Positions 1 to 64,000 of a stretch of 64,000 nt of DNA are shown here, piece after piece. Each line of letters begins with the position of its first letter. The stretch's first letter is position 1. The notes under the pieces were generated by a model that saw nothing but the letters and a program-made list of their open reading frames with translations, did not search any database and was not told the origin of the DNA. The DNA comes from a virus. The position numbers and the translations under genes were made by a program. The DNA lies in the IMG/VR virus record IMGVR_UViG_3300020274_000001, positions 64,001 to 128,000 of that record. One strand, given 5' to 3'.

Positions 1-2
1 AC

Positions 3-206
3 CGACCTGTGACAATCAAAGACTTTAACGAAGTCTTTAACCCAACCACAGGTATGAAGCCTACCTCCGAAACGAGGAAGGCAGACATCGAGGCTATGCG
101 TGAATTCGTTGGCAACGGAACAATGCGTATCGCAAACACCCCGGAGAACACAGTTGATGGTAAATCAACGTTCGAGGCTTTCAAGCCAAACCGAGGTTTT
201 GCTTGA
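3..206 (+). CDS. C-terminal fragment of probable AAA+ ATPase (Ycf46-like), truncated by window start
   Basis: RPVTIKDFNEVF..KPTSETRKADIEAMREFVGNGTMRIAN resembles the C-terminal lid of Ycf46-type AAA ATPases; frame open from window edge. Confidence 0.5.
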   Translation, partial: RPVTIKDFNEVFNPTTGMKPTSETRKADIEAMREFVGNGTMRIANTPENTVDGKSTFEAFKPNRGFA

Positions 207-233
207 CGATATAACGTGCCCTTGTGGCACATA

Positions 234-498
234 GGAAGAGGAAGACTGCATTCTGAATGGGTGTGGTCGAGGATATTAGCAGTAATTGTAAAGTCGGTTG
301 CACCGTTCTCGTTTTACGGACGAGCAAAGAAACAGTTGCGTTGACATGCAGGTGCAATCCCATCCTTAACCACAACTCATGAATGATGTTTCATCAAAAC
401 ACCCACTTCGAACAAGTTACCAACAGGTGACATGTATTGTGGCAATCTTTTGATGTATCAAGCGGAGACGTAACCGGCGAGTAAGGGGCTGGGTTACG
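234..498 (+). ncRNA. candidate structured non-coding RNA
   Basis: Follows GTGCC/GGCAC hairpin+ATAG; no credible ORF; nested stems TGGGTG(258)/CACCCA(400), TGGTCGAGGAT(264)/ATCCTTAACCA(362), TTGCACC(298)/GGTGCAA(351), CGTAACC(469)/GGTTACG(492). Confidence 0.45.
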
Positions 499-513
499 GG
501 CCTTACGGCCATA

Positions 514-579
514 GGTTGGACAGGAAGCAGAGAGTGCCGTTTATGTGGTGCATCCCATCCCTTTTCCTGTCCACCACAG
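514..579 (+). ncRNA. hairpin non-coding module bracketed by the junction signal
   Basis: GG.TGGACAGGAA...TTCCTGTCCA.CC stem followed by ACAG; preceded by GGCCttacGGCC-ATAG. Confidence 0.5.
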
Positions 580-636
580 AAAATTTGCGTGACATGGCGA
601 TGCTGAATGGCAATCGTTGTGTCACGTATTTTTTTT
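580..636 (+). terminator. long hairpin followed by T8 (terminator-like)
   Basis: TGCGTGACATGGCGAT...ATCGTTGTGTCACGTA then TTTTTTTT. Confidence 0.45.
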
Positions 637-684
637 GGACCGAACCACACTATGCGAACTACATCAAAGCCGCAAGGTCCTTAG
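637..684 (+). ncRNA. dual-spacer unit (1 copy)
   Basis: GGACCGAACCA-cactatgc-GAACTACA-tcaaagcc-GCAAGGTCC-TTAG; stem variant GGACC/GGTCC. Confidence 0.75.
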
Positions 685-936
685 ATGCTATCAGATAGCA
701 TATTTGAAGTGCGAGAAGCCCTAATGAGTGCTTATCGACACTATTGCATGGACACCGACACTTTCGCAGGAGTCTATGACGAAGAAATGAAATCGAGAGT
801 TCGTCAACTTGTGACGGACATGACTCGAATACTTCTCACACCGGGGATGGACATTCCACCGGTAGCAGAAGCACCATTGGTTGAAGATTGGGACCCTACC
901 GTATGGCAGGACCTATATCCTCAACCCGAGACTTGA
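685..936 (+). CDS. hypothetical protein
   Basis: ORF starts directly after TTAG junction; stop lies in the next hairpin. Confidence 0.75.
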   Translation: MLSDSIFEVREALMSAYRHYCMDTDTFAGVYDEEMKSRVRQLVTDMTRILLTPGMDIPPVAEAPLVEDWDPTVWQDLYPQPET

Positions 937-945
937 GTCTCATAG

Positions 946-1332
946 ATGGTATGCGTTACATACATCAAAACCGGTGCAGACACCGGATTGGTCGTGCCGT
1001 ATGATACGGGCGACTACCACACATGGAAAGGGCACGAAGCAGACTTGCTTCTAAAAGACCCTCCGAGAGAACTCTCGGGAATGGAAAAGTGCTACCACGT
1101 TAAGTGGATAAACAAGACGCCTCGAATGACAAATAAGCAAATTATTTCTTCTGAAGAATTTGCCGAAAAGTATGAGGTTAATTGTGAAAGAATTGAAGGA
1201 AATACTCCTACATTCCATGTTACACGAGGTGGCGGATTTACAATCAAAGTCACTAACGGCAATGGGGCTTTTGGCCACTTGGACTATGTCGCACGCCCAC
1301 TTTGGGTAACAGGCGATAAGAGGACTCGTTAG
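946..1332 (+). CDS. hypothetical protein
   Basis: GAGACT/AGTCTC hairpin+ATAG+ATG. Confidence 0.75.
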   Translation: MVCVTYIKTGADTGLVVPYDTGDYHTWKGHEADLLLKDPPRELSGMEKCYHVKWINKTPRMTNKQIISSEEFAEKYEVNCERIEGNTPTFHVTRGGGFTIKVTNGNGAFGHLDYVARPLWVTGDKRTR

Positions 1333-1364
1333 AGTTCATAACCGGTCGATACATCGACCATAGG

Positions 1365-2030
1365 ATGAGAGTCATATGGAATGACGATAAAAGGGCACTA
1401 AGGACACACGAATGTCTATCTGCCCTTTCCATCTACCACGCCTACAAAGAGGCTGGAGATAACTATCTTGACGAAGTCGACGTAGCAAGACAAGGCTATG
1501 TGGTTCGTCGAGATATTCGGAATACCACACCGGCATCTGTATTTGAGGTCTTTACAGAACTCTACCAATCATTGGTGGAAGACATAGACAACCTATACAA
1601 TGACCGAGATGGTTTGCGTCAAAGAATGCAAGAAGGTTCATGGGACCCAATTGACGAATTGATGAATGATGGCCGAATGAAAAACGCTATTGGCGTATTC
1701 CTACAAAGGAAGAACATGATTGTTAATCGTATGCCGGAAAATAAAGCATACGACAAGGCTCGAGATGACTTGAGTTCTGCAATCGAGGATATGAAGGGAT
1801 TCATCGGAGCGTTCCTATCGGATGCTTCACAAACACTCTTGACAGCAATTTCACGAAATGGTTTGAAAGACGGAAAGGACATCGGGGCACTCAAGCCTCG
1901 CGTTCTCGGTCTTGACTGGAGTGGTCTTGTTGTTCGCATTGATGTGGACGAACAGACCATCATGCTGAATGAAGAGAAAGAGAAAGAAGACAAGGACACA
2001 AGTCCTTCGTTTGACCCTTCGTATGGTTGA
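1365..2030 (+). CDS. hypothetical protein
   Basis: 221 aa; GGTCGAT/ATCGACC hairpin+ATAG upstream. Confidence 0.8.
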   Translation: MRVIWNDDKRALRTHECLSALSIYHAYKEAGDNYLDEVDVARQGYVVRRDIRNTTPASVFEVFTELYQSLVEDIDNLYNDRDGLRQRMQEGSWDPIDELMNDGRMKNAIGVFLQRKNMIVNRMPENKAYDKARDDLSSAIEDMKGFIGAFLSDASQTLLTAISRNGLKDGKDIGALKPRVLGLDWSGLVVRIDVDEQTIMLNEEKEKEDKDTSPSFDPSYG

Positions 2031-2047
2031 CGGCCTTATGGCCATAG

Positions 2048-2245
2048 ATGATGCACACATCATTAGTATGTCCAATCTGTTGTTCTGAACACACCCAAGC
2101 GGTAATGATTGACCCCGGCGAATTATATTTGCCAGACTCCAATCCAAAGCGTATATTCGCTTGTTCAGAATGCGATTGTTCTTGGGAGGTTGAATACTTC
2201 CCTGCGAAGAAGAAGATTCTTCACAAACTCCCGGTCTCTGCATGA
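2048..2245 (+). CDS. small zinc-ribbon protein
   Basis: CPIC...CSEC; junction signal before ATG. Confidence 0.7.
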   Translation: MMHTSLVCPICCSEHTQAVMIDPGELYLPDSNPKRIFACSECDCSWEVEYFPAKKKILHKLPVSA

Positions 2246-2252
2246 GGCCATA

Positions 2253-2385
2253 GAGCAAAACATGCAGGATGTAATGTTAAAAACACCGTATGCTCATAGA
2301 ACCACAACATATGGCCGGAATTGTATATATGGTGAATGGTTCACAGAGCGAATCGCTTATGGCTGATTGTAACTTGGCAGATAAC
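2253..2385 (+). ncRNA. dual-spacer units (2 copies + 1 degenerate)
   Basis: GAGC-stem unit tgcaggat/aaaacacc; GAACC-stem unit tatggccg/tatatggt; remnant cttatggc/acttggca lacking the 3' stem arm. Confidence 0.75.
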
Positions 2386-2667
2386 ATGCCAAGTGCACTA
2401 CAAAAGAAAGTTCAGCCAGTCGGACCCCTTGCAGATATTGTGGGTTCAAAGAAATTAACTCGTGGAGAAATCGTAAAGAAATTATGGGCTCACATTAAGA
2501 AGCACAAACTCCAAGGAGAGAAAGGTGACACCTGTAAATACAACGGTAAGACCTACAAGGGAGGTCAAGTCATTTTCTGCGAGACAGATGAAATGTATGC
2601 ACTTTGTGGCAAAGACAAAATTGCCATGACTGAATTAACAGCAATTGCAAACAAATACATCGACTAA
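2386..2667 (+). CDS. SWIB/MDM2-domain protein
   Basis: LADIVGSKKLTRGEIVKKLWAHIKKHKLQ..IFC..IAMTEL matches the stand-alone SWIB pattern; start corrected to 2386. Confidence 0.85.
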   Translation: MPSALQKKVQPVGPLADIVGSKKLTRGEIVKKLWAHIKKHKLQGEKGDTCKYNGKTYKGGQVIFCETDEMYALCGKDKIAMTELTAIANKYID

Positions 2668-2693
2668 GTAGACGATATTCAAATCGTCTTAGA

Positions 2694-3134
2694 ATGCCTA
2701 AGACGGCAGACAAAGAAGACGAGGATTCCTATGAGAAGACTCGTGAAGTGATTGGCTCGACTACGAGCGTAATCATAACTCCAGACGGAGAAGACAATGA
2801 GTTCCCAGAAGGAACCATGTGGCTTTACTCCATTGGAATGTATGAAAATTACGGGATACCCGATATCGAAATGAGAGGGGTAGATACTCGATTTGCGAAG
2901 GCCGCAAGTCAAGTAATCAACGAGATGAATGCTTACCGTCTTTTGAACTTGGATAAGCCCATGTTAGTGGGCCAAACCGTTCAATGGAATACTGGTAACT
3001 TCATCATTACTGAATCTGAAGAATGGGATGGAATGTATTCATGGAATGAAGAAACCATGATTCGAATGTCATCTCGTGAAATGGAAATACACTGCACTTC
3101 ATGTCAAATGGAAGATGCAGGAGCAGAGGCTTGA
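2694..3134 (+). CDS. DUF4262-like protein
   Basis: WLYSIGMYENYGIPDIEMRG motif. Confidence 0.5.
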   Translation: MPKTADKEDEDSYEKTREVIGSTTSVIITPDGEDNEFPEGTMWLYSIGMYENYGIPDIEMRGVDTRFAKAASQVINEMNAYRLLNLDKPMLVGQTVQWNTGNFIITESEEWDGMYSWNEETMIRMSSREMEIHCTSCQMEDAGAEA

Positions 3135-3143
3135 TGCCTCATA

Positions 3144-3191
3144 GAACCTAATCATACCTTTTGTAATGCACCATGCGGGCAAGGTTCACAG
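3144..3191 (+). ncRNA. dual-spacer unit (1)
   Basis: tacctttt/ccatgcgg; stem GAACCT/AGGTTC+ACAG. Confidence 0.75.
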
Positions 3192-3413
3192 ATGTCTAAC
3201 GAAAAGACAGCGACACGAGCATGGAAAGCCACGCTCGTTTTTGGAGAGTTTGCCGACCTACGTGCATTCCTCCAGCAACATGGAGTCCGCATATCTGACT
3301 TCGCAATCACCGACAAAGACGGGAATCATCTCGGTTTTGACGACGTGGTGTTGTCTATGCCTCAATCAGTTGATGAGACGCAGACAACTCTGTATAGCGG
3401 AACCGAGGCTTGA
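3192..3413 (+). CDS. hypothetical protein
   Basis: ATG directly after ACAG. Confidence 0.7.
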   Translation: MSNEKTATRAWKATLVFGEFADLRAFLQQHGVRISDFAITDKDGNHLGFDDVVLSMPQSVDETQTTLYSGTEA

Positions 3414-3422
3414 TGCCTCATA

Positions 3423-3514
3423 GAGCAAACAAATAACCTGTGTTACATAACTTATGAATGCTCATAGAACCGAACCATTACATGGGAAATACACATGGCC
3501 AGAAAGGTTCACAG
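3423..3514 (+). ncRNA. dual-spacer units (2)
   Basis: aataacct/taacttat; ttacatgg/catggcca. Confidence 0.75.
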
Positions 3515-3769
3515 ATGAATTTCATTGGAGATTTCATGACGCCGGATGAACTTTCGGCGGACTTCGCCAGAACTGGCGGATACGGCAACATCAGAGACTT
3601 ATCAAAGGAAGGTGGGCCGACTCTGGAACAACAGCACGAAATTAATCGTGTATGGTTGAATCAACAATTTTCTATGCTGAAAGTTGGCGGGATATGGGCG
3701 TGGCCCGAAACCCGTAGACTATTCAAGAAAGTTGATAGAGACCATTTCAGAGAAATTGACGGACCTTGA
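3515..3769 (+). CDS. hypothetical protein
   Basis: Start corrected to the ATG after ACAG. Confidence 0.7.
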   Translation: MNFIGDFMTPDELSADFARTGGYGNIRDLSKEGGPTLEQQHEINRVWLNQQFSMLKVGGIWAWPETRRLFKKVDRDHFREIDGP

Positions 3770-3776
3770 GTCCATA

Positions 3777-3822
3777 GAGCAAAACATACCCTCCGAGTTA
3801 CAACTCATGTGTATGCTCATAG
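3777..3822 (+). ncRNA. dual-spacer unit (1)
   Basis: taccctcc/actcatgt; GAGCA/TGCTC stem. Confidence 0.75.
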
Positions 3823-3925
3823 GAGAGAGGATGCGAGCAGTCGTCCTATGCAATAACTGCCACTTCCAAAGATGGGAAGTATCGGGTGCGAGCAGTCCCC
3901 GAATCAATACTGTGCCTCTCCTTAG
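3822..3925 (+). ncRNA. ~100-nt structured module with two identical loops
   Basis: GGAGAG/CTCTCC closing stem+TTAG; TGCGAGCAGTC at 3832 and 3887, each in a hairpin. Confidence 0.55.
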
Positions 3926-4015
3926 AGCAAACAGACGGTTTGTAATGCAAAGATTACGTTGCTCACAGAACCGAACCAAACACGTTGCAATGTATTGAAA
4001 ATGTATGGTTCACAG
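3925..4015 (+). ncRNA. dual-spacer units (2)
   Basis: gacggttt/aagattac; aacacgtt/ttgaaaat. Confidence 0.75.
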
Positions 4016-4016
4016 A

Positions 4017-5063
4017 ATGGTGAAAATGAACATCACTATACAGTTGGATGACAATGATATCAGTTTAACTGAATTGTTATCGGCTATAATTCACAAGGAA
4101 CATGTTCCTGTGAATGATGTGCCTGTTGTGAAAGTAGAAGAACCTACTCCACAAAAACAGGAAGAGGAAGCACCTACAAAGAAGCCGAGGAAGAAATCTA
4201 AGGCTCGTAAGAATAAAAATTACGTTTGTAGAAAGTGTGGCGCAACCGAATCATCACAATGGAGGCAACGAACAGACCCAAGAGGAACTATGTGCAATAT
4301 TTGTCATATGAAAGAGTATAGACAGATGAGAAACAATGCTCTTGGGAAATCAAAGCCCGTTGTGGAGATAGTTGAGGAGCCCGTTGAGAAAGTAGAAGTA
4401 ATGAAGAAGCCGGTTGTAAAACCACGAATCATTACTCCGAAAAGACGGACTACTAAGCCAAAACTAAAGATTCCTCGAAAGAAGAAGAAGGAAAACCAAC
4501 GCCCCGAACTAAGGGACATTGGCGGACTTGTGGATTCTGACAGACTTGCTCTGCTCAAGAATTCTAACTTCAACACCGTTAGACGGTTTGCGCAAGCACA
4601 CCCGGACAAGTTGATGTCCGTAATGGGTTGTTCTTTGAACGAACTTGAAGCATTGGAAAATGCTCAAAGAAAGGCGGCGGCTCTACACCGGAAATATTCT
4701 ATGATTTCTGCGGCAGAGAGAAACGCTGAACGACTAAAGGACCAGCCCGATGAAAAACCGAAGTGGGAGAAATCAAAAACTCTATCGACGGTTTGGAACG
4801 GAATCGAAGGACGTGAAGTGGGGGCATACATGCTCTCCGACGTAGTGGACAAAGCATATCACATTGCTACTACAAACTACGAAGACACACCTAAGAAGAA
4901 GAAATTCAAAAGTCAACTTCTAACGGCAGGACAAGAAATGTTCGAAAAGATAGTGAAGGCGGCTAACAGCCCTAACTTCTCTATCTTGGGAATGGGCGAC
5001 AACATCGCTCTTCTTGTTCTAAACAAAAAAGACTGGCCCACTCTACGGGACATCGAGGCTTGA
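4017..5063 (+). CDS. DNA-binding protein with GATA-type zinc finger and helix-hairpin-helix-like region
   Basis: CRKC-GATESSQWRQRTDPRGTM-CNIC (C-x2-C-x18-C-x2-C with WR); LRDIGGLV..LLKNSNFNTVRRFAQAHPDKL resembles a RadA-type HhH. Confidence 0.7.
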   Translation: MVKMNITIQLDDNDISLTELLSAIIHKEHVPVNDVPVVKVEEPTPQKQEEEAPTKKPRKKSKARKNKNYVCRKCGATESSQWRQRTDPRGTMCNICHMKEYRQMRNNALGKSKPVVEIVEEPVEKVEVMKKPVVKPRIITPKRRTTKPKLKIPRKKKKENQRPELRDIGGLVDSDRLALLKNSNFNTVRRFAQAHPDKLMSVMGCSLNELEALENAQRKAAALHRKYSMISAAERNAERLKDQPDEKPKWEKSKTLSTVWNGIEGREVGAYMLSDVVDKAYHIATTNYEDTPKKKKFKSQLLTAGQEMFEKIVKAANSPNFSILGMGDNIALLVLNKKDWPTLRDIEA

Positions 5064-5075
5064 TGCCTCATAGGT

Positions 5076-5372
5076 ATGGCACAAAACCCTATCAAGAAAG
5101 GCGAGGAGACGAAAATCGTCACCGTTCGCATGGCTGAATCCGACTACAAGTTGATTCAGATGAGAGCAAAGGCGGCCAGCATGACTATTGCTGACTATAT
5201 CCGTTTGCTCGTCCTTGATGCCGAAAGACTTCGTGATTACGTTAGTGACGCTAAAGTGGTCACTGACAAGATACAGAAGGTAATGGCATCAATGGACCTA
5301 CAACCAGAAACCGAAGACGAAGAAGAATACGATAAAATTTCATTCGAAGGTCTCGGTAGTTTGTTTGGGTGA
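5076..5372 (+). CDS. ribbon-helix-helix DNA-binding protein
   Basis: KIVTVRMAESDYKLIQMRAKAASMTIADYIRLLV. Confidence 0.7.
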   Translation: MAQNPIKKGEETKIVTVRMAESDYKLIQMRAKAASMTIADYIRLLVLDAERLRDYVSDAKVVTDKIQKVMASMDLQPETEDEEEYDKISFEGLGSLFG

Positions 5373-5377
5373 TTGCG

Positions 5378-5791
5378 ATGACTAACATCGAAATCAACCT
5401 AACACTGGAAGGCGAAGAGGCACTACGTGTTCTACAAGCCATCCTAAACAAAGGAGCAGAAATACCTGTTACCCACACACCTGTGGTGGAGAAAACCGCC
5501 AAACCGGAGACTAATAATTGGACCCACCAGAAAAATACACGGTGGACCGAAAGGCAAATCGATTATCTTTCTTGCATGGTCAGAGACCATTATGCAGAAC
5601 ACGGCTTGATTTCGTTCCGTCATGAAGACCGAATGAAAGTGGAAGCCGAATTCTGGGACCTGTGTGGAGCAATCCGCTCTTGGAAAGGAATGAACGTCAG
5701 AACCTCGATTATGAGGGGCAAAGGCGACAAGCGTTTCTTCCCAGACGGTAAGAAGAAGGTTAAACGTAAGAAAACTCCTAAACGGTCTTGA
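5378..5791 (+). CDS. hypothetical protein (possible Myb-like helical domain)
   Basis: GGTGA RBS; RWTERQIDYL; N-terminus shared with the 23933 ORF. Confidence 0.65.
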   Translation: MTNIEINLTLEGEEALRVLQAILNKGAEIPVTHTPVVEKTAKPETNNWTHQKNTRWTERQIDYLSCMVRDHYAEHGLISFRHEDRMKVEAEFWDLCGAIRSWKGMNVRTSIMRGKGDKRFFPDGKKKVKRKKTPKRS

Positions 5792-5800
5792 TTGACCATA

Positions 5801-5848
5801 GAACCAAACCAAATGGAATGTATTTTACATTATTCGAATGGTTCACAG
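5801..5848 (+). ncRNA. dual-spacer unit (1)
   Basis: aatggaat/cattattc. Confidence 0.75.
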
Positions 5849-6109
5849 ATGGCCCTATCGGTTATTGAAAACAACGTCATGAATGCGCAACTGCATTTCA
5901 TGAGAGACATGCTTGAAGTTCAAAAGAACCAAGCAGAGGCAATGGAAAGAATTGCTAATCAACTCGAAGAGATGATGAAGTTCCTACATGGGACTACCAT
6001 CGAACAAGTCGAAAGAAAACGACAACAAATGAAGAAGAAGACTCAAAAGAATGAAACTTCTGAAGTTGAAGCCATGAAGGAATTCATGCAAAAAACAAAA
6101 GAGGCTTAG
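5849..6109 (+). CDS. hypothetical coiled-coil protein
   Basis: Start corrected to the ATG after ACAG. Confidence 0.7.
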   Translation: MALSVIENNVMNAQLHFMRDMLEVQKNQAEAMERIANQLEEMMKFLHGTTIEQVERKRQQMKKKTQKNETSEVEAMKEFMQKTKEA

Positions 6110-6119
6110 TCCTCATAGA

Positions 6120-7292
6120 ATGAATGCAAACGACATTCAAACCCTCCACGACAAATATAGTGCCTTTACTGGTATTCCTATGGCGGACAGTAAAATGTTC
6201 TACATTGAATACACTGGTATGGGCGACCTTTTCGAAGGTGCACCAGTAGGTGGTCGTGTCGTGAAGGGACTCGAGTTTACATATCGACATGGAGACTTGT
6301 GGATTACTACTCTGTATGAAGAAAGATTCGAACAGAGGAAGTTTCCAAAAAACACGCTTGAGGGCAACTGCCCCGAGTTTATTTGTTCATGGGACGGCAA
6401 TTCCACCATTATGAATGTGGGAAGGTGCGACGTTCTACTCATTTTGCTTGATTTGCGAAATGGAAGACATCACATGACACTACAACACAAAGGTTCAACA
6501 CTTTTCCGACACATGGGAGGAAATTTTACTTGGAACAGTGGTGTAGACACAGAATTCTTGCCGAGGATAGACTTGGAACGGACATGTAGAACATGGGCCG
6601 TTTCTGGTGAACTTGGATTAGAATTGATGCAGAACATTACAGGAGAGGGCACAAGACATGCCCCGTATACTGCTATCATACATGGTAGAGCCTCCAATAT
6701 TGGAGTTTCTTACTATGATGACAACGGCGGAGACTTTGTGGAAACAAAGGCTCTCGCTCAAAGATACGGCTCTAAATATATCGGAAGGACCACTTCGTGG
6801 GACGAGGTTTCTGACACCAGAAGTTTTCTTCTTCACGAAGACCACAGTGTGTGGCACAACAGAAGAAGGATGAACTCGATAAAAATCATGGAACTTCATT
6901 TTCCAAGAAATGATATCGAAACTGCTAACGCAACCTACGACATATTTGGAAACGCAGACAAGAAGCAAGCGTGCGGCTATTCTCTGATTTATGAGAATGG
7001 CGAAATGGAACGCTACCTCTTTATGGCCCCTTTCAAACGAGGCCACCCTCTTAACGAATTTTTGCCAAAAACAAGATTCAAGGAAATCTATATTCCAGAG
7101 CAACTACCGGTTGACTACTGGACATGGGTATCCGAAGTAATTCAAGGAGACGATGAATTGAACAAAGAAGAAAAACAAATGGTTGGTAAGTGGTTTACAG
7201 GCTACATTACCAATATGATTCGTAAGGGAAAACAACCCTCTGACGAAGAAATCGAGTTTGCTAAAAGACTCGGCGTTTACAAAGGAGAATAA
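6120..7292 (+). CDS. hypothetical protein
   Basis: 390 aa ORF with junction signal. Confidence 0.8.
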   Translation: MNANDIQTLHDKYSAFTGIPMADSKMFYIEYTGMGDLFEGAPVGGRVVKGLEFTYRHGDLWITTLYEERFEQRKFPKNTLEGNCPEFICSWDGNSTIMNVGRCDVLLILLDLRNGRHHMTLQHKGSTLFRHMGGNFTWNSGVDTEFLPRIDLERTCRTWAVSGELGLELMQNITGEGTRHAPYTAIIHGRASNIGVSYYDDNGGDFVETKALAQRYGSKYIGRTTSWDEVSDTRSFLLHEDHSVWHNRRRMNSIKIMELHFPRNDIETANATYDIFGNADKKQACGYSLIYENGEMERYLFMAPFKRGHPLNEFLPKTRFKEIYIPEQLPVDYWTWVSEVIQGDDELNKEEKQMVGKWFTGYITNMIRKGKQPSDEEIEFAKRLGVYKGE

Positions 7293-7301
7293 TCTCCATA
7301 G

Positions 7302-7919
7302 ATGGCAATAGACCACGAATCACAAATGCCTTGGAGGGATAGTGACATTAAGGAGTTGGATAAAAAATTCCATACCATGTTCGCATTTCCCAAGGTATTT
7401 TCAGAGTTGAACCAACTGTCCAACTCTAAAGTGAAATTCGAGATTAAACTGCACATCATGCGCCTTTTGCAAGAAATTGTAATACAATTTGAAAACGAAG
7501 ACAAAAGAGCGAGTCAAGAAGCCAACCGGCACTTTGCTTGGGCATTTTTGCCTATTGCAACGGGTTGGAGGCGACTCGCTGAAAGTGATTTTAAGAAAGA
7601 AGATGACGGAAATCTCCAGATTCTAAGTAATAATACACATCACTTGGGAACCATGATGTATCAATTTGGGGCAATGAACTTTAGTTTGTTGACACTCATA
7701 TCTCGAAGCCCGTATGGTAAAGAATACCAAAACAGATATCATCGCAACCTAATGACGATGATAGACCATATGGGAGCGCAAATACCTCAAAAGGTAAACA
7801 CTTGCGCTAAAACTAAGATTTTTTGGAAGACAGAAAATATGGGCCTTGGAAATCAGAATGCGGAGGAACCTCTCATTCATATTCTTGAGGCATTGTTCAG
7901 AGGTATCCGATATGGTTGA
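7302..7919 (+). CDS. hypothetical protein
   Basis: GGAGA/TCTCC+ATAG+ATG. Confidence 0.8.
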   Translation: MAIDHESQMPWRDSDIKELDKKFHTMFAFPKVFSELNQLSNSKVKFEIKLHIMRLLQEIVIQFENEDKRASQEANRHFAWAFLPIATGWRRLAESDFKKEDDGNLQILSNNTHHLGTMMYQFGAMNFSLLTLISRSPYGKEYQNRYHRNLMTMIDHMGAQIPQKVNTCAKTKIFWKTENMGLGNQNAEEPLIHILEALFRGIRYG

Positions 7920-8457
7920 CCGCAAATGGTTGAAATACCGAATCCGAGACGAAGACGTTTCCGGAGATGGTGCCTTCCGAAACAAAACATATTCTCTAAG
8001 CGATGGTAGTGAAATGCCGCTATCAAAAGAAGAATGCATGGTAATGATTGTTAGCAGACCTTTCTGCTTGATGTTAGAAAACACATACAATTGCGCCACT
8101 GTTCGATTTTCTTGGGAAGACACGAAGGACATAATCCATCACGGAATACTTGCCTATCGTGTTGATTGGGATTGGAAATACATTCCAGACCACTACACCA
8201 AGCATGAAGACGAACTGTATTACGTCTTCTTGGACCCGGCACAGATATCAATTGATATCTTGGAAGACGTTCTTGGCAACAAAGCATACAGGAACGTTCA
8301 CACTACTACTCTAAAGCAAATCGTTAGTCATATGGAACTGCATGTCGCTTCAGACGGCAAGTTCAGAACGCAACCTTCTGCCATTATGGCAACAGTTGCA
8401 ATGGCTATCGGTATCCAAGAAATGGAAATCGCACAAGTAGTGCGTAACGAGGATTAA
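7912..8457 (+). CDS. hypothetical protein
   Basis: Overlapping start with GAGGT RBS. Confidence 0.7.
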   Translation: MVDRKWLKYRIRDEDVSGDGAFRNKTYSLSDGSEMPLSKEECMVMIVSRPFCLMLENTYNCATVRFSWEDTKDIIHHGILAYRVDWDWKYIPDHYTKHEDELYYVFLDPAQISIDILEDVLGNKAYRNVHTTTLKQIVSHMELHVASDGKFRTQPSAIMATVAMAIGIQEMEIAQVVRNED

Positions 8458-8465
8458 TCCTCATA

Positions 8466-8513
8466 GAACCGAACCACATCGAGTGAAATGCAATTATGAT
8501 GAATGGTTCACAG
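8466..8513 (+). ncRNA. dual-spacer unit (1)
   Basis: catcgagt/attatgat. Confidence 0.75.
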
Positions 8514-8807
8514 ATGGAGCAAAATGCTACCAGCAACGTAGAAGAGCAAGAACCGTCATTCTCACTAAGAGAAGGCGTGCTTTTCTTCCAAGGGAAGATT
8601 CGTGAAACGACTGTTCTCAATAGCGGAGATAACATCCAAGTATGGACAAATGACCGCCGCCGGTCGGGAGAAAATCCTGCAACCGGTAAACCATATCAAG
8701 ACCCAGAACTCTATGTCAAGGTCTTGTCAAAGGAACAACAAGAGAAAGGCAATTTTGCCTCTCGGGTTATTTCTGGACTATGGTCTCGACTTAAACGTCA
8801 AAATTAA
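8514..8807 (+). CDS. hypothetical protein
   Basis: Start corrected to the ATG after ACAG. Confidence 0.7.
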   Translation: MEQNATSNVEEQEPSFSLREGVLFFQGKIRETTVLNSGDNIQVWTNDRRRSGENPATGKPYQDPELYVKVLSKEQQEKGNFASRVISGLWSRLKRQN

Positions 8808-8839
8808 AAACGGTCGCCGATGAGTGACCATAGGATAAC

Positions 8840-9793
8840 ATGACTAAAGATATAGTCAACGGTTTTGGATTCGTCGTTCTCGAGGTTTCCAAAGATGTAA
8901 GGCGGGTAAAAACCAGTGCCTTATTTGATAATCCGAACAGAGGATACAAAGCAAATCCAAAATGGAGCCATTTCATAAAAGGTGTAAGCCCGTCAAAGGT
9001 TTGGACCGACATCGGTGGCCCTGCGACGGTAATATTTCAGTTGAATAACTATGTTGTCACAAAAGGCAACAGAATGGTTCCCTGTATTGTTTCAGTCGAC
9101 AGAAGCCTAACCAACAGCGGAGATTCTGTCGGTGGGTGGAAGATATTTGGCTTTGTTAGGTTCACAATAGAATTTGAAGGTAAGACTTTCAAGAAGTGGG
9201 CCATGGTTCATGGTGGATGGGGAGATAACAAACTCATCTCATACAAGTGGGCCGACGCTGTTCAAAGCGCACAGTGTTCAAAAATTACGAGAAATGTGAA
9301 TCACAAAACACATCTCATTGCACCAAAGGAAAGTGGAAACCCCGGAGCCAATCTGGTCCCAAGGGCTACTGACTTGGTGAAAGAACCTGTGCAGAAAGCG
9401 ACTTTCGTTGCAGAAAGTAAGCGTAAATCTCTCGGAATGAAGAGAGTAAAAGCAGGCAACAGAACGTTTGTCAAAATCAGCGACGCTGATAGACTAATTG
9501 ATGTCGAAGCAGGCAACATGTCTAAATTGATGGTTCCGGGTTTCCAAAGCCCGGTATTCAATGTAAGGTCGACAACTACGTTCAGAGAAGACAAAGATGA
9601 CAACAAAGTCTTCTCTCTAACTGCTGGAAGATGGATGTGCGAACAAGGTGAAGGAACCTATCAGAACATCGAAATCTTCGACATTGCGTTTGGAGCCGCT
9701 CACCGTGCATCGGTGTCCGTGGCTTCTACCCCTGCAAAGAAAGATATTCAGAAGAAGCGTTTCAAGAACAAGAACGTATTCCGAAGACTGTGA
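8840..9793 (+). CDS. hypothetical basic protein
   Basis: 317 aa ORF. Confidence 0.8.
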   Translation: MTKDIVNGFGFVVLEVSKDVRRVKTSALFDNPNRGYKANPKWSHFIKGVSPSKVWTDIGGPATVIFQLNNYVVTKGNRMVPCIVSVDRSLTNSGDSVGGWKIFGFVRFTIEFEGKTFKKWAMVHGGWGDNKLISYKWADAVQSAQCSKITRNVNHKTHLIAPKESGNPGANLVPRATDLVKEPVQKATFVAESKRKSLGMKRVKAGNRTFVKISDADRLIDVEAGNMSKLMVPGFQSPVFNVRSTTTFREDKDDNKVFSLTAGRWMCEQGEGTYQNIEIFDIAFGAAHRASVSVASTPAKKDIQKKRFKNKNVFRRL

Positions 9794-9809
9794 AGGCCAA
9801 GTGGCCATA

Positions 9810-9903
9810 GAGCGAAACAGGGTATGCGAAATACATGATGGATGAACGCTCATAGAACCAAACCCAACGAAACTGAAATACAAGTAAGTCGTATGGTTCA
9901 CAG
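9810..9903 (+). ncRNA. dual-spacer units (2)
   Basis: gggtatgc/tgatggat (stem GAGCG/CGCTC); acgaaact/agtaagtc. Confidence 0.75.
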
Positions 9904-10119
9904 ATGACCAAGAAAATATGGTCTTGCGATGTTATACTCCACTACAAAATATTGGGGTATGACGATAAGACATTCTTGAAGAAGAAGTTTGAGAATGTCA
10001 TGGGAAGCAACCCAAATGAGTGCTACGGTAAAGCCGTAGAGATGCTCAAAGAACAATTCAAAGAAGAGGAAGGTCTCGAAATACTCGGAGGCTCTGCTTC
10101 TTTCAATTTCGAGGAATAG
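9904..10119 (+). CDS. hypothetical protein
   Basis: ATG after ACAG. Confidence 0.7.
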   Translation: MTKKIWSCDVILHYKILGYDDKTFLKKKFENVMGSNPNECYGKAVEMLKEQFKEEEGLEILGGSASFNFEE

Positions 10120-10127
10120 TCCTCATA

Positions 10128-10175
10128 GAACCGAAACATGGTGCGAGAATTATAGCCGGCGCGTATGGTTCACAG
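10128..10175 (+). ncRNA. dual-spacer unit (1)
   Basis: tggtgcga/gccggcgc. Confidence 0.75.
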
Positions 10176-10628
10176 ATGACACAGAGCGACTGTGACACAA
10201 ACTGTCTTGACTGCTATTGTCAAGATTGTGGAGAACCTTGGCCAGAAGGGTCAGAGTTCAAACTAAGCGAAGGCTGTAAAGCCTACAAAGGTAAATTTTA
10301 CATCGAGCGAGAATGCTCTAAATGCGTTACCTCTGTCTCCATCCTTTGGTATGATAGAGAGTATGATAAGCAATCTTATGATAAGATGAGAAGCAAACTT
10401 GAACGACTTGAAAGAGACTACTACGTTGGTTGGGTAAACATACCAAAAGACGATAGTAGCGACACAGAAAGATGTCGGGTTCTAAAAGCACGATGCAAAC
10501 AGTGCAACACACATTTCATTGAGTTAGAAAGAAATCAAGAAATCGTTATGTGTGCTGGTTGTGAATTGATGCCACGAAAGCACCTCGTCATGGAAGACGG
10601 GGCGTGGCTTACTGACGCTTGGACTTAA
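10176..10628 (+). CDS. Cys-rich (multiple CxxC) protein
   Basis: CLDC, CQDC, CSKC, CKQC, CAGC. Confidence 0.7.
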   Translation: MTQSDCDTNCLDCYCQDCGEPWPEGSEFKLSEGCKAYKGKFYIERECSKCVTSVSILWYDREYDKQSYDKMRSKLERLERDYYVGWVNIPKDDSSDTERCRVLKARCKQCNTHFIELERNQEIVMCAGCELMPRKHLVMEDGAWLTDAWT

Positions 10629-10637
10629 TGTCCTTAG

Positions 10638-12023
10638 ATGTCTGAAGAGACTCAAAACAACTCTCCGAGTAACGACTCGGGGGGATATGTATCCTCCAAT
10701 GCGAGGAATACAACAGTAGCGATGCTCGGGCACATGGTCACACTAAAGATGGCCGAGAAAGCAGATTGCGCATATTCAAATGATTTTGAATCAGCAGTCG
10801 AGCAAGCAAAGAGCATCGGTCTTGGGCGCAAACACCTTGCGATACCACGTTTTGGAAGTGACGCATTCCGTGTCGCTCTAAGAACACTCAAGACGAACCC
10901 ACATGAGGTAACAGTGCCTCTTGACCAAGGGATAGCCTACGACAATATGCGTTGCAAAGTATGGTATGATACTGTGAACATGGGTAGAGAATACGTTGTT
11001 CGCAGACACACTACTGGCCTTGTAAACGGCAAAGAAGAACACGATATGGACAAATTGTATCGTGTCTCGTATCGGGCGGCAAGCGGAGACGTGATTGCCC
11101 GAACACATCACAGAGCATACGTGAAGCGTGCTTGGGAAGGGGCAGAGTCCTTGACCGAAGCAGAGCAAGCGGCTCTTGATAGTGACAACGGTGTTGATAA
11201 TATCGAGATTGAACCTTATGACGAAGGTAACGTTATCGATATGTCAACAATGCAGAAATTCTTGGAGGCTGTAAGAGGTCGATACCAAGAGGAGTGCACC
11301 CGTATTGATACGAGAAGGTGGCGGATACAAATCCGTAAGATTCTGGATAAAGAACTGAATGCGATTCCGTTTACTGCGGTTCGCGGTGCGGTTATCATTC
11401 CAGACACCAGAAGTAGTGAAGAAGCCAAAGATGCAGACGGAAAGCGAACCTCTCCGCCGTATCTTGACACACTTGACGCACTGAACACACTGATGTATTG
11501 GTTCGGAACAGGGGCAACCCTTACTACCGGAACAGTGCAGTTTGAAGATGAAGTGATTCCGGGTCTTGACCCAGAAGAAACCGAAGATAATACAGTCGTA
11601 GCAACGATTGTTGAAAACGTTCAAAATCTCAATGTTTCGCCTTGTCAGATGACCGTAATGGGATACATCGACGACGCGGCTCAAAGAGCGGACCTTGAAA
11701 GAGAGATGACTCATCACGTCAACGAGAAGTTGAATGAGTATCTTAACGAGTTTACTAACACCTTGTCTCGTCTTAATGACGACGACCAAGAGGACGTAAA
11801 CAAAGCAATCAGAAAGTTCGCCAAGCGCAAAGAAAAGATGCAGAGTATGCTGAAGTTCTATTGTGGCGGAGATTTCGTAAACAACGTCGGTATTGACTCC
11901 ACCATTGGAGGAGATGACCGTCTTTCGGGATTGAGAACACGAATTAACAACCTTGGTTCTGGAACAGGAATCAATGTTAACGGACTTCGTGAACTCGTCG
12001 ACTTCGAACAATCGGACCAATGA
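10638..12023 (+). CDS. hypothetical protein (possibly DUF3150/DUF6744-like)
   Basis: 461 aa; DAFRVA..NAIPF..RGAVIIP pattern; family call tentative. Confidence 0.6.
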   Translation: MSEETQNNSPSNDSGGYVSSNARNTTVAMLGHMVTLKMAEKADCAYSNDFESAVEQAKSIGLGRKHLAIPRFGSDAFRVALRTLKTNPHEVTVPLDQGIAYDNMRCKVWYDTVNMGREYVVRRHTTGLVNGKEEHDMDKLYRVSYRAASGDVIARTHHRAYVKRAWEGAESLTEAEQAALDSDNGVDNIEIEPYDEGNVIDMSTMQKFLEAVRGRYQEECTRIDTRRWRIQIRKILDKELNAIPFTAVRGAVIIPDTRSSEEAKDADGKRTSPPYLDTLDALNTLMYWFGTGATLTTGTVQFEDEVIPGLDPEETEDNTVVATIVENVQNLNVSPCQMTVMGYIDDAAQRADLEREMTHHVNEKLNEYLNEFTNTLSRLNDDDQEDVNKAIRKFAKRKEKMQSMLKFYCGGDFVNNVGIDSTIGGDDRLSGLRTRINNLGSGTGINVNGLRELVDFEQSDQ

Positions 12024-12032
12024 GGTCCATAG

Positions 12033-12422
12033 ATGTCTACTCAAGACAGAATCAAACGCCCTAACGGGGCGGAATGGGACACGGTGAAGTTCGCCTGTCC
12101 CAATTGTGGAGCGACACGACATTTCGCATTCCACATGATTGATGACGAGCAACATTTCGTGATGAAGTGTCATAACATGATTGCAACATACATGATTTGC
12201 ACATGGCAATCAGAACGCTACACTCACCTCCCATCTGATGTGGAGGCACCAGAATGGCCGTTTGAGCCTGTCGTAGACGACACTCAAACAGTCGAAGTGC
12301 TCGTTCCTATCGATGACGATGGGAAGATTATAGCGGAAGTTGCAGACTTCCGTGGAAAAGATTGTGACGTTGTTCTTCCAGAAGTCGCCAATTCGCTTGG
12401 CAACATAACAGAAGAACGCTGA
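12033..12422 (+). CDS. zinc ribbon + DUF2997-like protein
   Basis: CPNC; C-terminal IDDDGKIIAEVADFRGKDC..LG. Confidence 0.55.
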   Translation: MSTQDRIKRPNGAEWDTVKFACPNCGATRHFAFHMIDDEQHFVMKCHNMIATYMICTWQSERYTHLPSDVEAPEWPFEPVVDDTQTVEVLVPIDDDGKIIAEVADFRGKDCDVVLPEVANSLGNITEER

Positions 12423-12438
12423 CGGCCTTACGGCCATA

Positions 12439-12499
12439 GGAGAGGAGGGCTATGATAATAACCGATGACGATTGGGTCATGGTGCCATAATCTCCCCAG
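12439..12499 (+). ncRNA. 60-nt hairpin module bracketed by the junction signal
   Basis: GGAGA...TCTCC+CCAG; inner CTATGAT/GTCATGG and CCGAT-gacg-ATTGG. Confidence 0.45.
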
Positions 12500-12994
12500 A
12501 TGTCAAACGAAAGGATTGACCTTAATCAGTTTGAAGCAATAACCAAAGGAAAATGGGAAGTGATTAACCTTCCCGGCGGAGGAATTGACATTGGCGTTAG
12601 ATACACTAACCATGGACATAAGCCAATAGTCAACTTCACCCAGCGCATGGGAGAGCAAGTCAGCAAAATCGAACGCGATGTTGCAGACATGAACGCTATT
12701 GCCGCAGTTCCCGAACTAATTGCTGAACTGAAAGACTTGAGGTGGAAACACATGCAAGTCCTAAGAGAGAGAAAAGACTTGCGAGACGAAGGTCTTCGCT
12801 TGGCTAAGAAACTTGATTCCGAACGAAATCGGATAGAGACTCTTATCGACGCTTTGCGATTTATACGAGATGACTTGAACGAGGCAATCGCTCAAGGACA
12901 TCTGCCAATCACATCTACGAATGGGATTGATGCTACGAAGATTCGTAACTTCGCAAACGGATGCTACACGTTGAGTAGCAACTCTCGGTCTTAA
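12500..12994 (+). CDS. phage-type hypothetical protein (Ead/Ea22-like N-terminus)
   Basis: ITKGKWEV..ADMNAIAAVPELIAEL. Confidence 0.5.
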   Translation: MSNERIDLNQFEAITKGKWEVINLPGGGIDIGVRYTNHGHKPIVNFTQRMGEQVSKIERDVADMNAIAAVPELIAELKDLRWKHMQVLRERKDLRDEGLRLAKKLDSERNRIETLIDALRFIRDDLNEAIAQGHLPITSTNGIDATKIRNFANGCYTLSSNSRS

Positions 12995-13003
12995 CGGCCA
13001 TAG

Positions 13004-13186
13004 ATGGACATAATGGGTATCATCATGTTAGTGCTAACATACACGCTGATAGGCTTCGGCTTTGCGTGTGGTTTCGCACTATTCCGTTGGGTTTCCGCCA
13101 AAAGAAAATCCAACAAAAAAAAGAAATCTGGTTCGACTGCTCCCCAAGAATCACAATGGGAGAGAATAAGAAACCGGATTCCTTAG
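13004..13186 (+). CDS. small membrane protein
   Basis: N-terminal hydrophobic helix and basic tail; ATAG+ATG. Confidence 0.7.
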   Translation: MDIMGIIMLVLTYTLIGFGFACGFALFRWVSAKRKSNKKKKSGSTAPQESQWERIRNRIP

Positions 13187-13200
13187 AGCACTTGCTCATA

Positions 13201-14465
13201 GGACGCTGAACCAAGGAAAACGAGGGCGCAAGCCCGATGACCTTGATTCGCAATCGCACGCTCGCGTCAAGAACGAGCGGCGACATAAAACGCAAAAATA
13301 CACGCATTCGCGCTCACGTGCGATTGCGAATACAGTTGCAATGAAAAAAAAAGTGAAAGGAGAATATAGGTGCGGCACTCTGCGTGCTGACCAATTCTGC
13401 TTGCTGGGAACTGTTGGACAATGGTCCACACGGTCCGTGTGAAGCAGCACTGGAGGCGATGTATTATGGCTATCGAGCCATCATCGCTGACAAACATATT
13501 CTATCACAGATGGATACTTCCACTGGAAGTTCCGGAATCATTGCCCAACCTTGCGTTCACTAATCTGAGGTCTGGGAAATATTTCCCCCGACCGGTCGAC
13601 CGATGGAATTCTTCTTTACAGGTGTTCCATGGTGGCTAATTAGTGATGAAACATATTCTAACACGAATGTGCCCTCAGTAAGTAGAGACTACTCAACTTG
13701 CGTTGCAAGAAGATGTCAAATTTGACAAAAATCTTGGGACTGAAAATGAGAGAGCGCATTCAATACCCAATCACACCGCTACTCATTGCAGAGTAGTTCG
13801 GAGAAAACCCAGAGCAATCTGGAGTATACTCAGGGGATTGGCGATAGAACATAGTCTAAGTCGTAATCCGTGCCTATGAGCACGAGATGCTGAAGAATAA
13901 CCAGAATATTTTCTGGTCACCGACGAAAATTTTCGGAATTAACTGTCCGCATATGCGGACTGATTTACGAACGTAATTGGGACCAACATCCGCAATGGAC
14001 GACGTCAGTCGTCAATATAAGGCTGATTTGGATGAGAAACATATTCTAAAGCATTTAAGTCTGGGTAAACCAGACCGGATACAGCCGAATAACAGCAGAA
14101 AATTCATATGAATTATTTTGCTATTCCAAAATCGATACGATATTTCTTGCTACCCTTATTGGGGATAAAGGAACGAAGGTGAGGACTCACCTCTTTCTCT
14201 ACGTTAAAGTAGACAGAATATCTGACAAACATGTTCTAAGACAAATAAGGACTCTATCTGGATGCGGTTACGAAGTAATCGATTACCCGGGTAGAAACTC
14301 AGTTCGTGGTGTTGTCCAACTACCATACCAATGACTAACCACTTTTCCAAGTGGAGTTCCTCGTTGGGTGGTAGATGAGACACCGAATATGACCAAAGCG
14401 AATACGATGGAACGGTAGGGTTGACCCCCTTTACCGATTTCCTCCTTGGGGAAAGGCGTCCCCAG
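13201..14465 (+). ncRNA. candidate ~1.26-kb structured non-coding RNA
   Basis: No credible ORF; ends pair (GGACGCT/GGCGTCC and CCAAGGA/TCCTTGG) followed by CCAG; about 20 short hairpins; AAACATRTTCTA x4. Confidence 0.6.
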
Positions 14466-14512
14466 AACCGAACCAATGCAAATGAAATGCATCTTGCCCG
14501 TATGGTTCACAG
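14465..14512 (+). ncRNA. dual-spacer unit (1)
   Basis: atgcaaat/tcttgccc. Confidence 0.75.
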
Positions 14513-14513
14513 A

Positions 14514-15242
14514 ATGGGATTTGAAATACACCCAGCAGGGAGACCAGACTACCAAGCCAAACTTACGGTTTGGGAATGGAGCCGGTTTCTCGACTTGCTT
14601 CTGCATTCGGCAGGAGCAATAAGCATGGAGCAGATGTTGAACAATATTGTTCATATCTCCATGATGGAGGCACAAGCACTTAATCACGGTAAGAGCGACG
14701 AAGAAATCGCTAACTTTGATGTGACTGAATACAAGAAAAATGTAGAAGTCGTAAAGAAGGCTGACCGTTCAAAAATGGAACTGATTGACGAAAATATGCC
14801 AGACGGCAGTAGAATGTTCATCGGTGCTAAATTGATGCTGAAAAAAGGCACTCCAGAAAAAGCAATAGATTCAATGGTCGAAATGGTGGCCGTTTCTGTT
14901 GCTTGCTTCCAACATATGGAAGACAAGATGTTTGCGGCGAGGGAAACAGTCCCTTGCTTTCGAGCGTTTGGACAAAACGGACTGACGGTCAAAGGAGATG
15001 ACATTTGGGCAATCTATGATTGCATGAATAACTTCTTTGGTAACGACGTTCCAGACCTATTGAGAATGATGGAATTTCCTAACAAGAAGAGAGTTATTCC
15101 TAAATTATCTGATAAAGACAGTAAAGCGTTTGTTGAATTTATCAAGGAAAATATCCAACCGCACGACGTAGAAAATTGGCCCCGATTATTCGGAGTCATT
15201 TGTCAAGCACTTGGTGATGAGGATGACCTCATCATATTGTAG
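14514..15242 (+). CDS. hypothetical protein
   Basis: Start corrected to the ATG after ACAGA. Confidence 0.75.
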   Translation: MGFEIHPAGRPDYQAKLTVWEWSRFLDLLLHSAGAISMEQMLNNIVHISMMEAQALNHGKSDEEIANFDVTEYKKNVEVVKKADRSKMELIDENMPDGSRMFIGAKLMLKKGTPEKAIDSMVEMVAVSVACFQHMEDKMFAARETVPCFRAFGQNGLTVKGDDIWAIYDCMNNFFGNDVPDLLRMMEFPNKKRVIPKLSDKDSKAFVEFIKENIQPHDVENWPRLFGVICQALGDEDDLIIL

Positions 15243-15256
15243 GCCAAAGGGCCATA

Positions 15257-15304
15257 GAACCGAACCATGGACGCTGTATTGTATATCCCCCGTGTGGTTC
15301 ATAG
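15257..15304 (+). ncRNA. dual-spacer unit (1)
   Basis: tggacgct/tatccccc. Confidence 0.75.
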
Positions 15305-15628
15305 ATGTGGAATAATACTCCCATGGTAAAGGATGATGGTCAACACATTATCCTAATTACCGGTGACGTCGAAGAAGACGAGGCCGGATGGATTGTGGCA
15401 GAAATGCCTTATCCAGATGAAGAGACGTTGCGTCTCGAACAACAGAAGAGAGCCATGATGATTAGTGGCCTACCTCTTGCTTACAAAGTCTTACAAGACA
15501 TCAGAGAAGATGCACTTAGGATGATGGAAGGTAGTAGTGGACATTTTGCCCACCTCAATACCTTCGTGCTACAAGCAGAACGAGCCTTGGCATTCATGCC
15601 GTGGCTTGACGAGGAAAAGGAGGAATAA
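15305..15628 (+). CDS. hypothetical protein
   Basis: ATG after ATAG. Confidence 0.7.
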   Translation: MWNNTPMVKDDGQHIILITGDVEEDEAGWIVAEMPYPDEETLRLEQQKRAMMISGLPLAYKVLQDIREDALRMMEGSSGHFAHLNTFVLQAERALAFMPWLDEEKEE

Positions 15629-15636
15629 CCTCCATA

Positions 15637-15685
15637 GAACCTAAACACAGACAAGGAAGTGCATTGAAGCATGAAAGGTTCACAG
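15637..15685 (+). ncRNA. dual-spacer unit (1)
   Basis: cagacaag/ttgaagcat. Confidence 0.75.
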
Positions 15686-15967
15686 ATGGACGACAGTTTT
15701 GACGAACTGTATGATTTTCTTTTTCGAGACGCCGCCAATACACTTGGTAAACACGGAAGATTTGTTCCAAAGGTGTCTCAAAAAATGCAATCACTAAGCC
15801 CCATGTTAGGGGTTATAGCAATGTCAATGGCTCTTATTGAAGAAGAAGACCAATACCGTGTTGGCTTCGGCAGAATGTTTGTCGTAGCCCACGCAACAGC
15901 ATTGCAATTATCGACATTAATTACTATTGACTCAATGGAATTATTGCTCGATGAAGCGGACAGATAG
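15686..15967 (+). CDS. hypothetical protein
   Basis: Start corrected. Confidence 0.7.
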   Translation: MDDSFDELYDFLFRDAANTLGKHGRFVPKVSQKMQSLSPMLGVIAMSMALIEEEDQYRVGFGRMFVVAHATALQLSTLITIDSMELLLDEADR

Positions 15968-15974
15968 TCCATAG

Positions 15975-16337
15975 ATGCAACCTACAATTGCAGAATACCT
16001 CACTATTAGGAGGTCAAGAGACAGGGAAATTAGTAGTCCCTATCTCTCAATGAACAACGACGGCGAAGTGCTATACAAGTATGCCATTAATGGCGACTTT
16101 TCTATCATTGAGCAAATGTGCCGCGATTTTGTAAAAGAATTATATGAAGATGATAATGGACCCGAATTGCTCCGTCTTTACGACACAGGAGTTAACTTCG
16201 TAGTGTATCATTTGATTCGAGCGTGGAACATATGGCATGAGCGAACAGGCAACGTTAATCATAGCCTATCGGTCATGATGTTCGACAAAAAGAATGGCAA
16301 ATGGATTGAAAACATTTGGTATACAAACCGGCTGTGA
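15975..16337 (+). CDS. hypothetical protein
   Basis: GGAC/GTCC+ATAG+ATG. Confidence 0.7.
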   Translation: MQPTIAEYLTIRRSRDREISSPYLSMNNDGEVLYKYAINGDFSIIEQMCRDFVKELYEDDNGPELLRLYDTGVNFVVYHLIRAWNIWHERTGNVNHSLSVMMFDKKNGKWIENIWYTNRL

Positions 16338-16346
16338 TGGCCATAG

Positions 16347-16589
16347 ATGGGGACTGAAAGGTTCACACTACACCGACCCGGTGGACACCAAGAACAACAT
16401 AACGTAAACTACGTTTCTGGTGAACTCTCACACGACAACGGTGTTGCTTGCATCAATCTTTCAATGATTGGGCGAGGCTTTGAGGGGACTCTGAGAATAG
16501 GGTATGATGGCAATAAAATCATTATATTCCTAAAAGATTCAGAGAAAGAATCTCACGTGATACACATGTATCCTAAAACCGAGGAATAA
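16347..16589 (+). CDS. hypothetical protein
   Basis: Junction signal+ATG. Confidence 0.7.
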   Translation: MGTERFTLHRPGGHQEQHNVNYVSGELSHDNGVACINLSMIGRGFEGTLRIGYDGNKIIIFLKDSEKESHVIHMYPKTEE

Positions 16590-16598
16590 TTCCTCATA

Positions 16599-16691
16599 GA
16601 GCAAAACATGGTGACTGAATTGCAGTTTAAAAGAACGCTCATAGAACCGAACCAAGTCAGATGAATTGTAAAAACGTTGATTGGTTCACAG
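16599..16691 (+). ncRNA. dual-spacer units (2)
   Basis: tggtgact/gtttaaaa; agtcagat/aaaacgtt. Confidence 0.75.
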
Positions 16692-17903
16692 ATGAATTGG
16701 CGTGAAGAACACACGCAATGTCTACACCGTAAGAAAGACGGAACCCGTTGTCAACTTGACACGGCTCCCGGAGATTACGTGTGTGGACATCACACCATCG
16801 GTCTCGAAGACATCTTTGAGGACCCGATGGCAGTAGTCGCTAAATTCCGACTATACTTCCCGAAGAATCACCACCCAGCATGTGACAGGAAAGGACAGAA
16901 CGATTGTGATTGTCCAGACCGCACATTTGGGGAACTTCTCGGGCTTGCCTACAAGCGAGCCGCAATCACCAGCCTGCAAAGGACAAGGTTGCACCGAGCA
17001 ATGGTTCGAGCGGAAATGCGAGACAGGACTCGATTGATTCGAGCCTATTACAACTCGATAACGGAAGACGACTTGTGGTTAGGAATGCCTAACCCCAAGT
17101 GGCGACAAATTCGATACTTCGTATGGAACGATAATGAGGAGCGAATGATAGTGAAGAAGCACGATAGAAGCATAAGAACAAAGAAACAATTGCTTGACCT
17201 GCTACGACGCGAAGCACCTCATCACGTTTACTACACCACCTCACAATGGAGAAATCCAGCAGAGGTTGGTCCCGACCCGTTCTCTAAATCGGGTCGAGAC
17301 AAATACATCAAGAAGAATGCAAAGAGACTTGCTAAGAAGGAAGGCTCGAAAGACAAAGGTCGTATCAAAGCATTGATGCATCCTGTGTCGAAGTGGTCAG
17401 ATTATGGCAACGCATTCATTGAACAGGAACTCTATTTCGACGTTGATTACGAAATGGAAACTTTCCAAGAGTCAGCCGAAGAAACATTGAGGTTGGCTGA
17501 ATTCTATGAGACCGTAGAATTTGCAGACTGTGAGAAAGACATACGATTTGTCTTCTCTGGTGGCAAAGGGTTTCACATGATTGATTACGGATTCAGTATC
17601 CGAAGAGCCGTTGGTGAGAAAAACTACGGCACGAGAATCAAGAACATATTGGAAGGTGAAAAGGCAAGGAGTGGACTGATGAAAGGTCACGCCTTCGCCG
17701 CCATGAAGATAAGTCGTAACGTTAAGAAGCGACTCATCAAGAAAATCAGAAAGAAAGGAATCCTACTTGATTACGAAGTGACCGTCGACCCTCGACGAAT
17801 CATTCGACTACCCGGTTCAATACACGGAAAACGTGGACGGGTTTGTAGATTGATAACCAAAGAGGACTTGACGGATTTCGACCCCGGACCTACCTTATGG
17901 TAA
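16692..17903 (+). CDS. archaeo-eukaryotic primase (PriS-like) with Cys/His-rich N-terminus
   Basis: HVYYTTSQW, ELYFDVD (motif I), FSGGKGFH (motif II), DYEVTVDPRRIIRLPGSIH (motif III). Confidence 0.85.
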   Translation: MNWREEHTQCLHRKKDGTRCQLDTAPGDYVCGHHTIGLEDIFEDPMAVVAKFRLYFPKNHHPACDRKGQNDCDCPDRTFGELLGLAYKRAAITSLQRTRLHRAMVRAEMRDRTRLIRAYYNSITEDDLWLGMPNPKWRQIRYFVWNDNEERMIVKKHDRSIRTKKQLLDLLRREAPHHVYYTTSQWRNPAEVGPDPFSKSGRDKYIKKNAKRLAKKEGSKDKGRIKALMHPVSKWSDYGNAFIEQELYFDVDYEMETFQESAEETLRLAEFYETVEFADCEKDIRFVFSGGKGFHMIDYGFSIRRAVGEKNYGTRIKNILEGEKARSGLMKGHAFAAMKISRNVKKRLIKKIRKKGILLDYEVTVDPRRIIRLPGSIHGKRGRVCRLITKEDLTDFDPGPTLW

Positions 17904-17915
17904 ATAGGTCATAGA

Positions 17916-18374
17916 ATGGTAAACATCTACACAGATGGTGCCTGTATCAACAATGGACTACCAGATGCCAAAGGAGGCATGGGTGTGTTCAGTCAAGAAA
18001 TGGACCTTGAGTTGTCCATACCGTGGGAGATGGAAGTCGAACCTACGAATCAAAGATGCGAAATGGGAGCAGTAGTATACGCTCTTATCGCAATCAAGAA
18101 GACTGAACCAAGTCAAGATACGGTTTTTCAGATTCTAAGTGATTCTGAATACGTTGTTAAAGGAATGAATGAATGGATGAAACAGTGGAAGAACCGTGGC
18201 TGGAAGACAGCCAAGGGAAAGGAAGTAAAAAACCGCTGGCTTTGGGAATTGCTTGATTCGCAATCCAAAGGACTCAACGTCATTTACAAACATGTTCGAG
18301 GACACTCTGGTGTTCTCGGCAACGAAAAAGCAGACTCGCTTGCGCTGTCTGCTGCTGAATCGTTAAAGTTGTGA
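17916..18374 (+). CDS. rnhA: ribonuclease HI
   Basis: IYTDGAC, TNQRCE, SDSEYV, WKNRGWKT, HVRGHSG..GNEKADSLA. Confidence 0.95.
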   Translation: MVNIYTDGACINNGLPDAKGGMGVFSQEMDLELSIPWEMEVEPTNQRCEMGAVVYALIAIKKTEPSQDTVFQILSDSEYVVKGMNEWMKQWKNRGWKTAKGKEVKNRWLWELLDSQSKGLNVIYKHVRGHSGVLGNEKADSLALSAAESLKL

Positions 18375-18413
18375 AACTTTGTTTAACAATGATTAAGGGC
18401 TTAATGTCCATAG

Positions 18414-18752
18414 ATGGCTACAATGTCAGAAGATGTAGATGACAGTCTCGAGATGTATCGAGAGTTGGCACTACTCGCATCGCATGGTGTTGAAGAATAC
18501 CTTGCGGTGGTAGCAGAATTGCTTGATGCAAGCATACTGCTAAATGGATTGCCCTGCGAAATTTCGCAGAAGGCAGAGGCATGGGCTGAAGAAATATCAG
18601 TCGAAGTGTCTCAAAAAATGGAAGAACAAAATATCATCCCGCACTACTATATAGCGGCGTTGATAGAACAATTGCACAAAGTTGGAGTTATGTCTTTCAC
18701 GACAGGTTTCAATCAAATGGCTTGTCGTAAATTTCAGGAGGCTTACTCTTGA
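18414..18752 (+). CDS. hypothetical protein
   Basis: Junction signal+ATG. Confidence 0.7.
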   Translation: MATMSEDVDDSLEMYRELALLASHGVEEYLAVVAELLDASILLNGLPCEISQKAEAWAEEISVEVSQKMEEQNIIPHYYIAALIEQLHKVGVMSFTTGFNQMACRKFQEAYS

Positions 18753-19090
18753 TTGAAGACTATGAAAATGTAACAGATGAAGAGTTGAAACTTCTTCTCG
18801 ATAGAATTTCCGAATTCGCATTTGACTTTATGTCTAACAAAATAGAGCAATTTGGTGGTCTTACACAGGAGTATTCTCATGAGGATGGCTCTAAGACCGT
18901 TGTTGTTGTTCCAAAAGGGAATGAGGATGTATGCGTAGAGTGGACGGAATGTCCACATGGCAGGGTTGAAGTATTTCACATAACCCCTGTCGGTCTCGAA
19001 ATACCAAGACTCATAATCCCCGCTCCGACAATGATACAGGAACACATCAGTATACCTATTGATGCGTTCACTATGAAATTGGAAGAGTAG
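18749..19090 (+). CDS. hypothetical protein
   Basis: TTGA start/stop overlap, GGAGG RBS. Confidence 0.65.
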   Translation: MIEDYENVTDEELKLLLDRISEFAFDFMSNKIEQFGGLTQEYSHEDGSKTVVVVPKGNEDVCVEWTECPHGRVEVFHITPVGLEIPRLIIPAPTMIQEHISIPIDAFTMKLEE

Positions 19091-19108
19091 CGGCCCTGTG
19101 GGCCATAG

Positions 19109-19570
19109 ATGGCAGACGACATCAAAAGCACCGACAGCGACTTGTCCGGCATTAAGTTCGGACTTGACACATCGGGAAACACTCCTACGATTGTGGTAGA
19201 GGGTGTTCGAAATATCGGTTTGAAACAACCGGTGACCCAAGAAAGGTTCAATGAACTCATCGAAACAATGGGAGACAAAATGACAAGCATACTATCTATT
19301 GTTGAAGATGCTTGTAGAAGTCTACGTGACTTAATGAATGAAATGTCTGATGATGAGAAACTCATTGCAACTTACTTGATTGAACATACTACGTGGCAAT
19401 ATGCTGTCGCTTCAGACACGCCACTGTTTATGTTTAATCCTCGACATCTACCAGATGAAGTAGTAGTTGATAACAAATCAAATACAGTAGAAGGGGCCTT
19501 TACTAAGAAAAAAGGCGGCTTCGTTTCTGTCCGAAAGGGCGGAAAGAAATATTGGGAAAAGAAAAAATGA
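19109..19570 (+). CDS. hypothetical protein
   Basis: GGCCC/GGGCC+ATAG+ATG. Confidence 0.75.
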   Translation: MADDIKSTDSDLSGIKFGLDTSGNTPTIVVEGVRNIGLKQPVTQERFNELIETMGDKMTSILSIVEDACRSLRDLMNEMSDDEKLIATYLIEHTTWQYAVASDTPLFMFNPRHLPDEVVVDNKSNTVEGAFTKKKGGFVSVRKGGKKYWEKKK

Positions 19571-19588
19571 AACGGCCTTATGGCCATA

Positions 19589-19636
19589 GAACCGAACCAG
19601 AGAAAATGAATCACAATCAAAGTGAACGGTTCACAG
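19589..19636 (+). ncRNA. dual-spacer unit (1)
   Basis: gagaaaat/atcaaagt; stem GAACCG/CGGTTC. Confidence 0.75.
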
Positions 19637-19813
19637 ATGGTCACAGACCCCAAAAAAGGACAATGCCCGACATGCGGGCGTTTAACGCTGATATATATTG
19701 ACAGCGAAGTGCACACAGAATGGTGCGAAAAATGCGGGTGGGAACACACCGTCAGTTGGAATGAATTAAGCCCCGACTGGTGGCACAAACAATCAAACAA
19801 ACCGAGCGAGTAA
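19637..19813 (+). CDS. small zinc-ribbon protein
   Basis: CPTC..CEKC. Confidence 0.7.
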   Translation: MVTDPKKGQCPTCGRLTLIYIDSEVHTEWCEKCGWEHTVSWNELSPDWWHKQSNKPSE

Positions 19814-19821
19814 GGCTCATA

Positions 19822-19869
19822 GAACCGAATCATAACTCGGGAATTACAAATCACCTGTATGGTTCACAG
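19822..19869 (+). ncRNA. dual-spacer unit (1)
   Basis: taactcgg/aatcacct. Confidence 0.75.
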
Positions 19870-20196
19870 ATGGATGACAATGAAGACATCATCAGAATTG
19901 CCTCAATGTGGTATCCCTTTGTGGGGGACATAAAGGCAAGACTCGCTATTGGCTTGGAAACATACGGCCATGGCGTGCGTGTCGAAGATGACACAACTCA
20001 ATGGGGCACAGAGGTAAACTCTTGGCTCGAAATGGGATTAGAGGAAATCGATGACTTGGCAATCTATGTCATGGCACAACTCCTCCGAGAAAAAAAGAAA
20101 AACTACGACAACTTGAATGAATTCGCTGGTATACTCAAAGAATTGAGAGACACCAGAAGAAGAATCATGGAAGTCATGTTAAGAGAAGACGCTTGA
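19870..20196 (+). CDS. possible all-alpha NTP pyrophosphatase (MazG-like) protein
   Basis: R..IGLETYG..WLEMGLEEIDDLAIY (EExxD). Confidence 0.45.
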   Translation: MDDNEDIIRIASMWYPFVGDIKARLAIGLETYGHGVRVEDDTTQWGTEVNSWLEMGLEEIDDLAIYVMAQLLREKKKNYDNLNEFAGILKELRDTRRRIMEVMLREDA

Positions 20197-20204
20197 GCGT
20201 CATA

Positions 20205-20254
20205 GAATCAAATCAAAAAGTCGGTATTTTAGACACCACGAGTATGATTCACAG
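20205..20254 (+). ncRNA. dual-spacer unit (1)
   Basis: aaaagtcg/gacaccacga; stem variant GAATCA/TGATTC. Confidence 0.7.
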
Positions 20255-20288
20255 TAATCTATAAATTATACATAGTATACGCTATACT

Positions 20289-20498
20289 ATGTCGAGGGTC
20301 GCTAATTGTGCCGTGAGAATCATGGAGCAACACAGTGGCCCGCTTTCTATTTACGAAATACACGCAAGAATGAAAGAGCAAATGAGGAATGTCCCAAAAG
20401 TAGGAGTCCTTGCTCGCAAACTTGGCGGTTGTGACGATATCAGAAGAGTAGGTTACGGTCAGCCATCTATGTGGGTATTGAAGCCGTCACGCTCATAA
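20289..20498 (+). CDS. small winged-helix protein
   Basis: GPLSIYEIHARM..VPKVGVLARKL; similar to the 27155 ORF. Confidence 0.55.
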   Translation: MSRVANCAVRIMEQHSGPLSIYEIHARMKEQMRNVPKVGVLARKLGGCDDIRRVGYGQPSMWVLKPSRS

Positions 20499-20524
20499 AG
20501 CAGTGACCTTCGGATGCCAATTAG

Positions 20525-20776
20525 ATGGCCCAGATGAATGCCAAGATTAAGGCAATTCCAGAAAGTTCTACGAGAACAGAAAAGGAAATTAAGGACATGC
20601 TTAGACAGGCTGTTCTCACTCGTAACAATTGGCTTGAAGCGTTTGAAAGTTGCAAACAGTTTCAAGACCGACACGGCATGATGGATGCCGCGAGGAACGC
20701 TAAAGCACTTGAAGGCGTTATCAAAACTTTACGTTGGACCCTTGGAGAAAGGGGTATCAACAATCCGCTCTCATGA
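20525..20776 (+). CDS. hypothetical protein
   Basis: 83 aa, ALEGVIKTLRWTLG. Confidence 0.7.
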   Translation: MAQMNAKIKAIPESSTRTEKEIKDMLRQAVLTRNNWLEAFESCKQFQDRHGMMDAARNAKALEGVIKTLRWTLGERGINNPLS

Positions 20777-20785
20777 AAGAGCATA

Positions 20786-20833
20786 GAACCAAACTAATTC
20801 ACTCGTATTACAAAAGATGCGAATGGTTCACAG
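20786..20833 (+). ncRNA. dual-spacer unit (1)
   Basis: attcactc/aaagatgc. Confidence 0.75.
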
Positions 20834-21121
20834 ATGAACATTGAGAACATCAATGAACTGCAAGAGCAATACGGCCTTGCAGAATGGCAACGGATGATTA
20901 ATGACGGAAGTTGCTGGACCCTTGAGGGTTGGTATGGTAGAAGAGCAGTGGCATTACTCGAGATGGGTGCCTGCTATTTGCCAGAAGAACCACATCACGA
21001 TTACTACGGTAACCAAGTGCCAGCGAGGCACATGCTACAAGCGGGAACAAAAGGAACGCTTGAATTGAGTCAGACCTTCTGGTCTGACGAAAGCAATTAC
21101 GGATTGTTTGAGGAAGAATAA
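20834..21121 (+). CDS. conserved phage-type hypothetical protein
   Basis: WQRMINDG..WTLEGWYGR motif. Confidence 0.7.
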   Translation: MNIENINELQEQYGLAEWQRMINDGSCWTLEGWYGRRAVALLEMGACYLPEEPHHDYYGNQVPARHMLQAGTKGTLELSQTFWSDESNYGLFEEE

Positions 21122-21138
21122 GGTCATATTGACCATAG

Positions 21139-21279
21139 ATGCCTAATTCACAAAAAGGTAGAGAGGCCATACTGGGCCTTAATAATTTGAGAGAGAACAA
21201 TAGACTACTCCGAATTCAAAATAGAATGATACAGACTCTTATTGACGAGATTAGAGATATCAGAAGAAGAGGCTTGTGA
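21139..21279 (+). CDS. 46-aa hypothetical protein (not in ORF track)
   Basis: GGTCA/TGACC+ATAG+ATG; stop falls in the loop of the next hairpin. Confidence 0.6.
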   Translation: MPNSQKGREAILGLNNLRENNRLLRIQNRMIQTLIDEIRDIRRRGL

Positions 21280-21288
21280 TGCCTCATA

Positions 21289-21334
21289 GAGCAAAACACA
21301 GGGCATGAATTGCAGGGGAACGGTATGCTCACAG
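21289..21334 (+). ncRNA. dual-spacer unit (1)
   Basis: cagggcat/ggggaacg. Confidence 0.75.
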
Positions 21335-21703
21335 ATGGAAGTATCATTTGATACAGATTACGGCCTACAATGGTTTAGAGCCGAAGCGTCTGCTCTCTCT
21401 TACGAGAAGCGACGACATCTATACGACAAAATCTCTCGATGGGAGTATATGGCCAAGAACGGTCCTCAAGGTTGGGCTCACGCCCAAGGCGAGGCCGCAA
21501 GAGAGTTGAGCCGTCGTCCTTTAACGGGACACATGAGAGAATTGTTAATTGAAATCAAAGGAATAGCATGGGTCGAAGAAACCGACTATGCGCACCTAAG
21601 AAAAAAACAAAAGGAAGAAAGAGAAAGGTTAGAACGCAAACAGAAACAGGAAGCCTACTTCGCTAAACTTGATTCTGCGCTTGACGACCTTTTGAAAGAG
21701 TAA
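21335..21703 (+). CDS. hypothetical protein
   Basis: Start corrected. Confidence 0.7.
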   Translation: MEVSFDTDYGLQWFRAEASALSYEKRRHLYDKISRWEYMAKNGPQGWAHAQGEAARELSRRPLTGHMRELLIEIKGIAWVEETDYAHLRKKQKEERERLERKQKQEAYFAKLDSALDDLLKE

Positions 21704-21721
21704 GGAGGAATACCTCCATAG

Positions 21722-22303
21722 ATGGTGAAAAACACCTTCAAAATTGTGGCTGTCGTCAAAGAGGAAAACAAGCAATTGATTTGGGACCTCTTACAAATTG
21801 CACTAAAGCATGACGACATCTATTTTGCATTTGAGGAAGGCAAGCCCTCCGAAATAATGCATAAACCAGCCGACATCAAAAAACTGTCGAAAAAGAAGAA
21901 GAAACCGGAGAAACCTACTCTATCAAGAAAGGAAGTATCCAAGTTGACCAAAGAAAGCATGAAGAAACTCAAAGCAGAGAAACGTGTTTTCACTGGAGCA
22001 GTATTCGGTTGGGATAATCAAAAAGATGGCACAATGAAGCCAAACTGGAAAGAACAAGAAACCATAGACATGATGCGATACTTTTACTACGAAAAGAAGC
22101 AATCATTCTCTTTTATTGCGAAGTGGCTCAATGCCAACGACGTAAAGGGAAAGCGTGGTGGAAAGTGGCAAAGTTCGGGAGTATCAAGAGTCGTTCACAA
22201 CGACTTCCATGCTTCTCGAAATGACTTCAAGAAACCTAAGTGGTTTTTGAAGAAGACCTATCCAGAAATGACATGGGGTAAGAACCCAAAAATCGTCTCG
22301 TAA
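21722..22303 (+). CDS. protein with the DNA-binding 'Recombinase' domain of large serine recombinases, no catalytic domain
   Basis: FGW..PNWKEQETI..SFSFIAKWLNANDVKGKRGGKWQSSGVSRVV. Confidence 0.65.
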   Translation: MVKNTFKIVAVVKEENKQLIWDLLQIALKHDDIYFAFEEGKPSEIMHKPADIKKLSKKKKKPEKPTLSRKEVSKLTKESMKKLKAEKRVFTGAVFGWDNQKDGTMKPNWKEQETIDMMRYFYYEKKQSFSFIAKWLNANDVKGKRGGKWQSSGVSRVVHNDFHASRNDFKKPKWFLKKTYPEMTWGKNPKIVS

Positions 22304-22311
22304 GGGACATA

Positions 22312-22406
22312 GAGCAAAACAAGTCGTGGGTATTGCACATATTCCATGTATGCTCATAGAACTGAATCAATAAGGTTGTATTGCAATTGGCCAAAAAGGT
22401 TCACAG
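22312..22406 (+). ncRNA. dual-spacer units (2)
   Basis: agtcgtgg/catattccat; ataaggtt/attggcca. Confidence 0.75.
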
Positions 22407-22634
22407 ATGGATGTTAAAGAACTACATCAATATGTCTCGCAACTGCGAGAATACATTGTGACGCTTGAGCGTCGCATTGCTACACTTGAAAAACAAGTGA
22501 ATCCGCCACAGACCAAGGACCTTGGTAACGGGCGGAGAACGTTCACACGTTCAGGTATCAACAACCTGCTCGACGGAATGATTGGGAGGCACCGAAAGGA
22601 CCCCGTCACCGGAGAGTGGCACAAAGTGAATTAG
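22407..22634 (+). CDS. hypothetical protein
   Basis: ATG after ACAG. Confidence 0.7.
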   Translation: MDVKELHQYVSQLREYIVTLERRIATLEKQVNPPQTKDLGNGRRTFTRSGINNLLDGMIGRHRKDPVTGEWHKVN

Positions 22635-22648
22635 GCCAATAGGCCATA

Positions 22649-22696
22649 GAACCTAAACACAAGAAGGGAATTACATGAGCCCCGAATGGTTCACAG
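22649..22696 (+). ncRNA. dual-spacer unit (1)
   Basis: caagaagg/tgagcccc. Confidence 0.75.
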
Positions 22697-23212
22697 ATGT
22701 CTGTAAAAGAATACGTGCAGATACGTGCTGACCAATACAAACAGCATGACAACGTCTGGGGGGATTTACCCCGAGATGCGCCAATTAGATTGGCTGATAT
22801 CTTTGAATGGATATTACAGAATGGACAAACCTTTAGCGGGACCAATATGGATGCCGCTGATGAAATTGTCGAGCATTCTTTTCGTGCACCAGAAATAAAG
22901 GCGTGCTACCATAATGCGTTTTTAGTCCCCCCAGAAGTAAGATACTTCGAGGGATGGTGGGCAGGAATTATTCCTGTCGAACATGCGTGGAATGTCGTAG
23001 ACGACAAAGTCGCTGATGTAACGCTCACTATTGAGCAACATCGTGAACGAGCGTTGAGAGACAGACAAGAATACTTTGGAATTGAAATTCCAAGGGATTG
23101 GATGTGGAAGCAAGTAAGTAAAGGAACACACTTTAGGCCAGAAGGCTCGAGTGGTCCTTTCATCTACGACTACGTTATGGAGCAAATCGCAAAAGAACGA
23201 GAAGAGGAATAA
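22697..23212 (+). CDS. possible papain/transglutaminase-like fold protein
   Basis: CYHNA..YFEGW..HAWNV..D pattern. Confidence 0.45.
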   Translation: MSVKEYVQIRADQYKQHDNVWGDLPRDAPIRLADIFEWILQNGQTFSGTNMDAADEIVEHSFRAPEIKACYHNAFLVPPEVRYFEGWWAGIIPVEHAWNVVDDKVADVTLTIEQHRERALRDRQEYFGIEIPRDWMWKQVSKGTHFRPEGSSGPFIYDYVMEQIAKEREEE

Positions 23213-23221
23213 TTCCTCATA

Positions 23222-23314
23222 GAGCAAAACATGATACCAGCATTACAGCCAATCCGAATGCTCATAGAACCGAATCAAGTTTCACGTATGGCAAGTTCGT
23301 CGTATGGTTCACAG
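23222..23314 (+). ncRNA. dual-spacer units (2)
   Basis: tgatacca/gccaatcc; agtttcac/agttcgtc. Confidence 0.75.
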
Positions 23315-23731
23315 ATGGCATTAACATGTCCAGATTGCGGTCAAGAGACCGCTTATGTGCGTGTCGGCATTTACGTCGACCCACATGACACAAGTGTCGA
23401 GGCCCTGTCTGAACAGGTCAGCGACATCATAGGCACAGGACCGGAAGACTTCGACGACGAACTTCCTACGGTCTGTGCAGAGTGCGAATGCCAAGTCCCA
23501 TACAGACTTGCATTTGCCGCCACTGTAAGAAAGCAGGCTCACAAGAATGACGAAGAAGCGGCAATGGCTTACCGTCATGCGCTTGCTGGAGTTGTCCATT
23601 TCTTTGGACGCCTACCAATCGCCGAAAATGAGGCTTGGACAGAGGACCAGCATGAAGCCTATGAAGCAACACACCGTTTGTTCGCTGTTCTTGATGAACC
23701 CGAACAAGACGAAACCTCGGAAGAGGAATGA
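23315..23731 (+). CDS. zinc-ribbon protein
   Basis: CPDC..CAEC; start corrected. Confidence 0.7.
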   Translation: MALTCPDCGQETAYVRVGIYVDPHDTSVEALSEQVSDIIGTGPEDFDDELPTVCAECECQVPYRLAFAATVRKQAHKNDEEAAMAYRHALAGVVHFFGRLPIAENEAWTEDQHEAYEATHRLFAVLDEPEQDETSEEE

Positions 23732-23748
23732 CGGCCTTACGGCCATAG

Positions 23749-23910
23749 ATGGCATGGAAAGATGACATTTGGAGATTGGCTAATCAGTTAAATCTCGAGT
23801 ATAAGCGTGATATGTGGTCTCCCGTTCACGCTTTTAATGCAATCGTAGCAGAACTTGAACGTCTTCGTGATGAAGACCTTTCAGACTGTTACATTACACC
23901 CGATAGTTAA
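23749..23910 (+). CDS. 53-aa hypothetical protein (not in ORF track)
   Basis: GGCCttacGGCC+ATAG+ATG; MAWKDDIWRLANQ.. Confidence 0.6.
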   Translation: MAWKDDIWRLANQLNLEYKRDMWSPVHAFNAIVAELERLRDEDLSDCYITPDS

Positions 23911-23932
23911 TCGGTCGGCCCTGCGGCCATAG

Positions 23933-24574
23933 ATGAAGACAAACATCAACATCCAACTCGAAGGCGAAGAAGCCCTCGAGGTTATACGGGCTTTGCTTGG
24001 AAACCCAAGTAAGTCTGTCAAGGTAGAAGTTCTACCAGACGATACACAAACGACAGAAAGTCGTAAAATGACAGAAGAACCAGACAACACTCGACATTGC
24101 ACAAGATGTGGAGTGAAATTAGAATCTTCTGTAAATATCAAAACAGGTAGATTTATTCGAAGAGAATTTGTCTGCAATGGTTGTTATTCTGGAAGCAGAA
24201 AGGGCAAGAAGGTGAACCGAACAGGTTCCAATCACTGTCGTAAATGCGGAGTAGAATTGACAACAGATAATTGGCAGAGTAAACGAAGTTATATCTGCAC
24301 ATCTTGTAAAGTCAAAAAATCGGATGACCACGTTACTATCACGGCTGAACAGCGAACCCAGTGGGCTCGTGAACGTCGTGAAATCATAGGCGGCAAAATC
24401 ACACAAGTAGGAACCTTCCAAGGTGCGCTCATCGTAGAGCATATCCGAGGAACACACTACAAGATACAACTCCCAAGCGGAGCAGTGATTGACGCCAAGC
24501 ACAAGAAGCAGAAGACCCTTGGTGGGGACGAACTCGGTGCTGGTTGGAGTAAGTGGGAGAAACGGTCTGGATAG
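23933..24574 (+). CDS. double zinc-finger protein
   Basis: CTRC..CNGC and CRKC..CTSC. Confidence 0.75.
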   Translation: MKTNINIQLEGEEALEVIRALLGNPSKSVKVEVLPDDTQTTESRKMTEEPDNTRHCTRCGVKLESSVNIKTGRFIRREFVCNGCYSGSRKGKKVNRTGSNHCRKCGVELTTDNWQSKRSYICTSCKVKKSDDHVTITAEQRTQWARERREIIGGKITQVGTFQGALIVEHIRGTHYKIQLPSGAVIDAKHKKQKTLGGDELGAGWSKWEKRSG

Positions 24575-24580
24575 ACCATA

Positions 24581-24672
24581 GAGCAAACAAGCCATCCGAA
24601 ATATACAAAATGTGAAGGCTCATAGAACCCAATCAAGTGATTTGAAATACAGGAAATTTGAATGGTTCACAG
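24581..24672 (+). ncRNA. dual-spacer units (2)
   Basis: agccatcc/caaaatgt; agtgattt/ggaaattt. Confidence 0.75.
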
Positions 24673-24673
24673 A

Positions 24674-25333
24674 ATGCCTAATTGGGCTTACAACAATATG
24701 ACCGTTGAGTCAGACGGAAGCGAAACAGGTGATGAACAATTGCGCTGTTTCGTTAATGTCGCTATCACTGAAGATAGCGAATTGACTTTTAGCGGTCACT
24801 TACCTATGCCGAAAGAACTCGACATAGGCAATGCTCCCTTTGCTGGAATAAAGGATGATGAATCTCTGCTCGAGGCGTTAGCCAAGATAGAGAATCCAGA
24901 AACGCCGGAGTTTACAAAGGGGAACTTACTAAAACAAATCAAGATGTATCAGAACAAGAAAGAATTCGGATACTCTTCTTGGTATGACTGGAACTGTGCC
25001 AAGTGGGGGACAAAGTGGGATGCTTCGCAATCCAATGTCTCCTCTTTCGGAAATAGTGTTCAAATCAGTTTCAATACTGCTTGGGACCTACCGAGAGGTT
25101 GGCTTTTTCATATAATGAACTTAGCAGAATGCTCACACCTGCGAATACGCCTTGTGTGTGAAGCAGAAGGTGAAGCAGTTATACTGGACTCCAATGGAAA
25201 GGAAGTCCCGTATGAAGAAAATGTAGACGGACAATGGTTTCACCATGCCGAATATGTTGAGAAAGAGCCTAATGGTAAAATCAGTCATTACAATAAAACC
25301 GCCGAACAACGGTGGAAAGACGGAGAATTTTAA
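24674..25333 (+). CDS. DUF1281/Api92(YubB)-like protein
   Basis: MPNWAYN, WYDWNCAKWGTKWDA, FNTAW. Confidence 0.8.
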   Translation: MPNWAYNNMTVESDGSETGDEQLRCFVNVAITEDSELTFSGHLPMPKELDIGNAPFAGIKDDESLLEALAKIENPETPEFTKGNLLKQIKMYQNKKEFGYSSWYDWNCAKWGTKWDASQSNVSSFGNSVQISFNTAWDLPRGWLFHIMNLAECSHLRIRLVCEAEGEAVILDSNGKEVPYEENVDGQWFHHAEYVEKEPNGKISHYNKTAEQRWKDGEF

Positions 25334-25341
25334 TCTCCATA

Positions 25342-25434
25342 GAGCGAATCATTCAGCCTGTATTGCACAGCCTAAGAACGCTCATAGAACCGAACCATCA
25401 TTGAGGAATTACAAAACACCAGAATGGTTCACAG
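25342..25434 (+). ncRNA. dual-spacer units (2)
   Basis: ttcagcct/cagcctaa; tcattgag/aaacacca. Confidence 0.75.
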
Positions 25435-25815
25435 ATGTCAGAAATTATTCATGACAGCCACGTTGAGTTAGAGAGTCTATCTCGACGATACATTGAGGAG
25501 CAAAGAGCCCTCAAGCAAGCGAAGGATTCAGTAGAATCCATCAAAAAGGATATACAGAAAATCCTTGGGAGTTCACGTTTTGTGGAAACCCAGCACTTCA
25601 CCGTAGAGGTGAAGGAAGTGGAACAGAAGAGAATGATGAGTAAAGACGATTTTATTCGCAAACATTCTCCACCAATGAAGGATTCACAAGGCAACGTCAT
25701 GCTGAATCCAGACAACGAACCAATCCTTGACACTGCTGTTGGAGCGAAATTCTACAACGAACATCTTGTAGAGCGTCCTTCCAACAGATTCTATGTGAAG
25801 AAAAAACCGGTCTGA
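25435..25815 (+). CDS. hypothetical protein (coiled coil + beta; probable paralog of 26785)
   Basis: IKKDIQKILG..VETQHFTV vs IKKDKEYVRETMG..LETPAFTA. Confidence 0.7.
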   Translation: MSEIIHDSHVELESLSRRYIEEQRALKQAKDSVESIKKDIQKILGSSRFVETQHFTVEVKEVEQKRMMSKDDFIRKHSPPMKDSQGNVMLNPDNEPILDTAVGAKFYNEHLVERPSNRFYVKKKPV

Positions 25816-25825
25816 AAGGACCATA

Positions 25826-25919
25826 GAGCAAAAACATCGTCTCTGAAATGCACAAGAAAGGAATGCTCATAGAACCAAATCAAGCATGCTGAATTGCAGG
25901 TGATTCGTAAGGTTCACAG
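25826..25919 (+). ncRNA. dual-spacer units (2)
   Basis: tcgtctct/caagaaag; agcatgct/ggtgattc. Confidence 0.75.
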
Positions 25920-25921
25920 AA

Positions 25922-26569
25922 ATGCGTTATTTCAAAAATTATGACGACGCTTGGAGTTATCTCCAAAGAGGTCGAAACATCGAGAAGGGGAGACCTATCG
26001 GTGCGCACACCAGAATTTACAAACGTAAAGATGGAACAATAGCAATCAGATATCACAGCACTGATATTGTTCGCTATTACAAGCATAAGAACGGAAAGCA
26101 ATGGATGTCATTTGACAACGAGGGATGGACCTCCACGACAACATTGCAAAGACTGCATTACGTCATGCCCAATGGCATAGGCGTCGATACGAGTCTAAAC
26201 CGATTCATAGGACAGTGGTTTACCAGATGTAACGGTGAATTATACAACCTAAACCATCACGTAAAATTCGATGAAAATCTTAACGTAAAAAACAAGAAAC
26301 AGATGTCTCTGAAAACGATGGACAATATCAGTGATGCTGGGACAAGAATAAGAAAATTGTTAGCATCATCATTGAGTTCAATTGAAAGAGATGTTTCAAA
26401 GAAGAGGCAAGAAAATGCCGAACTCTCCTACGAGAGAATTCAACTTCGTGGCGAAATAATGGCTTTCGAAGAAATGAGAGAAACACTTCGTGGAGAAGTA
26501 GGATACTTGTTGAAACTAAAGAAGGGCGACACCGATAATGGTGCAAAAGACGTCCTCAACAGGGTGTAA
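25922..26569 (+). CDS. conserved phage-type hypothetical protein
   Basis: IRYHSTDIV..GWTSTTTLQRL. Confidence 0.7.
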   Translation: MRYFKNYDDAWSYLQRGRNIEKGRPIGAHTRIYKRKDGTIAIRYHSTDIVRYYKHKNGKQWMSFDNEGWTSTTTLQRLHYVMPNGIGVDTSLNRFIGQWFTRCNGELYNLNHHVKFDENLNVKNKKQMSLKTMDNISDAGTRIRKLLASSLSSIERDVSKKRQENAELSYERIQLRGEIMAFEEMRETLRGEVGYLLKLKKGDTDNGAKDVLNRV

Positions 26570-26577
26570 TGCCCATA

Positions 26578-26784
26578 GAGCGAAACATCGAACCCGAATT
26601 ACATTGAACCCGTAATTCGCTCATAGAGCGATAGGTCATAGGACTAAACCATAACAAAAGAAATACAAGAGGTCTGAAAAGTCCATAGAGCAAACAACAA
26701 CGAAGAACTGTATACAATTAGAATGCTCATAGAACCGAACCACACCAAATATGCCGAATTACAGGGTGGCAGAATGGTTCACAG
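26578..26784 (+). ncRNA. dual-spacer array (4 units)
   Basis: tcgaaccc/ttgaaccc; taacaaaa/agaggtct (stem GGACT/AGTCC); acaacgaa/tacaatta; caccaaatatgcc/gggtggca. Confidence 0.8.
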
Positions 26785-27168
26785 ATGTCAGACGACATAC
26801 AATACGTCATGGCCAGAATTAAGGCCATGGAAGATGTGAGAAAGAATCTCGCATCTGCGATAAAGAAAGACAAAGAATATGTCAGAGAAACAATGGGTGA
26901 AAGGGAAGTCTTGGAGACCCCAGCCTTCACTGCAAAGATTGTTACTCGGACTTCAACACGATTGTTGGGGATAGAACATATTCGTAACCTATTAGGGTCG
27001 ACAACCGTGGATAAAATCACGAAGACGTCGGAATCTAAGTCGCTGTCAATCAAAGAAACGTTGGCTAATTTTGAACCGTTCGAAGTCGAAGACCTCGAAT
27101 TAGTTCCAGATTGGGCCAAGTCTGCCGCTATTACGCTACAAGTGAGGGAATTACTTGGCGAGAATTAG
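26785..27168 (+). CDS. hypothetical protein
   Basis: ATG after ACAG. Confidence 0.7.
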   Translation: MSDDIQYVMARIKAMEDVRKNLASAIKKDKEYVRETMGEREVLETPAFTAKIVTRTSTRLLGIEHIRNLLGSTTVDKITKTSESKSLSIKETLANFEPFEVEDLELVPDWAKSAAITLQVRELLGEN

Positions 27169-27427
27169 GCGAGCATCGGACAGATATCATACTCAAATCG
27201 AAACGATATTGAGAGAAAAAGGTCCGCTTGTTGCTTATGACATCCGTCAAGCAATGGTTGGGCGTTGGAAAAACGTCCCTACTCCGAATCAACTCGGAAA
27301 CCTATTAGCGAAAAACAAGAACATTAAATCATTAGGACCGGGACACAAAAAATCGTTCTCGGCTCTACTCGATGGTTCTGGCACAGGAGGTGTAAACCTC
27401 TGGGCTTTGGTTGAACAAGGGGATTGA
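27155..27427 (+). CDS. winged-helix protein (DUF3860-like)
   Basis: ILREKGPL..VPTPNQLGNLLAK..W. Confidence 0.55.
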   Translation: MARIRRASDRYHTQIETILREKGPLVAYDIRQAMVGRWKNVPTPNQLGNLLAKNKNIKSLGPGHKKSFSALLDGSGTGGVNLWALVEQGD

Positions 27428-27434
27428 CCCCATA

Positions 27435-27574
27435 GAGCAAAACAGGCACGGTGAAATACATAGGACACGTATGCTCATAGAACCAAAACACTTTGTCGGT
27501 ATTGCATACTTGTAGTGTGGTTCACAGAATCGAATCAAGTATACAGTATTGTAGAACAAAAGAATGATTTATTG
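27435..27574 (+). ncRNA. dual-spacer array (3 units)
   Basis: ggcacggt/taggacac; ctttgtcg/tacttgta; agtataca/gaacaaaa. Confidence 0.8.
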
Positions 27575-27618
27575 AGAGAGAAGTAGACAGAAATGTCCAC
27601 TTCTCTCTCTTTTTTTTT
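27574..27618 (+). terminator. intrinsic terminator ending the left transcription block
   Basis: GAGAGAGAAGTAGACA-gaaa-TGTCCACTTCTCTCTC followed by T9, between convergent genes. Confidence 0.85.
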
Positions 27619-27634
27619 GGCTCAAAAAATCACA

Positions 27635-28957
27635 TTAAGCGGCGGCGACTTCTTCGGAGGTCGTCGTCGCTTTTTCTTTTTCGACCTTTACATCCATGCA
27701 TAGAATCGAGTATGCTTCGTAGCGAGGGACAGTGTAAGTCCCCGGTGCTACGACTCTATCAAGAACGTGCACATTGCACTCGTTCTTGACTTCGATTTCT
27801 ACCATGTCTCTACCAACAGAGTCTCTAATGTGCTCAAACATGAGGTCCAAGTCATCAAGCATGTCATAGGTGATTTCGATACAAGGCATACCAGAAGTAG
27901 TGTGCAAGGAACCAATCAATCTCAATTGACGATTCAATTCTTTGGTAATGGCGTCAGCCTCCACTCCTTTTGTCAGTTGTGCTCTTTGAATGACCATTCG
28001 GATAAGGTGCTTCAAGCCGGTTGACTTGAGACCAGCCGCATTGGCGTGGCGAGTCAAAGCCCAATCCTTTGTCAGTTGCTCAAGCACATACTGATTAGTT
28101 AGGAAGTCGTGTATTTGCTGGTATACTCCATCTGTAATCTTGACAGTCTCTTTCGATGTGAAAGAAGGTCGCTTGAACGTAGAGTCTTTGATGCTACCTT
28201 GGTGTATTGGAGTCCAAGACTTCAATCGTTCCATCTTCATCTCATCTGTTGGCAAAGAGTAGTATTCGTTTACCATCTCAATGAAAGTCTGCGTGAACAG
28301 TCCTCCCCATCCGGGGACATTGTTCGGATACAGACGATATTGAAATTGTCCTTTCTTGTTAGCCCATACTCCTTGGTGATTGGATACATGAAGGAACCCA
28401 CTCAAGTGGACCTCGTGTCCTCGCACATAATTCTCGATGTTTGCTCGCTCGGCTGTTCCCATAGACAGTAGAGATTCGTCAGTGACAACCATGTGATATC
28501 CACGGTGTCCAGAAAATCGTATAGAGATGTATTGTGGGTCAATAGCGAGGTCTTTCGTCAAGAAAAAGTAGAGTCTCTTCGCGTTTTCCTTTGCATGTTC
28601 AAGACCATGACGGTAAGAACGAATGTTAGGCAAGTGGTCGTAATCGATATCAAAACCAATGTCAATACCAGCATGACCTTTGTCATTCATTCCCCAACGA
28701 ACATGCTCATCGGGGCTCATGTTCTTGGTAGCGTATGGTTCTCTTCGCTCTGGGTCAAAGTATCGGGCCAGACTGTGGGTAATAGAGACGGGGGCCGTTT
28801 CTATGGCATACTCTCGAAGTGCGTCGACAGACGGGAACGCTTTATGGCGAGACTGGTGGCTGAACATGAATTCTCTGCGCTCGACCGCCTTCACATCGAG
28901 GTCTGTCGTTTCATAGAACGACTTGATTGCCTCTTCAAAGGTGCCAATGGAGAACAT
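27635..28957 (-). CDS. priS: DNA primase small (catalytic) subunit, archaeal type
   Basis: RREFMF, IGFDIDYDH, FSGHRGYH, RQLRLIGSLH. Confidence 0.85.
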   Translation of the reverse strand: MFSIGTFEEAIKSFYETTDLDVKAVERREFMFSHQSRHKAFPSVDALREYAIETAPVSITHSLARYFDPERREPYATKNMSPDEHVRWGMNDKGHAGIDIGFDIDYDHLPNIRSYRHGLEHAKENAKRLYFFLTKDLAIDPQYISIRFSGHRGYHMVVTDESLLSMGTAERANIENYVRGHEVHLSGFLHVSNHQGVWANKKGQFQYRLYPNNVPGWGGLFTQTFIEMVNEYYSLPTDEMKMERLKSWTPIHQGSIKDSTFKRPSFTSKETVKITDGVYQQIHDFLTNQYVLEQLTKDWALTRHANAAGLKSTGLKHLIRMVIQRAQLTKGVEADAITKELNRQLRLIGSLHTTSGMPCIEITYDMLDDLDLMFEHIRDSVGRDMVEIEVKNECNVHVLDRVVAPGTYTVPRYEAYSILCMDVKVEKEKATTTSEEVAAA

Positions 28958-28961
28958 GTGT

Positions 28962-29729
28962 TCACTCTCCTAACAAGTTTTCCAATGCCTTGATTGCTTC
29001 TGTGGCATCGTGTTCGGAAAGGTCACCTTTGCCGACAATCTTGACACTACCACTTCCAACCAATGATTGTAGTGTAATGTTGCCTTCGTCGACTGCTACG
29101 TTAATTGCGTCGAGCAATTGTTGGGCGGTATATCCTTGTGGGAAGATATCCTTAGCAAGACCGTTGATTTGGTCCCACTGTTCCTGTGTTGCTTTGTTCA
29201 AAACAGACTGCGCCATCGTTCCTGTCGATTGAGAAGGGATAGATATGTCATTAGATGGGTTGTCTCTCGGGTCTACTCCGAGGTCGCCCTCTATGTTATT
29301 TCCACTCGCTACAAACATCGGCTGTAATTCTTTGTAGGTATTGCCTGTAAATTTGGACTCTCTCTCACGAATTCGGAATTTGAATTCGATTGGGTAGTGG
29401 TGTCCGTCTTCTTTGGCTTTCTCAAGCATGGCGGATAGGCGGTCTCGGAAGATACTGTTTCTTCCATTTGATGAAGTAGAAGCAAACCACCAATCCATGC
29501 GGTTTCCATCTCTTAGGTTTACGATGTTTACTGCCACAGAAGGGGCCCATGTAGGGTTCTTCGATGGTATCTCCCACGAGGGTTCTCGTAGGATTGCTAT
29601 TCGGTCGTATACTTTTCCAACCTCTGGTTTGAATTTGTCATTGTTACCACCACGGGCAGGGACAACGACACTCGCTCCAAAGGCATTCCATTCTTCGTCA
29701 AATTCGGCGTTTTTCTTTTCTTGGGACAT
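28962..29729 (-). CDS. hypothetical replication protein (possible ssDNA-binding)
   Basis: Between MCM and primase; GGAGG RBS before MSQEKK; beta-rich N-half; function inferred from position only. Confidence 0.55.
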   Translation of the reverse strand: MSQEKKNAEFDEEWNAFGASVVVPARGGNNDKFKPEVGKVYDRIAILREPSWEIPSKNPTWAPSVAVNIVNLRDGNRMDWWFASTSSNGRNSIFRDRLSAMLEKAKEDGHHYPIEFKFRIRERESKFTGNTYKELQPMFVASGNNIEGDLGVDPRDNPSNDISIPSQSTGTMAQSVLNKATQEQWDQINGLAKDIFPQGYTAQQLLDAINVAVDEGNITLQSLVGSGSVKIVGKGDLSEHDATEAIKALENLLGE

Positions 29730-29788
29730 GATTATTTCCTCCAAAAGTAGGGGACGTGTCCCCACCTATAAATGATTCTACGGATTAT

Positions 29789-32194
29789 TCATAGACCCTT
29801 TACTCCGAGCATCTGACCTTTGCGTTCGATTTTATTTTGCTTAGACAATGCTGTCAAGAAAGTATCGAAATCTCTCTCTATTGGACATGGATAATCAGCA
29901 GAATCAAGTTCCCAGAATTTCTTCACGTATGCATAAGCATCCTTCTTGTTGCCATAATCCTTCATACCTAATTCAATTCCAGCCCAGACTTCAAGGAGGC
30001 GCATAATTTCATCCATGACCTTAGACTGCTCTTGACCAAGACCGGTGCCCCCTTCATTAACCATGTTAGGTTCTTTGGTAGTCAACGATTCTATGAGAAT
30101 TGAATGTGCGTAGTCAATGTGCTCTTTGTTGACAGATGAAGAAAGGTCAAGACGGGCCACTGCGCAAGACAAGCGTTGCAACGCCGCTCCCCATCGGAAG
30201 TTAACAGTAGCACCGTTCACTCGATTCTGTCGAGTTTTTACGAAGATATCTGTCAAGTGCTTAGTAGCCTCGTCGTCAAATAAGACCGGTGCCGCTTGAA
30301 CATCCCTACATAGTTGCAGGTATTTGCGGTAGCCGTCTTGAACAGGGAATAATTCGTTAGGGTCAACCTCGGAATGATTCATACCAGCAGTCATACCCTC
30401 CATGATAGAAGCATCTCTTTCATCATTAACAACATCGAGGAATACGAAAATCAAGTCGAACCGAGAAACGAATGACACAGGTAGTCTTGCTTGCTCTATC
30501 AGAGGGATACCAGAATACAAGTCGAAACGACTGTTGTCTCCACCTTTTGGATTTGCACAACCGAGAATAGGTGTATTGGTCTGTATGGTTCCTTTCATTT
30601 GCATCTGCACGGAAACTTGCCCTGTCTCCATAGCATCATTGAGAGCAGTAAACACATTCTGGTCTCCTAAAGCGTGCATCTCATCGATACCTGCTATTGC
30701 ACCCGGAGGAATCAAAGCGAGCATTCCCGGAGAAAGAGATGTTCGACTTGCACCTAACAACCTCTGATTCTCGGACTTACCACCTATCAATCCGGGGATA
30801 GAAGACCTCGCACCGGTTGCCATGTTGCTACCGGGGTGCATGTTACCATTTCGACAAGCGAAATTCAGTAATTGTGACTTAGCGGTTCCGGGGTCTCCGA
30901 TTAAGAGAACGTGAACAAAGGGCCGCTTGCCGTCTGGAAGACCAGAATAAGAACCGACTGCTTGTAAGAGAAGAGCCTGCTTTTCTCGAGTATGTCCTAT
31001 GACATGCGGGGCTGTTACCCTTGTAAGAATCTCCATAATCTCATCAAGAGAGTGCTCTTCTTTCCAAGCCGCAAGAGCATGACGCTCTGTATCGTTAACC
31101 TCTATGACGGAATCCTGTGATGTCCGAGTAAGGTCGGTCGCATGAAGAACGCACATGCGCTCATTCTTGCCACCTGTTTTGTCAACATGCGTTCCAAAGA
31201 TACCGGTGATGACGACATCCTCTCCTTGATTCATAGCATGGACATGTGTCCCACGGACTTCGACAAGTAGAGTAGGTGGAGTGGTCATTTGGGTATTGGT
31301 TTGTCGTAGCATTAGTCGTTGGAAAGTAATGAACGATGAATTCGGTGCACCGTCTTGAACCCATGCGGTTCTGGGGTTACCCTGCATACCTGCACCGCAA
31401 TGTGGACAGTTATCGGGTTTGATTTCTGAATCTTCGAAAAAGTCGGGGAAGGTATTGACGATTCCTCCGCAATTGTCGACTTTACATTTCCATGCTATCT
31501 TGATTGCTCGCTTTCGTGCATCTCCCATTTCGAGAACCTGTCCTATGATTTTGACAAGACGACCGTCTTGTTGAGTAGAACAAATCAAGTCGTTGATTGA
31601 CATTTCATCATCGATTCCGGACATTCGGATTTCTGGTGGAGCAAAGGAATCGGTGCCGAGAGCAAGGCGTAGTGCCATGTCAGCGTTGATAATTGAACCG
31701 AAAGTCTGCCATACTGTGGCTTTCAATTGCTCAATAACTTCATTGGGGAAGTTGGTGATACAGATTCCTAATTCCATGTATGCATTTCTGAAGTCGGAGT
31801 AGTCGGCAAAGGTAACAACATCAGAAGATGCCAAACCTGCTTGCCCTACTTGAATCGTTAATGGAGAGGGTATGTTAGCCGATTCGCTCGAATTTGGAAG
31901 AGGTAGGTGTAGTGCTCTCTGTAAGACACCCCTGTCCATGCAAATTGCTTCGGTTCCTATTTCTGAAAAGTATGAATCGAATGACATGCAAGAAATTGCT
32001 CTCTGTCGTGGTATGTTTTCTGAATTGACATACTGTTCGATTGCATTATTTGCTCGGGTGTCGACGTAATCTCTCGTAAACCCGTAGTCCTGTAAGAACC
32101 CAGAATGGTATGCCATGAATGCTACCACTGCTCTCTGTGCCCTGTCTTCTCTGTTCATCGGTTGGATGTTGTTCTGTTGCCATGCTAAGACCAT
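29789..32194 (-). CDS. mcm: MCM replicative helicase
   Basis: HVLLIGDPGTAKSQLL Walker A, IDE Walker B, CANP, SRFDL arginine finger, N-terminal zinc finger. Confidence 0.95.
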   Translation of the reverse strand: MVLAWQQNNIQPMNREDRAQRAVVAFMAYHSGFLQDYGFTRDYVDTRANNAIEQYVNSENIPRQRAISCMSFDSYFSEIGTEAICMDRGVLQRALHLPLPNSSESANIPSPLTIQVGQAGLASSDVVTFADYSDFRNAYMELGICITNFPNEVIEQLKATVWQTFGSIINADMALRLALGTDSFAPPEIRMSGIDDEMSINDLICSTQQDGRLVKIIGQVLEMGDARKRAIKIAWKCKVDNCGGIVNTFPDFFEDSEIKPDNCPHCGAGMQGNPRTAWVQDGAPNSSFITFQRLMLRQTNTQMTTPPTLLVEVRGTHVHAMNQGEDVVITGIFGTHVDKTGGKNERMCVLHATDLTRTSQDSVIEVNDTERHALAAWKEEHSLDEIMEILTRVTAPHVIGHTREKQALLLQAVGSYSGLPDGKRPFVHVLLIGDPGTAKSQLLNFACRNGNMHPGSNMATGARSSIPGLIGGKSENQRLLGASRTSLSPGMLALIPPGAIAGIDEMHALGDQNVFTALNDAMETGQVSVQMQMKGTIQTNTPILGCANPKGGDNSRFDLYSGIPLIEQARLPVSFVSRFDLIFVFLDVVNDERDASIMEGMTAGMNHSEVDPNELFPVQDGYRKYLQLCRDVQAAPVLFDDEATKHLTDIFVKTRQNRVNGATVNFRWGAALQRLSCAVARLDLSSSVNKEHIDYAHSILIESLTTKEPNMVNEGGTGLGQEQSKVMDEIMRLLEVWAGIELGMKDYGNKKDAYAYVKKFWELDSADYPCPIERDFDTFLTALSKQNKIERKGQMLGVKGL

Positions 32195-32198
32195 ATTT

Positions 32199-32915
32199 TC
32201 ACTTCCTTCTCATTGTTAACCCCGTAATTCTCCATACTTCTAAACCACCTATTTCGGGTAACAGGTATTGGTGTAGCCATGTAAAGAGAGCAGACCGCAT
32301 AGTATACACAGTCAAGTCTGGGAATAGTGGGTGGTCAATCACATTGAAAGCCTCATACAACCGGATTTCTTGTGCGTCGAATTCGATAGCATTCATTGCA
32401 ATCTTGACCATTTGACCTGCGTCTTCTTTGTTCGTAGGGTCATACGCTCGGTCTCGGGCATTGAATAGAGACTCAACATCACAGTCATCTGAAACATAAA
32501 GAGTAGGCTTTCTTCCTTTTTGTTTTGCTCGGGGTAGTGGGGTGTGATATGCCCTAAAACCCGTAACAGTGTTCTTCCGTAGAATACTGTTCATGATGCT
32601 GTTCCATTGTTGTGGACCCCAATCGGATGGTATCAACTCATACTTGACTGCGATTCTTCGGTCGATGTAACCGTATAGGTCTCTCTCATCTCGAACATGT
32701 TTCAAATGGTGTTCGATTGCCGCTACGATTTTTTCATGAGACTTGACAAGGCGGACTCCATTTAGGAAACCGCTCATCTCCTTCTTGAAGGGAACATTAT
32801 CGGACTTGTTGATTTTGTCACGGAGTGCATTTAGAGCCTCTACTTTGTTACTATTCTTCATCCCGAAGAATGAGTTCACCCAAGAATCGATACCTATCTC
32901 CGTCATCGTCATCAT
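32199..32915 (-). CDS. hypothetical protein (candidate origin-binding protein or helicase loader)
   Basis: 238 aa between the repeat region and mcm; function inferred from position. Confidence 0.6.
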   Translation of the reverse strand: MMTMTEIGIDSWVNSFFGMKNSNKVEALNALRDKINKSDNVPFKKEMSGFLNGVRLVKSHEKIVAAIEHHLKHVRDERDLYGYIDRRIAVKYELIPSDWGPQQWNSIMNSILRKNTVTGFRAYHTPLPRAKQKGRKPTLYVSDDCDVESLFNARDRAYDPTNKEDAGQMVKIAMNAIEFDAQEIRLYEAFNVIDHPLFPDLTVYTMRSALFTWLHQYLLPEIGGLEVWRITGLTMRRK

Positions 32916-32968
32916 CTCCGCTCGGCGGGGAACCTACCCAATTTGGAGGGGCATATTAACTTAACTCA

Positions 32969-33110
32969 TTTTATCACCCGATAAAACGAATAGATAAAAC
33001 CAGCGTTGCAGTGATGCCTTTGTTTTATCAACGGGGGATTTATGATGTTCTAAAAACGTTATACTGAATAATATTTTATTTTATCAAAGCGTTTTATCCG
33101 ATGATAAAAC
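32969..33110. repeat. AT-rich region with 7 GATAAAA/TTTTATC repeats; candidate replication origin
   Basis: Copies at 32969, 32980, 32993, 33023, 33079, 33092, 33103 in both orientations. Confidence 0.6.
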
Positions 33111-33174
33111 CAAAGCCTGCGCGAAGCGAACCTTATTCTCTACGATACTATACTACTACAATTACATCTTCTAT

Positions 33175-33513
33175 TCATTCTTCTTCTTCATGAAAGATTA
33201 CATTTCTTCCTATGATTACAGGAGAACCAAGATGGCCTCTGTCGCTAACTGTGAATGGTGCATTGATGGTTCCAATGTCACATTCGAATTCGACATAACA
33301 TCTTTTTCTTTTCTTTACGCCGTTAGCATTCCTAACTCGCACGACGGTCCCAGTGTATTCTACTCCAACGAAGTGTGCAAGTTCCTCGTCAATTGACGAC
33401 GACGAAGCACCCGTGTCGACTAATGCGTTGACAGTAATTGGCCAACCGTTTTCGGTTGTTAGTGTGATTTGAATTATCGGACCATCACGGAGCAGTTCCA
33501 TAAACTCGTTCAT
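33175..33513 (-). CDS. retropepsin-like aspartic protease
   Basis: ALVDTGASSS, ANG, PVIIGR. Confidence 0.85.
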   Translation of the reverse strand: MNEFMELLRDGPIIQITLTTENGWPITVNALVDTGASSSSIDEELAHFVGVEYTGTVVRVRNANGVKKRKRCYVEFECDIGTINAPFTVSDRGHLGSPVIIGRNVIFHEEEE

Positions 33514-34123
33514 GGGATGCCTCCAATCCTTCTTCTTCCTTGTAGTAGAACCACCACATTCTGTTTCGCTTCCAATAAGTGATTCCTTCTGTGGCGTTGA
33601 CTAAGTCTCTTACCTTGACTCTATCCTCATACTCGTATTCTTCGGGTATGAGGTTTTTCTTTTTCCATTCTGCGTTAGCGACGCCACCATGCTCTTCGAT
33701 GTAATCGATGATTCCCTTTGCGTAATCTTCGTGTGTCTTGGTCTCGTTAGGCACTTCTAATTCTTCTTCGACTTCTTCAGCGTTGCCAAAGGTAAACCCA
33801 CTTTCGACAACGGTGACCCCTTCTCCATCGTCGACATAGTCTTCCTTGTCTGGCCAAACACCAATCTTGGTCCCCGCAATATCATTCAATTCTTCTGGAG
33901 ATATGAAATCAAGAACAGAATCGGAACGACGGTTCTCTTCGATATTCTGTAATCTCCGTTGCATGGCCTCAATGCTACCGATAGTCTCACCCTGCATTAG
34001 CATAATTCTTCTTTCAAGTTCTACGATTCTTTCTTCGAGTTCCGCAATCTTCTCTGAGTTTGCACTACCGAAGAGCGGTTGGCTTTTTCCAAGTTGTGAC
34101 AACGCTGATTCGTCCTCGTCCAT
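33485..34123 (-). CDS. hypothetical acidic protein
   Basis: ORF; start moved to MDEDES to avoid overlap with the divergent gene. Confidence 0.65.
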   Translation of the reverse strand: MDEDESALSQLGKSQPLFGSANSEKIAELEERIVELERRIMLMQGETIGSIEAMQRRLQNIEENRRSDSVLDFISPEELNDIAGTKIGVWPDKEDYVDDGEGVTVVESGFTFGNAEEVEEELEVPNETKTHEDYAKGIIDYIEEHGGVANAEWKKKNLIPEEYEYEDRVKVRDLVNATEGITYWKRNRMWWFYYKEEEGLEASHERVYGTAP

Positions 34124-34184
34124 AGTGTCCGTAGGTTTCGTATCAGTCAAAAGTCTGATGTATGGAGTTGCCCTCCGTTTACCT

Positions 34185-34412
34185 GTGCCGGTCAAGTTGT
34201 TTGGAGTTTCATGGATGCGTCAAACACGCTCCGCACAATCAATGTTATCGGACGCAGATATCCCATTCACCTTCATAGACGTAGGAGATAAACCACACAT
34301 GGTCTCCGCATTAGAAGTTATCATCGGAGAACATACTCTACCGGTTCTTCTGGTAGATGGAGTTCCATACAAGGGGGTAGAGCGTGTCAGAGAATACATC
34401 AAATCAACATAA
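34185..34412 (+). CDS. glutaredoxin-fold protein lacking CxxC
   Basis: VKLFGVSW..IPFTFIDV..GEHTLPVLLVDG; start uncertain. Confidence 0.6.
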   Translation: MPVKLFGVSWMRQTRSAQSMLSDADIPFTFIDVGDKPHMVSALEVIIGEHTLPVLLVDGVPYKGVERVREYIKST

Positions 34413-35259
34413 TCTTCCCGAAGACTTTGAATGTCCTATGGACTTACCCGACCCAAGTTGCGGGGCAAAACAAGGTCAATGGATTACAGGAGAGACCGAT
34501 ATTTCTTGCGAAGTGTGCAATGTGTTTCTGTTTAACAATTTACACATCGGAGAAGAAGAAACCGTAGACACGGATGCTGACGCAGACGACATGGAAGACG
34601 ACTATGTTGACGATGTGACTGTTGGAGAGGCAGAAATAGACATCAACACCACACCCGAAGAGGCAAGAGCAAAGAGAGCAATGGAAGGTTTAGATGTCAT
34701 AAAAAATCGTCTCCGATTAGAAGACTCTCCGGTCATCAAAAACTTCGGAGACTTCATACAAACAAATCGTTTCGACATCCAGATAACCTACTTAGTAGTG
34801 CAAGAATCCAAGAAATTTTTCACCACCGGAATCGCTATGCCAGAAAGAATGATGATAGTGACCGTTACATATTGTAAATTCATCAATCAATATGATATCC
34901 CAGAAGAAGTATACGAATTGCTTTCTTTCAACAGAGCAAAGATAGAGGGGATAGCCACAAGGTTCTTTGAAGAATATGCCGGCAAAGAGCAACCAAGAAT
35001 CATTACTTGGATGAAAACATACGGTCGGTCTTTCAAATATTCGCCAGAAGTCATTAAGATGGCCATCGAATTATGGGACGCCGCAGACCCAATTTATGTC
35101 GTGGCCGAAGACCAAGTGCGAGCAGTCGTTTGGTTGGAGTTAACCAAACATAAGATGGAAAAGACAAAAATCAACATGGCCGCACTGGCTCGGGCCACCG
35201 GTTTTGATTCAAGAGTCATATCCCGAGTAGTAAAGAAATACAAAGTTTACTTCGAGTGA
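34384..35259 (+). CDS. divergent TFB/TFIIB-like protein
   Basis: N-terminal zinc ribbon (SCG..CEVC), acidic linker, two helical repeats ending ALARATGFDSRVISRVVK. Confidence 0.5.
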   Translation: MSENTSNQHNLPEDFECPMDLPDPSCGAKQGQWITGETDISCEVCNVFLFNNLHIGEEETVDTDADADDMEDDYVDDVTVGEAEIDINTTPEEARAKRAMEGLDVIKNRLRLEDSPVIKNFGDFIQTNRFDIQITYLVVQESKKFFTTGIAMPERMMIVTVTYCKFINQYDIPEEVYELLSFNRAKIEGIATRFFEEYAGKEQPRIITWMKTYGRSFKYSPEVIKMAIELWDAADPIYVVAEDQVRAVVWLELTKHKMEKTKINMAALARATGFDSRVISRVVKKYKVYFE

Positions 35260-35265
35260 AGACTT

Positions 35266-35895
35266 ATGTCTAATGCCAAGCGTCAGTGTAACATGGCGAA
35301 GGTCAAATGGAACGAGTTCCGCAAGTTGCACAACGGAACCTCAAAAGAAGAAATCAGCAGACTGTGGAAAGATTACAAGGCAGGAGAATACGAAATTCCA
35401 ACACAGGAAGAAGTAGTCGAAACCGTAGAAGAAGTTCAAGAAGAAGTTCAAGAAGAAGTTCAAGAGGAAGGCAAGTCTTTCGCAGAACTGTTCAATGATG
35501 TATTCAACAACCCTGCTCTTACCCCAGAAGAGATTCAATCGGCCAGACATGAGTTAGCGAAAGTCGCCCAAAAGACATCAGTCAAAGGATACGTTTGTTC
35601 TCCGACCGATGGTTGGAAACTATGGATTGGTCCAACCAAAGCGGCTGTGCTTTGTAATGAAACTAAGGACATAGCATTCGCTTGTAACCGTGGTTATTGG
35701 CAAGCATTCTATCATGGTGCATCGCTATGCTACGTCGAAACATGTCAAGAAGAAGAAACCGTATTCCGTATGGCAGACTACTTCCGTAAGCGTGGACGAT
35801 TCGTTGAGCGAGTCCCCATCCCTTCATACGAAATCATGCTACCCGCTTCTAAGTTGGAAATCATCAACACAGCAAGCGGGAGTTGGAACCCTTGA
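35266..35895 (+). CDS. hypothetical protein
   Basis: 209 aa ORF. Confidence 0.7.
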   Translation: MSNAKRQCNMAKVKWNEFRKLHNGTSKEEISRLWKDYKAGEYEIPTQEEVVETVEEVQEEVQEEVQEEGKSFAELFNDVFNNPALTPEEIQSARHELAKVAQKTSVKGYVCSPTDGWKLWIGPTKAAVLCNETKDIAFACNRGYWQAFYHGASLCYVETCQEEETVFRMADYFRKRGRFVERVPIPSYEIMLPASKLEIINTASGSWNP

Positions 35896-36314
35896 CCTCT
35901 ATCGATGAGTTACAGGAACAACTTCAATTGATGCAACAACAAATGGCATCGATGTTGAAACCGAAGGACAATCTTCCAATCGAAGATGAATTGTTCCTTG
36001 TATACAACCCACATAATGTTCGTGTGTGGTGTTCCAAATTAGATTGCCCTCACCTTGGTCGAGAATCAAGAGTCGATATGGTTAAACAACCGGTAGATGA
36101 AGAAGCCGCCAAAGCAATGGGAATCGAAACTAACGAAGTAGAGGTGCCGGTCGTTCGAGTAAGTGAACCAAAGAATGGCGCACACCCACTCGGTATTATT
36201 GCGGCCTTTGGAACAGAGAGAGAAGCAATTCGATTCGTCGAGAAATACTATCGACGCAACCGAGAACTGATGGATGACAATTTTGAATTGTGCATATCGA
36301 AGTTACTTCTTTGA
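35883..36314 (+). CDS. hypothetical protein
   Basis: 143 aa ORF. Confidence 0.7.
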   Translation: MEPLTSIDELQEQLQLMQQQMASMLKPKDNLPIEDELFLVYNPHNVRVWCSKLDCPHLGRESRVDMVKQPVDEEAAKAMGIETNEVEVPVVRVSEPKNGAHPLGIIAAFGTEREAIRFVEKYYRRNRELMDDNFELCISKLLL

Positions 36315-36346
36315 AGGTTTATATCCACTCGTAAGTTGCACTGTGT

Positions 36347-36583
36347 ATGAAGCACACACGTCACGCATACAACTGTGAAATATGCAATGGACCGATATCC
36401 GCCAACAATGTCAAGAAAAGAAAATTACCTTGGATGATATGTTTCAAGTGTATGGCTAACATTCCCGATGAATACAGGTGCGGTGCCCCGAAGGTCAATG
36501 GAGAGCCGTGTCGCCAGATTGGGTCATTCGACGGAAGATGTAAACGTCACAGAGAGTCCCAAGAAACATCTTCTAAATCGTAA
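36347..36583 (+). CDS. small zinc-binding protein
   Basis: CEIC..CFKC; CGA..GEPC..GRCKRH. Confidence 0.65.
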   Translation: MKHTRHAYNCEICNGPISANNVKKRKLPWMICFKCMANIPDEYRCGAPKVNGEPCRQIGSFDGRCKRHRESQETSSKS

Positions 36584-37101
36584 AGTAAATCTTCATCGAC
36601 AATTTCGATGTCGTCTATTAGTTTACGCACAGCGTCCATTTCAGCACCATGTTTGAATCGTTTCATGAACACAGACCGAGAAGCCTCTTCCCTATCGACC
36701 TGCAACACCTTTGGAATCAACTTTCTGTTCCAAGGGTTGGCACCCTGCAAATAAATCCGGAGTAATCGAACGGCCATATGTATTATCGCAGAGTCCGAAG
36801 TAGTGTCAACGCTCTTCTTGTCATCCTCATGATATTGAGAAGTGCTGACGATTCTTTCAAAGAGAATCTGGGCTACTTCGTCTGGTATATATTTCCAAGT
36901 GTCTAATTCAGATAAATATCGAATCTGGGCTAAGTCATCGATGACCTCCCCACGAAGAGAAACCCCGAGCCTTCGAGAATCCTTCGGAATCGGTTTGATT
37001 TGACCAGTGAATATGGCTCGCAATTTATCCTCTCTTGTCCTCATTTCCCGAATTGCTCGCAGATTTAAGTCCAAATTTTTTCGTGGTCTACCTCGTGGCA
37101 T
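36547..37101 (-). CDS. probable DNA-binding regulator
   Basis: AT-hook-like PRGRPRK at the N-terminus. Confidence 0.6.
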   Translation of the reverse strand: MPRGRPRKNLDLNLRAIREMRTREDKLRAIFTGQIKPIPKDSRRLGVSLRGEVIDDLAQIRYLSELDTWKYIPDEVAQILFERIVSTSQYHEDDKKSVDTTSDSAIIHMAVRLLRIYLQGANPWNRKLIPKVLQVDREEASRSVFMKRFKHGAEMDAVRKLIDDIEIVDEDLLYDLEDVSWDSL

Positions 37102-37227
37102 TGTTTCGTTTCCCCAGCACAGACGACATCAATAATACAAATCAATGTTTTGCAATCACACTAATCGTAGTTGTCCAATTAAACATTAAAATAAATTTCT
37201 CAATTTCAATCGGTTCGCTTATGGCTG

Positions 37228-37599
37228 ATGCGAAGCCTACGGGTATTCATGCAAGTGACGCCGACAAGCGTGGTCGTTCTCGACCCGAGCAATGAAGCAA
37301 AGAAGATTGAAAACCCTACTGTCTTGATGGCAGACTTTGGATTATGGGTAAAGACCGAGAAGTCACTATCCCTGTATACTTGGGAAAGAGTGGCGCACAT
37401 TGAATTTGGAGATGAAGCGTCTGTTCAGAAAGTTTGGGAAGAAGCGATTCTTACCGTGTTTGAAGATTTACTCGACGACATGGAAGAAGACATGGAATTC
37501 GATGAAGAGGAAGCAACTACCGAGCCGGAGACCCCAACCGAAGAATCAAAGGAAGGGCCTACTAATGCAGATGACCCGAACGCTAACCCATACAATTGA
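37228..37599 (+). CDS. hypothetical protein
   Basis: Beta-rich N-terminus, acidic tail. Confidence 0.7.
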   Translation: MRSLRVFMQVTPTSVVVLDPSNEAKKIENPTVLMADFGLWVKTEKSLSLYTWERVAHIEFGDEASVQKVWEEAILTVFEDLLDDMEEDMEFDEEEATTEPETPTEESKEGPTNADDPNANPYN

Positions 37600-37609
37600 G
37601 GCGATTTGA

Positions 37610-38098
37610 TTGGTAGAAGAAAAGGAGTTTTTCGAGAGCGGGGGTCGACCCGAAAGTGTCGACGTCGTTAACGACCAAAACGACCTGTCTGTCAAGTTGA
37701 AGAATGTGAGAGATGATATGATGGCTACACTTGCTTTGATTATCCACGACCCTCAAAAGCACGGGCATGAGATTGACGGGCTACGTAGGGACATCATTCG
37801 ATTGGCCACTGCCATGCTGGAGCATGGTGTGAGACTCGAAGTTCCTAAGAAAGAAAGAACAGCCGAGGATGTAATCAAGGAAGCCGCAGGTGAACTTGGT
37901 TCAATGTTTGGGGCAAAGGGTGTAGCCGCAGGGTTATCCTTTGTTAACAAAGTTCGGACAAATATCACGACCAACCGAGAAGAGTTGGTAATTTACGAAG
38001 ATGAAGCAGGCGGGCTGTATTACATCGACGAAGATGGCAATGAGATTGATTGCGACGAAGAAGGCAACCCGTTAGATGGAGATGAAGACGATGATTGA
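37610..38098 (+). CDS. hypothetical protein
   Basis: 162 aa ORF. Confidence 0.7.
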   Translation: MVEEKEFFESGGRPESVDVVNDQNDLSVKLKNVRDDMMATLALIIHDPQKHGHEIDGLRRDIIRLATAMLEHGVRLEVPKKERTAEDVIKEAAGELGSMFGAKGVAAGLSFVNKVRTNITTNREELVIYEDEAGGLYYIDEDGNEIDCDEEGNPLDGDEDDD

Positions 38099-39578
38099 AG
38101 ATGAAGAATTTGACATGACTGGTGGAACAAATGAAGACGACCCACAATGGTCATCACTAACGACAGACGATAAGAAAGAACTCATGATGAGTGTTTTCGA
38201 CGACGAAGAATGGTATGCAGGAACTCCGGCTCATGTTGGCGGAGACGCTTTACCAGAATTCGGAGAAATCGCCGCAAGACTTTCTGCTCCGCAGAATGAT
38301 ATCAAGAAATACTATGCGGCATGGTTGAAGACTCAAAACCTGAACCCGCAGGAAATCATGACTCGTGGGAAAACCATGGCCGAAGCACCAGCCCCAAAAA
38401 ATGTCGCACAACCTAACACTATGCCTACTCCGGCGATGCCAATGCCAAGCAGTAGCACCGCAGGTGTAGCAAGTTCAATGAAAGGGGCATTGATGAATGA
38501 CATGATGGGTAACATGTTTGGTGGCCAACAGCAGTCTGGTAGTGGTGGCGACATGAAATACATGATGGGCATGATGATGATGTCAAGTATGTTAGAATCG
38601 GAAAGACGGCAACACGAAGCACAGATGCAACTACAACGAGAACAATTTGCGGCGGCACAGAACAATTCTATTCGACAAGAACAACAACAACGTCAAGACG
38701 GAATGATGACCATGCAGATGAATTTCATGAACAACATGATGAAGCAAGGTATGAAGCAGAACGAAGATGAGTTTGCTACAATTCTCAAAGCCGCCGCTAT
38801 GGATAAAGTTGCAGACAACTTATTCGGCGGAAGCGAATCGACGGCTGAAAGAATTCTATCAAAGGTGCTCGACCCCGATGCTCTCGGAGCAGTAGTGGCA
38901 GGAGCACGTGGTGCAATGGCCAACCGTCAGACCGCCATACCAGCAGGATACGATGTGCCGTCATACAATCCGTATGCTCAACCACTACCACCACAAGAAT
39001 CAGCACCAGAACCAGTGTATGAGCAAGAATTGCCACCTGCCCACGCCGACGATAGAGGATTCTTTGAAGGACCAGAGCAAGAAGGACCTTCACAGATGGA
39101 CGTTCAAGTGACAGATGAAGAATTCCGAAACACTCTACTTGGCGCATTCAAGCAGAACATGGGCGCACAGTTAGAAGATGAAAAGACACGCAAGGCATTA
39201 CTGGAACAGATTGACATATCAATCGATGTTGTCAAACTAAAACACTCTGAATTGACACCACAGAATCAACTTGAGCGTATGTCACAAGAGTTGATTCTTG
39301 TCCGCTCATTGAGGGATATTGGTATGGGTCTCCGACAGGCTAAACAATACCTCGACAATGGTGTTAGTGAACCAACTGTTATCAGTGGAATCAAAGATGA
39401 AATCAATCAACAACCTGTATTTGCACAGATATTCACCGAGAATACCTATGAGCAACTCATGGGCTTAATTGAGCCATACAAGGAAACGGGAGGCGTGATT
39501 CACGATTACAACTTCCTGTTACAACCAGACATAGCGAGTCTATGTCGGGGCGTTCTTGTCTCGTTCAAACAGGGGTGA
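38076..39578 (+). CDS. Met/Gln/Pro-rich hypothetical protein
   Basis: 500 aa ORF. Confidence 0.8.
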   Translation: MEMKTMIEDEEFDMTGGTNEDDPQWSSLTTDDKKELMMSVFDDEEWYAGTPAHVGGDALPEFGEIAARLSAPQNDIKKYYAAWLKTQNLNPQEIMTRGKTMAEAPAPKNVAQPNTMPTPAMPMPSSSTAGVASSMKGALMNDMMGNMFGGQQQSGSGGDMKYMMGMMMMSSMLESERRQHEAQMQLQREQFAAAQNNSIRQEQQQRQDGMMTMQMNFMNNMMKQGMKQNEDEFATILKAAAMDKVADNLFGGSESTAERILSKVLDPDALGAVVAGARGAMANRQTAIPAGYDVPSYNPYAQPLPPQESAPEPVYEQELPPAHADDRGFFEGPEQEGPSQMDVQVTDEEFRNTLLGAFKQNMGAQLEDEKTRKALLEQIDISIDVVKLKHSELTPQNQLERMSQELILVRSLRDIGMGLRQAKQYLDNGVSEPTVISGIKDEINQQPVFAQIFTENTYEQLMGLIEPYKETGGVIHDYNFLLQPDIASLCRGVLVSFKQG

Positions 39579-39582
39579 TTAA

Positions 39583-40356
39583 ATGTCAGAAGACACATCC
39601 GAATCCGCATTAGAAGACTTAATCGAAGATGTAATGAATCAACCGGAGGATGACAAACTCTTACCTACATGGGGATACATTATCCTATTCTTTTTACCTG
39701 CCACTTTGACATTTTTCATTGCCCGGACACAACTTGGTTGGGACCCGTTATTTGCAGGTATTACATCCCTTGCCATTATGAATGGTTCAATCAACATCGT
39801 CATAGCATGGATGACAATTAGACTCGATGGTCATTCTAACGAAGCATTGGAACATCTTGAAACAATTATGGATGAGATGGATAAATTAGAGGACACTCTC
39901 GAGGAAGCGAGCACCATGGTCACTAATTTTACAGGAGACTTAGGGGAAGCACAGGAATTATTTCGAAGAGTTGGTGTTAACCTAACGGACCTCGACCTCG
40001 AATCAATCGCAGATGTCGTAGGGTCTCTCAAGGAAAACAAGACAGACTTGAATGACATACTCGGCAACCTTAGAGATGTTGATGTGCAATTCTACATTCG
40101 AGAAATTAAATCAATAGATTGGCAAGCATTATTGTTAGGAATCAATGATGTAATGGCCTTCATCAAGACCAAGAACACTCAACCAACTCGGGCACCCGTA
40201 TCACAGGTAATCAATTCAATACCTTCATTCGATGATGAGATTCCTATCGATGACGAACTCGACGACTTCGAAGATTTCGATGACGAATTCGAATTGATGC
40301 CTAAGCCAAAACTTTCGCTAAAGCGAGGTAAAGGACTATCACTCAAGCGTCGGTAA
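39583..40356 (+). CDS. membrane protein (2 TM + coiled coil)
   Basis: GGGGTGA RBS; two hydrophobic helices. Confidence 0.75.
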   Translation: MSEDTSESALEDLIEDVMNQPEDDKLLPTWGYIILFFLPATLTFFIARTQLGWDPLFAGITSLAIMNGSINIVIAWMTIRLDGHSNEALEHLETIMDEMDKLEDTLEEASTMVTNFTGDLGEAQELFRRVGVNLTDLDLESIADVVGSLKENKTDLNDILGNLRDVDVQFYIREIKSIDWQALLLGINDVMAFIKTKNTQPTRAPVSQVINSIPSFDDEIPIDDELDDFEDFDDEFELMPKPKLSLKRGKGLSLKRR

Positions 40357-40789
40357 GTTCGCCCAGTTGTGAAAATTCAGCCACAACAAATGGTGCTTCG
40401 CCTTGCTCACAGATGATTTTGTCAGCAACAATTCTAACAATTTGAGTGTCGTTCATGAATACAACAGATTCACACGCATCGAATATCGCTTTCGATAGAT
40501 TATCTATGTCTGGACGCTTAGTGTGCCATTGTCGTGGCTTTGGTGTTCTTTTTCTGTGATGACTCTTAGGTAATTCAAATCCAAAGCGCATACGTGCAAG
40601 TATGGGACCATCGAATGGTTTCTCGTGTCCGGCATCATACATTGCCTTCTCCGCAACGTCCTTGATGAATGCTTTCCAATCTCTGGACTTCTTAGGGTCA
40701 AACGCACGTGCCTGTCCGTGGATTGTTGTTAGTCGTGGGCGACCTTGAGCAATAGGTTCGGCCTTTATTCGGAATTTAACGGCTTCCAT
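40343..40789 (-). CDS. rusA: RusA-family Holliday junction resolvase
   Basis: PIAQGRPR, KRPDIDNLSKAIFDA, NDTQIV. Confidence 0.9.
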   Translation of the reverse strand: MEAVKFRIKAEPIAQGRPRLTTIHGQARAFDPKKSRDWKAFIKDVAEKAMYDAGHEKPFDGPILARMRFGFELPKSHHRKRTPKPRQWHTKRPDIDNLSKAIFDACESVVFMNDTQIVRIVADKIICEQGEAPFVVAEFSQLGELTDA

Positions 40790-40861
40790 GTTACCGCCAT
40801 GTTCCGAGCGGATATCAATGTAAGGGCAATACCTATGAGCATACACATCATGGGACTGTTC

Positions 40862-41545
40862 ATGGCGGAGAAAATTCTACGGGTAAAATTTGGCCCCGGA
40901 ACCTCCCCAGAAGGCAGATTCAAACACGTCGTAAAACTGCTGGTTCAACTCATAGAAGATGGACTGCGAGACGAATATGTTCGAAGGAAGGCAGTAGAAG
41001 TTGTCAATCGAGCAGGAGTTAGAGGTCATGACGAATTGGGAGAAATACGAGCAGTTACGAAGTGGGTTCAACAAAATGTAGTTTATCGCAAAGACCCCAT
41101 AAACGTAGAATATTTTCACAGCGCAAGAAGGCTCATCAAAGATGTAGAAGATGGACGGTCTGCCGCAGATTGTGATGATTTCGTTATCGTCTGGGGAGCG
41201 ATGTTAGGAGCACTCGGATATGAAGTGGCCGCAGTCATCGTCGATAGTAATGGAGACGGTATGCTAAACCACGTGATGGGAGCCGTCAAGACATTTGCAC
41301 CTACACAACAATTCGGTAACAATTGGATTCCAGTAGAATTGATTTTAGGCACAGACTTCGACCTTGGTAAATCGGTAAAGGTATCACAAGTATATCCACT
41401 AACTGCCAATGGAGATACATCGAGAACCCCACTATTCATGCAAAAATTCGCAGGTATTGCCGGACTTGGTGGCCATGGCGGTAACCAATCGCAATATCAA
41501 CATCCCGTGGCAAGAATGCTCGGGGCAATTAGGAGGAGAAAGTAA
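40862..41545 (+). CDS. transglutaminase-like cysteine protease fold protein
   Basis: WVQQNVVYRKDP, ADCDD (catalytic Cys), NHV, WIPVE. Confidence 0.75.
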   Translation: MAEKILRVKFGPGTSPEGRFKHVVKLLVQLIEDGLRDEYVRRKAVEVVNRAGVRGHDELGEIRAVTKWVQQNVVYRKDPINVEYFHSARRLIKDVEDGRSAADCDDFVIVWGAMLGALGYEVAAVIVDSNGDGMLNHVMGAVKTFAPTQQFGNNWIPVELILGTDFDLGKSVKVSQVYPLTANGDTSRTPLFMQKFAGIAGLGGHGGNQSQYQHPVARMLGAIRRRK

Positions 41546-41889
41546 TGTCTTGGTTTGGTGAAGATAAGGCGAAAGACGAAATGACAAATGGATACATTCC
41601 TAATCTGGAGCCTTCTGCTCCACGAAACCTCGGTAACAGTAACATGGTAAACATACCAGCAGACAACAGTGCAATGGACTTGATGAATAGTCCACAAACC
41701 AAGGAAGCATTCGGACTTGGTTCTGCACCAATCCCTCCTCCTCGACGTGGCCTCGGTAAAGCCGTTCCTAAGTTCAACCGCACGGTTGGAGATATAGAAT
41801 GGAAGACTGGAGAGACGTGGGGAGTATTGATAGGGGGCGTCGCCCTCGGCATGATTACGCTGACGGTTTGGAACCGTTTTACAAAATGA
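41545..41889 (+). CDS. small protein with C-terminal TM helix (putative virion)
   Basis: WGVLIGGVALGMITLTVW. Confidence 0.7.
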   Translation: MSWFGEDKAKDEMTNGYIPNLEPSAPRNLGNSNMVNIPADNSAMDLMNSPQTKEAFGLGSAPIPPPRRGLGKAVPKFNRTVGDIEWKTGETWGVLIGGVALGMITLTVWNRFTK

Positions 41890-41921
41890 TGATAGACAAT
41901 AACAACCAATGGTGATAGAAA

Positions 41922-42308
41922 ATGGCACAAATGAGCGCAAAAGAAGCAAGACGAAGAGGCATGACGACAAAAACATCGTATCCACGTTCACCCGATGTGA
42001 ACGCAAATATGTTTGTAAGCAGAGACGTAAACCCAAGAGAAGTATCGAGATACGACGGAACACCAATCATGTTCGGCGGTCTTGGTAACGTCAATTGGTT
42101 TGGTAATGAACCAGAGTCAAAGGTGACCGGTGGACAGAACATGTATGTCAACGGCCTGTATGGCGTTGGTGTTACTGAAGAGGATGAAATGGCATACCTC
42201 GGTAGCGTCGAACACGTCAAAGACCCAGACTTCTACCTTGGTGGTGGATTGGGACTTGCACTTGGAGCATTAGCACTCTTCGCATTGAAGTATCAAGGCA
42301 AGATTTGA
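41922..42308 (+). CDS. small protein with C-terminal TM helix (putative virion)
   Basis: GGTGA RBS; LGGGLGLALGALALFAL. Confidence 0.7.
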   Translation: MAQMSAKEARRRGMTTKTSYPRSPDVNANMFVSRDVNPREVSRYDGTPIMFGGLGNVNWFGNEPESKVTGGQNMYVNGLYGVGVTEEDEMAYLGSVEHVKDPDFYLGGGLGLALGALALFALKYQGKI

Positions 42309-42998
42309 TTGGCGGGTGATTGCTTGCCCAAAATCCTTTCTGACTCGGAATACAAGCGTCTCAAGAGAGACTCTTCCAATTACAAAGATTTGAAATCAGA
42401 TTACTATGCGCTCAAAAAGTCATCGATTTCATTGAAGTCCTATTCTCTTGTCAAGAAAGCATTGATGGACGCAAAAGACAGTAACGACGCATTGACTAAG
42501 CAAATAGACAGTGTTTCAAATTCATACTCTGGATTGAAAGGTAAATACTCCTCGGTGTTGATTGCGTTAAAAAATAAGCATAACTCACTAAAAGACACCC
42601 TTGAACAATTACAATCAATGGAAACCAAATACAAGGCAACCTCAAACAAATATCACGAAATGGTTGCAAATAACGCAACATCATTGGCGACAATGTCTAA
42701 AATGAAGATAAAGCACAATCAAGCCGCTAAACAACTCCAAGCGGCACTTGAGACTGCTTTACAAGAAGCAGAGATAGCCAAAAAAGAAGCACAGGCATTG
42801 ACAGTAAAAATAGCAGAAATCGAAAAGAACGAGAGAGAGGCCCGAGAATCATCGTTGACTCAAGCCATTGTCAACACTCGAGACTTTATGTTCGATAACA
42901 CTATTGCCGGTGTAAATGTTTCAGAAAACCAATCACGTGGGCTTGCGATAATTGCAGGGGCCGCAGTAGCCGCATACATGATGACGAGGGTGAGTTAA
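42309..42998 (+). CDS. coiled-coil protein with C-terminal TM helix
   Basis: Heptad pattern; LAIIAGAAVAAYMM. Confidence 0.7.
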   Translation: MAGDCLPKILSDSEYKRLKRDSSNYKDLKSDYYALKKSSISLKSYSLVKKALMDAKDSNDALTKQIDSVSNSYSGLKGKYSSVLIALKNKHNSLKDTLEQLQSMETKYKATSNKYHEMVANNATSLATMSKMKIKHNQAAKQLQAALETALQEAEIAKKEAQALTVKIAEIEKNEREARESSLTQAIVNTRDFMFDNTIAGVNVSENQSRGLAIIAGAAVAAYMMTRVS

Positions 42999-44519
42999 AT
43001 GGCAGTAGGAGCAACAAAAATTACACCGACCCAACTGGTGCCGGGAGACAAAGAACGAATTGAACGCACTATGCGTATACTTGAGCAAGATGTGGCCCGT
43101 CTGGAAAAGTCGCTTGCAGAACGTCGGTCAAAGGAAGGACAAGAAGCAACCAGAAACACAATCTTGTCGAAGCGTGCCCGAATCCACCGGTTGAATTCTT
43201 ACTTACAGCGAGCAACGCCGTCACGAGTTATTGCTCGGACCAAGCCGATTCCATCCGCACATACCCCTACAAATGTTCCACCAAAAGGCTCTGCACTATT
43301 GAAAGACCGAATGGAGGAAGCCCGCGAGCAGTTAAAAAGAGAAACTGCGAAACCTTCTGTTCAACAAATAGCAGTCGAAACTAAAGTTGACTTGAAACCA
43401 CTTCCTAAAGTAGTCGACGAGAAATCATTACAGAAGTTCAATGAAACGTTGGAGGACAACAAGAAGGCAGTTCACGAAATGAAGATGAGAGTCGACTCTT
43501 TAGAGCGTCAGAAGAAACTTGACCTCAAGAAGAAAATAGTTGAAGTTCCAAAAGGTCCTCCATTGTCGCCGCTTGAAATGAAGCAGGAGAAAGACATTCC
43601 AAAACAAATCAATCATCTACAAACTCGATACCGTTCTGTGTCAAGAACAATTAGTCACGTTAACCGGTCTTCTCGGATTCGTTCACTACTATTTCAATTC
43701 CGCAGAACAAGAGACCGACGATTGCTTACGCAATTCCCACGAGACTTTTCATTAAACGTAGCCCTTCAATTGACGCCAGTTCCCGGTAGATTCCACACAC
43801 GTATTGTAAATGGCCGCCGAGTAAGAATTGGCATTATGACGCATCCAGACATGAAGAACATACCACAGAAGGTCAAGTCTCTCAACAATCAATTGGTGTT
43901 CTTACGAAAGAAGAAGGAAGCACATCATCACCACTCTGCATTACACACTCACACATCTGTCGCGGGTTTAGAAAATTGGCAGAAATCAGAAATGGTCAAA
44001 CCTAAGCGAGAGCCAACATCACTTACAATGCAAAGCATACCGAATGAGGTTTTGACTCTTGTTCAGCAGATGGAAGGTGAATTAGAGGGATTGAAGTCCA
44101 TACCCGGTGTTCCAGAGATAATAGAAGATGTAAAGCGAATGATTATCAGTAACCGATATACTTCATTCGAGCAATTCATTCAAAACCCTCAAGCAAAGGT
44201 GCTCGAAGAAAGATTGATGAGAGCGGCCAAATCGCAGGGCATTAACTTAGGAGGAGTAAACCTCGGAGGCCACGCTCACCGACCATATGCAATGCCACGA
44301 AACCTCGGAATAGTAACCGTCTTGAAGCAACGCCAACTTCAAAAGAACAATCGGCCAGAAATTGAATCCACTAACATGGCAGGTCTACGAAGATACACCG
44401 CCGCTCAATACGCACGGGAATCAAGAGTAAAGGCAGAGCAAGAGCAAGAGAAAGAAGTTGCTAACCTCGCAGGAGCCTTTTCACAAACCCGAGCAGTAAT
44501 GGAGCGTATGGTGAGGTAG
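42999..44519 (+). CDS. basic hypothetical protein
   Basis: 506 aa ORF. Confidence 0.8.
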   Translation: MAVGATKITPTQLVPGDKERIERTMRILEQDVARLEKSLAERRSKEGQEATRNTILSKRARIHRLNSYLQRATPSRVIARTKPIPSAHTPTNVPPKGSALLKDRMEEAREQLKRETAKPSVQQIAVETKVDLKPLPKVVDEKSLQKFNETLEDNKKAVHEMKMRVDSLERQKKLDLKKKIVEVPKGPPLSPLEMKQEKDIPKQINHLQTRYRSVSRTISHVNRSSRIRSLLFQFRRTRDRRLLTQFPRDFSLNVALQLTPVPGRFHTRIVNGRRVRIGIMTHPDMKNIPQKVKSLNNQLVFLRKKKEAHHHHSALHTHTSVAGLENWQKSEMVKPKREPTSLTMQSIPNEVLTLVQQMEGELEGLKSIPGVPEIIEDVKRMIISNRYTSFEQFIQNPQAKVLEERLMRAAKSQGINLGGVNLGGHAHRPYAMPRNLGIVTVLKQRQLQKNNRPEIESTNMAGLRRYTAAQYARESRVKAEQEQEKEVANLAGAFSQTRAVMERMVR

Positions 44520-44521
44520 AC

Positions 44522-47467
44522 ATGAAGCCGTTCCTTCAAGCACAGAAAGCGCGTCGACATACACGCTTTGGTTCACTTGGGGCACAGGCTACGCCATCTC
44601 TCGCAACCGCACCTATCCTTCGAAACTTACGAATGAACGTCAAGGGTCAACGAAGGCAGTATCCTATTTATGAAAACGGCCAATGGGTAACTAAGCCACT
44701 AAATCTCAAGAAAGGTTCTGTCATAGAATTCCATTACGACATGGAAGGCGACGAACGAGTTAACGGGTTTTTGTATGCAACCTTTGCAGAAAAGGGCTTA
44801 CTCACTAATGAAAAAGGACAAGAATTACCGGGCCGCCCTGTTGGATATGTTCGAGAATTTTTATTCGTTCGTCCTATTTCTCCAGCCAATGGCAGGGCTA
44901 CAAGGTCAAGGTTTACCATAGAGATACCAACTAAAATCAAAGGATTAGTCTTCTATGTAAGTAAACATTTACCACTCGGTGTAGAAAGCAATTATTTGAG
45001 GAAATCAGACATCAAGATGGTAACCACTCCCGGTATTCAAATGCAAGAACCCGACAATGTATTCCGTTCACCGACACTCGGTTTCACTCCCAAAGACCCG
45101 CCACACAATGGCAAAACTAAGACAGTTGGTAGACAATCAGAGCATTACAAATTATGGAACGGAGATATTGATGACCACGGGTGGAGCAAGGTCGGATATT
45201 CTGGCGACCAAGCGAAACTTATTGACGGAACCACTTTCGATGGTCCACGCTATCTTAGGCCGGGAGACCCTCACAAGACAGTGAGAACATCTCTGTATAT
45301 TTGGAGAGATGGCAACTATCCAGAGTATGGTGGAAAAGATTTGAAAGGTTGGGACGCAATACGACTTAACGCACCAATACCAGCAGGGATACCAATCGCT
45401 ATGGTTTCGAAGTGGTGGTGGCATGACCAAGATGACGGAAAGTTCGAATATGGAGAATGGTGGAAACGTAAAACAGATGTGCCTCGGACACAAATCTGGA
45501 TGGGAGAGATTCCTAATGGAGCGATAGGAACGCACCCATATGGTCCCAAGAAGGGATACAAAACACACAGCGGTGGATTTTCTGAAACAGACATAGACTT
45601 GCGAATTTATCGTGGAGAATATGGTTTGAACAAATACAAACTCGACCCATCAAGATACGTTGGCGAAAGGCAATCATCCGGTGATTACGCCCCACTACAA
45701 GACAGAATAGACAACGTCGCCGGAACAATAAAGCCAAACGACATCAGATACTTTGCATTCAAAGTAGAGTGGTGGGACCAGAAAGAAAAGAAATGGACTA
45801 AGCCACAAATTCACCCCCCACATGACATGGACCTCAAAAACGCTAAAGGGATGCTAATATTCCGCTTCCCTCGTCAAGTAGCATTAGAAGACCCCGATAT
45901 CAAGAAAACACCATTCTGGTCAATAAAGGAAACATTCGATTGTTACCCAAGAGTTTTCAGCGGTCCCGGAGATTTAGAAATTGTTAAGCGGGGAGTCATT
46001 GGTAGGCTCAAAGTATTGGACGAAAAAACAGGCGAAATGAAAAACCCCGAAGTGTGGTATGACGGACATAGGCTAAGTGCAACCGATAATATTCCTTTCA
46101 ATATCCAATTCGGATACGGTGGCGACGGACAAGTAATGTCAGACAGTTCCACACGGTTTGCAGTTGCAGACCCTAAAATGTGGGCTTACACTAACAACCC
46201 AGCGTTCAACAACGTCTATTGGAAAGAAGGAGAGTTCTCTCCCGGTTCAAGAATGATTATCATCGGACAGGGACTCAACCGTTTCCCAGAGATAGGTCTG
46301 ACAAAAATCAAAGACCATTCAACAGATAAAATCCGAGAGTTGGTGAAAAACATTGACCGCTCTGGCGACACCGCTGGCTCCATGGACGCAGATATTCTGA
46401 AAATAGAGCACGTGATAACAACAGACTACCTCACAGATAGTGCTGTTTCGGGAGCAGAAGGAGAGATACAAAAGGTATGGAAAAATGTGTTCGGCACCGA
46501 ATTATCTGAAGCATGGTTCGACATTGTTGGAACAGGAGGAACTATGCCAGACGGCACAACAATTACCCCGTTGAAGAATCAGTCTCCTACCAGAAGCACT
46601 CACTATGCTTTACAGTATGAGGGACAAGTATTCGAATTCCCATACAGTATTGCAATAGTCAAGATACCTAAAACATGGGTGGGTCCCGTCTTGGACTTCG
46701 AAATAGCCGGAGACACTCCTTTCCTAACTGCTAACTCTCTAAAGAAAGGAGAAAATACCTACATTGTTTCCGAGACAGCATTCAAGCAGATTGTTGAACA
46801 ACAATTGAATCTTGATGAAGAAATTCAATATCAACTTGATATGCTCGCTAAAGGACTCACACCAGAAGCAGTGTTTGTTGGTAATGACACAGACTATGAT
46901 GCAATCATTAACACAGCGGCGGTAGTAGACCAAGACCGTAAGGATAATCTTGACAGCGGAGAAGAAGGAGGTAGTGGCGGCGGATTTTTATCCGGTTTGT
47001 TTGAATGGATGGGTAATTTATTCAAGCCTAAAGAATCCAACAATTGGGTAGCGGCTAATACATTGGTTCCAACTGGAAAGACTCGTCTTGCAGGATTTGG
47101 TAGCGGACCTATCATAGAAGATGTTACCAACAAGTATAGTGCAGACCATGTATCATCTCTCGGTAGTGCAGGCCAACGACACCTACCCATACCAGTAGAA
47201 ACCAATTTCAACAACTTTGACGAAATCGAGGAGGTGTATCTCATGAATGGACAACCTACTTCGCCAAACCTTGGATGGTTTTCGGGGACAACGCCAGTTA
47301 GACAAACTACTGTCAGACCGGCTCCAGTCACCCGTAAACAGTTCGGAAGTATTGATTCTCAATCAATGCATGCCCGTGCAACCAATCGAGGTAACCAATT
47401 GGACGTGACACTGATTAACGGAGTGACACGTCCTTTTCGGGGCGGGGACCGTCGCCGAATGGGTTGA
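44522..47467 (+). CDS. large hypothetical protein (putative virion)
   Basis: 981 aa, beta/aromatic-rich. Confidence 0.8.
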   Translation: MKPFLQAQKARRHTRFGSLGAQATPSLATAPILRNLRMNVKGQRRQYPIYENGQWVTKPLNLKKGSVIEFHYDMEGDERVNGFLYATFAEKGLLTNEKGQELPGRPVGYVREFLFVRPISPANGRATRSRFTIEIPTKIKGLVFYVSKHLPLGVESNYLRKSDIKMVTTPGIQMQEPDNVFRSPTLGFTPKDPPHNGKTKTVGRQSEHYKLWNGDIDDHGWSKVGYSGDQAKLIDGTTFDGPRYLRPGDPHKTVRTSLYIWRDGNYPEYGGKDLKGWDAIRLNAPIPAGIPIAMVSKWWWHDQDDGKFEYGEWWKRKTDVPRTQIWMGEIPNGAIGTHPYGPKKGYKTHSGGFSETDIDLRIYRGEYGLNKYKLDPSRYVGERQSSGDYAPLQDRIDNVAGTIKPNDIRYFAFKVEWWDQKEKKWTKPQIHPPHDMDLKNAKGMLIFRFPRQVALEDPDIKKTPFWSIKETFDCYPRVFSGPGDLEIVKRGVIGRLKVLDEKTGEMKNPEVWYDGHRLSATDNIPFNIQFGYGGDGQVMSDSSTRFAVADPKMWAYTNNPAFNNVYWKEGEFSPGSRMIIIGQGLNRFPEIGLTKIKDHSTDKIRELVKNIDRSGDTAGSMDADILKIEHVITTDYLTDSAVSGAEGEIQKVWKNVFGTELSEAWFDIVGTGGTMPDGTTITPLKNQSPTRSTHYALQYEGQVFEFPYSIAIVKIPKTWVGPVLDFEIAGDTPFLTANSLKKGENTYIVSETAFKQIVEQQLNLDEEIQYQLDMLAKGLTPEAVFVGNDTDYDAIINTAAVVDQDRKDNLDSGEEGGSGGGFLSGLFEWMGNLFKPKESNNWVAANTLVPTGKTRLAGFGSGPIIEDVTNKYSADHVSSLGSAGQRHLPIPVETNFNNFDEIEEVYLMNGQPTSPNLGWFSGTTPVRQTTVRPAPVTRKQFGSIDSQSMHARATNRGNQLDVTLINGVTRPFRGGDRRRMG

Positions 47468-47772
47468 GCGGCCCCCGTTATGATAGCAATATTGGTTTTG
47501 CAAGCCTTGACGCGGCTAAGGATGTGGTAGACAAGATGGGTGATACCATTGAAGATATTACCTTGACCGGTTACCGTTTGACTACCCTTGTGGTTGTTTT
47601 AGGAGTAGCATCGTTCTTCGCTCCTTTAATGGTTCGAGGAGCCATTGGTTCTTTGAAACATGTTCCTTCCGCAATAGGAGAGATAGCCCGTTTACCTGTA
47701 AGAGCATACGGATGGACCAGACAAGTTGGAGAAGATTACCGAACCAACAAAGAAAACAAAGAAAAGAAATAG
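47464..47772 (+). CDS. small membrane protein
   Basis: TTGA overlap; hydrophobic helix. Confidence 0.65.
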   Translation: MSGPRYDSNIGFASLDAAKDVVDKMGDTIEDITLTGYRLTTLVVVLGVASFFAPLMVRGAIGSLKHVPSAIGEIARLPVRAYGWTRQVGEDYRTNKENKEKK

Positions 47773-47802
47773 AATACACATGTTCCCTTGGAGTGACCGA
47801 CC

Positions 47803-49245
47803 ATGACAATTGACGCAACGACAGCACAAATGATAGCAAGAAGATATGACCGAGAGGTTGAAGATGCCATTAAGATGGCCGACCTCGGAAGATACATTGG
47901 AACAGATTTACTGAACCCCGTTCAGATGGAAGTCAATGCATTCAATGAAAAAATGAAGACAGCGACATCGGTATCGTCGATAGAAGCCGAATCAGTGGCT
48001 TCGGTTAGAAAGATACACGGTGTATTGCGTAGTATTGCCAACGACAAGTTCGGTAAGTCAAACCTCGGGTCAGTAGGTGGTCAAATGTCAATGCTTGACG
48101 TTCCAGCATGGAGTTCTGCGCTATCAGAAGTAACAATGCGCATTGAACAGATTGGTTCACAATATGGTAAGTTAATTTTGAATCAACCAGACAAAGACAA
48201 GATTGATAGAATGATTGCGTCGAGCCTCGTCGCACTTGAGAATGCTTTTGCTATGAGTCCTACTCCAGCCGCCGCCAACAACGCTAAGAATCAAGCAATG
48301 GCTACACTTTCCAACATTGAAACAATGCTGAATCAGCGTAAGATGGGATTGATGCAACAATCGTTGACAAACCTAATCGCACAGAAAGAAGTTGACTTGT
48401 TGAACACCATTTCTGTATTGAAGATGAACGAATCAAGTCTAAAAGACGGAGAGATTGCAGTCGTAAAGATGCATTCGGTCAAAGCAACCGAATTCCTCGC
48501 TACAATGAAGACTAACCCTGCTTCATACGACAAAGCCATATTGCAACAACAACTTGCAACATTTGACAGTATTCTTGCACCCCTTGTGCAAATGAGAGAA
48601 AGCGTGCAATACCGCGCCGCATTGTCTGGCGGTAACTTCTCATCACCGCGCCGACCAACAAACAAAACCTTCGGGTTCGGTAGTGTTCCAAAACGACGAT
48701 ATCACGAAGATAAGACGCCAATACCCACTAACCGTTCGCCTTTTCGGGACGCCCCTAATGCTGTAAGTGTTAGGGGCCTTGGTAGTGCTGTCACAAGCAG
48801 TGTTAGCACCCAGATGAATAAAGTAGAAGACGGAGCAGATGTTTCGGACGTAATACAATACAATCTCGAAATTGGTTCTGCTCAAGGGTTCATTACCCCA
48901 GCCGATGAAGCAATTCTTAGGGAGCAGTTGTCACAATTAAACATTGAATCTTTTGGTGGAGACCAAGAGATGTATGATTCCGCTAAAGCAACGCTGAAGA
49001 ATACGATTGATTACTTAGCAGAACAATACGCCAATCAAATCAAGTCTGGTTTGATTGATGCAAACCTACCGCCAAATGCGCCCGGTGTGAAAAAAGACAA
49101 GTGGTATCAGCGTAAGAATATATTATCGAGAACCATTATGACGGGAACAATTGGTCTTGGTGGTGCGGCAGTATTGGGAGTTCTTACATTACTTTACATG
49201 AATTCCAGAGAGAACAAAACATCAACAGAAGAGGCTAAGTCATAA
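47803..49245 (+). CDS. helical protein with C-terminal TM helix
   Basis: 480 aa; IGLGGAAVLGVLTLLYM. Confidence 0.8.
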   Translation: MTIDATTAQMIARRYDREVEDAIKMADLGRYIGTDLLNPVQMEVNAFNEKMKTATSVSSIEAESVASVRKIHGVLRSIANDKFGKSNLGSVGGQMSMLDVPAWSSALSEVTMRIEQIGSQYGKLILNQPDKDKIDRMIASSLVALENAFAMSPTPAAANNAKNQAMATLSNIETMLNQRKMGLMQQSLTNLIAQKEVDLLNTISVLKMNESSLKDGEIAVVKMHSVKATEFLATMKTNPASYDKAILQQQLATFDSILAPLVQMRESVQYRAALSGGNFSSPRRPTNKTFGFGSVPKRRYHEDKTPIPTNRSPFRDAPNAVSVRGLGSAVTSSVSTQMNKVEDGADVSDVIQYNLEIGSAQGFITPADEAILREQLSQLNIESFGGDQEMYDSAKATLKNTIDYLAEQYANQIKSGLIDANLPPNAPGVKKDKWYQRKNILSRTIMTGTIGLGGAAVLGVLTLLYMNSRENKTSTEEAKS

Positions 49246-49275
49246 AGCGTATTCGGATAGACAGGAGGGGACACT

Positions 49276-51681
49276 ATGCAGGCATCAAAGACATTCAAAG
49301 ACCCAGTCGATGGCACTACTTTTGACTCCTCCTCATACGAAGTTAGAACCAATGGCAGTGGACGCATTTTACGAACAAGAGCACCCTCTGGTGCAATGGC
49401 TGTCGTTATGGATTCTATCTCCGACGACGACACAAATTCATCATACGACGCATTCGCAGATGACATAACAGAAGAAGAGTTGAACAATATGGTTGAAGAT
49501 TACCAAGAAAGCATGAACATTGAGACAAACCCGCCCGGAAGAATTAGCCGAGCAATCGGAACCCTTACGCAAGGAATTGGTGGAGTTGGACCAAATTCAT
49601 GGCAATCTCTCCGGCTACCAAGCGTCGGGTTCGGAAAGAGAGCCGGAGTAGCATCGAAGTTAGCCGGTGTATTGGGCGGACTCGGTATTGACCGCGGAAC
49701 ATTCCGTAGTGGTCATGCATCCACACTAATCACTGCAAGAATGTGGACCAACTATCTAAACAACATGGATATGCAAGATGTTGCGGCAGAATTGAGCGCA
49801 GACATATCCCCAGAAGAGAAATTCTCAATTTACGAATTCTGCAAGGAATGGGAGAGAGACCCCGGACACGTTGCATTCGTTCAACGGCTACACAACACCC
49901 CAGATGTAAACTCAATTGACGAGATTGCAAAAGGTCAGATTGTATACGACTTGATGACAGGCGGTGTAAGGCCCGGACCCGGTGGAGTCAAGGACCCATC
50001 GACCGTTAAGCACGACAAAATGTTCCGTCTTGCACTTGACATTATCAATTCAATTCGACTCACCGACTACAACTTTTACACTTTGAATGTCGTTCACCGA
50101 GATGAAGGAACCCGTCTGTATGACGACTTCATGGCAAACTATGTGCCTCTTGAACCAGACGAAGTGGAAGTAATTCACGAAGTCCGCCAAGGAATTGAGC
50201 GTCACGCCCAATCCTATGCATTCAAGTCAACAGATTCCGAAGGAGACCCTATGGGTGCGTATGATTTGATGATACGGCTTAACAACGCATACAATTCCGG
50301 AGATACCCGTCTTTGCCGGTCGATACTCGACACATTGTTTGCATACCCATACCGGTTTGTTCCTAATGTTGGCTACAAAGGATTGTTTAGCCCAACATCA
50401 TCTCGGTTCATTGGACAAGAGCCACACCATCTTTACATCAACCAAGGGTGGAGATGGATTCTTCCTAACGAGGAAATTGGTAATACCATCTCCGACGACG
50501 GTCGTAAATTCACAGTTTCGGATGGCGCACAACTCATTGAGGTTCTCGACTTCAACTACCCGAAACCTATTGGTGTTTTCACCAAGTTGGGTGGCGGAGG
50601 CAACAAATACTCATACATGCCGTGGACTCAATTCGAGCGCACAGGTCAAGCCGCCGCAAGCATGGTGCCACAATCTTCCAGCGACTTCGACAACCGTGTA
50701 AGAGATGCACAAGCAAGAGAAGACGGTAAAACAAAAACACAGTCCGGTAACAAAGGTGGCGGTGGACGTGGAGGCGGCGGTAAAGGCAAACGCTTCGGGA
50801 AGCGCAACCCTCCTAAGAAGAATCCCGGTCATGCAGAAGGCAGGGACGAGTGGGCCGCCGGTATGCTCCGAAATACAAAATACGCTCGACTCGTTAACAC
50901 GAATCAAATGCGCACAGCCTTGGGTCAATTGACAAGAGAAACACCGTATCTGATGTTCGGAGCAAACGGATTTTGGCCCACAAGTGACGAAGCACTACGA
51001 CGAGGTTTCCAAGGTGAAGACGGAATTGTTGATGTGGCCTCCTATATCCGAGAATATGGAAATCAAGGAGAATACGCTGTTTACAACCTCAATACTGACG
51101 AATGGTTCCCCTTTGGACAGCCAGCAGTCCAGTTGATAGAACGAAACCCAGCACCGGGACGTAAAGGAAAGAAAGATGGCACACTATCTCTCGGGCGTGG
51201 CAAGCAATACCACATCGAAATCCTACCTAAGACACAACTGAAAGGTATGTCGAAAGGTGCTATTGGTATCGACAAGAAGACCGGAAAGGAACGGCGTAAA
51301 GGCCGAGACACATTGAAGGCTCAAGGTAAAGACACGAAAGGAGAAAGACTTGCAGGAATCACAGATGCATTCGGCTCATACCAACACGTAGCACTTGACA
51401 AAGTGACAGGTAAGACTGTTCCATTCGTAATCAAGGTCCCGTCAAAGCATTTCCGTGCAGTGAACCTTGAAGTCGAAGGTAAGACAATCCGCACATTGAT
51501 GCCAATGACTAAGACATCAAAGAAGCAACAAGAAGCATGGGCTAAGTTCCTTTCCGTGTATGGTTATCCTAAGTTAGCCAACACCAAAGGAGACCCCGTC
51601 CGTTTCAAAATCCACAAGCCAACCCGAGGTTCATTCTATCGTAGGTTGCTGAATGACAGAAAGAAGGCAAAGAAGGCGTGA
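49276..51681 (+). CDS. large hypothetical protein with NP-delimited segments
   Basis: 801 aa; GGAGG RBS. Confidence 0.8.
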   Translation: MQASKTFKDPVDGTTFDSSSYEVRTNGSGRILRTRAPSGAMAVVMDSISDDDTNSSYDAFADDITEEELNNMVEDYQESMNIETNPPGRISRAIGTLTQGIGGVGPNSWQSLRLPSVGFGKRAGVASKLAGVLGGLGIDRGTFRSGHASTLITARMWTNYLNNMDMQDVAAELSADISPEEKFSIYEFCKEWERDPGHVAFVQRLHNTPDVNSIDEIAKGQIVYDLMTGGVRPGPGGVKDPSTVKHDKMFRLALDIINSIRLTDYNFYTLNVVHRDEGTRLYDDFMANYVPLEPDEVEVIHEVRQGIERHAQSYAFKSTDSEGDPMGAYDLMIRLNNAYNSGDTRLCRSILDTLFAYPYRFVPNVGYKGLFSPTSSRFIGQEPHHLYINQGWRWILPNEEIGNTISDDGRKFTVSDGAQLIEVLDFNYPKPIGVFTKLGGGGNKYSYMPWTQFERTGQAAASMVPQSSSDFDNRVRDAQAREDGKTKTQSGNKGGGGRGGGGKGKRFGKRNPPKKNPGHAEGRDEWAAGMLRNTKYARLVNTNQMRTALGQLTRETPYLMFGANGFWPTSDEALRRGFQGEDGIVDVASYIREYGNQGEYAVYNLNTDEWFPFGQPAVQLIERNPAPGRKGKKDGTLSLGRGKQYHIEILPKTQLKGMSKGAIGIDKKTGKERRKGRDTLKAQGKDTKGERLAGITDAFGSYQHVALDKVTGKTVPFVIKVPSKHFRAVNLEVEGKTIRTLMPMTKTSKKQQEAWAKFLSVYGYPKLANTKGDPVRFKIHKPTRGSFYRRLLNDRKKAKKA

Positions 51682-51685
51682 TAAC

Positions 51686-52072
51686 ATGACAAACCACAAA
51701 TCGTTTATGCAGACAGTAAAAGACACAACGCCACAAGACGTGCTACTAACGGGTGTGTTCGCCGGAGTAGTAGCAGGTATTAGTGGAGTAGGAAATTGGA
51801 TTGATAAGAACATAACATCGTATACGATGGGATTCAAATCTAATTTATCAAGCAAGGACCTCTTCGTCCGAGGAGCATTAGTAGGGGGACTCATCTCGCT
51901 ACCGTTCGCATACCTTTCAGCAACATCTGTTCTTGACAACAATGCATTAGGTAATACTTATGTCAATCCAGTATTGAAAGGGGAACTGCCACCCGCACCG
52001 AAAGACTATGTTTACGCATCGGCAGAAGGAGAACAGCCTTACTTGATTTTAGACCCTAAATTCGGATTGTGA
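51686..52072 (+). CDS. membrane protein (2 TM)
   Basis: GTGA RBS; two hydrophobic helices. Confidence 0.7.
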   Translation: MTNHKSFMQTVKDTTPQDVLLTGVFAGVVAGISGVGNWIDKNITSYTMGFKSNLSSKDLFVRGALVGGLISLPFAYLSATSVLDNNALGNTYVNPVLKGELPPAPKDYVYASAEGEQPYLILDPKFGL

Positions 52073-52083
52073 GGTGATTCAAC

Positions 52084-55000
52084 ATGGTAACCGTTCCAGA
52101 CTTTCTAAAGGGCGCAACAATACTTGATGCACATCAGTGGGTTGTTTCTAACCTTGACGGGCGTAACGAATATGTTCTAAAGGATATGTCGGGAATGGAA
52201 ACCACCCTATCAGACCTTACAAGAGGAACGGTTACCGAGGTCAACATTACCCCAGCAGGGTCAAGAATGAATCCAGCACCATCGTATGTGTTCAAACCAG
52301 AATTCCAGCCACAAAAGCGTGTCCAACAATTCTCTTCCCGAGTAATGTTACCCGATGGAATATCTCCATCTGTTGTGCATACACTCGAAGCCAAGCACGG
52401 TGCCGCATACAGATTCATTGCTTCAAAAATGCTATCACAACGGTCTCGTCGACAACAACTTTCTCCACGTGGAACACGGATGCTAAGTTCATTCATTATG
52501 GCAGACCCATATGCTGGTGTGCGAATTAACCCAATCGGTCTACGTCAAACGCCAAGCGGCATTAGAATGACCCGCATCGTTGGAGACAGAGGTAGGGTAA
52601 TGGATGATGCAGTAGTTGCCGAAGTCAAAGGATATCTTGAAGGAAACGAATTACCGTTTGACATTGCCGCATCAGAAAGGCAGTTCAACCAATTTGTGAA
52701 AGGGGTGTTACAACCATACCTCATTTGCCTTCGTTCCAATCAAGCCCTTATTAAATACCTTAACGAGACTCTGCTACCCCATATGTTGAGATTGATTGAC
52801 GCCGGAGAATTTGACGCTGACATAGGAGAAATCGGCTTCTTCCGCAAAAAATTCAAGTCAGCAGTAGAAGCAAGAACGGTATTCAAATCTGCGGCAGGAA
52901 AGGACAAAGTGAAGAAAATTCTCTCTGACCAATATGAAACAGTGATTCGCAGACTCGCTACGTCTCCACAAGACTTCTACTATGGGCGCAACGAAGCACT
53001 CGTTGCGCACCCAGCGTTCATGTTCCCTCAAGCAGCATACTACCTGTTGCCACCTCCACGGGGCCTAACGGGCGCAACTCGAGCAGAGTTGTTCTTTTAC
53101 CAAGCGGGCGAACCACCACGATATGTCGCCTCCACCCGAGATAGTCTTGGAGTTGACAAGCCCGCCATTATTCAAGAGATGCCAGAAAGAATGTTGAAAA
53201 AAATGGCTTTAGACGAGGAAGGAGACCCCATACTGCCCATTGCTCGAGTCAATAACACTCCAGTTGATTTCGGTAGAACCATGAACGTTCAGTCTGTCCA
53301 AAGGGCGTTAGCGGCAGGCAATGTCGGACAGGTCATACTTATGGCTTCTCAAGCGTTTTCAAATGATGGTGTTTTGAAAAGAATGTTCGGGCTGGGTGCC
53401 GCCACTCCCCCAAGTAGCCTAACAGAAAAAGAAGGAAACGCCTTGCTTGACCTCAATGAAATAGTCAAAGAGTTAAATCAAGCAGCAGACATAAACGAAG
53501 TTTTCAGAAAGAGTATATCCGATGACGCAGACAAATACCCTCTGTGTGCCGCTATCGAAGTTAACATCGGTGGCATTAAACCTAAGCCATTAGGTTGGCC
53601 CGAAGGATTGATATTTGCAGTAATGCAAGTCATATCAGAAAATTCTGACCAAATTATGCAAGTAGGTGCCGGGGAAACAGGGGTCAAAGATTTCTTTCAG
53701 CCTAACATTGAGGGCATAGGGCCCCTAACACTTAAATTAACAAAACCAGCAGACCTTGACGCCAAACTCGAAAAAACAAAAGACCAAGTCAAGAAAGTGG
53801 TTGTCAATTATTTCGATAAAGGCATAATGCTTTCAGACCTTGTTCGTGAGTCTGACAATAAAACCACAAACGATTTCAAATACGCATATGCGGCATCACT
53901 TGCTTTACACTTCGCTAATAACGGCAACGTATTGGAAGAAAACATGATAGCAAGCAGTTCCACATCGGACAAAGATGCAGAAACTAATTTCAAGAACGGA
54001 ACCGTGATGGACCCACGTAAACAATTCAAGAATAGTGACAACCGACTTTCTGCATTCAACTCAATGACGCGAAACCAAGCATCTACGCCAAATAAACTCG
54101 GAATAATGAGCATACTCCAACTTGCTTTGACGAGATTCAAGCAGGACGGAGGACAACCTACTCCAGAACAAGTTAACTTTGTAGCGCAATTGACGCTGTA
54201 TTCTCTCCAGAATTTGAGCACTGAATTTGATGCTTTTGGGACAACCAATTTGGTTGACCTGTTGAAAGAAACCGTAACCGACTTACAAGGTAAGTCCGCA
54301 GAAGCAAGAGAGGCACAAATAACTAATTTGATATCGAGACTCGACGCGAGCAGAGCAACAATCCCCGACGAAAACGTCCTCCAACAAATTGTCGAAGACC
54401 GCTTGTTAGAGGATTTCTTCCAAGAACTGTTGACTAACGACCTCGAAGATGTGTTTGATAACCCTCGCCGGAACCCACCGCTTCCAAAACTTTCTGAAAT
54501 AATAGGAGAAGCCCCGAAAGATACCAATGCACTTAGGAGAGCACTCTCTGTATTGAAGAAGAAGAATCAAGAGAATGCGGCAGTATTGGGGTCAAGTCCA
54601 TTCCTTCCAACAGAAGAAACAGTCAGAAAATTGGCCGACTCCATGAAAGGTATATTCCAAGCGGCTCAAGCAGAAGCAAAAGAAGCAAGAGAAGAAGCAG
54701 AAGCGGCAATCAAGCGAGATGACGAATTGACCAACTTACTTGATTCTTTCAAAGATGCTGAGGTTTCAGTAGCAAGAACGGACTCTTATCTGCAACTGAT
54801 TGAAGGTATTGGAAAATCACTAAAGGCACTGTGTCGGCACGAATTGGATTTTGCAAAAGAATTCATGCTCATACCGGACAACCCTAATATGGAACTTGAG
54901 GACAATTTAGTAAGACAAGAAATGTTCAACCATCCTCTCTACATCGCACAGAAACTTCTTGGCGACCACAAGATGTTTATGGACAACATTCAGATGGTAG

Positions 55001-56403
55001 AAACGAGCCTAAGAGCGGGCCTGTCTTCTGCCCGGTTCCAATATCGAGCAGAGGAAGGGGCATGGCGACAAATGGAACGTAAACAACAAATTGAGTATCT
55101 TGTGTCTGCGATTGAGTTTTGTAATGGGTTACAAGAAGCATATGCAGAGGTAGGAGGCTCCCTTGGTATGGCAGTTGACGACATGAGAGTTGACGACAAG
55201 GACAGTATTTCTCCTCACCTATACATTGCACTTTTCGACGTAACAGACAACTTCGTATTGCGAGATAATGTTCGTCAAGCCCTTCGAGCCCTCTCGATTA
55301 CTTCAATGAGATTGATAGACCCATTGACCACGAAGATGACTTTCGATGAATTGACTAAGAAATCCTATGACCTCGTTGGAGAAATGTTCGGAGGTTTCCC
55401 CGGAGACACGTCAGCAATCAAACCCCAAAACAATCCTCTTGTTTTGGGTAAAGCATACTTGAATAAGTTGGTTGACGCAGACATTGACTTTTCTGGTTCA
55501 ACCATTGGAAGAGATAGTGACAGTCAACTGCGACTCAAATTCATAGCAGAAGTAACAGGTGCAAAATATGACTTGACGAGGGCCACACGAGAGCCCCTTT
55601 CATTTGGTATTCCCGGCTCTACTACCCCTTCTTTGTTTGGATTTGAAAGAGACGAAAAGCAAGCGTCGTCATATGCACAAAGTCTTTATGACGAACAAGT
55701 TGCATTAGAGAAAAAAATACGAGGACGAGAAATAAGAGACGAGAGGGCTTTCCAACAAGCATTGGAAGAACAGACTAACAGTATAAAAGACTTCAAATTG
55801 CAAGCCCTCGAGATAGATGTTGAGGGACAAGAGAAAGACGTCAAAAAATTGAACAAAGAAATTAAAAAAATGGGTCTAAATTTCGCACGCAAAGCCGAAG
55901 AAGCAACGCGGGGCAAAAACGCCCTCGAAGAAGCGGCGAACAAAGCAATTGATGATTTGTCCAGTGACGTTGACGTCTTAACAGATGCAATCAGAGTTAA
56001 AGATAGTCGCATTAAAGATTTGGAGAAAGAAGTGGAGAGAATTGCGGCAGAAAAAGCCAAGGAAGCAGAGAAAAGAACAACCGTCCTTAGACCGATAAAA
56101 AAGAGATTCAAACCCGTCAAGGAGAACCCGAACGAGCATCCTTTCGGCACGAGATATGATATGACACATCGAGACTCCAACATTGACACTACACAAGGAA
56201 CCAGTGCACTATCCGATGAGGCATTGGCACGAGGATACTACGCTCAACAAAAGAAGCGTATGCCTAAGAAGTCTGTAAAGATGGTAAAATGTATGCGCTG
56301 TGGTAAACCAACGTTCGAAGATTCGCTGGTCGAAAACTCATTCTGCCAAAAGTGTGCAGATGCTCTCGCCAGAACCAATCCGGTGGTGAGATGGAGTGTC
56401 TGA
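52084..56403 (+). CDS. very large hypothetical protein (coiled coils, C-terminal zinc finger)
   Basis: 1439 aa; GAGGTGA RBS; CMRC..CQKC. Confidence 0.85.
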   Translation: MVTVPDFLKGATILDAHQWVVSNLDGRNEYVLKDMSGMETTLSDLTRGTVTEVNITPAGSRMNPAPSYVFKPEFQPQKRVQQFSSRVMLPDGISPSVVHTLEAKHGAAYRFIASKMLSQRSRRQQLSPRGTRMLSSFIMADPYAGVRINPIGLRQTPSGIRMTRIVGDRGRVMDDAVVAEVKGYLEGNELPFDIAASERQFNQFVKGVLQPYLICLRSNQALIKYLNETLLPHMLRLIDAGEFDADIGEIGFFRKKFKSAVEARTVFKSAAGKDKVKKILSDQYETVIRRLATSPQDFYYGRNEALVAHPAFMFPQAAYYLLPPPRGLTGATRAELFFYQAGEPPRYVASTRDSLGVDKPAIIQEMPERMLKKMALDEEGDPILPIARVNNTPVDFGRTMNVQSVQRALAAGNVGQVILMASQAFSNDGVLKRMFGLGAATPPSSLTEKEGNALLDLNEIVKELNQAADINEVFRKSISDDADKYPLCAAIEVNIGGIKPKPLGWPEGLIFAVMQVISENSDQIMQVGAGETGVKDFFQPNIEGIGPLTLKLTKPADLDAKLEKTKDQVKKVVVNYFDKGIMLSDLVRESDNKTTNDFKYAYAASLALHFANNGNVLEENMIASSSTSDKDAETNFKNGTVMDPRKQFKNSDNRLSAFNSMTRNQASTPNKLGIMSILQLALTRFKQDGGQPTPEQVNFVAQLTLYSLQNLSTEFDAFGTTNLVDLLKETVTDLQGKSAEAREAQITNLISRLDASRATIPDENVLQQIVEDRLLEDFFQELLTNDLEDVFDNPRRNPPLPKLSEIIGEAPKDTNALRRALSVLKKKNQENAAVLGSSPFLPTEETVRKLADSMKGIFQAAQAEAKEAREEAEAAIKRDDELTNLLDSFKDAEVSVARTDSYLQLIEGIGKSLKALCRHELDFAKEFMLIPDNPNMELEDNLVRQEMFNHPLYIAQKLLGDHKMFMDNIQMVETSLRAGLSSARFQYRAEEGAWRQMERKQQIEYLVSAIEFCNGLQEAYAEVGGSLGMAVDDMRVDDKDSISPHLYIALFDVTDNFVLRDNVRQALRALSITSMRLIDPLTTKMTFDELTKKSYDLVGEMFGGFPGDTSAIKPQNNPLVLGKAYLNKLVDADIDFSGSTIGRDSDSQLRLKFIAEVTGAKYDLTRATREPLSFGIPGSTTPSLFGFERDEKQASSYAQSLYDEQVALEKKIRGREIRDERAFQQALEEQTNSIKDFKLQALEIDVEGQEKDVKKLNKEIKKMGLNFARKAEEATRGKNALEEAANKAIDDLSSDVDVLTDAIRVKDSRIKDLEKEVERIAAEKAKEAEKRTTVLRPIKKRFKPVKENPNEHPFGTRYDMTHRDSNIDTTQGTSALSDEALARGYYAQQKKRMPKKSVKMVKCMRCGKPTFEDSLVENSFCQKCADALARTNPVVRWSV

Positions 56404-59200
56404 ATGTCCGACCTGTAATTACCGCAACCCATCGGGCGTATTGGTATGCATGATGTGTAGCCGTAAAATGGACGCAGGCACACGCAAGAATCCTTCAATC
56501 TATCCGGTTGACTATCACTCACAATCACCACTACAACGAGGAAAATTGGCTTTATTCGACATAGACGACACTCTATACGATGCGACTCAAAGAGAACAAA
56601 ATGCAGTCCGAGCCGGACTTGTTGTATATGGAGACCGAACGCCCGGCGAACTTCGCAAAAGCACTAAGCCAAAAGGAAGGAAAGCGTTCCTTGATTTCTT
56701 CAACTCTCCAGAGCAATTCAGAACAGATACACCGTTTCCCGGAGCCGTAGAATATGTTCGTAGTCTTGTAAACAAAGGATATACCATCGCTTACCTTTCC
56801 GGTAGAGATGCTAAACCAATGGAGGCTACTATTGAACACTTGAAGGAGACAGGGTTCCCCATCTTCAAGAACAGCCGTGGAGAGACCATGGTATATCTCA
56901 AGAAGAACCGGAAAATTGCTACTGACCGATACAAGTATGAAAAGATGCGAGAATTGCAAGCAGAATATGATATTCACTACTTCTTCGATGACCTTCAAAA
57001 GAACCGAGACAAGGCACTTTCACTTGGAGTCATTGGAGTATACCACCTACCGGCTCACCTCGGAATAAAACAAAACCCATCTCATCTTAACTGCGGATGT
57101 GGTCAGACACCGTGCAAGACTTATGGGGTTAGGGGCAACGTCCCTACTGAAATGCAACCATCAGATAGTTCTGGTGTCAGTCTGAAGACACTCATCGAAA
57201 AATATACAACACTGCACCCTCAAGCCAAATATCCACTGAAAAAGCAATACTACCAAACCGTGTTAAAATCTAACAAGCCACTACCCGGAGAGTTTATCAT
57301 TTTAGGAGGAGGGGCACTACGAGAACTCGATATCGATACGGAACTTGAATTGAGGTCACTCGGGTGGAAAATCGCTGGTCGAACGCCCGGAGAGTGGCTG
57401 GGAGACCTCAACGTTGGCCGAATAGAAAGAATGAGCATGATGGGGGGTTCAGACGAACGGAAAGGCCGCGGATTGTATGTTCACAGGAAAATGTTTGGAC
57501 CGGGATTCAAACCAACCCCAACCAACCCAGCCCACCCTATCTACGAAAAGGCAGGGATTGCCGCCATTCAATTTAGGCCAGCCCTTGTCATGACAAACTA
57601 CTCTCGAGTTCTGATGAAGAGGGGTAGCGGACCATTCGAAGTCATGGCAGGTAACATTACAGTCCCAGACCCCGAAACGGGAGTTGTTGGTGTGCCCCGG
57701 ACAAAATTCGCAACAAGAGCGGAGGCGTTCTTTTACGGGCGAAGGAATGCCGGGGCCGGTATGCGCATCGAAACCAGAATCTCCAACTATGAATATCCAG
57801 ATTTCAACACTCACTTCTATTGGCCAATGAGACTACCAGAAATGTATCTTGATACCACCGCTCCACCTACACCGTTGCTTGAAGATGATGTAGACGGCGG
57901 AATGATACTAACCAAAGAAGACTATCAACAGAGAGTAGTAGAGTCTCTCCCTTCCGGTTGGCAACAACCGGCTAAAGAAAGAATGGGCTCTCTCGGTCCA
58001 TACCAACGCCCCGGAGACCCTTGGACAAAACTAAACCCAAACACAGACGTCCCAGCAGGATACCGTGAAGCCGCAGGTTGTATGGTTCAGCGTGCATCGG
58101 ACGGTAAGATACTGTTCCTACGACGCTCTCCAAAGGAAACTTCCAAACACGGACTATACGAATTTCCCGGTGGCAAGTTAGAAGACGGAGAGACAGCAAG
58201 AGAAGCGGCACTCATCGAGACCGAAGAAGAGGCTGGACTCAAAGTCAAAATTATCCGACAGTTAGACTCTCATGTTGACCATTCCATGAAGAAAGTATAC
58301 CACTGTTTCTTAGCAGTTCCTAAGAAGGGTGCCCGAGTTAAGTTATCAGAAGAGCATGATAAATTCATGTGGGCTGGTCCAAATAAAAAGTGGCCGAAAA
58401 GTAAGTTAAGCCATCACGCTCGATACATGATTAACCAACTACATGACTCGGGTAGTGAATACCACAAATACATCGACAAGGTCCATGAAATTCTAACGAT
58501 AGAAGGTGGTGCCGCAGGTCTTTCAGCGTTGAAGCCAGCCTTCCCTAAGAAGACAAGTAAGAAGAAAGCAGAATCACTTCTGGCTAAGATGCCGGGTGTT
58601 GTGCAACATGCAGACGGAGATTACATCTTAGTTACAGGATTAAGCAACCCTGCACTACCAAATCCACTACCGTCACCTAAGAAGAAGAACGGTAGAAAAG
58701 AGCCATCGAAGAATTATGTCAATCGCATGATGGGCAATACAAAGATGCGAGCAGAATTCCCAGATGCAGGACAACGCTATGCAGTTACACTAAAGTTAGT
58801 GGAGAAGCACTACGGTAAAGCCACACGAAAGAGGATTGCACCGAGAGAGAACCCACGTATGCCACTTGACGGAATGGAAGACAAGAAAGTGAAAAAGGCC
58901 AAGAAAGCCTACAAAAAATTCCACGGTGGCAAAGAACCAACCGACATGAAAAAGGAGACTATTGATGTCGGAGATGTCTGGTATGCTCTCGGCCCATGTT
59001 GGTCCATTGGATACATGTCACCAAAAGAAACAGGCGAAGATAACCAGAAATACATTCATCACACCAACGAGGACAGTAAGGATGGCAACTTCCCAATGAT
59101 GTATGCTACTATGCCCGAGAACGGCGAACCAATGATTGTCATCAAAGGTGGAAGTATGAAGATAGGCATGCGTGACGGACTTGCATGGTTGATTGATTAA
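56396..59200 (+). CDS. multidomain protein: zinc ribbon + HAD phosphatase + Nudix hydrolase + unknown domains
   Basis: CPTC..CMMC; LFDIDDTL/LSGR/K/FFDD (HAD motifs I-IV); PGGKLEDGETAREAALIETEEEAGL (Nudix box). Confidence 0.85.
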   Translation: MSECPTCNYRNPSGVLVCMMCSRKMDAGTRKNPSIYPVDYHSQSPLQRGKLALFDIDDTLYDATQREQNAVRAGLVVYGDRTPGELRKSTKPKGRKAFLDFFNSPEQFRTDTPFPGAVEYVRSLVNKGYTIAYLSGRDAKPMEATIEHLKETGFPIFKNSRGETMVYLKKNRKIATDRYKYEKMRELQAEYDIHYFFDDLQKNRDKALSLGVIGVYHLPAHLGIKQNPSHLNCGCGQTPCKTYGVRGNVPTEMQPSDSSGVSLKTLIEKYTTLHPQAKYPLKKQYYQTVLKSNKPLPGEFIILGGGALRELDIDTELELRSLGWKIAGRTPGEWLGDLNVGRIERMSMMGGSDERKGRGLYVHRKMFGPGFKPTPTNPAHPIYEKAGIAAIQFRPALVMTNYSRVLMKRGSGPFEVMAGNITVPDPETGVVGVPRTKFATRAEAFFYGRRNAGAGMRIETRISNYEYPDFNTHFYWPMRLPEMYLDTTAPPTPLLEDDVDGGMILTKEDYQQRVVESLPSGWQQPAKERMGSLGPYQRPGDPWTKLNPNTDVPAGYREAAGCMVQRASDGKILFLRRSPKETSKHGLYEFPGGKLEDGETAREAALIETEEEAGLKVKIIRQLDSHVDHSMKKVYHCFLAVPKKGARVKLSEEHDKFMWAGPNKKWPKSKLSHHARYMINQLHDSGSEYHKYIDKVHEILTIEGGAAGLSALKPAFPKKTSKKKAESLLAKMPGVVQHADGDYILVTGLSNPALPNPLPSPKKKNGRKEPSKNYVNRMMGNTKMRAEFPDAGQRYAVTLKLVEKHYGKATRKRIAPRENPRMPLDGMEDKKVKKAKKAYKKFHGGKEPTDMKKETIDVGDVWYALGPCWSIGYMSPKETGEDNQKYIHHTNEDSKDGNFPMMYATMPENGEPMIVIKGGSMKIGMRDGLAWLID

Positions 59201-59209
59201 GGTGATAAC

Positions 59210-59518
59210 ATGGCACACGACGCAGCACTCGGACTATCGCACAAGACATGGGTGCGCATAGATGCTCTTGCGGCAACAGGGCTTGCACTATCACTTACTC
59301 GAGAATTGATGGAAAAGAGAGGCAAAAATGTAAACCTCGGTCTATCTCGTAAATCATGGAGCCGTCTTGAGTATGGTTCACTTGTTTTCGCATTACTATT
59401 CGCATTCAGAAACATCTACGAAGCAGTCGACGAATATGAAGGCACATACGGAGTCGGTTCTTTCTTGAACCCGAACGCTGTCGTCGCAACAGGCCCGAGG
59501 AGATATAACGAGTTTTGA
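59210..59518 (+). CDS. small membrane protein
   Basis: AGGTGA RBS; two hydrophobic segments. Confidence 0.7.
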   Translation: MAHDAALGLSHKTWVRIDALAATGLALSLTRELMEKRGKNVNLGLSRKSWSRLEYGSLVFALLFAFRNIYEAVDEYEGTYGVGSFLNPNAVVATGPRRYNEF

Positions 59519-59530
59519 GGAGGTGACACC

Positions 59531-60079
59531 ATGACCAAATACGACCCATACAAAGGACTCAAGCCCACCCGAAGACGAACTTCTTCTCTAACATCGTCAG
59601 CGCGGTCACGATGGGGAATCGTTGCGGCATCTGCTATTGGAATATACTACTACAACAAGCAGAATCGTAGTGTGGCAAAGTCTGGCGGCTCATACGGAGG
59701 AGTTCCGTCTTCTGTCGAACTGACTCAAGATTCTGGTGTAGGAACATTCAATGTCGAAAACGTAAATGTCCAACCAAATGCAACAGTGAATGCAGACATG
59801 GTTTTGAACACCGCTTCTCTTAATGTCCAAGTTAACCTAACCAAACAAGAAACAGGGCATACTGTCAACGTATATCCTTATGTTGGGGGCCAATCATTGC
59901 CGAATACGAAGTTGAGCACGACAGACGCCAGTGGCGTCGCATCAGTCACCTTTTCAGCCGAAGATATGAATGTCATAAAGAATGAAGGGACAGGTGGCAC
60001 CACTTCTGTGATATTCCGAATTGTCGTCGATGGGGCATACGCCGATTCAGTTAATGTAGTGTGCTCCATCGGAGCATGA
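59531..60079 (+). CDS. membrane-anchored protein with Ig-like beta domain
   Basis: GGAGGTGA RBS; TM helix, TTDASGVASVTF. Confidence 0.65.
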   Translation: MTKYDPYKGLKPTRRRTSSLTSSARSRWGIVAASAIGIYYYNKQNRSVAKSGGSYGGVPSSVELTQDSGVGTFNVENVNVQPNATVNADMVLNTASLNVQVNLTKQETGHTVNVYPYVGGQSLPNTKLSTTDASGVASVTFSAEDMNVIKNEGTGGTTSVIFRIVVDGAYADSVNVVCSIGA

Positions 60080-62997
60080 GGGCGATGTCGGACGATAAGA
60101 AAAACTTCCGGCGAGCAAAGCCTGTCTTCATGGGACTGCGACGCAAATTGAATGGAGATATTCAAAATCTCATCAACGACAACGAGAAGAAGTTTGCGAA
60201 GCAAGCAGAAAAAACACTTACTCCATTTATCGTTCAACGATACAATATGTATCGGGATTTCACAAGAGTCCGCGATAATCCCGGAGAATCCCCTCCAGAA
60301 TACAGTTACACTCCTCGTATCGCTCAATTACTAACGCAACATGTGTATGGTGATTATGTCCTGCAAGATAGAGCAAGACTGATGCATCGAAAGAATCCAT
60401 TAGCGGTAATCTCTTATGGTCCCGGAGCAGGATTTGCAGGACCAATTACACGTCCTACTCGTGACCCACTTGAAAGAATGCGTGGTGGCCTCACCAATTT
60501 CGTAGATATGGAAGAGGGCCTAATGGGGGCGGGTATGGATGGAGATGGACAATACATTCCCACCCGGGAGGGCGAAAAAGCAATATTTGAAGAAATCATC
60601 AACACAAGAGCACCCGAGAGTATCTTTTTCCTTCCTTCGATTGGAACAGCGATTATGGAGTTGGCCGCTCTCACACAGGCTTGGCCAACAGCGTTAATCC
60701 AATATTTCTACGGACAGCGCAACAAAGAAAACAGTGGCAGAATACCACAACTATTTCATCGTATATTGGATAACACAGACCCAGAGGACGACAACAGATT
60801 GGGAACAGAAAGCAGACCCTTACTGCGGGCACCGTGGTTTGAAGCGTCAGAAGGGGCTAACTCAATGGTCCAAACATTGGTCAATTTAGCATATGATAAC
60901 CCAGTTGTAGGCCAACCCTTGATAGACGCAGAAAAAAGTCTCTTCTTCATTAGTTGGGCTCATTCTATGTTGGACAGTCCGGTTATGAACTTAGAATTAC
61001 AAAAGGGTGTAGCAAAAGCCGCATTGTTAGCCACTTTTAACTCCACCAATGACATATTTAGTGCAGAACAAGTAAGAGCATTCGGTTTCGGTGCCGCCGA
61101 GAAGGAAAGAGCAACCATACCAACAAATTTCACAAAAAATGGAATGAACCCAGCCGGTGCTACCTTCGAATTCTTGAACACCATCGAAGAATTGTTTAGT
61201 GCGACAGCAGTTAATGATGAGGGGAAGAGGGTTACTCTAAACCAAAAAAAGGAATTTTACCAAGAATTGTTTGGTCCGGGAATTGAAGGAATGACTCCTA
61301 CGGAAGACAATCCATTTCCATGGACGTCGAGTAATGGATACACGGTAGGGCCAAACACTCCGCCATTCGAAGATTGGGTTCAATACAATGGAATTTATCC
61401 AGATGGATTCGCCTACATTGTTGACTCCAGCCCAGAAGATAATCCGGACGACACCGGATGGGTAATAGTGAAAGAATACTTGGTCGCAGGAGAAAAGAGG
61501 TATGATGTTCAATATTCTGGTTATGCTTTGGTCAATGAAAACGACGACCCCCTTGACTTGGCACCAACTAACATTGACTTGGACACAGAACAGATATACG
61601 AAATCAGAGGACTACGAGCACAAGATTTCGAAATAGAATCAGACGTCGACGAGGACGAAGAAGATGTAAGTTCAGCAATCGGTTCATACAACTCAACCCA
61701 AATATGGTTTACTCGGGTCATGCTCGACAGGTATTTCGAGATGGAGTCACACCTATCCCTTGTCCTTAATTCAACTAAAATTGACTTTAGAAGATATTCT
61801 AAAGAATACAAAGAGGTAGATGAAGCCTTCTCCGCAGATGCAGACTTCTATACAACATCCGCTAAGAAACAAAAGCAGGTTGCAGAATTCCTCGCAGAAG
61901 AAAGAGCATCCATCATGAGTGGGTTAGCCGCTTCCTTCCTTGCTCTCGCGGGCGACGGAAACTATCGTAAACTCTACGAGCAAGATTTGAATTTACTTGA
62001 AATAAAATGGTATTCAGATTTCATTTCTACCCGACTCTTACAGGCAAGACCTGTCGAAGAACAGGTCAATCAATTGCGACAGCGAATGGCGGTTCCCGCT
62101 CCGGCACCTGCTGGAGCAGGCATATACAATATGCAAGTTGTTCAGCCAACCACAGTTATCAGAACACTCGACGTTCCTACACTACGAATGATTATGAAAA
62201 CATACTTCCAACGGTTTTACAATGAAATAGCAAACATTGCCATCGAGTTAGACAGACAGCCTCAAAAGAAGAACAAGAAGGGTAAGAAGCAGAAAAGGAA
62301 GCCATTGTTCGACCAAATGTGGGACACTGTGGAAGCGACAATCGTTACAATGCTATCACTCGAGAAGGCCAATCCGGCCAGATATTGGCAACAGACATTC
62401 TCTCAAGTCGAACAGGTGAGACAGAACACGCAAATGATTCTGCCACCATCATGGGCTGGAACGGTGTCAAGGGCAGAATTAGAAAGCGACAAATTCTCTA
62501 TTGGTCTCACACCAGACATCGAGAAGAACATATTGTTGTTCAAGAATTACGTTTCGTTCCTACGAACAACATATCGAGACAACTACGTTCTAATTGCCGG
62601 TCTTTTGACAGCATTCCAGTCCACTGGTTCAGATAGCATAACCGATATATCCGAATTACAGGACTTCTTCATGCAAAGACTACGCAACGATGAGTCGTTC
62701 CAATTGAGAGGAAGGTCGGTTCCAGCATACCGTCAATTCATCTACATTTGTCGAGAAACACTGACTGTCCCAAGTTATGTTCTTGCCGCATCATTAGCAA
62801 TGGAAAGAAATATCGAAGCAACAAGGTCACCAGTAGAATCACAAGGAGCAGAACTTGAGGGAGGCATCATGATGGGTCCAACACCCAAGGAGTTTCAACA
62901 ATCAGCCCCTACTTCTCCGTCGTCAACAGTGGGGAACGTCACTGTCGTTAGACCAAACCCAAGCCTCCTACGCCCAAATAGGAGGACAAGCGAATGA
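60076..62997 (+). CDS. large hypothetical protein
   Basis: ~973 aa; ATGA overlap with the upstream stop. Confidence 0.8.
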   Translation: MRAMSDDKKNFRRAKPVFMGLRRKLNGDIQNLINDNEKKFAKQAEKTLTPFIVQRYNMYRDFTRVRDNPGESPPEYSYTPRIAQLLTQHVYGDYVLQDRARLMHRKNPLAVISYGPGAGFAGPITRPTRDPLERMRGGLTNFVDMEEGLMGAGMDGDGQYIPTREGEKAIFEEIINTRAPESIFFLPSIGTAIMELAALTQAWPTALIQYFYGQRNKENSGRIPQLFHRILDNTDPEDDNRLGTESRPLLRAPWFEASEGANSMVQTLVNLAYDNPVVGQPLIDAEKSLFFISWAHSMLDSPVMNLELQKGVAKAALLATFNSTNDIFSAEQVRAFGFGAAEKERATIPTNFTKNGMNPAGATFEFLNTIEELFSATAVNDEGKRVTLNQKKEFYQELFGPGIEGMTPTEDNPFPWTSSNGYTVGPNTPPFEDWVQYNGIYPDGFAYIVDSSPEDNPDDTGWVIVKEYLVAGEKRYDVQYSGYALVNENDDPLDLAPTNIDLDTEQIYEIRGLRAQDFEIESDVDEDEEDVSSAIGSYNSTQIWFTRVMLDRYFEMESHLSLVLNSTKIDFRRYSKEYKEVDEAFSADADFYTTSAKKQKQVAEFLAEERASIMSGLAASFLALAGDGNYRKLYEQDLNLLEIKWYSDFISTRLLQARPVEEQVNQLRQRMAVPAPAPAGAGIYNMQVVQPTTVIRTLDVPTLRMIMKTYFQRFYNEIANIAIELDRQPQKKNKKGKKQKRKPLFDQMWDTVEATIVTMLSLEKANPARYWQQTFSQVEQVRQNTQMILPPSWAGTVSRAELESDKFSIGLTPDIEKNILLFKNYVSFLRTTYRDNYVLIAGLLTAFQSTGSDSITDISELQDFFMQRLRNDESFQLRGRSVPAYRQFIYICRETLTVPSYVLAASLAMERNIEATRSPVESQGAELEGGIMMGPTPKEFQQSAPTSPSSTVGNVTVVRPNPSLLRPNRRTSE

Positions 62998-64000
62998 GAG
63001 ACTTCAGTCTGTATTTGGTCGAGTTTAACAAATTCATACAACTGATAGTAGGTTCTGGTAGAATCCCAGACGAATCAGATGTAGACCTATTCATCGATAA
63101 GATGTGGACGAAGCCATATTGGGCGTATGATGAAAACAACTTTTCTGACGCTTCTACTTTCAAAGGAGTTCAAGCGTTCGACATGGCTACCGGAGAAAAG
63201 GTGCTTGATATCGAAAGTTACGGCTTTGCAGATTATGTCGCTGATGTCAAACCCATGCTAATGGAAAAGTTGGAAGGCTCTGTTGGAGAAGTAGGAGAGT
63301 CGGCTGTCCGTGCTTGGGACCCCATGCCAATACCATTAGCAAGATTGGCAGAAAGGAACGCCAACAAAGACGGCTTCAAGGGGTGGAAAGACCTCGACAA
63401 CGTGAAGAAGCGCAACTCGGAGTATTGGATAAGGGCAGACGCAGAAATATCCTACATTAAGTCAAGGCTTCTTGAATACAACCGAAAGGTTGTCCCATAC
63501 CAACTCAAAAAAACAATGTATCACACGTTGACATCAATTCAATATTCGTCCAGTAATGGTAAGTGCTTTGTAGGCCATATGGGTAGACCAACCATACATT
63601 CAGAAGAAGAAATTGAAGCGTTCATGCACGAACATGTTGAAACAGGTAGCCATCGTTCCCTATGGTTCACCATTAGTAACACAGGAGAAAAATACAAGGC
63701 CGGAGTAGCCGACATCGACTTCCATGATATTGATGTAACAGAACGACAGAAAAAGAGAGTCGTTAAAGAAGTAGCGAGAAGACTTCGAGCGGCAGGATAC
63801 CCCATACTGATTCAATACAGCGGACATGGCTACCACGTTTGGTTTGGACAAGGTAGTGGGCCGTCATTTGATGACCGTCATGCAATGAACAATCTCATTC
63901 GACGAGCATTAGGAAATGTTCCGGGTGCCGTCTTCAAGAGTAAGTCGAGTAAGGCCGAATCTATTGCCGAGAACCTCGCTATCATAGAATTAGAACAAAG
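62994..64000 (+). CDS. AEP-superfamily primase/polymerase domain protein (truncated by window end; not in ORF track)
   Basis: GGAGG RBS, ATGA overlap; in-frame VADIDFHD (motif I, ~63705) and YSGHGYHVW (motif II, 63816). Confidence 0.75.
   Translation, partial: MRDFSLYLVEFNKFIQLIVGSGRIPDESDVDLFIDKMWTKPYWAYDENNFSDASTFKGVQAFDMATGEKVLDIESYGFADYVADVKPMLMEKLEGSVGEVGESAVRAWDPMPIPLARLAERNANKDGFKGWKDLDNVKKRNSEYWIRADAEISYIKSRLLEYNRKVVPYQLKKTMYHTLTSIQYSSSNGKCFVGHMGRPTIHSEEEIEAFMHEHVETGSHRSLWFTISNTGEKYKAGVADIDFHDIDVTERQKKRVVKEVARRLRAAGYPILIQYSGHGYHVWFGQGSGPSFDDRHAMNNLIRRALGNVPGAVFKSKSSKAESIAENLAIIELEQ

What the first reader, a model, noticed from the sequence alone, without database searches (positions are those of the whole stretch)
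216..27480. Recurrent 'stem + NNAG' punctuation in front of most genes and RNA modules of the left block
Seen: modules are joined by a 4-7 bp stem of variable sequence followed by ATAG, ACAG, TTAG or CCAG. Next comes an ATG (usually directly, sometimes after 1-6 nt) or another RNA unit whose 5' stem arm starts on that same G. Examples: GAGACT-tg-AGTCTC-ATAG-ATG (946), GGAGA-ataa-TCTCC-ATAG-ATG (7302), GGAC-ttaat-GTCC-TTAG-ATG (10638), GGACC-aatga-GGTCC-ATAG-ATG (12033), GGCC-ttac-GGCC-ATAG (499, 12424, 23733). The upstream stop often lies in the loop, so proteins end in EA, EE, GE or RS. Loop size ranges from 2 nt to 1.2 kb. The signal was not noticed right of 27.6 kb. Inference: one endonuclease cuts a long transcript 3' of each stem, releasing leaderless mRNAs and small RNAs. 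The stem+3-nt overhang is reminiscent of a tRNA acceptor end. Alternatives: ssDNA hairpin recombination sites of an integron-like cassette system, or hairpin promoters.
Basis: partly seen in the sequence, partly recalled or inferred. Interest (0 to 1): 0.85.

Follow-up and report, generated by a model that had tools for sequence, protein, structure and literature searches.

The report
Hairpin-AUAG punctuation of viral genes
In a family of marine archaeal-type viruses, nearly every gene of a 27-kb block is preceded by a small RNA hairpin plus the letters AUAG (or by guide-RNA-like units ending the same way), which most likely marks where one long transcript is cut into many leaderless messages and small RNAs.

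Summary
A short G...C hairpin followed by ATAG occurs 40 times on the + strand of window 1-27,600, against 3 on the - strand and 2.5 in shuffles. It is absent right of 27.6 kb. ACAG follows only the 45-48-nt repeat units. TTAG and CCAG are rare, but relatives carry ATAG or ACAG at the same gene starts.

The signal is conserved in 35 related marine contigs, 252 sense against 17 antisense, with compensatory and G-U changes in the stems. No promoter-like motif lies upstream. The block lies between two hairpin+T8/T9 terminators. Its genes lack the Shine-Dalgarno motifs that the neighbouring blocks use. Three same-sample RNA contigs start exactly on the junction G.

The repeat units have the architecture of stem-loop TIGR guide RNAs, and the genome encodes a Tas-like protein.

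Best reading (0.6): RNA processing sites that release leaderless mRNAs and guide-like RNAs. Cleavage chemistry and the nuclease are not shown.

Earlier first-stage notes on this same genome had proposed both the punctuation and the TIGR reading.

The parts
598..636 (+). hairpin + T8 terminator-like site that closes the preceding transcription unit
   Evidence: one of only three T runs of 6 or more on the + strand in window 1-27,700
637..684 (+). 48-nt unit-B-like module (GGACC...GGTCC) ending TTAG, directly before ATG 685
   Evidence: relatives have GGCCC+TCAG here
216..234 (+). hairpin GTGCC/GGCAC + ATAG; a non-coding RNA follows
   Evidence: RNA contig X20 record 9 starts at 234, depth 100; the stem is replaced by GGCC/GGCC in L089 and L144
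499..514 (+). hairpin GGCC/GGCC + ATAG; a long hairpin module follows
514..580 (+). RNA module with terminal stem GTTGGACAGG/CCTGTCCACC (9 of 10 pairs) ending ACAG
   Evidence: read
928..945 (+). hairpin + ATAG, ATG 946
   Evidence: orthologues have CCGG/CCGG instead
1344..1363 (+). hairpin + ATAG, ATG after 1 nt
2032..2047 (+). hairpin + ATAG, ATG 2048
   Evidence: in L161 the tas gene is inserted at this junction
2233..2253 (+). hairpin (one G-U) + ATAG, unit A follows
2253..2299 (+). unit A
2299..2346 (+). unit B variant (48 nt, GAACCA/TGGTTC + ACAG); ATG 2359 of a SWIB-domain ORF lies 12 nt behind
2671..2692 (+). hairpin + TTAG, ATG after 1 nt
   Evidence: orthologous gene preceded by unit B or unit A + ACAG
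3126..3144 (+). hairpin + ATAG, unit B follows
3144..3191 (+). unit B, ATG 3192
3405..3423 (+). hairpin + ATAG, unit A follows
3423..3467 (+). unit A
3467..3514 (+). unit B, ATG 3515
3761..3777 (+). hairpin + ATAG, unit A follows
3777..3822 (+). unit A
3925..3968 (+). unit A (ends ACAG)
3968..4015 (+). unit B, ATG after 1 nt
   Evidence: RNA contig X7 record 25 starts at 4015
5055..5073 (+). hairpin + ATAG, ATG after 2 nt
5378..5791 (+). exception: ORF without a junction, preceded by GGGTGAT (Shine-Dalgarno-like) 5 nt upstream
5784..5801 (+). hairpin + ATAG, unit B follows
5801..5848 (+). unit B, ATG 5849
6101..6118 (+). hairpin + ATAG, ATG after 1 nt
7284..7301 (+). hairpin + ATAG, ATG 7302
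8449..8466 (+). hairpin + ATAG, unit B follows
8466..8513 (+). unit B, ATG 8514
8812..8833 (+). hairpin (one G-U) + ATAG, ATG after 6 nt
9795..9810 (+). hairpin + ATAG, unit A follows
   Evidence: GGCCA/TGGCC becomes GACCA/TGGTC in L089
9810..9855 (+). unit A
9855..9903 (+). unit B (49 nt), ATG 9904
10111..10128 (+). hairpin + ATAG, unit B follows
10128..10175 (+). unit B, ATG 10176
10621..10637 (+). hairpin + TTAG, ATG 10638
   Evidence: the same gene follows unit B or another hairpin + ATAG in four relatives
12014..12032 (+). hairpin + ATAG, ATG 12033
   Evidence: GGACC/GGTCC becomes GGGCC/GGCCC in L089
12424..12439 (+). hairpin + ATAG, 61-nt module follows
12439..12499 (+). module with terminal stem GGAGA/TCTCC + CCAG, ATG 12500
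   Evidence: relatives have hairpin + ATAG before the same gene
12987..13003 (+). hairpin (one G-U) + ATAG, ATG 13004
13186..13201 (+). hairpin + ATAG, long non-coding RNA follows
   Evidence: RNA contig X7 record 30 starts at 13201, depth 33
13201..14465 (+). 1.26-kb non-coding module closed by GGACGC/GCGTCC + CCAG
14465..14512 (+). unit B, ATG after 1 nt
15242..15257 (+). hairpin + ATAG, unit B follows
15257..15304 (+). unit B (ends ATAG), ATG 15305
15619..15637 (+). hairpin + ATAG, unit B follows
15637..15685 (+). unit B, ATG 15686
15958..15974 (+). hairpin + ATAG, ATG 15975
16330..16346 (+). hairpin (one G-U) + ATAG, ATG 16347
16581..16599 (+). hairpin + ATAG, unit A follows
16599..16644 (+). 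unit A
16644..16691 (+). unit B, ATG 16692
17887..17914 (+). hairpin (loop 12) + ATAG, ATG after 1 nt (RNase H gene)
18397..18413 (+). hairpin (one G-U) + ATAG, ATG 18414
19092..19108 (+). hairpin + ATAG, ATG 19109
19574..19589 (+). hairpin + ATAG, unit B follows
19589..19636 (+). unit B, ATG 19637
19804..19822 (+). hairpin + ATAG, unit B follows
19822..19869 (+). unit B, ATG 19870
20188..20205 (+). hairpin + ATAG, unit B variant follows
20205..20254 (+). unit B variant with compensated stem GAATC/GATTC
20516..20533 (+). hairpin + CCAG, ATG 20534
20767..20786 (+). hairpin + ATAG, unit B follows
20786..20833 (+). unit B, ATG 20834
21122..21138 (+). hairpin + ATAG, ATG 21139
21269..21289 (+). 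hairpin + ATAG, unit A follows
21289..21334 (+). unit A (ends ACAG), ATG 21335
21704..21721 (+). hairpin + ATAG, ATG 21722
22295..22312 (+). hairpin (one G-U) + ATAG, unit A follows
22312..22359 (+). unit A
22359..22406 (+). unit B, ATG 22407
22634..22649 (+). hairpin + ATAG, unit B follows
22649..22696 (+). unit B, ATG 22697
23204..23222 (+). hairpin + ATAG, unit A follows
23222..23267 (+). unit A
23267..23314 (+). unit B, ATG 23315
23733..23748 (+). hairpin + ATAG, ATG 23749
23917..23932 (+). hairpin + ATAG, ATG 23933
24564..24581 (+). hairpin + ATAG, unit A follows
24581..24625 (+). unit A
24625..24672 (+). unit B, ATG after 1 nt
25322..25342 (+). hairpin + ATAG, unit A follows
25342..25387 (+). 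unit A
25387..25434 (+). unit B, ATG 25435
25809..25826 (+). hairpin + ATAG, unit A follows
   Evidence: GGTC/GACC becomes GCTC/GAGC in L128 and L159
25826..25872 (+). unit A
25872..25919 (+). unit B, ATG after 2 nt
26562..26578 (+). hairpin (one G-U) + ATAG, unit A follows
26578..26626 (+). unit A
26688..26732 (+). unit A
26732..26784 (+). unit B (53 nt), ATG 26785
27419..27435 (+). hairpin + ATAG, unit A follows
27435..27480 (+). unit A
27480..27527 (+). last unit B of the block
27574..27618 (+). hairpin + T9 terminator-like site at the end of the block

Best explanation
Proposed mechanism. The block from about 637 to 27,618, and similar units upstream of the window, is transcribed as long polycistronic RNA. 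In that RNA every module ends in a small stem closed by a G-C pair, followed by N-Y-A-G (mostly AUAG; ACAG after the guide-like units). An endoribonuclease that reads the base of the stem plus this single-stranded tail cuts at AYA^G.

Products:
- mRNAs whose AUG lies 0-2 nt from the 5' end, i.e. leaderless, the form archaeal ribosomes translate without a Shine-Dalgarno motif. Their 3' end is a protective hairpin holding the stop codon.
- 45-48-nt stem-loop RNAs with two 7-8-nt variable segments. These have the architecture of stem-loop TIGR guide RNAs and are the likely cargo of the virus's Tas-like protein.
- A few larger non-coding RNAs.

Because all modules share the same short junction, they also recombine there, giving cassette-like mosaicism.

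Shown: the motif, its strand bias, its conservation with covariation, the lack of SD and of promoter motifs, the flanking terminators, three RNA contig ends on the G, and the Tas-like fold.

Inferred: cleavage itself, its exact position and chemistry, a single nuclease, translation as leaderless mRNA, and guide function of the units.
For: 1. Enrichment and strand bias: 40 vs 3 vs 2.5 expected. In 35 related contigs (204,275 bp), 252 sense against 17 antisense. 26 unrelated GTDB loci that matched the unit pattern by chance have 0-3 per strand.

2. Structure under selection.
- Orthologous stems are replaced by different but still complementary stems.
- Of 131 orthologous comparisons, 39 are identical, 68 are changed with the hairpin kept (11 with one G-U), and 24 are lost or lack ATAG. 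By my reading of the rows, 9 of the 24 belong to three in-gene chance sites and 9 are artefacts of an ATAG inside the loop.
- G-T/T-G 33 against A-C/C-A 9 in single-mismatch stems, which points to RNA of the sense strand.
- The closing G-C pair forms in the MFE fold of a +-25-nt context at 35 of 38 sites.

3. A 5' end is needed here.
- 44 of 56 candidate ORFs start 0-8 nt behind a junction G. By my tally most of them lie 0 nt behind it.
- The one clear exception (5378) has GGGTGAT upstream.
- Genes right of 27.6 kb carry GGAGG/GGTGA 5-9 nt upstream.

4. No promoter: information content is at most 0.07 bit at every position from -60 to -24 in 250 hairpin sites.

5. One transcription unit: T runs of 6 or more on the + strand occur only at 629 (T8), 7819 (T6, inside an ORF) and 27610 (T9). 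The first and last follow G+C hairpins.

6. RNA ends.
- Of the 16 contigs of runs X7 and X20 that were displayed (29 were laid), 3 begin exactly on a junction G: 234, 4015 and 13201.
- My own estimate of the chance expectation is about 0.1 (32 ends x about 65 sites / 20,000 nt).
- Two of the three have depth 100 and 33, against 3-15 for the rest.
- None of the 16 bridges a junction.

7. Hairpin, unit A and unit B are interchangeable in front of the same gene in different relatives, always keeping the AG|ATG register.

8. Units match the stem-loop tigRNA plan: stem, YCA, 7-nt variable, (T)G, WAWT, RYA, 8-nt variable, G, stem. There is no covariation inside the variable parts.

9. The predicted structure of P0001 (pLDDT 84.6) hits TasH and TasR complexes first, Foldseek E 5e-7 to 1e-5.

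10. Stem-loop tigRNAs elsewhere are reported to be processed at a conserved trinucleotide at the stem base, by an unknown nuclease (bioRxiv 10.64898/2026.09.09.750476, sections 10, 11 and 13 read).
Against: - No read-level data: all runs were Logan contigs, which cannot show strand, end chemistry or the frequency of ends.
- Only 3 ends hit a junction, and only 16 of the 29 laid contigs of X7 and X20 were displayed. One of the three (4015) has one unaligned base.
- A contig of run X19 (oligo-dT library, related strain) runs through several junctions (2691-3655). Unprocessed RNA, or DNA, therefore exists.
- No candidate endoribonuclease was found among the 68 ORFs scanned with Pfam (19 of them, in part the same ORFs, also with PHROGs).
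- 80 viral loci with Tas relatives of 36-47% identity show no comparable hairpin + tetramer signal. The link to Tas is therefore lineage-specific at best.
- Stems of 4 bp are weak: mean -5.6 kcal/mol.
- The G-U excess is modest once chance single-mismatch hits are allowed for (controls).
Confidence: 0.6

Rival explanations
1. Each junction is a transcription start. The virus's own RNA polymerase starts at the G after ATA, either from hairpin or unit promoters or by a stop-start mode at each junction, so the 5' ends are primary.
For: - The genome encodes an Rpb1-like largest subunit (Pfam Rpb1 domains 1-4, E 3e-45 to 2e-5).
- The RNA contig ends on the G fit a start site as well as a cut.
- +1 would be G followed by A in 226 of 268 sites.
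- In units the 9-nt conserved loop lies at -29 to -21 from the G, where an archaeal TATA box would sit (the TATA position is from general knowledge).
- The TIGR preprint itself leaves processing versus promoter-driven units open (section 13 read).
Against: - Hairpin-type junctions have no conserved sequence from -60 to -24.
- Their stems vary freely in sequence and keep only complementarity, with G-U tolerated. That is not how duplex DNA is read, and 4-bp DNA cruciforms are implausible.
- There are no terminators between genes, so about 87 starts would give nested read-through transcripts.
Confidence: 0.15
2. There is no cleavage. The hairpins are 3'-end or stability elements, or translational devices (termination-reinitiation, or a structure that presents the AUG) on an intact polycistronic RNA. 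The contig ends are assembly accidents.
For: - The stop codon lies in the loop at 143 of 268 sites, 8-15 nt before the next ATG, a geometry that could couple translation.
- A junction-bridging RNA contig exists (X19).
Against: - At about half of the junctions 45-100 nt of units lie between stop and ATG, too far for coupling.
- The invariant CATAG and the exact AG|ATG register are not explained.
- Three exact contig starts on the G, against about 0.1 expected.
Confidence: 0.13
3. The junctions are primarily DNA recombination sites of an integron-like or bridge-RNA-like cassette system, with the IS110-related Tas-like protein acting in exchange.
For: - 58 of 153 homology ends lie within 5 nt of a junction G, against 5.7 expected.
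- Modules are present or absent exactly between two junctions (L144 lacks window 236-495).
- The tas gene itself sits at different junctions in different relatives.
- P0001 also resembles IS110-family recombinases.
- A serine recombinase is encoded elsewhere in the genome.
Against: - Strict sense-strand bias and G-U tolerance point to RNA.
- By my reading, P0001 consists of coiled coil + Nop-like domain only; Pfam found no nuclease or recombinase domain, only a marginal Transposase_20 hit at E 0.11.
- Breakpoints at short shared junctions are expected from ordinary recombination between conserved linkers.
- This reading does not explain the SD-less ATGs.
Confidence: 0.07

Closest known systems
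Stem-loop TIGR arrays with TasA/TasR (Faure et al. 2025, PMC12045711, passages read; Xu et al. 2026 preprint 10.64898/2026.09.09.750476, sections 5, 7, 10, 11, 13 read)
   Same: - Units of stem, box C-like CA, spacer, box D-like G, 9-nt loop, spacer, stem.
- Variable but palindromic stems.
- A Nop-type Tas-like protein without a nuclease domain.
- A conserved short motif at the stem base marking RNA boundaries; nuclease unknown.
   Different: - The motif is AYAG, not CUU.
- Units are not in an array next to tas. They are spread over at least 38 kb, one or two in front of individual genes, abutting the ATG.
- The same stem-base signal also occurs on 49 hairpins that carry no spacers and precede protein genes.
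- tas itself is one of the punctuated cassettes.
tRNA punctuation of mitochondrial polycistronic transcripts (recalled from general knowledge, no paper read)
   Same: Long transcripts are cut at structured RNAs between genes, giving mRNAs that start at or next to the AUG and have almost no 3' UTR.
   Different: - No tRNAs (ARAGORN 0).
- Stems are 4-7 bp hairpins or guide-like units.
- The nuclease is not identified.
- The setting is an archaeal-type virus.
RNase III sites between early genes of phage T7 (recalled)
   Same: An early polycistronic phage RNA is cut at intergenic hairpins into separate mRNAs.
   Different: RNase III needs long duplexes and cuts inside them. Here stems are 4-7 bp and the apparent end lies 3 nt beyond the stem. 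The resulting mRNAs are leaderless rather than SD-led.
Cas6-type cutting of CRISPR repeats at the 3' base of a hairpin (recalled)
   Same: A hairpin plus adjacent single-stranded nucleotides defines a cut at the 3' foot, releasing guide RNAs.
   Different: Stems here differ in sequence from site to site. No CRISPR array or Cas6 was found in the ORFs scanned. The signal is also used for mRNAs.
Integron attC sites / conserved boundary sequences of mosaic phage genomes (recalled)
   Same: Cassette-like gain, loss and shuffling, with breakpoints at a short conserved structured junction.
   Different: Strictly sense-strand, G-U tolerant, directly abutting start codons. No integron integrase was seen in the ORFs scanned.

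Membership tests
TIGR-Tas (stem-loop type) | Tas protein with Nop-type RNA-binding domain | tested here: met
   P0001 (genome 52046-53083): AlphaFold model pLDDT 84.6. The top 10 Foldseek PDB hits are TasH and TasR complexes, E 5e-7 to 1e-5, followed by IS110-family proteins. phmmer to 9mty_A gave E 9.8e-5. There is no Pfam hit at E<0.01.
TIGR-Tas (stem-loop type) | Units with two 8-12-nt spacers flanked by box C (CCA) and box D (UG), about 9-nt loop, palindromic flanking stems | tested here: met
   20 aligned 48-nt units:
- stem GAACC/GGTTC
- YCA (CA in 19-20 of 20)
- 7 variable nt
- T/G then G (G in 20 of 20)
- WAWT
- R-Y-A (A in 20 of 20)
- 8 variable nt
- G (19 of 20)
Stem changes are compensated between unit A, unit B and the 20205 variant. 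The spacers, at 7-8 nt, are at or below the published range.
TIGR-Tas (stem-loop type) | Units in tandem arrays beside or inside the tas gene | tested here: not met
   The nearest units lie about 390 nt downstream of tas. The other 38 are dispersed through window 2253-27527, separated by ORFs.
TIGR-Tas (stem-loop type) | Units processed to discrete RNAs that Tas binds; both spacers pair with the two strands of a DNA target | not testable with these tools
   No small-RNA data. The spacer pairs of 31 units find no target in the virus's own 140-kb genome above shuffled-pair controls (0 exact and 2 one-mismatch hits, against 0-1 and 1-8 in the controls). The target geometry A + rc(B) was derived by me from text passages of PMC12045711.
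tRNA punctuation | tRNA genes or tRNA-like cloverleaves between ORFs | tested here: not met
   ARAGORN found 0 genes in 64 kb. Rfam found 0 matches at gathering score.
RNase III processing site | Extended duplex of about two helical turns | tested here: not met
   Stem lengths over 268 sites: 4 bp (105), 5 bp (117), 6 bp (40), 7 bp (5), 8 bp (1).
Archaeal BRE/TATA promoter | Conserved A/T-rich box about 26 nt upstream of the start | tested here: not met
   For hairpin-type junctions, information is at most 0.07 bit at -60..-24, and A+T at -32..-21 is 0.58 against 0.54 overall. For units the loop motif lies at that distance, so the test is inconclusive there.
Archaeal bulge-helix-bulge splice site | Two 3-nt bulges separated by exactly 4 bp, with flanking helices | tested here: not met
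   The stem length varies from 4 to 8 bp. Only one possible outer pair exists (C at -1 of the stem in 172 of 268 sites, with the junction G), and the next position is A opposite A. The motif definition is recalled.
Integron attC / cassette system | Tyrosine integrase and bottom-strand folded attC with extrahelical bases | tested here: inconclusive
   No such integrase was found among the ORFs scanned, but not every ORF of the genome was scanned. Breakpoints do cluster at junctions.

The most novel reading that the evidence does not exclude
A Tas-independent, stem-foot-plus-NYAG-specific endoribonuclease (host or viral) matures a 27-kb early transcript of an archaeal virus into more than 40 leaderless mRNAs and about 40 TIGR-type guide RNAs. 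Guide biogenesis and gene expression would then share one punctuation code, and the same junctions would act as universal cassette joints. That would be an RNA-level counterpart of both mitochondrial punctuation and integron cassettes, and the first view of how stem-loop tigRNAs are cut out.
Probability: 0.4. Interest if true: 0.9.

Novelty: new variant of a known kind. Interest (0 to 1): 0.8.

Why it matters
- It would be a gene-expression strategy not described for archaeal viruses: dozens of genes without promoter or ribosome-binding site of their own, each made translatable by an RNA cut.
- It bears on an open question in the TIGR-Tas field, namely who cuts stem-loop tigRNAs and what the signal is. 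Here the same stem-base signal sits on hairpins that lack the Tas-binding boxes, which argues for a nuclease that does not need Tas and gives about 87 natural substrates to test.
- It shows guide-like RNAs embedded as 5' modules of individual viral genes rather than in arrays. Array-based finders would miss this layout.
- It gives a mechanistic handle on cassette mosaicism in an abundant, uncultured group of marine viruses (magrovirus group D-like, which carry their own RNA polymerase subunit).

Tried and rejected
- tRNA or known RNA families: ARAGORN 0. Rfam 0 at gathering score on the window, and 0 at E<=1 on 13150-14520 and on L003 13000-17000.
- An internal hairpin in unit B: rejected. There is no fixed-register covariation, and own-versus-cross best stacks were 4.25 against 3.92.
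- Bacterial -35/-10 reading of unit B: considered by eye and dropped, because the spacing does not fit.
- Bulge-helix-bulge and RNase P/Z logic: considered. The stems vary in length, and a cut at the 5' foot would remove the stop codons.
- Self-targets of the unit spacers: none above control. Searches were faulty versions of that script (a regex length error) and are not used.
- Close relatives in IMG/VR through Tas, primase or MCM as single queries: nothing.
- 80 distant Tas loci: no punctuation.
- My first DNA pattern had the wrong gap length (chance hits only, L006 read). The corrected pattern in viral contigs gave 1 chance locus. In GTDB genomes it gave 26 single chance hits without the motif.
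- Search for a nuclease: Pfam on 68 ORFs, PHROGs on 19, ESM Atlas on 2. No endoribonuclease was found; only two RNase H, one PD-(D/E)XK nuclease and one weak HD hit.
- Literature:
  - The paper search for 'archaeal virus' + leaderless + polycistronic + hairpin + processing found 1 paper, on another virus (listing only).
  - Magrovirus papers PMC5434244 and PMC11706807 (find passages only) mention no repeats, hairpins or TIGR.
  - Supplements are closed. Table S1 of the TIGR paper and the TIGRSafari resource, which I could not see, may already list these loci.
- RNA runs: parts of the block without RNA contigs, and the oligo-dT run's coverage, are not used as evidence of absence or of polyadenylation.
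- Complex prediction, build_rna_model and the search of protein representatives were not used.

Full report
WHAT IS THERE.
The window is positions 64,001-128,000 of a single 140,336-bp virus record. From 637 to 27,618 all plausible genes lie on the + strand.

A perfect hairpin (stem of 4 bp or more, loop 2-8 nt) directly followed by ATAG occurs 40 times on the + strand of 1-27,600 and 3 times on the - strand. 100 dinucleotide shuffles gave 2.5 +- 1.6, max 7. ACAG, TTAG and CCAG after short hairpins are at chance in the same test.

CATAGATG occurs 14 times in the left block on +, and 1, 1 and 0 times in the other three compartments. In 4-kb bins over the genome the signal fills window 1-28,000 with 42 hits. 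It continues for about 20 kb upstream of the window (9 hits) and is absent to the right.

ANATOMY.
Besides the short hairpins there are two repeat families.
- Unit B is 48 nt in 20 of 25 copies: GAACC-N-AA-Y-CA, 7 variable nt, (T)G-WAWT-RYA, 8 variable nt, G-WAT-GGTTC, then ACAG.
- Unit A is 44-49 nt and has 15 copies. It has the same plan, with GAGCA...TGCTC and mostly ATAG.

The terminal 5-bp stems differ between A, B and the 20205 variant (GAATC/GATTC) by compensated changes. The variable parts show no covariation with each other.

Every unit starts on the G that ends the preceding NYAG. The order is always ORF (stop codon in or just before a short hairpin), ATAG, optional unit A, optional unit B, ATG.

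With one G-U allowed I count 49 short-hairpin junctions, 15 unit A and 23 unit B, plus a few longer modules:
- 514-580;
- 637-684;
- 12439-12499;
- the 1.26-kb module 13201-14465, closed by a 6-bp stem + CCAG (read).

Of 56 candidate + strand ORFs of 45 aa or more, 44 start 0-8 nt behind a junction G, and by my tally most lie 0 nt behind it. One (5378) has a GGGTGAT Shine-Dalgarno-like motif instead. Of the 11 others, several lie inside units or in regions I read as non-coding.

CONSERVATION.
Single-protein searches found no close relative in IMG/VR. A scan of metagenome contigs with the unit-B pattern gave 111 loci, of which 80 were listed. Thirty-five of these hold 2 or more units. In their 204,275 bp, hairpin + ATAG occurs 252 times on the unit strand and 17 times on the other.

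Over window plus relatives there are 268 distinct sites. The first stem base is G in 246, the last is C in 246, and the base after ATAG is A in 226. The upstream stop lies in the loop at 143 sites.

At orthologous positions, anchored through the upstream gene, 39 hairpins are identical and 68 are changed but still fold, 11 of them with one G-U. 24 are lost or lack ATAG. By my reading of the rows, 9 of those belong to three in-gene chance sites (9489, 11179, 12833) and 9 are artefacts of an ATAG inside the loop.

In single-mismatch stems G-T/T-G number 33 and A-C/C-A number 9. Control tails show no such bias.

In front of one and the same gene, different relatives carry a hairpin, a unit A or a unit B, with tails ATAG, ACAG, TTAG, CCAG or TCAG. 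The AG|ATG register is always kept.

Homology between genomes breaks at the junctions: 58 of 153 ends lie within 5 nt, against 5.7 expected and a maximum of 15 in 1000 trials.

26 chance matches of the pattern in GTDB genomes have 0-3 hairpin + ATAG per strand.

RNA OR DNA, CUT OR START.
- Sense-only occurrence, free stem sequence with kept complementarity, and G-U tolerance all point to an RNA structure.
- Upstream of hairpin-type junctions nothing is conserved from -60 to -24 (at most 0.07 bit), so there is no BRE/TATA-type promoter.
- T runs of 6 or more on the + strand of the window occur only at 629 (T8), 7819 (T6, in an ORF) and 27610 (T9) within the block, plus 32729 and 37076 to the right. 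The T runs at 629 and 27610 follow G+C hairpins and read T8-9GG, like three more upstream. The block therefore looks like one terminator-to-terminator unit.
- Genes right of 27.6 kb mostly have GGAGG/GGTGA 5-9 nt before the ATG. The left-block genes have none. They can hardly be translated as internal cistrons, and they fit leaderless mRNAs, which need a 5' end at the AUG (general knowledge of archaeal translation).

RNA DATA.
Only Logan contigs were available. Of the 29 contigs laid from two metatranscriptome runs of the source sample (X7: 19, X20: 10), 16 were displayed. Three of these begin exactly on a junction G:
- 234-428, depth 100;
- 4015-4392, with one unaligned base;
- 13201-13670, depth 33.

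The other 13 lie inside ORFs or the long non-coding module, and none bridges a junction. By my estimate about 0.1 such coincidences are expected.

The uneven depth argues against DNA carry-over for these RNAs. A graph branch caused by strain variation would normally leave k-1 shared bases, so a true RNA end is the simpler reading, but this is an inference.

A contig of an oligo-dT library from a related strain (X19) bridges several junctions, so precursor RNA or DNA also exists.

WHAT THE UNITS ARE.
An earlier first-stage note on this genome suggested TIGR-like guides, and I tested that.

The ORF at genome 52046-53083 (P0001) has no Pfam family. It has more than 2500 metagenomic homologues. 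Its model (pLDDT 84.6) hits TasH and TasR tigRNA complexes first and IS110-family recombinases next.

The published plan of stem-loop tigRNAs matches units A and B. That plan is: palindromic variable stems, box C CCA, spacer, box D UG, a loop of mostly 9 nt, a second spacer, and processing at a conserved trinucleotide at the stem base by an unidentified nuclease. [quoted passage not shown] (Sources: PMC12045711, passages; preprint 10.64898/2026.09.09.750476, sections 5, 7, 10, 11, 13.)

What does not match is the layout: no array, but single or paired units in front of individual genes.

The tas gene itself is a punctuated cassette. In all six genomes where it was seen it is preceded by stem + NYAG|ATG and followed by a hairpin + ATAG. 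In L161 it sits at the junction that corresponds to window 2047.

The spacer pairs of 31 units have no target in the virus genome above control.

THE VIRUS.
The record encodes a thermosome subunit, PolB and an AAA ATPase, MCM and AEP primase, a serine recombinase and an Rpb1-like subunit with NADYDGD. This is the gene set that Philosof et al. 2017 list for the unresolved 'group D' of magroviruses of Marine Group II archaea (PMC5434244, passage read). The runs that hold the sequence are marine.

MECHANISM AND RIVALS.
Best reading (0.6): processing punctuation, as set out under Best explanation.

Rivals:
- primary starts at each G by the viral polymerase (0.15);
- structural or translational elements without cleavage (0.13);
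- DNA recombination sites as the primary function (0.07).

I take recombination at the junctions to be real but secondary.

The nuclease is unknown. Scans of 68 ORFs found none. Because the signal also sits on hairpins without box C/D, recognition probably does not need Tas; this is an inference.

NOVELTY.
Punctuated processing of polycistronic RNA (mitochondria, T7) and stem-base processing of stem-loop tigRNAs are both known. What is not in the papers I searched or read is:
- the stem + NYAG code;
- its use at about 50 protein-gene junctions to make leaderless mRNAs;
- guide-like units serving as removable gene leaders;
- the cassette behaviour.

Supplements and TIGRSafari could not be checked.

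LIMITS.
There are no read-level ends, no strand information and no end chemistry. The gene calls are rough. The relatives were found through unit B, so they are biased towards having the system. Only 80 of the 111 metagenome loci were returned.

Noticed in passing
window 13201-14465: A 1.26-kb non-coding module with many short stems and a four-fold repeated motif (AACATATTCTA-like). It is conserved at 83-87% in relatives and covered by RNA contigs of depth 33 and 9. There is no Rfam match at E<=1.
   Followed up: partly
window 234-428: The most abundant RNA contig of the block (depth 100 in run X20). It is non-coding and starts on the junction G. Relative L144 lacks window 236-495 exactly between two ATAG sites.
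   Followed up: partly
genome 52046-53083 (L003:12046-13083) and relatives L152, L161, L106, L126, L149: The Tas-like gene is itself flanked by junction signals and occupies different junctions in different relatives. In this genome two unit B copies lie about 390-480 nt downstream of it.
   Followed up: yes
window 34,000-64,000 and 27,635-34,200 (- strand): Genes outside the punctuated block use GGAGG/GGTGA-type Shine-Dalgarno motifs and often overlap or abut. Two expression modes therefore coexist in one genome.
   Followed up: partly
genome 38529-43523 (- strand; L003:2-3523 holds the N-terminal 1174 aa): Rpb1-like RNA polymerase largest subunit, 1664 aa, with NADYDGD at residue 718 and an RNase HI gene next to it. 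Together with thermosome, PolB and resolvase this fits magrovirus 'group D'.
   Followed up: partly
window 16692-17903, 17916-18374, 2359-2667, 4017-5063: The left block encodes a second AEP-primase-like protein (E 1.3e-6), an RNase H (E 2e-33), a SWIB/MDM2-domain protein (E 8e-13) and a protein with a weak GATA-type zinc-finger hit (E 3e-4).
   Followed up: no
It has no Rfam match at E<=1, and the ORF has no Pfam, PHROGs or ESM Atlas relatives.
   Followed up: partly
window 1-20,000, run X19: An oligo-dT-selected marine RNA library holds contigs of a related strain over 28 of 30 bins of the block. Whether this reflects A-rich internal priming, polyadenylation or DNA carry-over is open.
   Followed up: no
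window 629, 27610; genome 50944, 56709, 58801: Recurrent terminator-like sites of the form (hairpin) T7-9 GG delimit the transcription units of the punctuated region.
   Followed up: partly

Follow-up and report, generated by a model that had tools for sequence, protein, structure and literature searches.

The dispersed units described here, which lie between the genes of a 140,336-bp marine, archaeal-type virus, are probably stem-loop-type tigRNA genes serving a single TasA protein, a proposal that covers their architecture, action, biogenesis and turnover as a whole. Together with this protein they quite likely constitute a stem-loop-type TIGR-TasA system with a new layout, in which the units stand directly before early genes, singly or up to four together and not as one array next to tasA, and punctuate gene cassettes. 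The assignment rests on the effector, the arrays of its relatives, the covarying closing stem, the replacement of spacers and RNA-library contigs that begin at the G of AYAG.

In the window, the stretch of 64,000 nucleotides that was analysed and to which positions refer unless the genome is named, direct reading and stem scans give 41 units between 637 and 27527; with three more upstream of it in the genome, there are 44 overall. The original prediction had counted 42 units, one more than here, and a degenerate copy, which is present once (27527–27574); recounting agrees with its 27 intergenic loci, tandems of one to four and exclusive use of the + strand. Fifteen of the units in the window belong to type A (GAGCA..TGCTC-ATAG, with GAGCA/TGCTC or GAGCG/CGCTC stems) and 26 to type B (GAACC..GGTTC-ACAG), of which 24 are GAACC/GGTTC-like and the rest GGACC/GGTCC, GAATC/GATTC or GGACT/AGTCC variants. 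Searched across all 140,336 bp of the genome, a strict regular expression for 8+8 spacers that also requires the stem matches 35 times on the + strand and once on the - strand; in each of 20 mononucleotide shuffles it matches 0–5 times. These 35 strict units all lie within genome positions 53,471–91,480; the remaining nine of 44 have one segment of 9–13 nt or an off-length linker, in line with the earlier remark that a few segments are of this length. GGTTCACAG occurs 24 times in forward and never in reverse orientation, always within 53.5–91.5 kb of the genome. The covariance-model search that had been suggested was run with a model of 23 B units and covered the window, two genome stretches upstream of it and the relatives' loci; all 107 of its 107 matches (E ≤ 1) are on the + strand. 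Rfam contains no match for the units.

The first unit on the + strand of the window (637–684) is of type B, with a GGACC/GGTCC stem, a TTAG tail and an ATG directly 3' (covariance model E 3.3e-08). Single B units are also located at 3144–3191 (3' of a stop-codon hairpin at 3126–3144 and with an ATG directly next), 5801–5848, 8466–8513, 10128–10175, 14465–14512, 15257–15304 (tail ATAG), 15637–15685 (49 nt, one segment of 9 nt), 19589–19636 (sixth stem pair, GAACCG/CGGTTC), 19822–19869, 20786–20833 and 22649–22696, and a B-like unit of 50 nt with a GAATC/GATTC stem at 20205–20254 (E 6.2e-05). Single A units occupy 3777–3822 and 21289–21334 (tail ACAG). An A unit followed by a B unit is found at 2253–2346 (2253–2299 and 2299–2346, the junction G being common to both), 3423–3514 (3423–3467, 3467–3514), 3925–4015 (3925–3968 with tail ACAG, 3968–4015), 9810–9903 (9810–9855 with GAGCG/CGCTC, 9855–9903), 16599–16691 (16599–16644 with four of five stem pairs, 16644–16691), 22312–22406 (22312–22359; 22359–22406 with GAACT/GGTTC and one G-U pair), 23222–23314, 24581–24672 (A stem with four of five pairs), 25342–25434 (A stem GAGCG/CGCTC) and 25826–25919. 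Four units make up 26578–26784, namely A (26578–26626), B-like with GGACT/AGTCC (26641–26688), A (26688–26732) and B of 53 nt (26732–26784), while the locus 27435–27574 contains A (27435–27480), B (27480–27527) and the degenerate copy.

The alignments give the consensus stem5-(G/A)AAY-CA-N8-GWAWTRYA-N8-GWA(N)-stem5'-A(C/T)AG. The closing stem is paired in all five positions in 42 of 44 units (218 of 220 cells, nine arm combinations), compared with 20.2 fully paired units on average, and never more than 29, over 1000 shuffles in which the 3' arms are dealt to other units. Each of the eight covarying stem pairs listed in the original prediction was found, and the terminal stem is present in the minimum-energy fold of 35 of 41 units. 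Internal pairs occur in the B units as well, G20-Y26 in 23 of 23 and C10-G36 in 22 of 23. In the proposed architecture, the 5–6-bp closing stem would stand in for the edge repeat and the 8-nt linker G-WAWTR-CA would be the loop repeat; each 8-nt spacer would be preceded by box C ('CA') and followed by box D ('G-W-A'), and the box D G and the box C C are able to form a pair in loop and edge alike.

The AYAG tail is common to the units and to plain hairpins on the same strand, which stand before genes and before units within 216–27480 (for example 928–945, 3126–3144, 5055–5073, 13186–13201 and 21704–21721), and the order of elements is fixed as hairpin, A, B, ATG. Within positions 1–27700, 88 stems of at least 5 bp followed by AYAG are found on the + strand versus 21 on the - strand. 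An ATG opening an ORF of at least 30 aa lies 0–2 nt downstream of 34 of the 88, and immediately 3' of 25 elements. The stop codon of the preceding gene is often within or near the loop of the plain hairpins.

The original prediction recognised no effector in the window. This holds for the window itself, but P0001, the proposed TasA, is encoded 11 kb upstream in the same genome. The gene (genome 52046–53083, + strand, 345 aa) lies upstream of the first three units by 388 nt and of the window by 10,918 nt, and most units are 11–38 kb away from it. P0001 belongs to the Tas family of Nop proteins and lacks a nuclease domain. It carries IS110/Nop motifs, and its best PDB sequence match is 9mty_A (E 9.8e-05). 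The top ten Foldseek PDB matches of its AlphaFold2 model (pLDDT 79.8, pTM 0.80) are cryo-EM chains of TIGR TasH/TasR (E 1.3e-06 to 2.6e-05), followed by the IS621/ISCro4 recombinases at about 1e-03; the similarity of fold is moderate, with TM 0.44–0.51 on the query and 13–16% identity. Pfam detects no nuclease domain in P0001, which has neither a DEDD/RuvC domain nor the catalytic part of IS110 enzymes. The gene is the sole match to the family profile in the genome, and a search with the protein gives 2523 homologues at E ≤ 1e-3. In the alignment, the C-terminus of the P0001 clade reads AFFQ-DSENIIEVP in place of the P(Y/F)(I/V)L..(G/D)H.. of its relatives, which, judged from sequence, appears to fit the loss of the Y/H processing dyad described for stem-loop Tas proteins in bioRxiv 10.64898/2026.09.09.750476. 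By analogy with known Tas complexes, a TasA dimer would hold one unit, each of whose two spacers would pair with a different strand of a 16-bp DNA site. As TasA lacks a nuclease domain, the complex would act by blocking or bending DNA and not by cleavage.

Among homologues 36–47% identical to P0001, a period of 34 or 36 nt with an autocorrelation of 0.67–0.79 is evident at no fewer than 37 IMG/VR loci, figures that refer to the best 40 of the 82 loci from a period scan, 80 of which are homologue loci. The periodic arrays adjoin the homologue gene at the loci inspected. The array at L051 has the form GAGAGAACCA-N8-GAATGAATCA-N8 and that at L102 the form GAATGAATCA-N8-GAATATGCA-N8; in both, the boxes ..CA and GA.. 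are as in the units and the loop repeat is nearly identical. According to PMC12045711, the edge and loop repeats of TIGR have box D at their start and box C at their end, joined by a G-C pair, the boxes are short (CCA and UG), SpTIGR has 16 variable nucleotides, and a 'stem-loop array' type with a closing stem instead of an edge repeat is already published. The original view of the units as programmable dual-spacer guide RNAs related to TIGR gains support from the effector, the relatives' arrays and spacer replacement, whereas most of its supposed departures from TIGR disappear. Spacers of 8 nt are no departure from the 16 variable nucleotides reported for SpTIGR or from the N8 of the nearest dual-repeat relatives, missing RUGAUGA/CUGA boxes are normal for TIGR with its short boxes (here CA and GA/GW), and the closing stem matches the stem-loop array type as published. 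Dispersal remains as an actual difference from known TIGR, namely scattering in front of genes, and no description of a scattered TIGR-guide layout was found in the literature searched.

The same A and B scaffolds, scattered and on the + strand only, are present in the close relatives L083–L098 (TasA 68–99% identical). There an ATG abuts 35 of 36 B units, as it does most B units of the virus itself, and another unit follows 13 of 15 A units. Between 11 orthologous unit pairs a mean of 10.0 of 16 spacer letters differ beside a following 90 nt of 89% mean identity; unrelated units within the genome differ in 11.8 of 16. One locus has five spacer pairs across five genomes with nearly identical flanks, the downstream 90 nt being 94–99% identical to those of the virus. 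Near-identical relatives keep the scaffold unchanged, but its N8 segments have been replaced. Among the few conserved spacer pairs are that of the A unit 3423–3467, with one of 16 letters changed in L089, and that of unit 14465, which recurs in L096 and L089 with two and four of 16 changed; the L089 copy is at the locus orthologous to a different unit (5801). The persistence of these few pairs across viruses suggests selection on spacer sequence.

It is conceivable, although unlikely, that the units are TIGR-derived and bind TasA but act only in cis on their own transcript, as a processing, stability or translation-control element for the following gene, with no trans target and N8 free to vary. 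The adjoining start codons and the tail common to units and plain hairpins agree with this, as does the target search: no spacer match above chance was obtained in the virus genome (35 units, four arrangements) or in relatives and Tas-bearing contigs totalling 1.87 Mb (83 spacer pairs, no exact match). This lack of matches also counts against tigRNA genes, as does the absence of a tandem array beside tas. Free variation, however, predicts neutral drift and not near-complete replacement next to well-conserved downstream sequence; 35 of 44 units retain the exact 8+8 length together with the box letters, features that in solved Tas complexes place the spacers for pairing, and the few persisting pairs, one of them at a non-orthologous locus, also speak against it.

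Hairpins that delimit mobile gene cassettes are represented by integron attC sites and the promoter-stem-loop cassettes of T4-type phages, and stems and flanks acting chiefly as such recombination signals would make the guide-like appearance secondary. Cassette order is indeed strongly divergent among relatives, with tasA of L089 placed between homologues of window genes and the gene order of L097 scrambled, units are gained or lost between genomes otherwise about 87–98% identical across the region, and joints in contigs from relatives fall inside units. Such a role is nevertheless highly unlikely: no recombinase is linked to the units, P0001 being devoid of the catalytic parts named above, and the two variable segments of fixed length and the TIGR-like box letters are left unexplained. 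Any repeated scaffold would be expected to undergo homologous exchange at its conserved stems, which could account for the reshuffling as a by-product. For tigRNA genes, spacers would be rapidly replaced between strains and gene cassettes reshuffled together with their units.

Among the RNA-library contigs, of which 25 of 79 pieces are listed, X2–X4 come from one study and account for 17 listed pieces with 34 ends. At four sites, six of these ends coincide precisely with the G of AYAG, where about 0.1 would be expected by chance (88 elements in 27,700 nt). Three sites follow B units, 8513 and 14512 (X2) and 25919 (X2 and X4), and 13201 follows a plain hairpin. The X1 contigs, from relatives, run through units, one of them crossing both units of 23222–23314 into the next ORF (23001–23473). 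The 5' ends at the G of AYAG fit transcription start or a cut alike. They could also mark promoter/operator cassettes for a host or virus-encoded RNA polymerase, with GWAWTRCA as a TATA-like box, the 3' block as initiator, N8 as unconstrained filler and transcription starting at the G of AYAG to give leaderless mRNAs. WAWT at -28 to -25 and WA at -12/-11 from the ATG are also archaeal-promoter-like in geometry, the ATG immediately follows 25 elements, contigs start at the last G of three units, and an Rpb1-type polymerase subunit is encoded in the genome; moreover, the repeats between the genes of halovirus HF2 have been proven to act as promoters, their TATA box lying at -26 (PMC8707807). A promoter function is nonetheless quite unlikely, as filler should drift like neighbouring silent sites instead of changing in 10 of 16 letters next to 90 nt of 89% identity, and it gives no role to the G/CA flanks, the pairable G20-Y26 and C10-G36 or the covarying outer stem. 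Identical box letters frame the spacers in TIGR arrays of P0001 relatives, the plain hairpin at 13201, after which a contig also begins, has no AT-rich box upstream, and A units precede another unit and not a gene. As tigRNA genes, the units would be co-transcribed with early genes, as the contigs partly hint, and the RNA would be cut after the stem between the last A and the G of AYAG, also 3' of plain hairpins, releasing guides of about 45 nt and leaving leaderless mRNAs that start with G-AUG.

Among the closest known systems are the stem-loop TIGR-TasA systems (PlTasA of a Peromyscus leucopus gut contig, BlTasA and MbTasA), which, as described in PMC12045711 and bioRxiv 10.64898/2026.09.09.750476, likewise combine a nuclease-less Nop protein with hairpin-framed units on either side of tas, two 8–12-nt spacers each flanked by box C/D letters, variable yet palindromic outer stems, a conserved loop length and a short stem-base motif marking the processing boundary. 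By the same descriptions, their units form sub-arrays near tas, whereas here about 44 units stand before about 28 genes over 38 kb, one to four together, in two scaffold classes with a fixed order; the stem-base motif is AYAG instead of CUU and also follows plain intergenic hairpins, and the carrier is a 140-kb archaeal-type virus. The HF2 repeats, too, stand in front of archaeal-virus genes and are conserved in related viruses, but as presented in PMC8707807 they are promoters of 58 or 29 bp that contain AT-rich boxes and occur in 7+2 copies, without the paired variable segments, closing stem and Tas protein that are all present here.

The dual-repeat TIGR systems (L051, L102, L011, L022, and SpTIGR of Salicola phage CGphi29, reported with 8+8 nt) have the same 8-nt spacers, with ..CA before and GA.. 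after each, a loop repeat (GAATATGCA/GAATGAATCA) resembling the unit linker GAAATGCA, and proteins 36–47% identical to P0001. Unlike the units, they form head-to-tail arrays of 34–36-nt period beside tas, without a closing stem, and their proteins keep the His-bearing C-terminal stretch that the P0001 clade lacks. Archaeal box C/D sRNAs (Nop5-fibrillarin-L7Ae) resemble the units in that each RNA carries two guides and a terminal stem and partners with a Nop-domain protein, and in having genes scattered through the genome, snoRNAs being called 'more sparsely distributed' in PMC12045711. However, the unit alignment contains no RUGAUGA or CUGA boxes, the guides have 8 nt instead of 10–12, the modelled fold of P0001 appears nearest to Tas and not Nop5, and the expected target is DNA instead of rRNA. 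In the tRNA punctuation of mitochondria, structured RNAs lie between genes and their excision creates mRNA ends, some of them leaderless; here, guide RNAs and plain hairpins would take the place of the tRNAs.

The family described in the original prediction is borne out, while its count of 42 units plus a degenerate one comes down to 41 in the window, where 15 type A and 26 type B units occupy 27 loci. Three further units, in the order B-A-B, are found at genome positions 53,471–53,609. The type A unit is 46 nt long and has the form GAGCA...TGCTC-ATAG, the type B unit is 48 nt long and has the form GAACC...GGTTC-ACAG, and the G of this AYAG tail, A(C/T)AG, is common to adjacent elements. The layout CA-N8-G(W)A, with CA as box C before and G(W)A as box D after each variable segment, occurs twice per unit, with the same letters at the edge and at the loop, and the two variable N8 segments (spacers A and B) are exactly 8+8 nt in 35 of the 44 units. 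When 23–24 B units are aligned, columns 10–11, 20–22, 26–27 and 36–38 are near-invariant.

A strict 8+8 pattern combined with a stem check finds 35 units on the + strand and one on the − strand of the whole genome, and 0–5 in 20 shuffles. The covariance model proposed earlier was built from 23 B units and searched against the window, two upstream stretches and 21 loci from relatives, and its 107 matches all lie on the + strand. The window gave no Rfam match at gathering thresholds, and the exact IUPAC pattern of the unit is present in no stretch of IMG/VR once the virus' own record is left out. The closing stem is fully paired (5/5) in 42 of 44 units, with nine arm combinations; when the arms are dealt to other units, full pairing is retained in a mean of 20.2 and a maximum of 29 units. 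Within the B units alone three stem pairs are changed on both sides. Further inside, G20–Y26 can pair in all 23 B units (16 GC, 7 GU) and C10–G36 in 22 of 23, but these columns scarcely vary, so that the box D–box C pairing shows compatibility and not covariation.

The genes in window 1–27,600 are nearly all on the + strand and tightly packed, and the order between them is the same throughout: the stop codon lies in or beside a short hairpin ending in ATAG, followed by an optional A unit, an optional B unit and, 0–2 nt further on, the ATG of the next gene. Stems of at least 5 bp followed by AYAG number 88 on the + strand of window 1–27,700 versus 21 on the − strand, and in 34 of these 88 an ATG lies within 0–2 nt downstream and starts an ORF of 30 aa or more. 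In a few places a unit and the start codon are not adjacent. One is window 20254–20288, an AT-rich stretch of 35 nt with short direct and inverted repeats that separates a B-like unit from the following ATG. The tasA gene is preceded by the stem GGTTCCC..GGGGACC, which is followed by CCAG and then by the ATG (genome 52030–52045), indicating that the punctuation tail is NYAG and not strictly AYAG. Three tandem units begin 388 nt 3' of tasA, and the other 41 lie 11.5–38.4 kb downstream of it, in 27 loci of 1–4 units with genes in between.

The search for a Nop/IS110-like fold, which had been suggested along with the units, located the effector in the same genome, 11 kb before the window. This is TasA (P0001), a 345-residue Nop protein with a TasH/TasR-like fold, encoded at genome 52046–53083. 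The protein has no Pfam match at E≤0.01, and no nuclease family was detected in it. In a phmmer search it aligns in three collinear stretches with PDB chain 9mty_A, which belongs to a TasR-tigRNA-DNA complex (9.8e-05). The fold predicted from a 19-sequence alignment (pLDDT 79.8, pTM 0.80) begins with long helices spanning residues 11–89, and its best ten Foldseek matches in the PDB are all cryo-EM chains of TIGR TasH/TasR (E 1.3e-06 to 2.6e-05), followed by the IS621 and ISCro4 recombinases at about 1e-03. The helical N-terminus, together with the result that no nuclease family was detected, assigns P0001 to the TasA kind. A family profile search finds no second tasA copy in the genome.

By alignment, a C-terminal His-bearing stretch is absent from the P0001 clade and present in relatives of 40–57% identity. 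This absence may correspond to the loss of the C-terminal Y/H processing dyad that a recent preprint describes in stem-loop Tas proteins (bioRxiv 10.64898/2026.09.09.750476). Residues 119–160 of P0001 form a Cys/His-rich insertion (C122, H123, C136, C143, C147, H149), which comes after the helix-hairpin-helix motif and ahead of the following conserved TasA block and is variably present among relatives. It may bind metal, and it might lie at a possible wedge-insertion site of Tas proteins.

A metagenome scan yielded 16 loci with TasA 68–99% identical to P0001 (L083–L098), and every one has the A and B scaffolds seen here, in the orientation of tasA. The ten of these loci that were scanned show no tandem period, and a generic scan of the relatives' loci for long-loop hairpins was uninformative. 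B units in these relatives adjoin an ATG in 35 of 36 cases, and in 13 of 15 cases an A unit has another unit behind it. In three loci (L095, L096 and L098) a B unit is placed immediately 5' of tasA; in L089 tasA (824–1865) lies between homologues of window genes; and L097 (1–21020) contains homologues of the early genes of the window in scrambled order, with 15 strict units over 21 kb flanking tasA on both sides and more by the covariance model. Judged from such gene orders, the early region acts like a collection of cassettes that can be exchanged.

The spacers differ between these viruses at fixed sites. At one locus, which precedes a conserved, small, zinc-ribbon-like gene, the flanks of five genomes are near-identical and the scaffold is identical, and the five spacer pairs are unrelated. 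Units are also gained and lost among genomes. Across 11 orthologous unit pairs the downstream 90 nt are on average 89% identical, and the spacers differ at 10.0 of 16 letters, with at least 8 differences in ten pairs and a single one in the remaining pair; the unit-to-unit spacer distance within the genome is at least 6/16 and on average 11.8/16. By these alignments, the change between relatives is replacement and not drift. Neutral evolution of the N8 segments between relatives, named in the original prediction, together with a lack of target enrichment, as one of the cases that would speak against guides, is at odds with spacers replaced beside 89%-identical flanks. Two spacer pairs persist across viruses, those of window 3423 and window 14465, and the latter recurs in L089 at the locus orthologous to window 5801.

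This replacement also bears on the explanation considered first, that the units are archaeal promoter repeats in which the intervening letters are unconstrained. The spacing is suitable for a promoter, with WAWT at −28 to −25 and WA 11–12 nt before the ATG, and intergenic repeats of the halovirus HF2 are reported as proven promoters, of a type with an AT-rich box some 26 nt ahead of the start (PMC8707807). In a promoter, however, the letters between the boxes would be mere filler, and here they are replaced far faster than their flanks, with the G/CA flanks and the outer stem conserved, which argues against that role; the promoter explanation is judged very improbable.

Searches for targets gave counts at the level of chance. 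With 35 units and four arrangements (rc(A)+B, B+rc(A) and two controls) the virus' own genome contains no exact match, and at up to one and up to two mismatches the counts equal those of shuffled spacers. No exact match was found for 83 spacer pairs in 1.87 Mb of fetched loci. In the same 1.87 Mb, rc(A)+B gave 110 matches at up to two mismatches, compared with a mean of 80.6 in five shuffles; these fall into 94 in distant loci, 11 in the own genome and 5 in close relatives, a spread in proportion to database size, and are therefore counted as no signal. The target matches expected by the original prediction thus show no excess over shuffled spacers in the own genome or in the 1.87 Mb of loci. 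In IMG/VR, the two 16-nt target strings derived from the window 14465 pair match 18 and 60 stretches, and most of the 60 come from a single unrelated phage group, represented by about 35 contigs that are nearly the same. This leaves about 11 and 22 distinct contexts, of which none is related to the virus, and these matches, for which there was no control pattern, are read as chance level.

Parts of the region are contained in four runs labelled as marine RNA libraries (X1–X4). Of the 14 X2 contigs, 12 match the window at 99% or more. Among 17 X2–X4 pieces examined, six contig ends, located at four different sites, coincide to the nucleotide with the G of AYAG, where about 0.1 would be expected by arithmetic from the count of 88 elements, and beyond these ends only 0–4 unmatched letters follow. 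Three of the sites (window 8513, 14512 and 25919) come after B units and one (13201) after a plain hairpin; the same kind of end after a hairpin that has no unit favours a processing signal shared by both. In X1, whose contigs derive from relatives, the contigs extend across units into the following gene or have, at joints, units in which the spacers differ. The contig ends on the AYAG G are only a hint, as assembled contigs, which show where RNA is present and where it ends, do not distinguish a transcription start from a cut, X2–X4 all belong to one study and 25 of 79 pieces were examined. Many bins have no cover in X2–X4, and X3 consists of two pieces.

Window 13201–14464 is a stretch of 1.26 kb with no ATG-initiated ORF longer than 76 aa, with its first position exactly on the G of a hairpin-ATAG and a B unit at its far end. 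X2 depth is greater here than elsewhere in the region (23.7 in bin 13028–13693), and a 69-nt piece of the stretch is 72% identical to genome 1770–1838. It may represent a long noncoding RNA.

The virus record in IMG/VR, of which the window is positions 64,001–128,000, is listed as complete, with 140,336 bp and terminal repeats, and our own repeat check found a repeat of 55 nt. The replication genes are archaeal/eukaryotic in appearance. Besides an MCM and the small subunit of an AEP primase, they encode a family B DNA polymerase (L241:15158–18220, + strand; genome 35157–38219) and, near it and upstream of the window, a 1664-aa Rpb1-type RNA polymerase largest subunit (L001:2530–7524, − strand; genome 38529–43523). 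The Rpb1-type protein has five Rpb1 Pfam domains (best E 4.6e-45), and its gene is adjoined by one for RNase H (L001:8380–8832, − strand). The AEP-type primase small-subunit domain occurs in two separate genes of the window, one at 16692–17903 (+) within the unit-rich early block and the other at 27635–28957 (−), beside the MCM gene and on the other strand. A 934-aa protein encoded at window 56396–59200 (+) combines a HAD-type phosphatase domain (residues 49–197) with a NUDIX domain (556–672).

No structural genes for capsid, portal or terminase were recognised by Pfam among the large ORFs of the right half, a tRNA scan found no genes, and megablast of window 1–20000 against the phage collection gave no match. 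The best tblastn matches of the MCM in that collection are 15 records, all of archaeal viruses, at 24–28% identity, and the protein collection contains one MCM of 76% identity, which its source assigns to a Euryarchaeota MAG. No MCM relative was found in IMG/VR with either the single protein or a 16-sequence alignment as query, and sibling viruses were therefore studied only via tasA-anchored metagenome loci. A haloarchaeal virus, proposed on account of acidic-looking proteins, is rejected, the relatives and the RNA runs being labelled marine.

A joint reading of these features is offered tentatively, with the odds against it as a whole. The stem and AYAG, with a cut between AYA and G, would divide long early transcripts into leaderless mRNAs and about 44 guide RNAs, so that guide production would be coupled to gene expression one cassette at a time. 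Guides that are rewritten between strains of otherwise about 90% identity or more would steer the nuclease-free TasA to silence the DNA of the host or of rival viruses, with the virus' own Rpb1-type polymerase meanwhile carrying out viral transcription. The gene-plus-guide cassettes would be shuffled by recombination at the conserved stems. Publications on TIGR-Tas state that targets, spacer origin and the stem-loop processing enzyme are unknown (PMC12045711; bioRxiv 10.64898/2026.09.09.750476). If the reading holds, this lineage would be the first natural setting for following the renewal of TIGR spacers at orthologous sites. Each genome carries dozens of guides whose positions are fixed and anchored to genes, and the same position holds a different spacer pair in many marine-metagenome relatives, which makes renewal traceable site by site. 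A stem-base signal common to guides and plain hairpins would point to a general, identifiable RNA-cutting activity.

P0001 has 2523 homologues at E≤1e-3, and 80 IMG/VR loci with homologues of 36–47% identity were fetched. At least 37 homologue loci show a period of 34 or 36 nt (autocorrelation 0.67–0.79), and in the loci read out the periodic arrays lie directly beside the tas gene. These are dual-repeat TIGR arrays, with the form GAGAGAACCA-N8-GAATGAATCA-N8 in locus L051, GAGCGAGCCA-N8-GAACATCA-N8 in L003 and GAATGAATCA-N8-GAATATGCA-N8 in L102. Each N8 in them is preceded by ..CA and followed by GA.., the letters that are also conserved in the units described here, and the loop repeat GAATATGCA is near in sequence to the central GAAATGCA/GAATTGCA block of the units. 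A TasA alignment searched against GTDB genomes found 21 loci, with an identity of at most 48% over the best segment. One of them, the weakest (27%), belongs to an uncultured archaeon and the others to bacterial MAGs or isolates; these 21 loci give no hint of the host.

Archaeal box C/D sRNAs, in which the C and D boxes form a K-turn and the guides are 10–12 nt long, were considered as the class of the units and rejected, since both the RUGAUGA and the CUGA box are absent from the consensus and the guides are 8 nt long. In the text available for TIGR, the edge and loop repeats have box D first and box C last, joined by a G-C pair, and in stem-loop arrays palindromic flanks replace the edge repeats, spacers are 8–12 nt long and the loop length is sometimes conserved (PMC12045711). 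As far as that text describes them, the stem-loop arrays have the same architecture as the present units. The system is probably TIGR-TasA of the stem-loop type and would thus be of a kind already known. The published text allows sub-arrays and flexible positions of stem-loop units near or inside tas; in the part available it places arrays there and describes no gene-by-gene scattering of guides. A literature search for a dispersed or interspersed tigRNA layout found no description, and supplements and TIGRSafari may list this tas clade and part of its units. Surveys confined to the surroundings of tas can miss most guides of such a system. Compared with the known stem-loop systems, what is new is the layout, with predicted guides scattered cassette by cassette over 38 kb, a fixed order of two scaffold classes, a stem-base motif, AYAG, that units and plain hairpins have in common, and the renewal of spacers at strain level at fixed sites.
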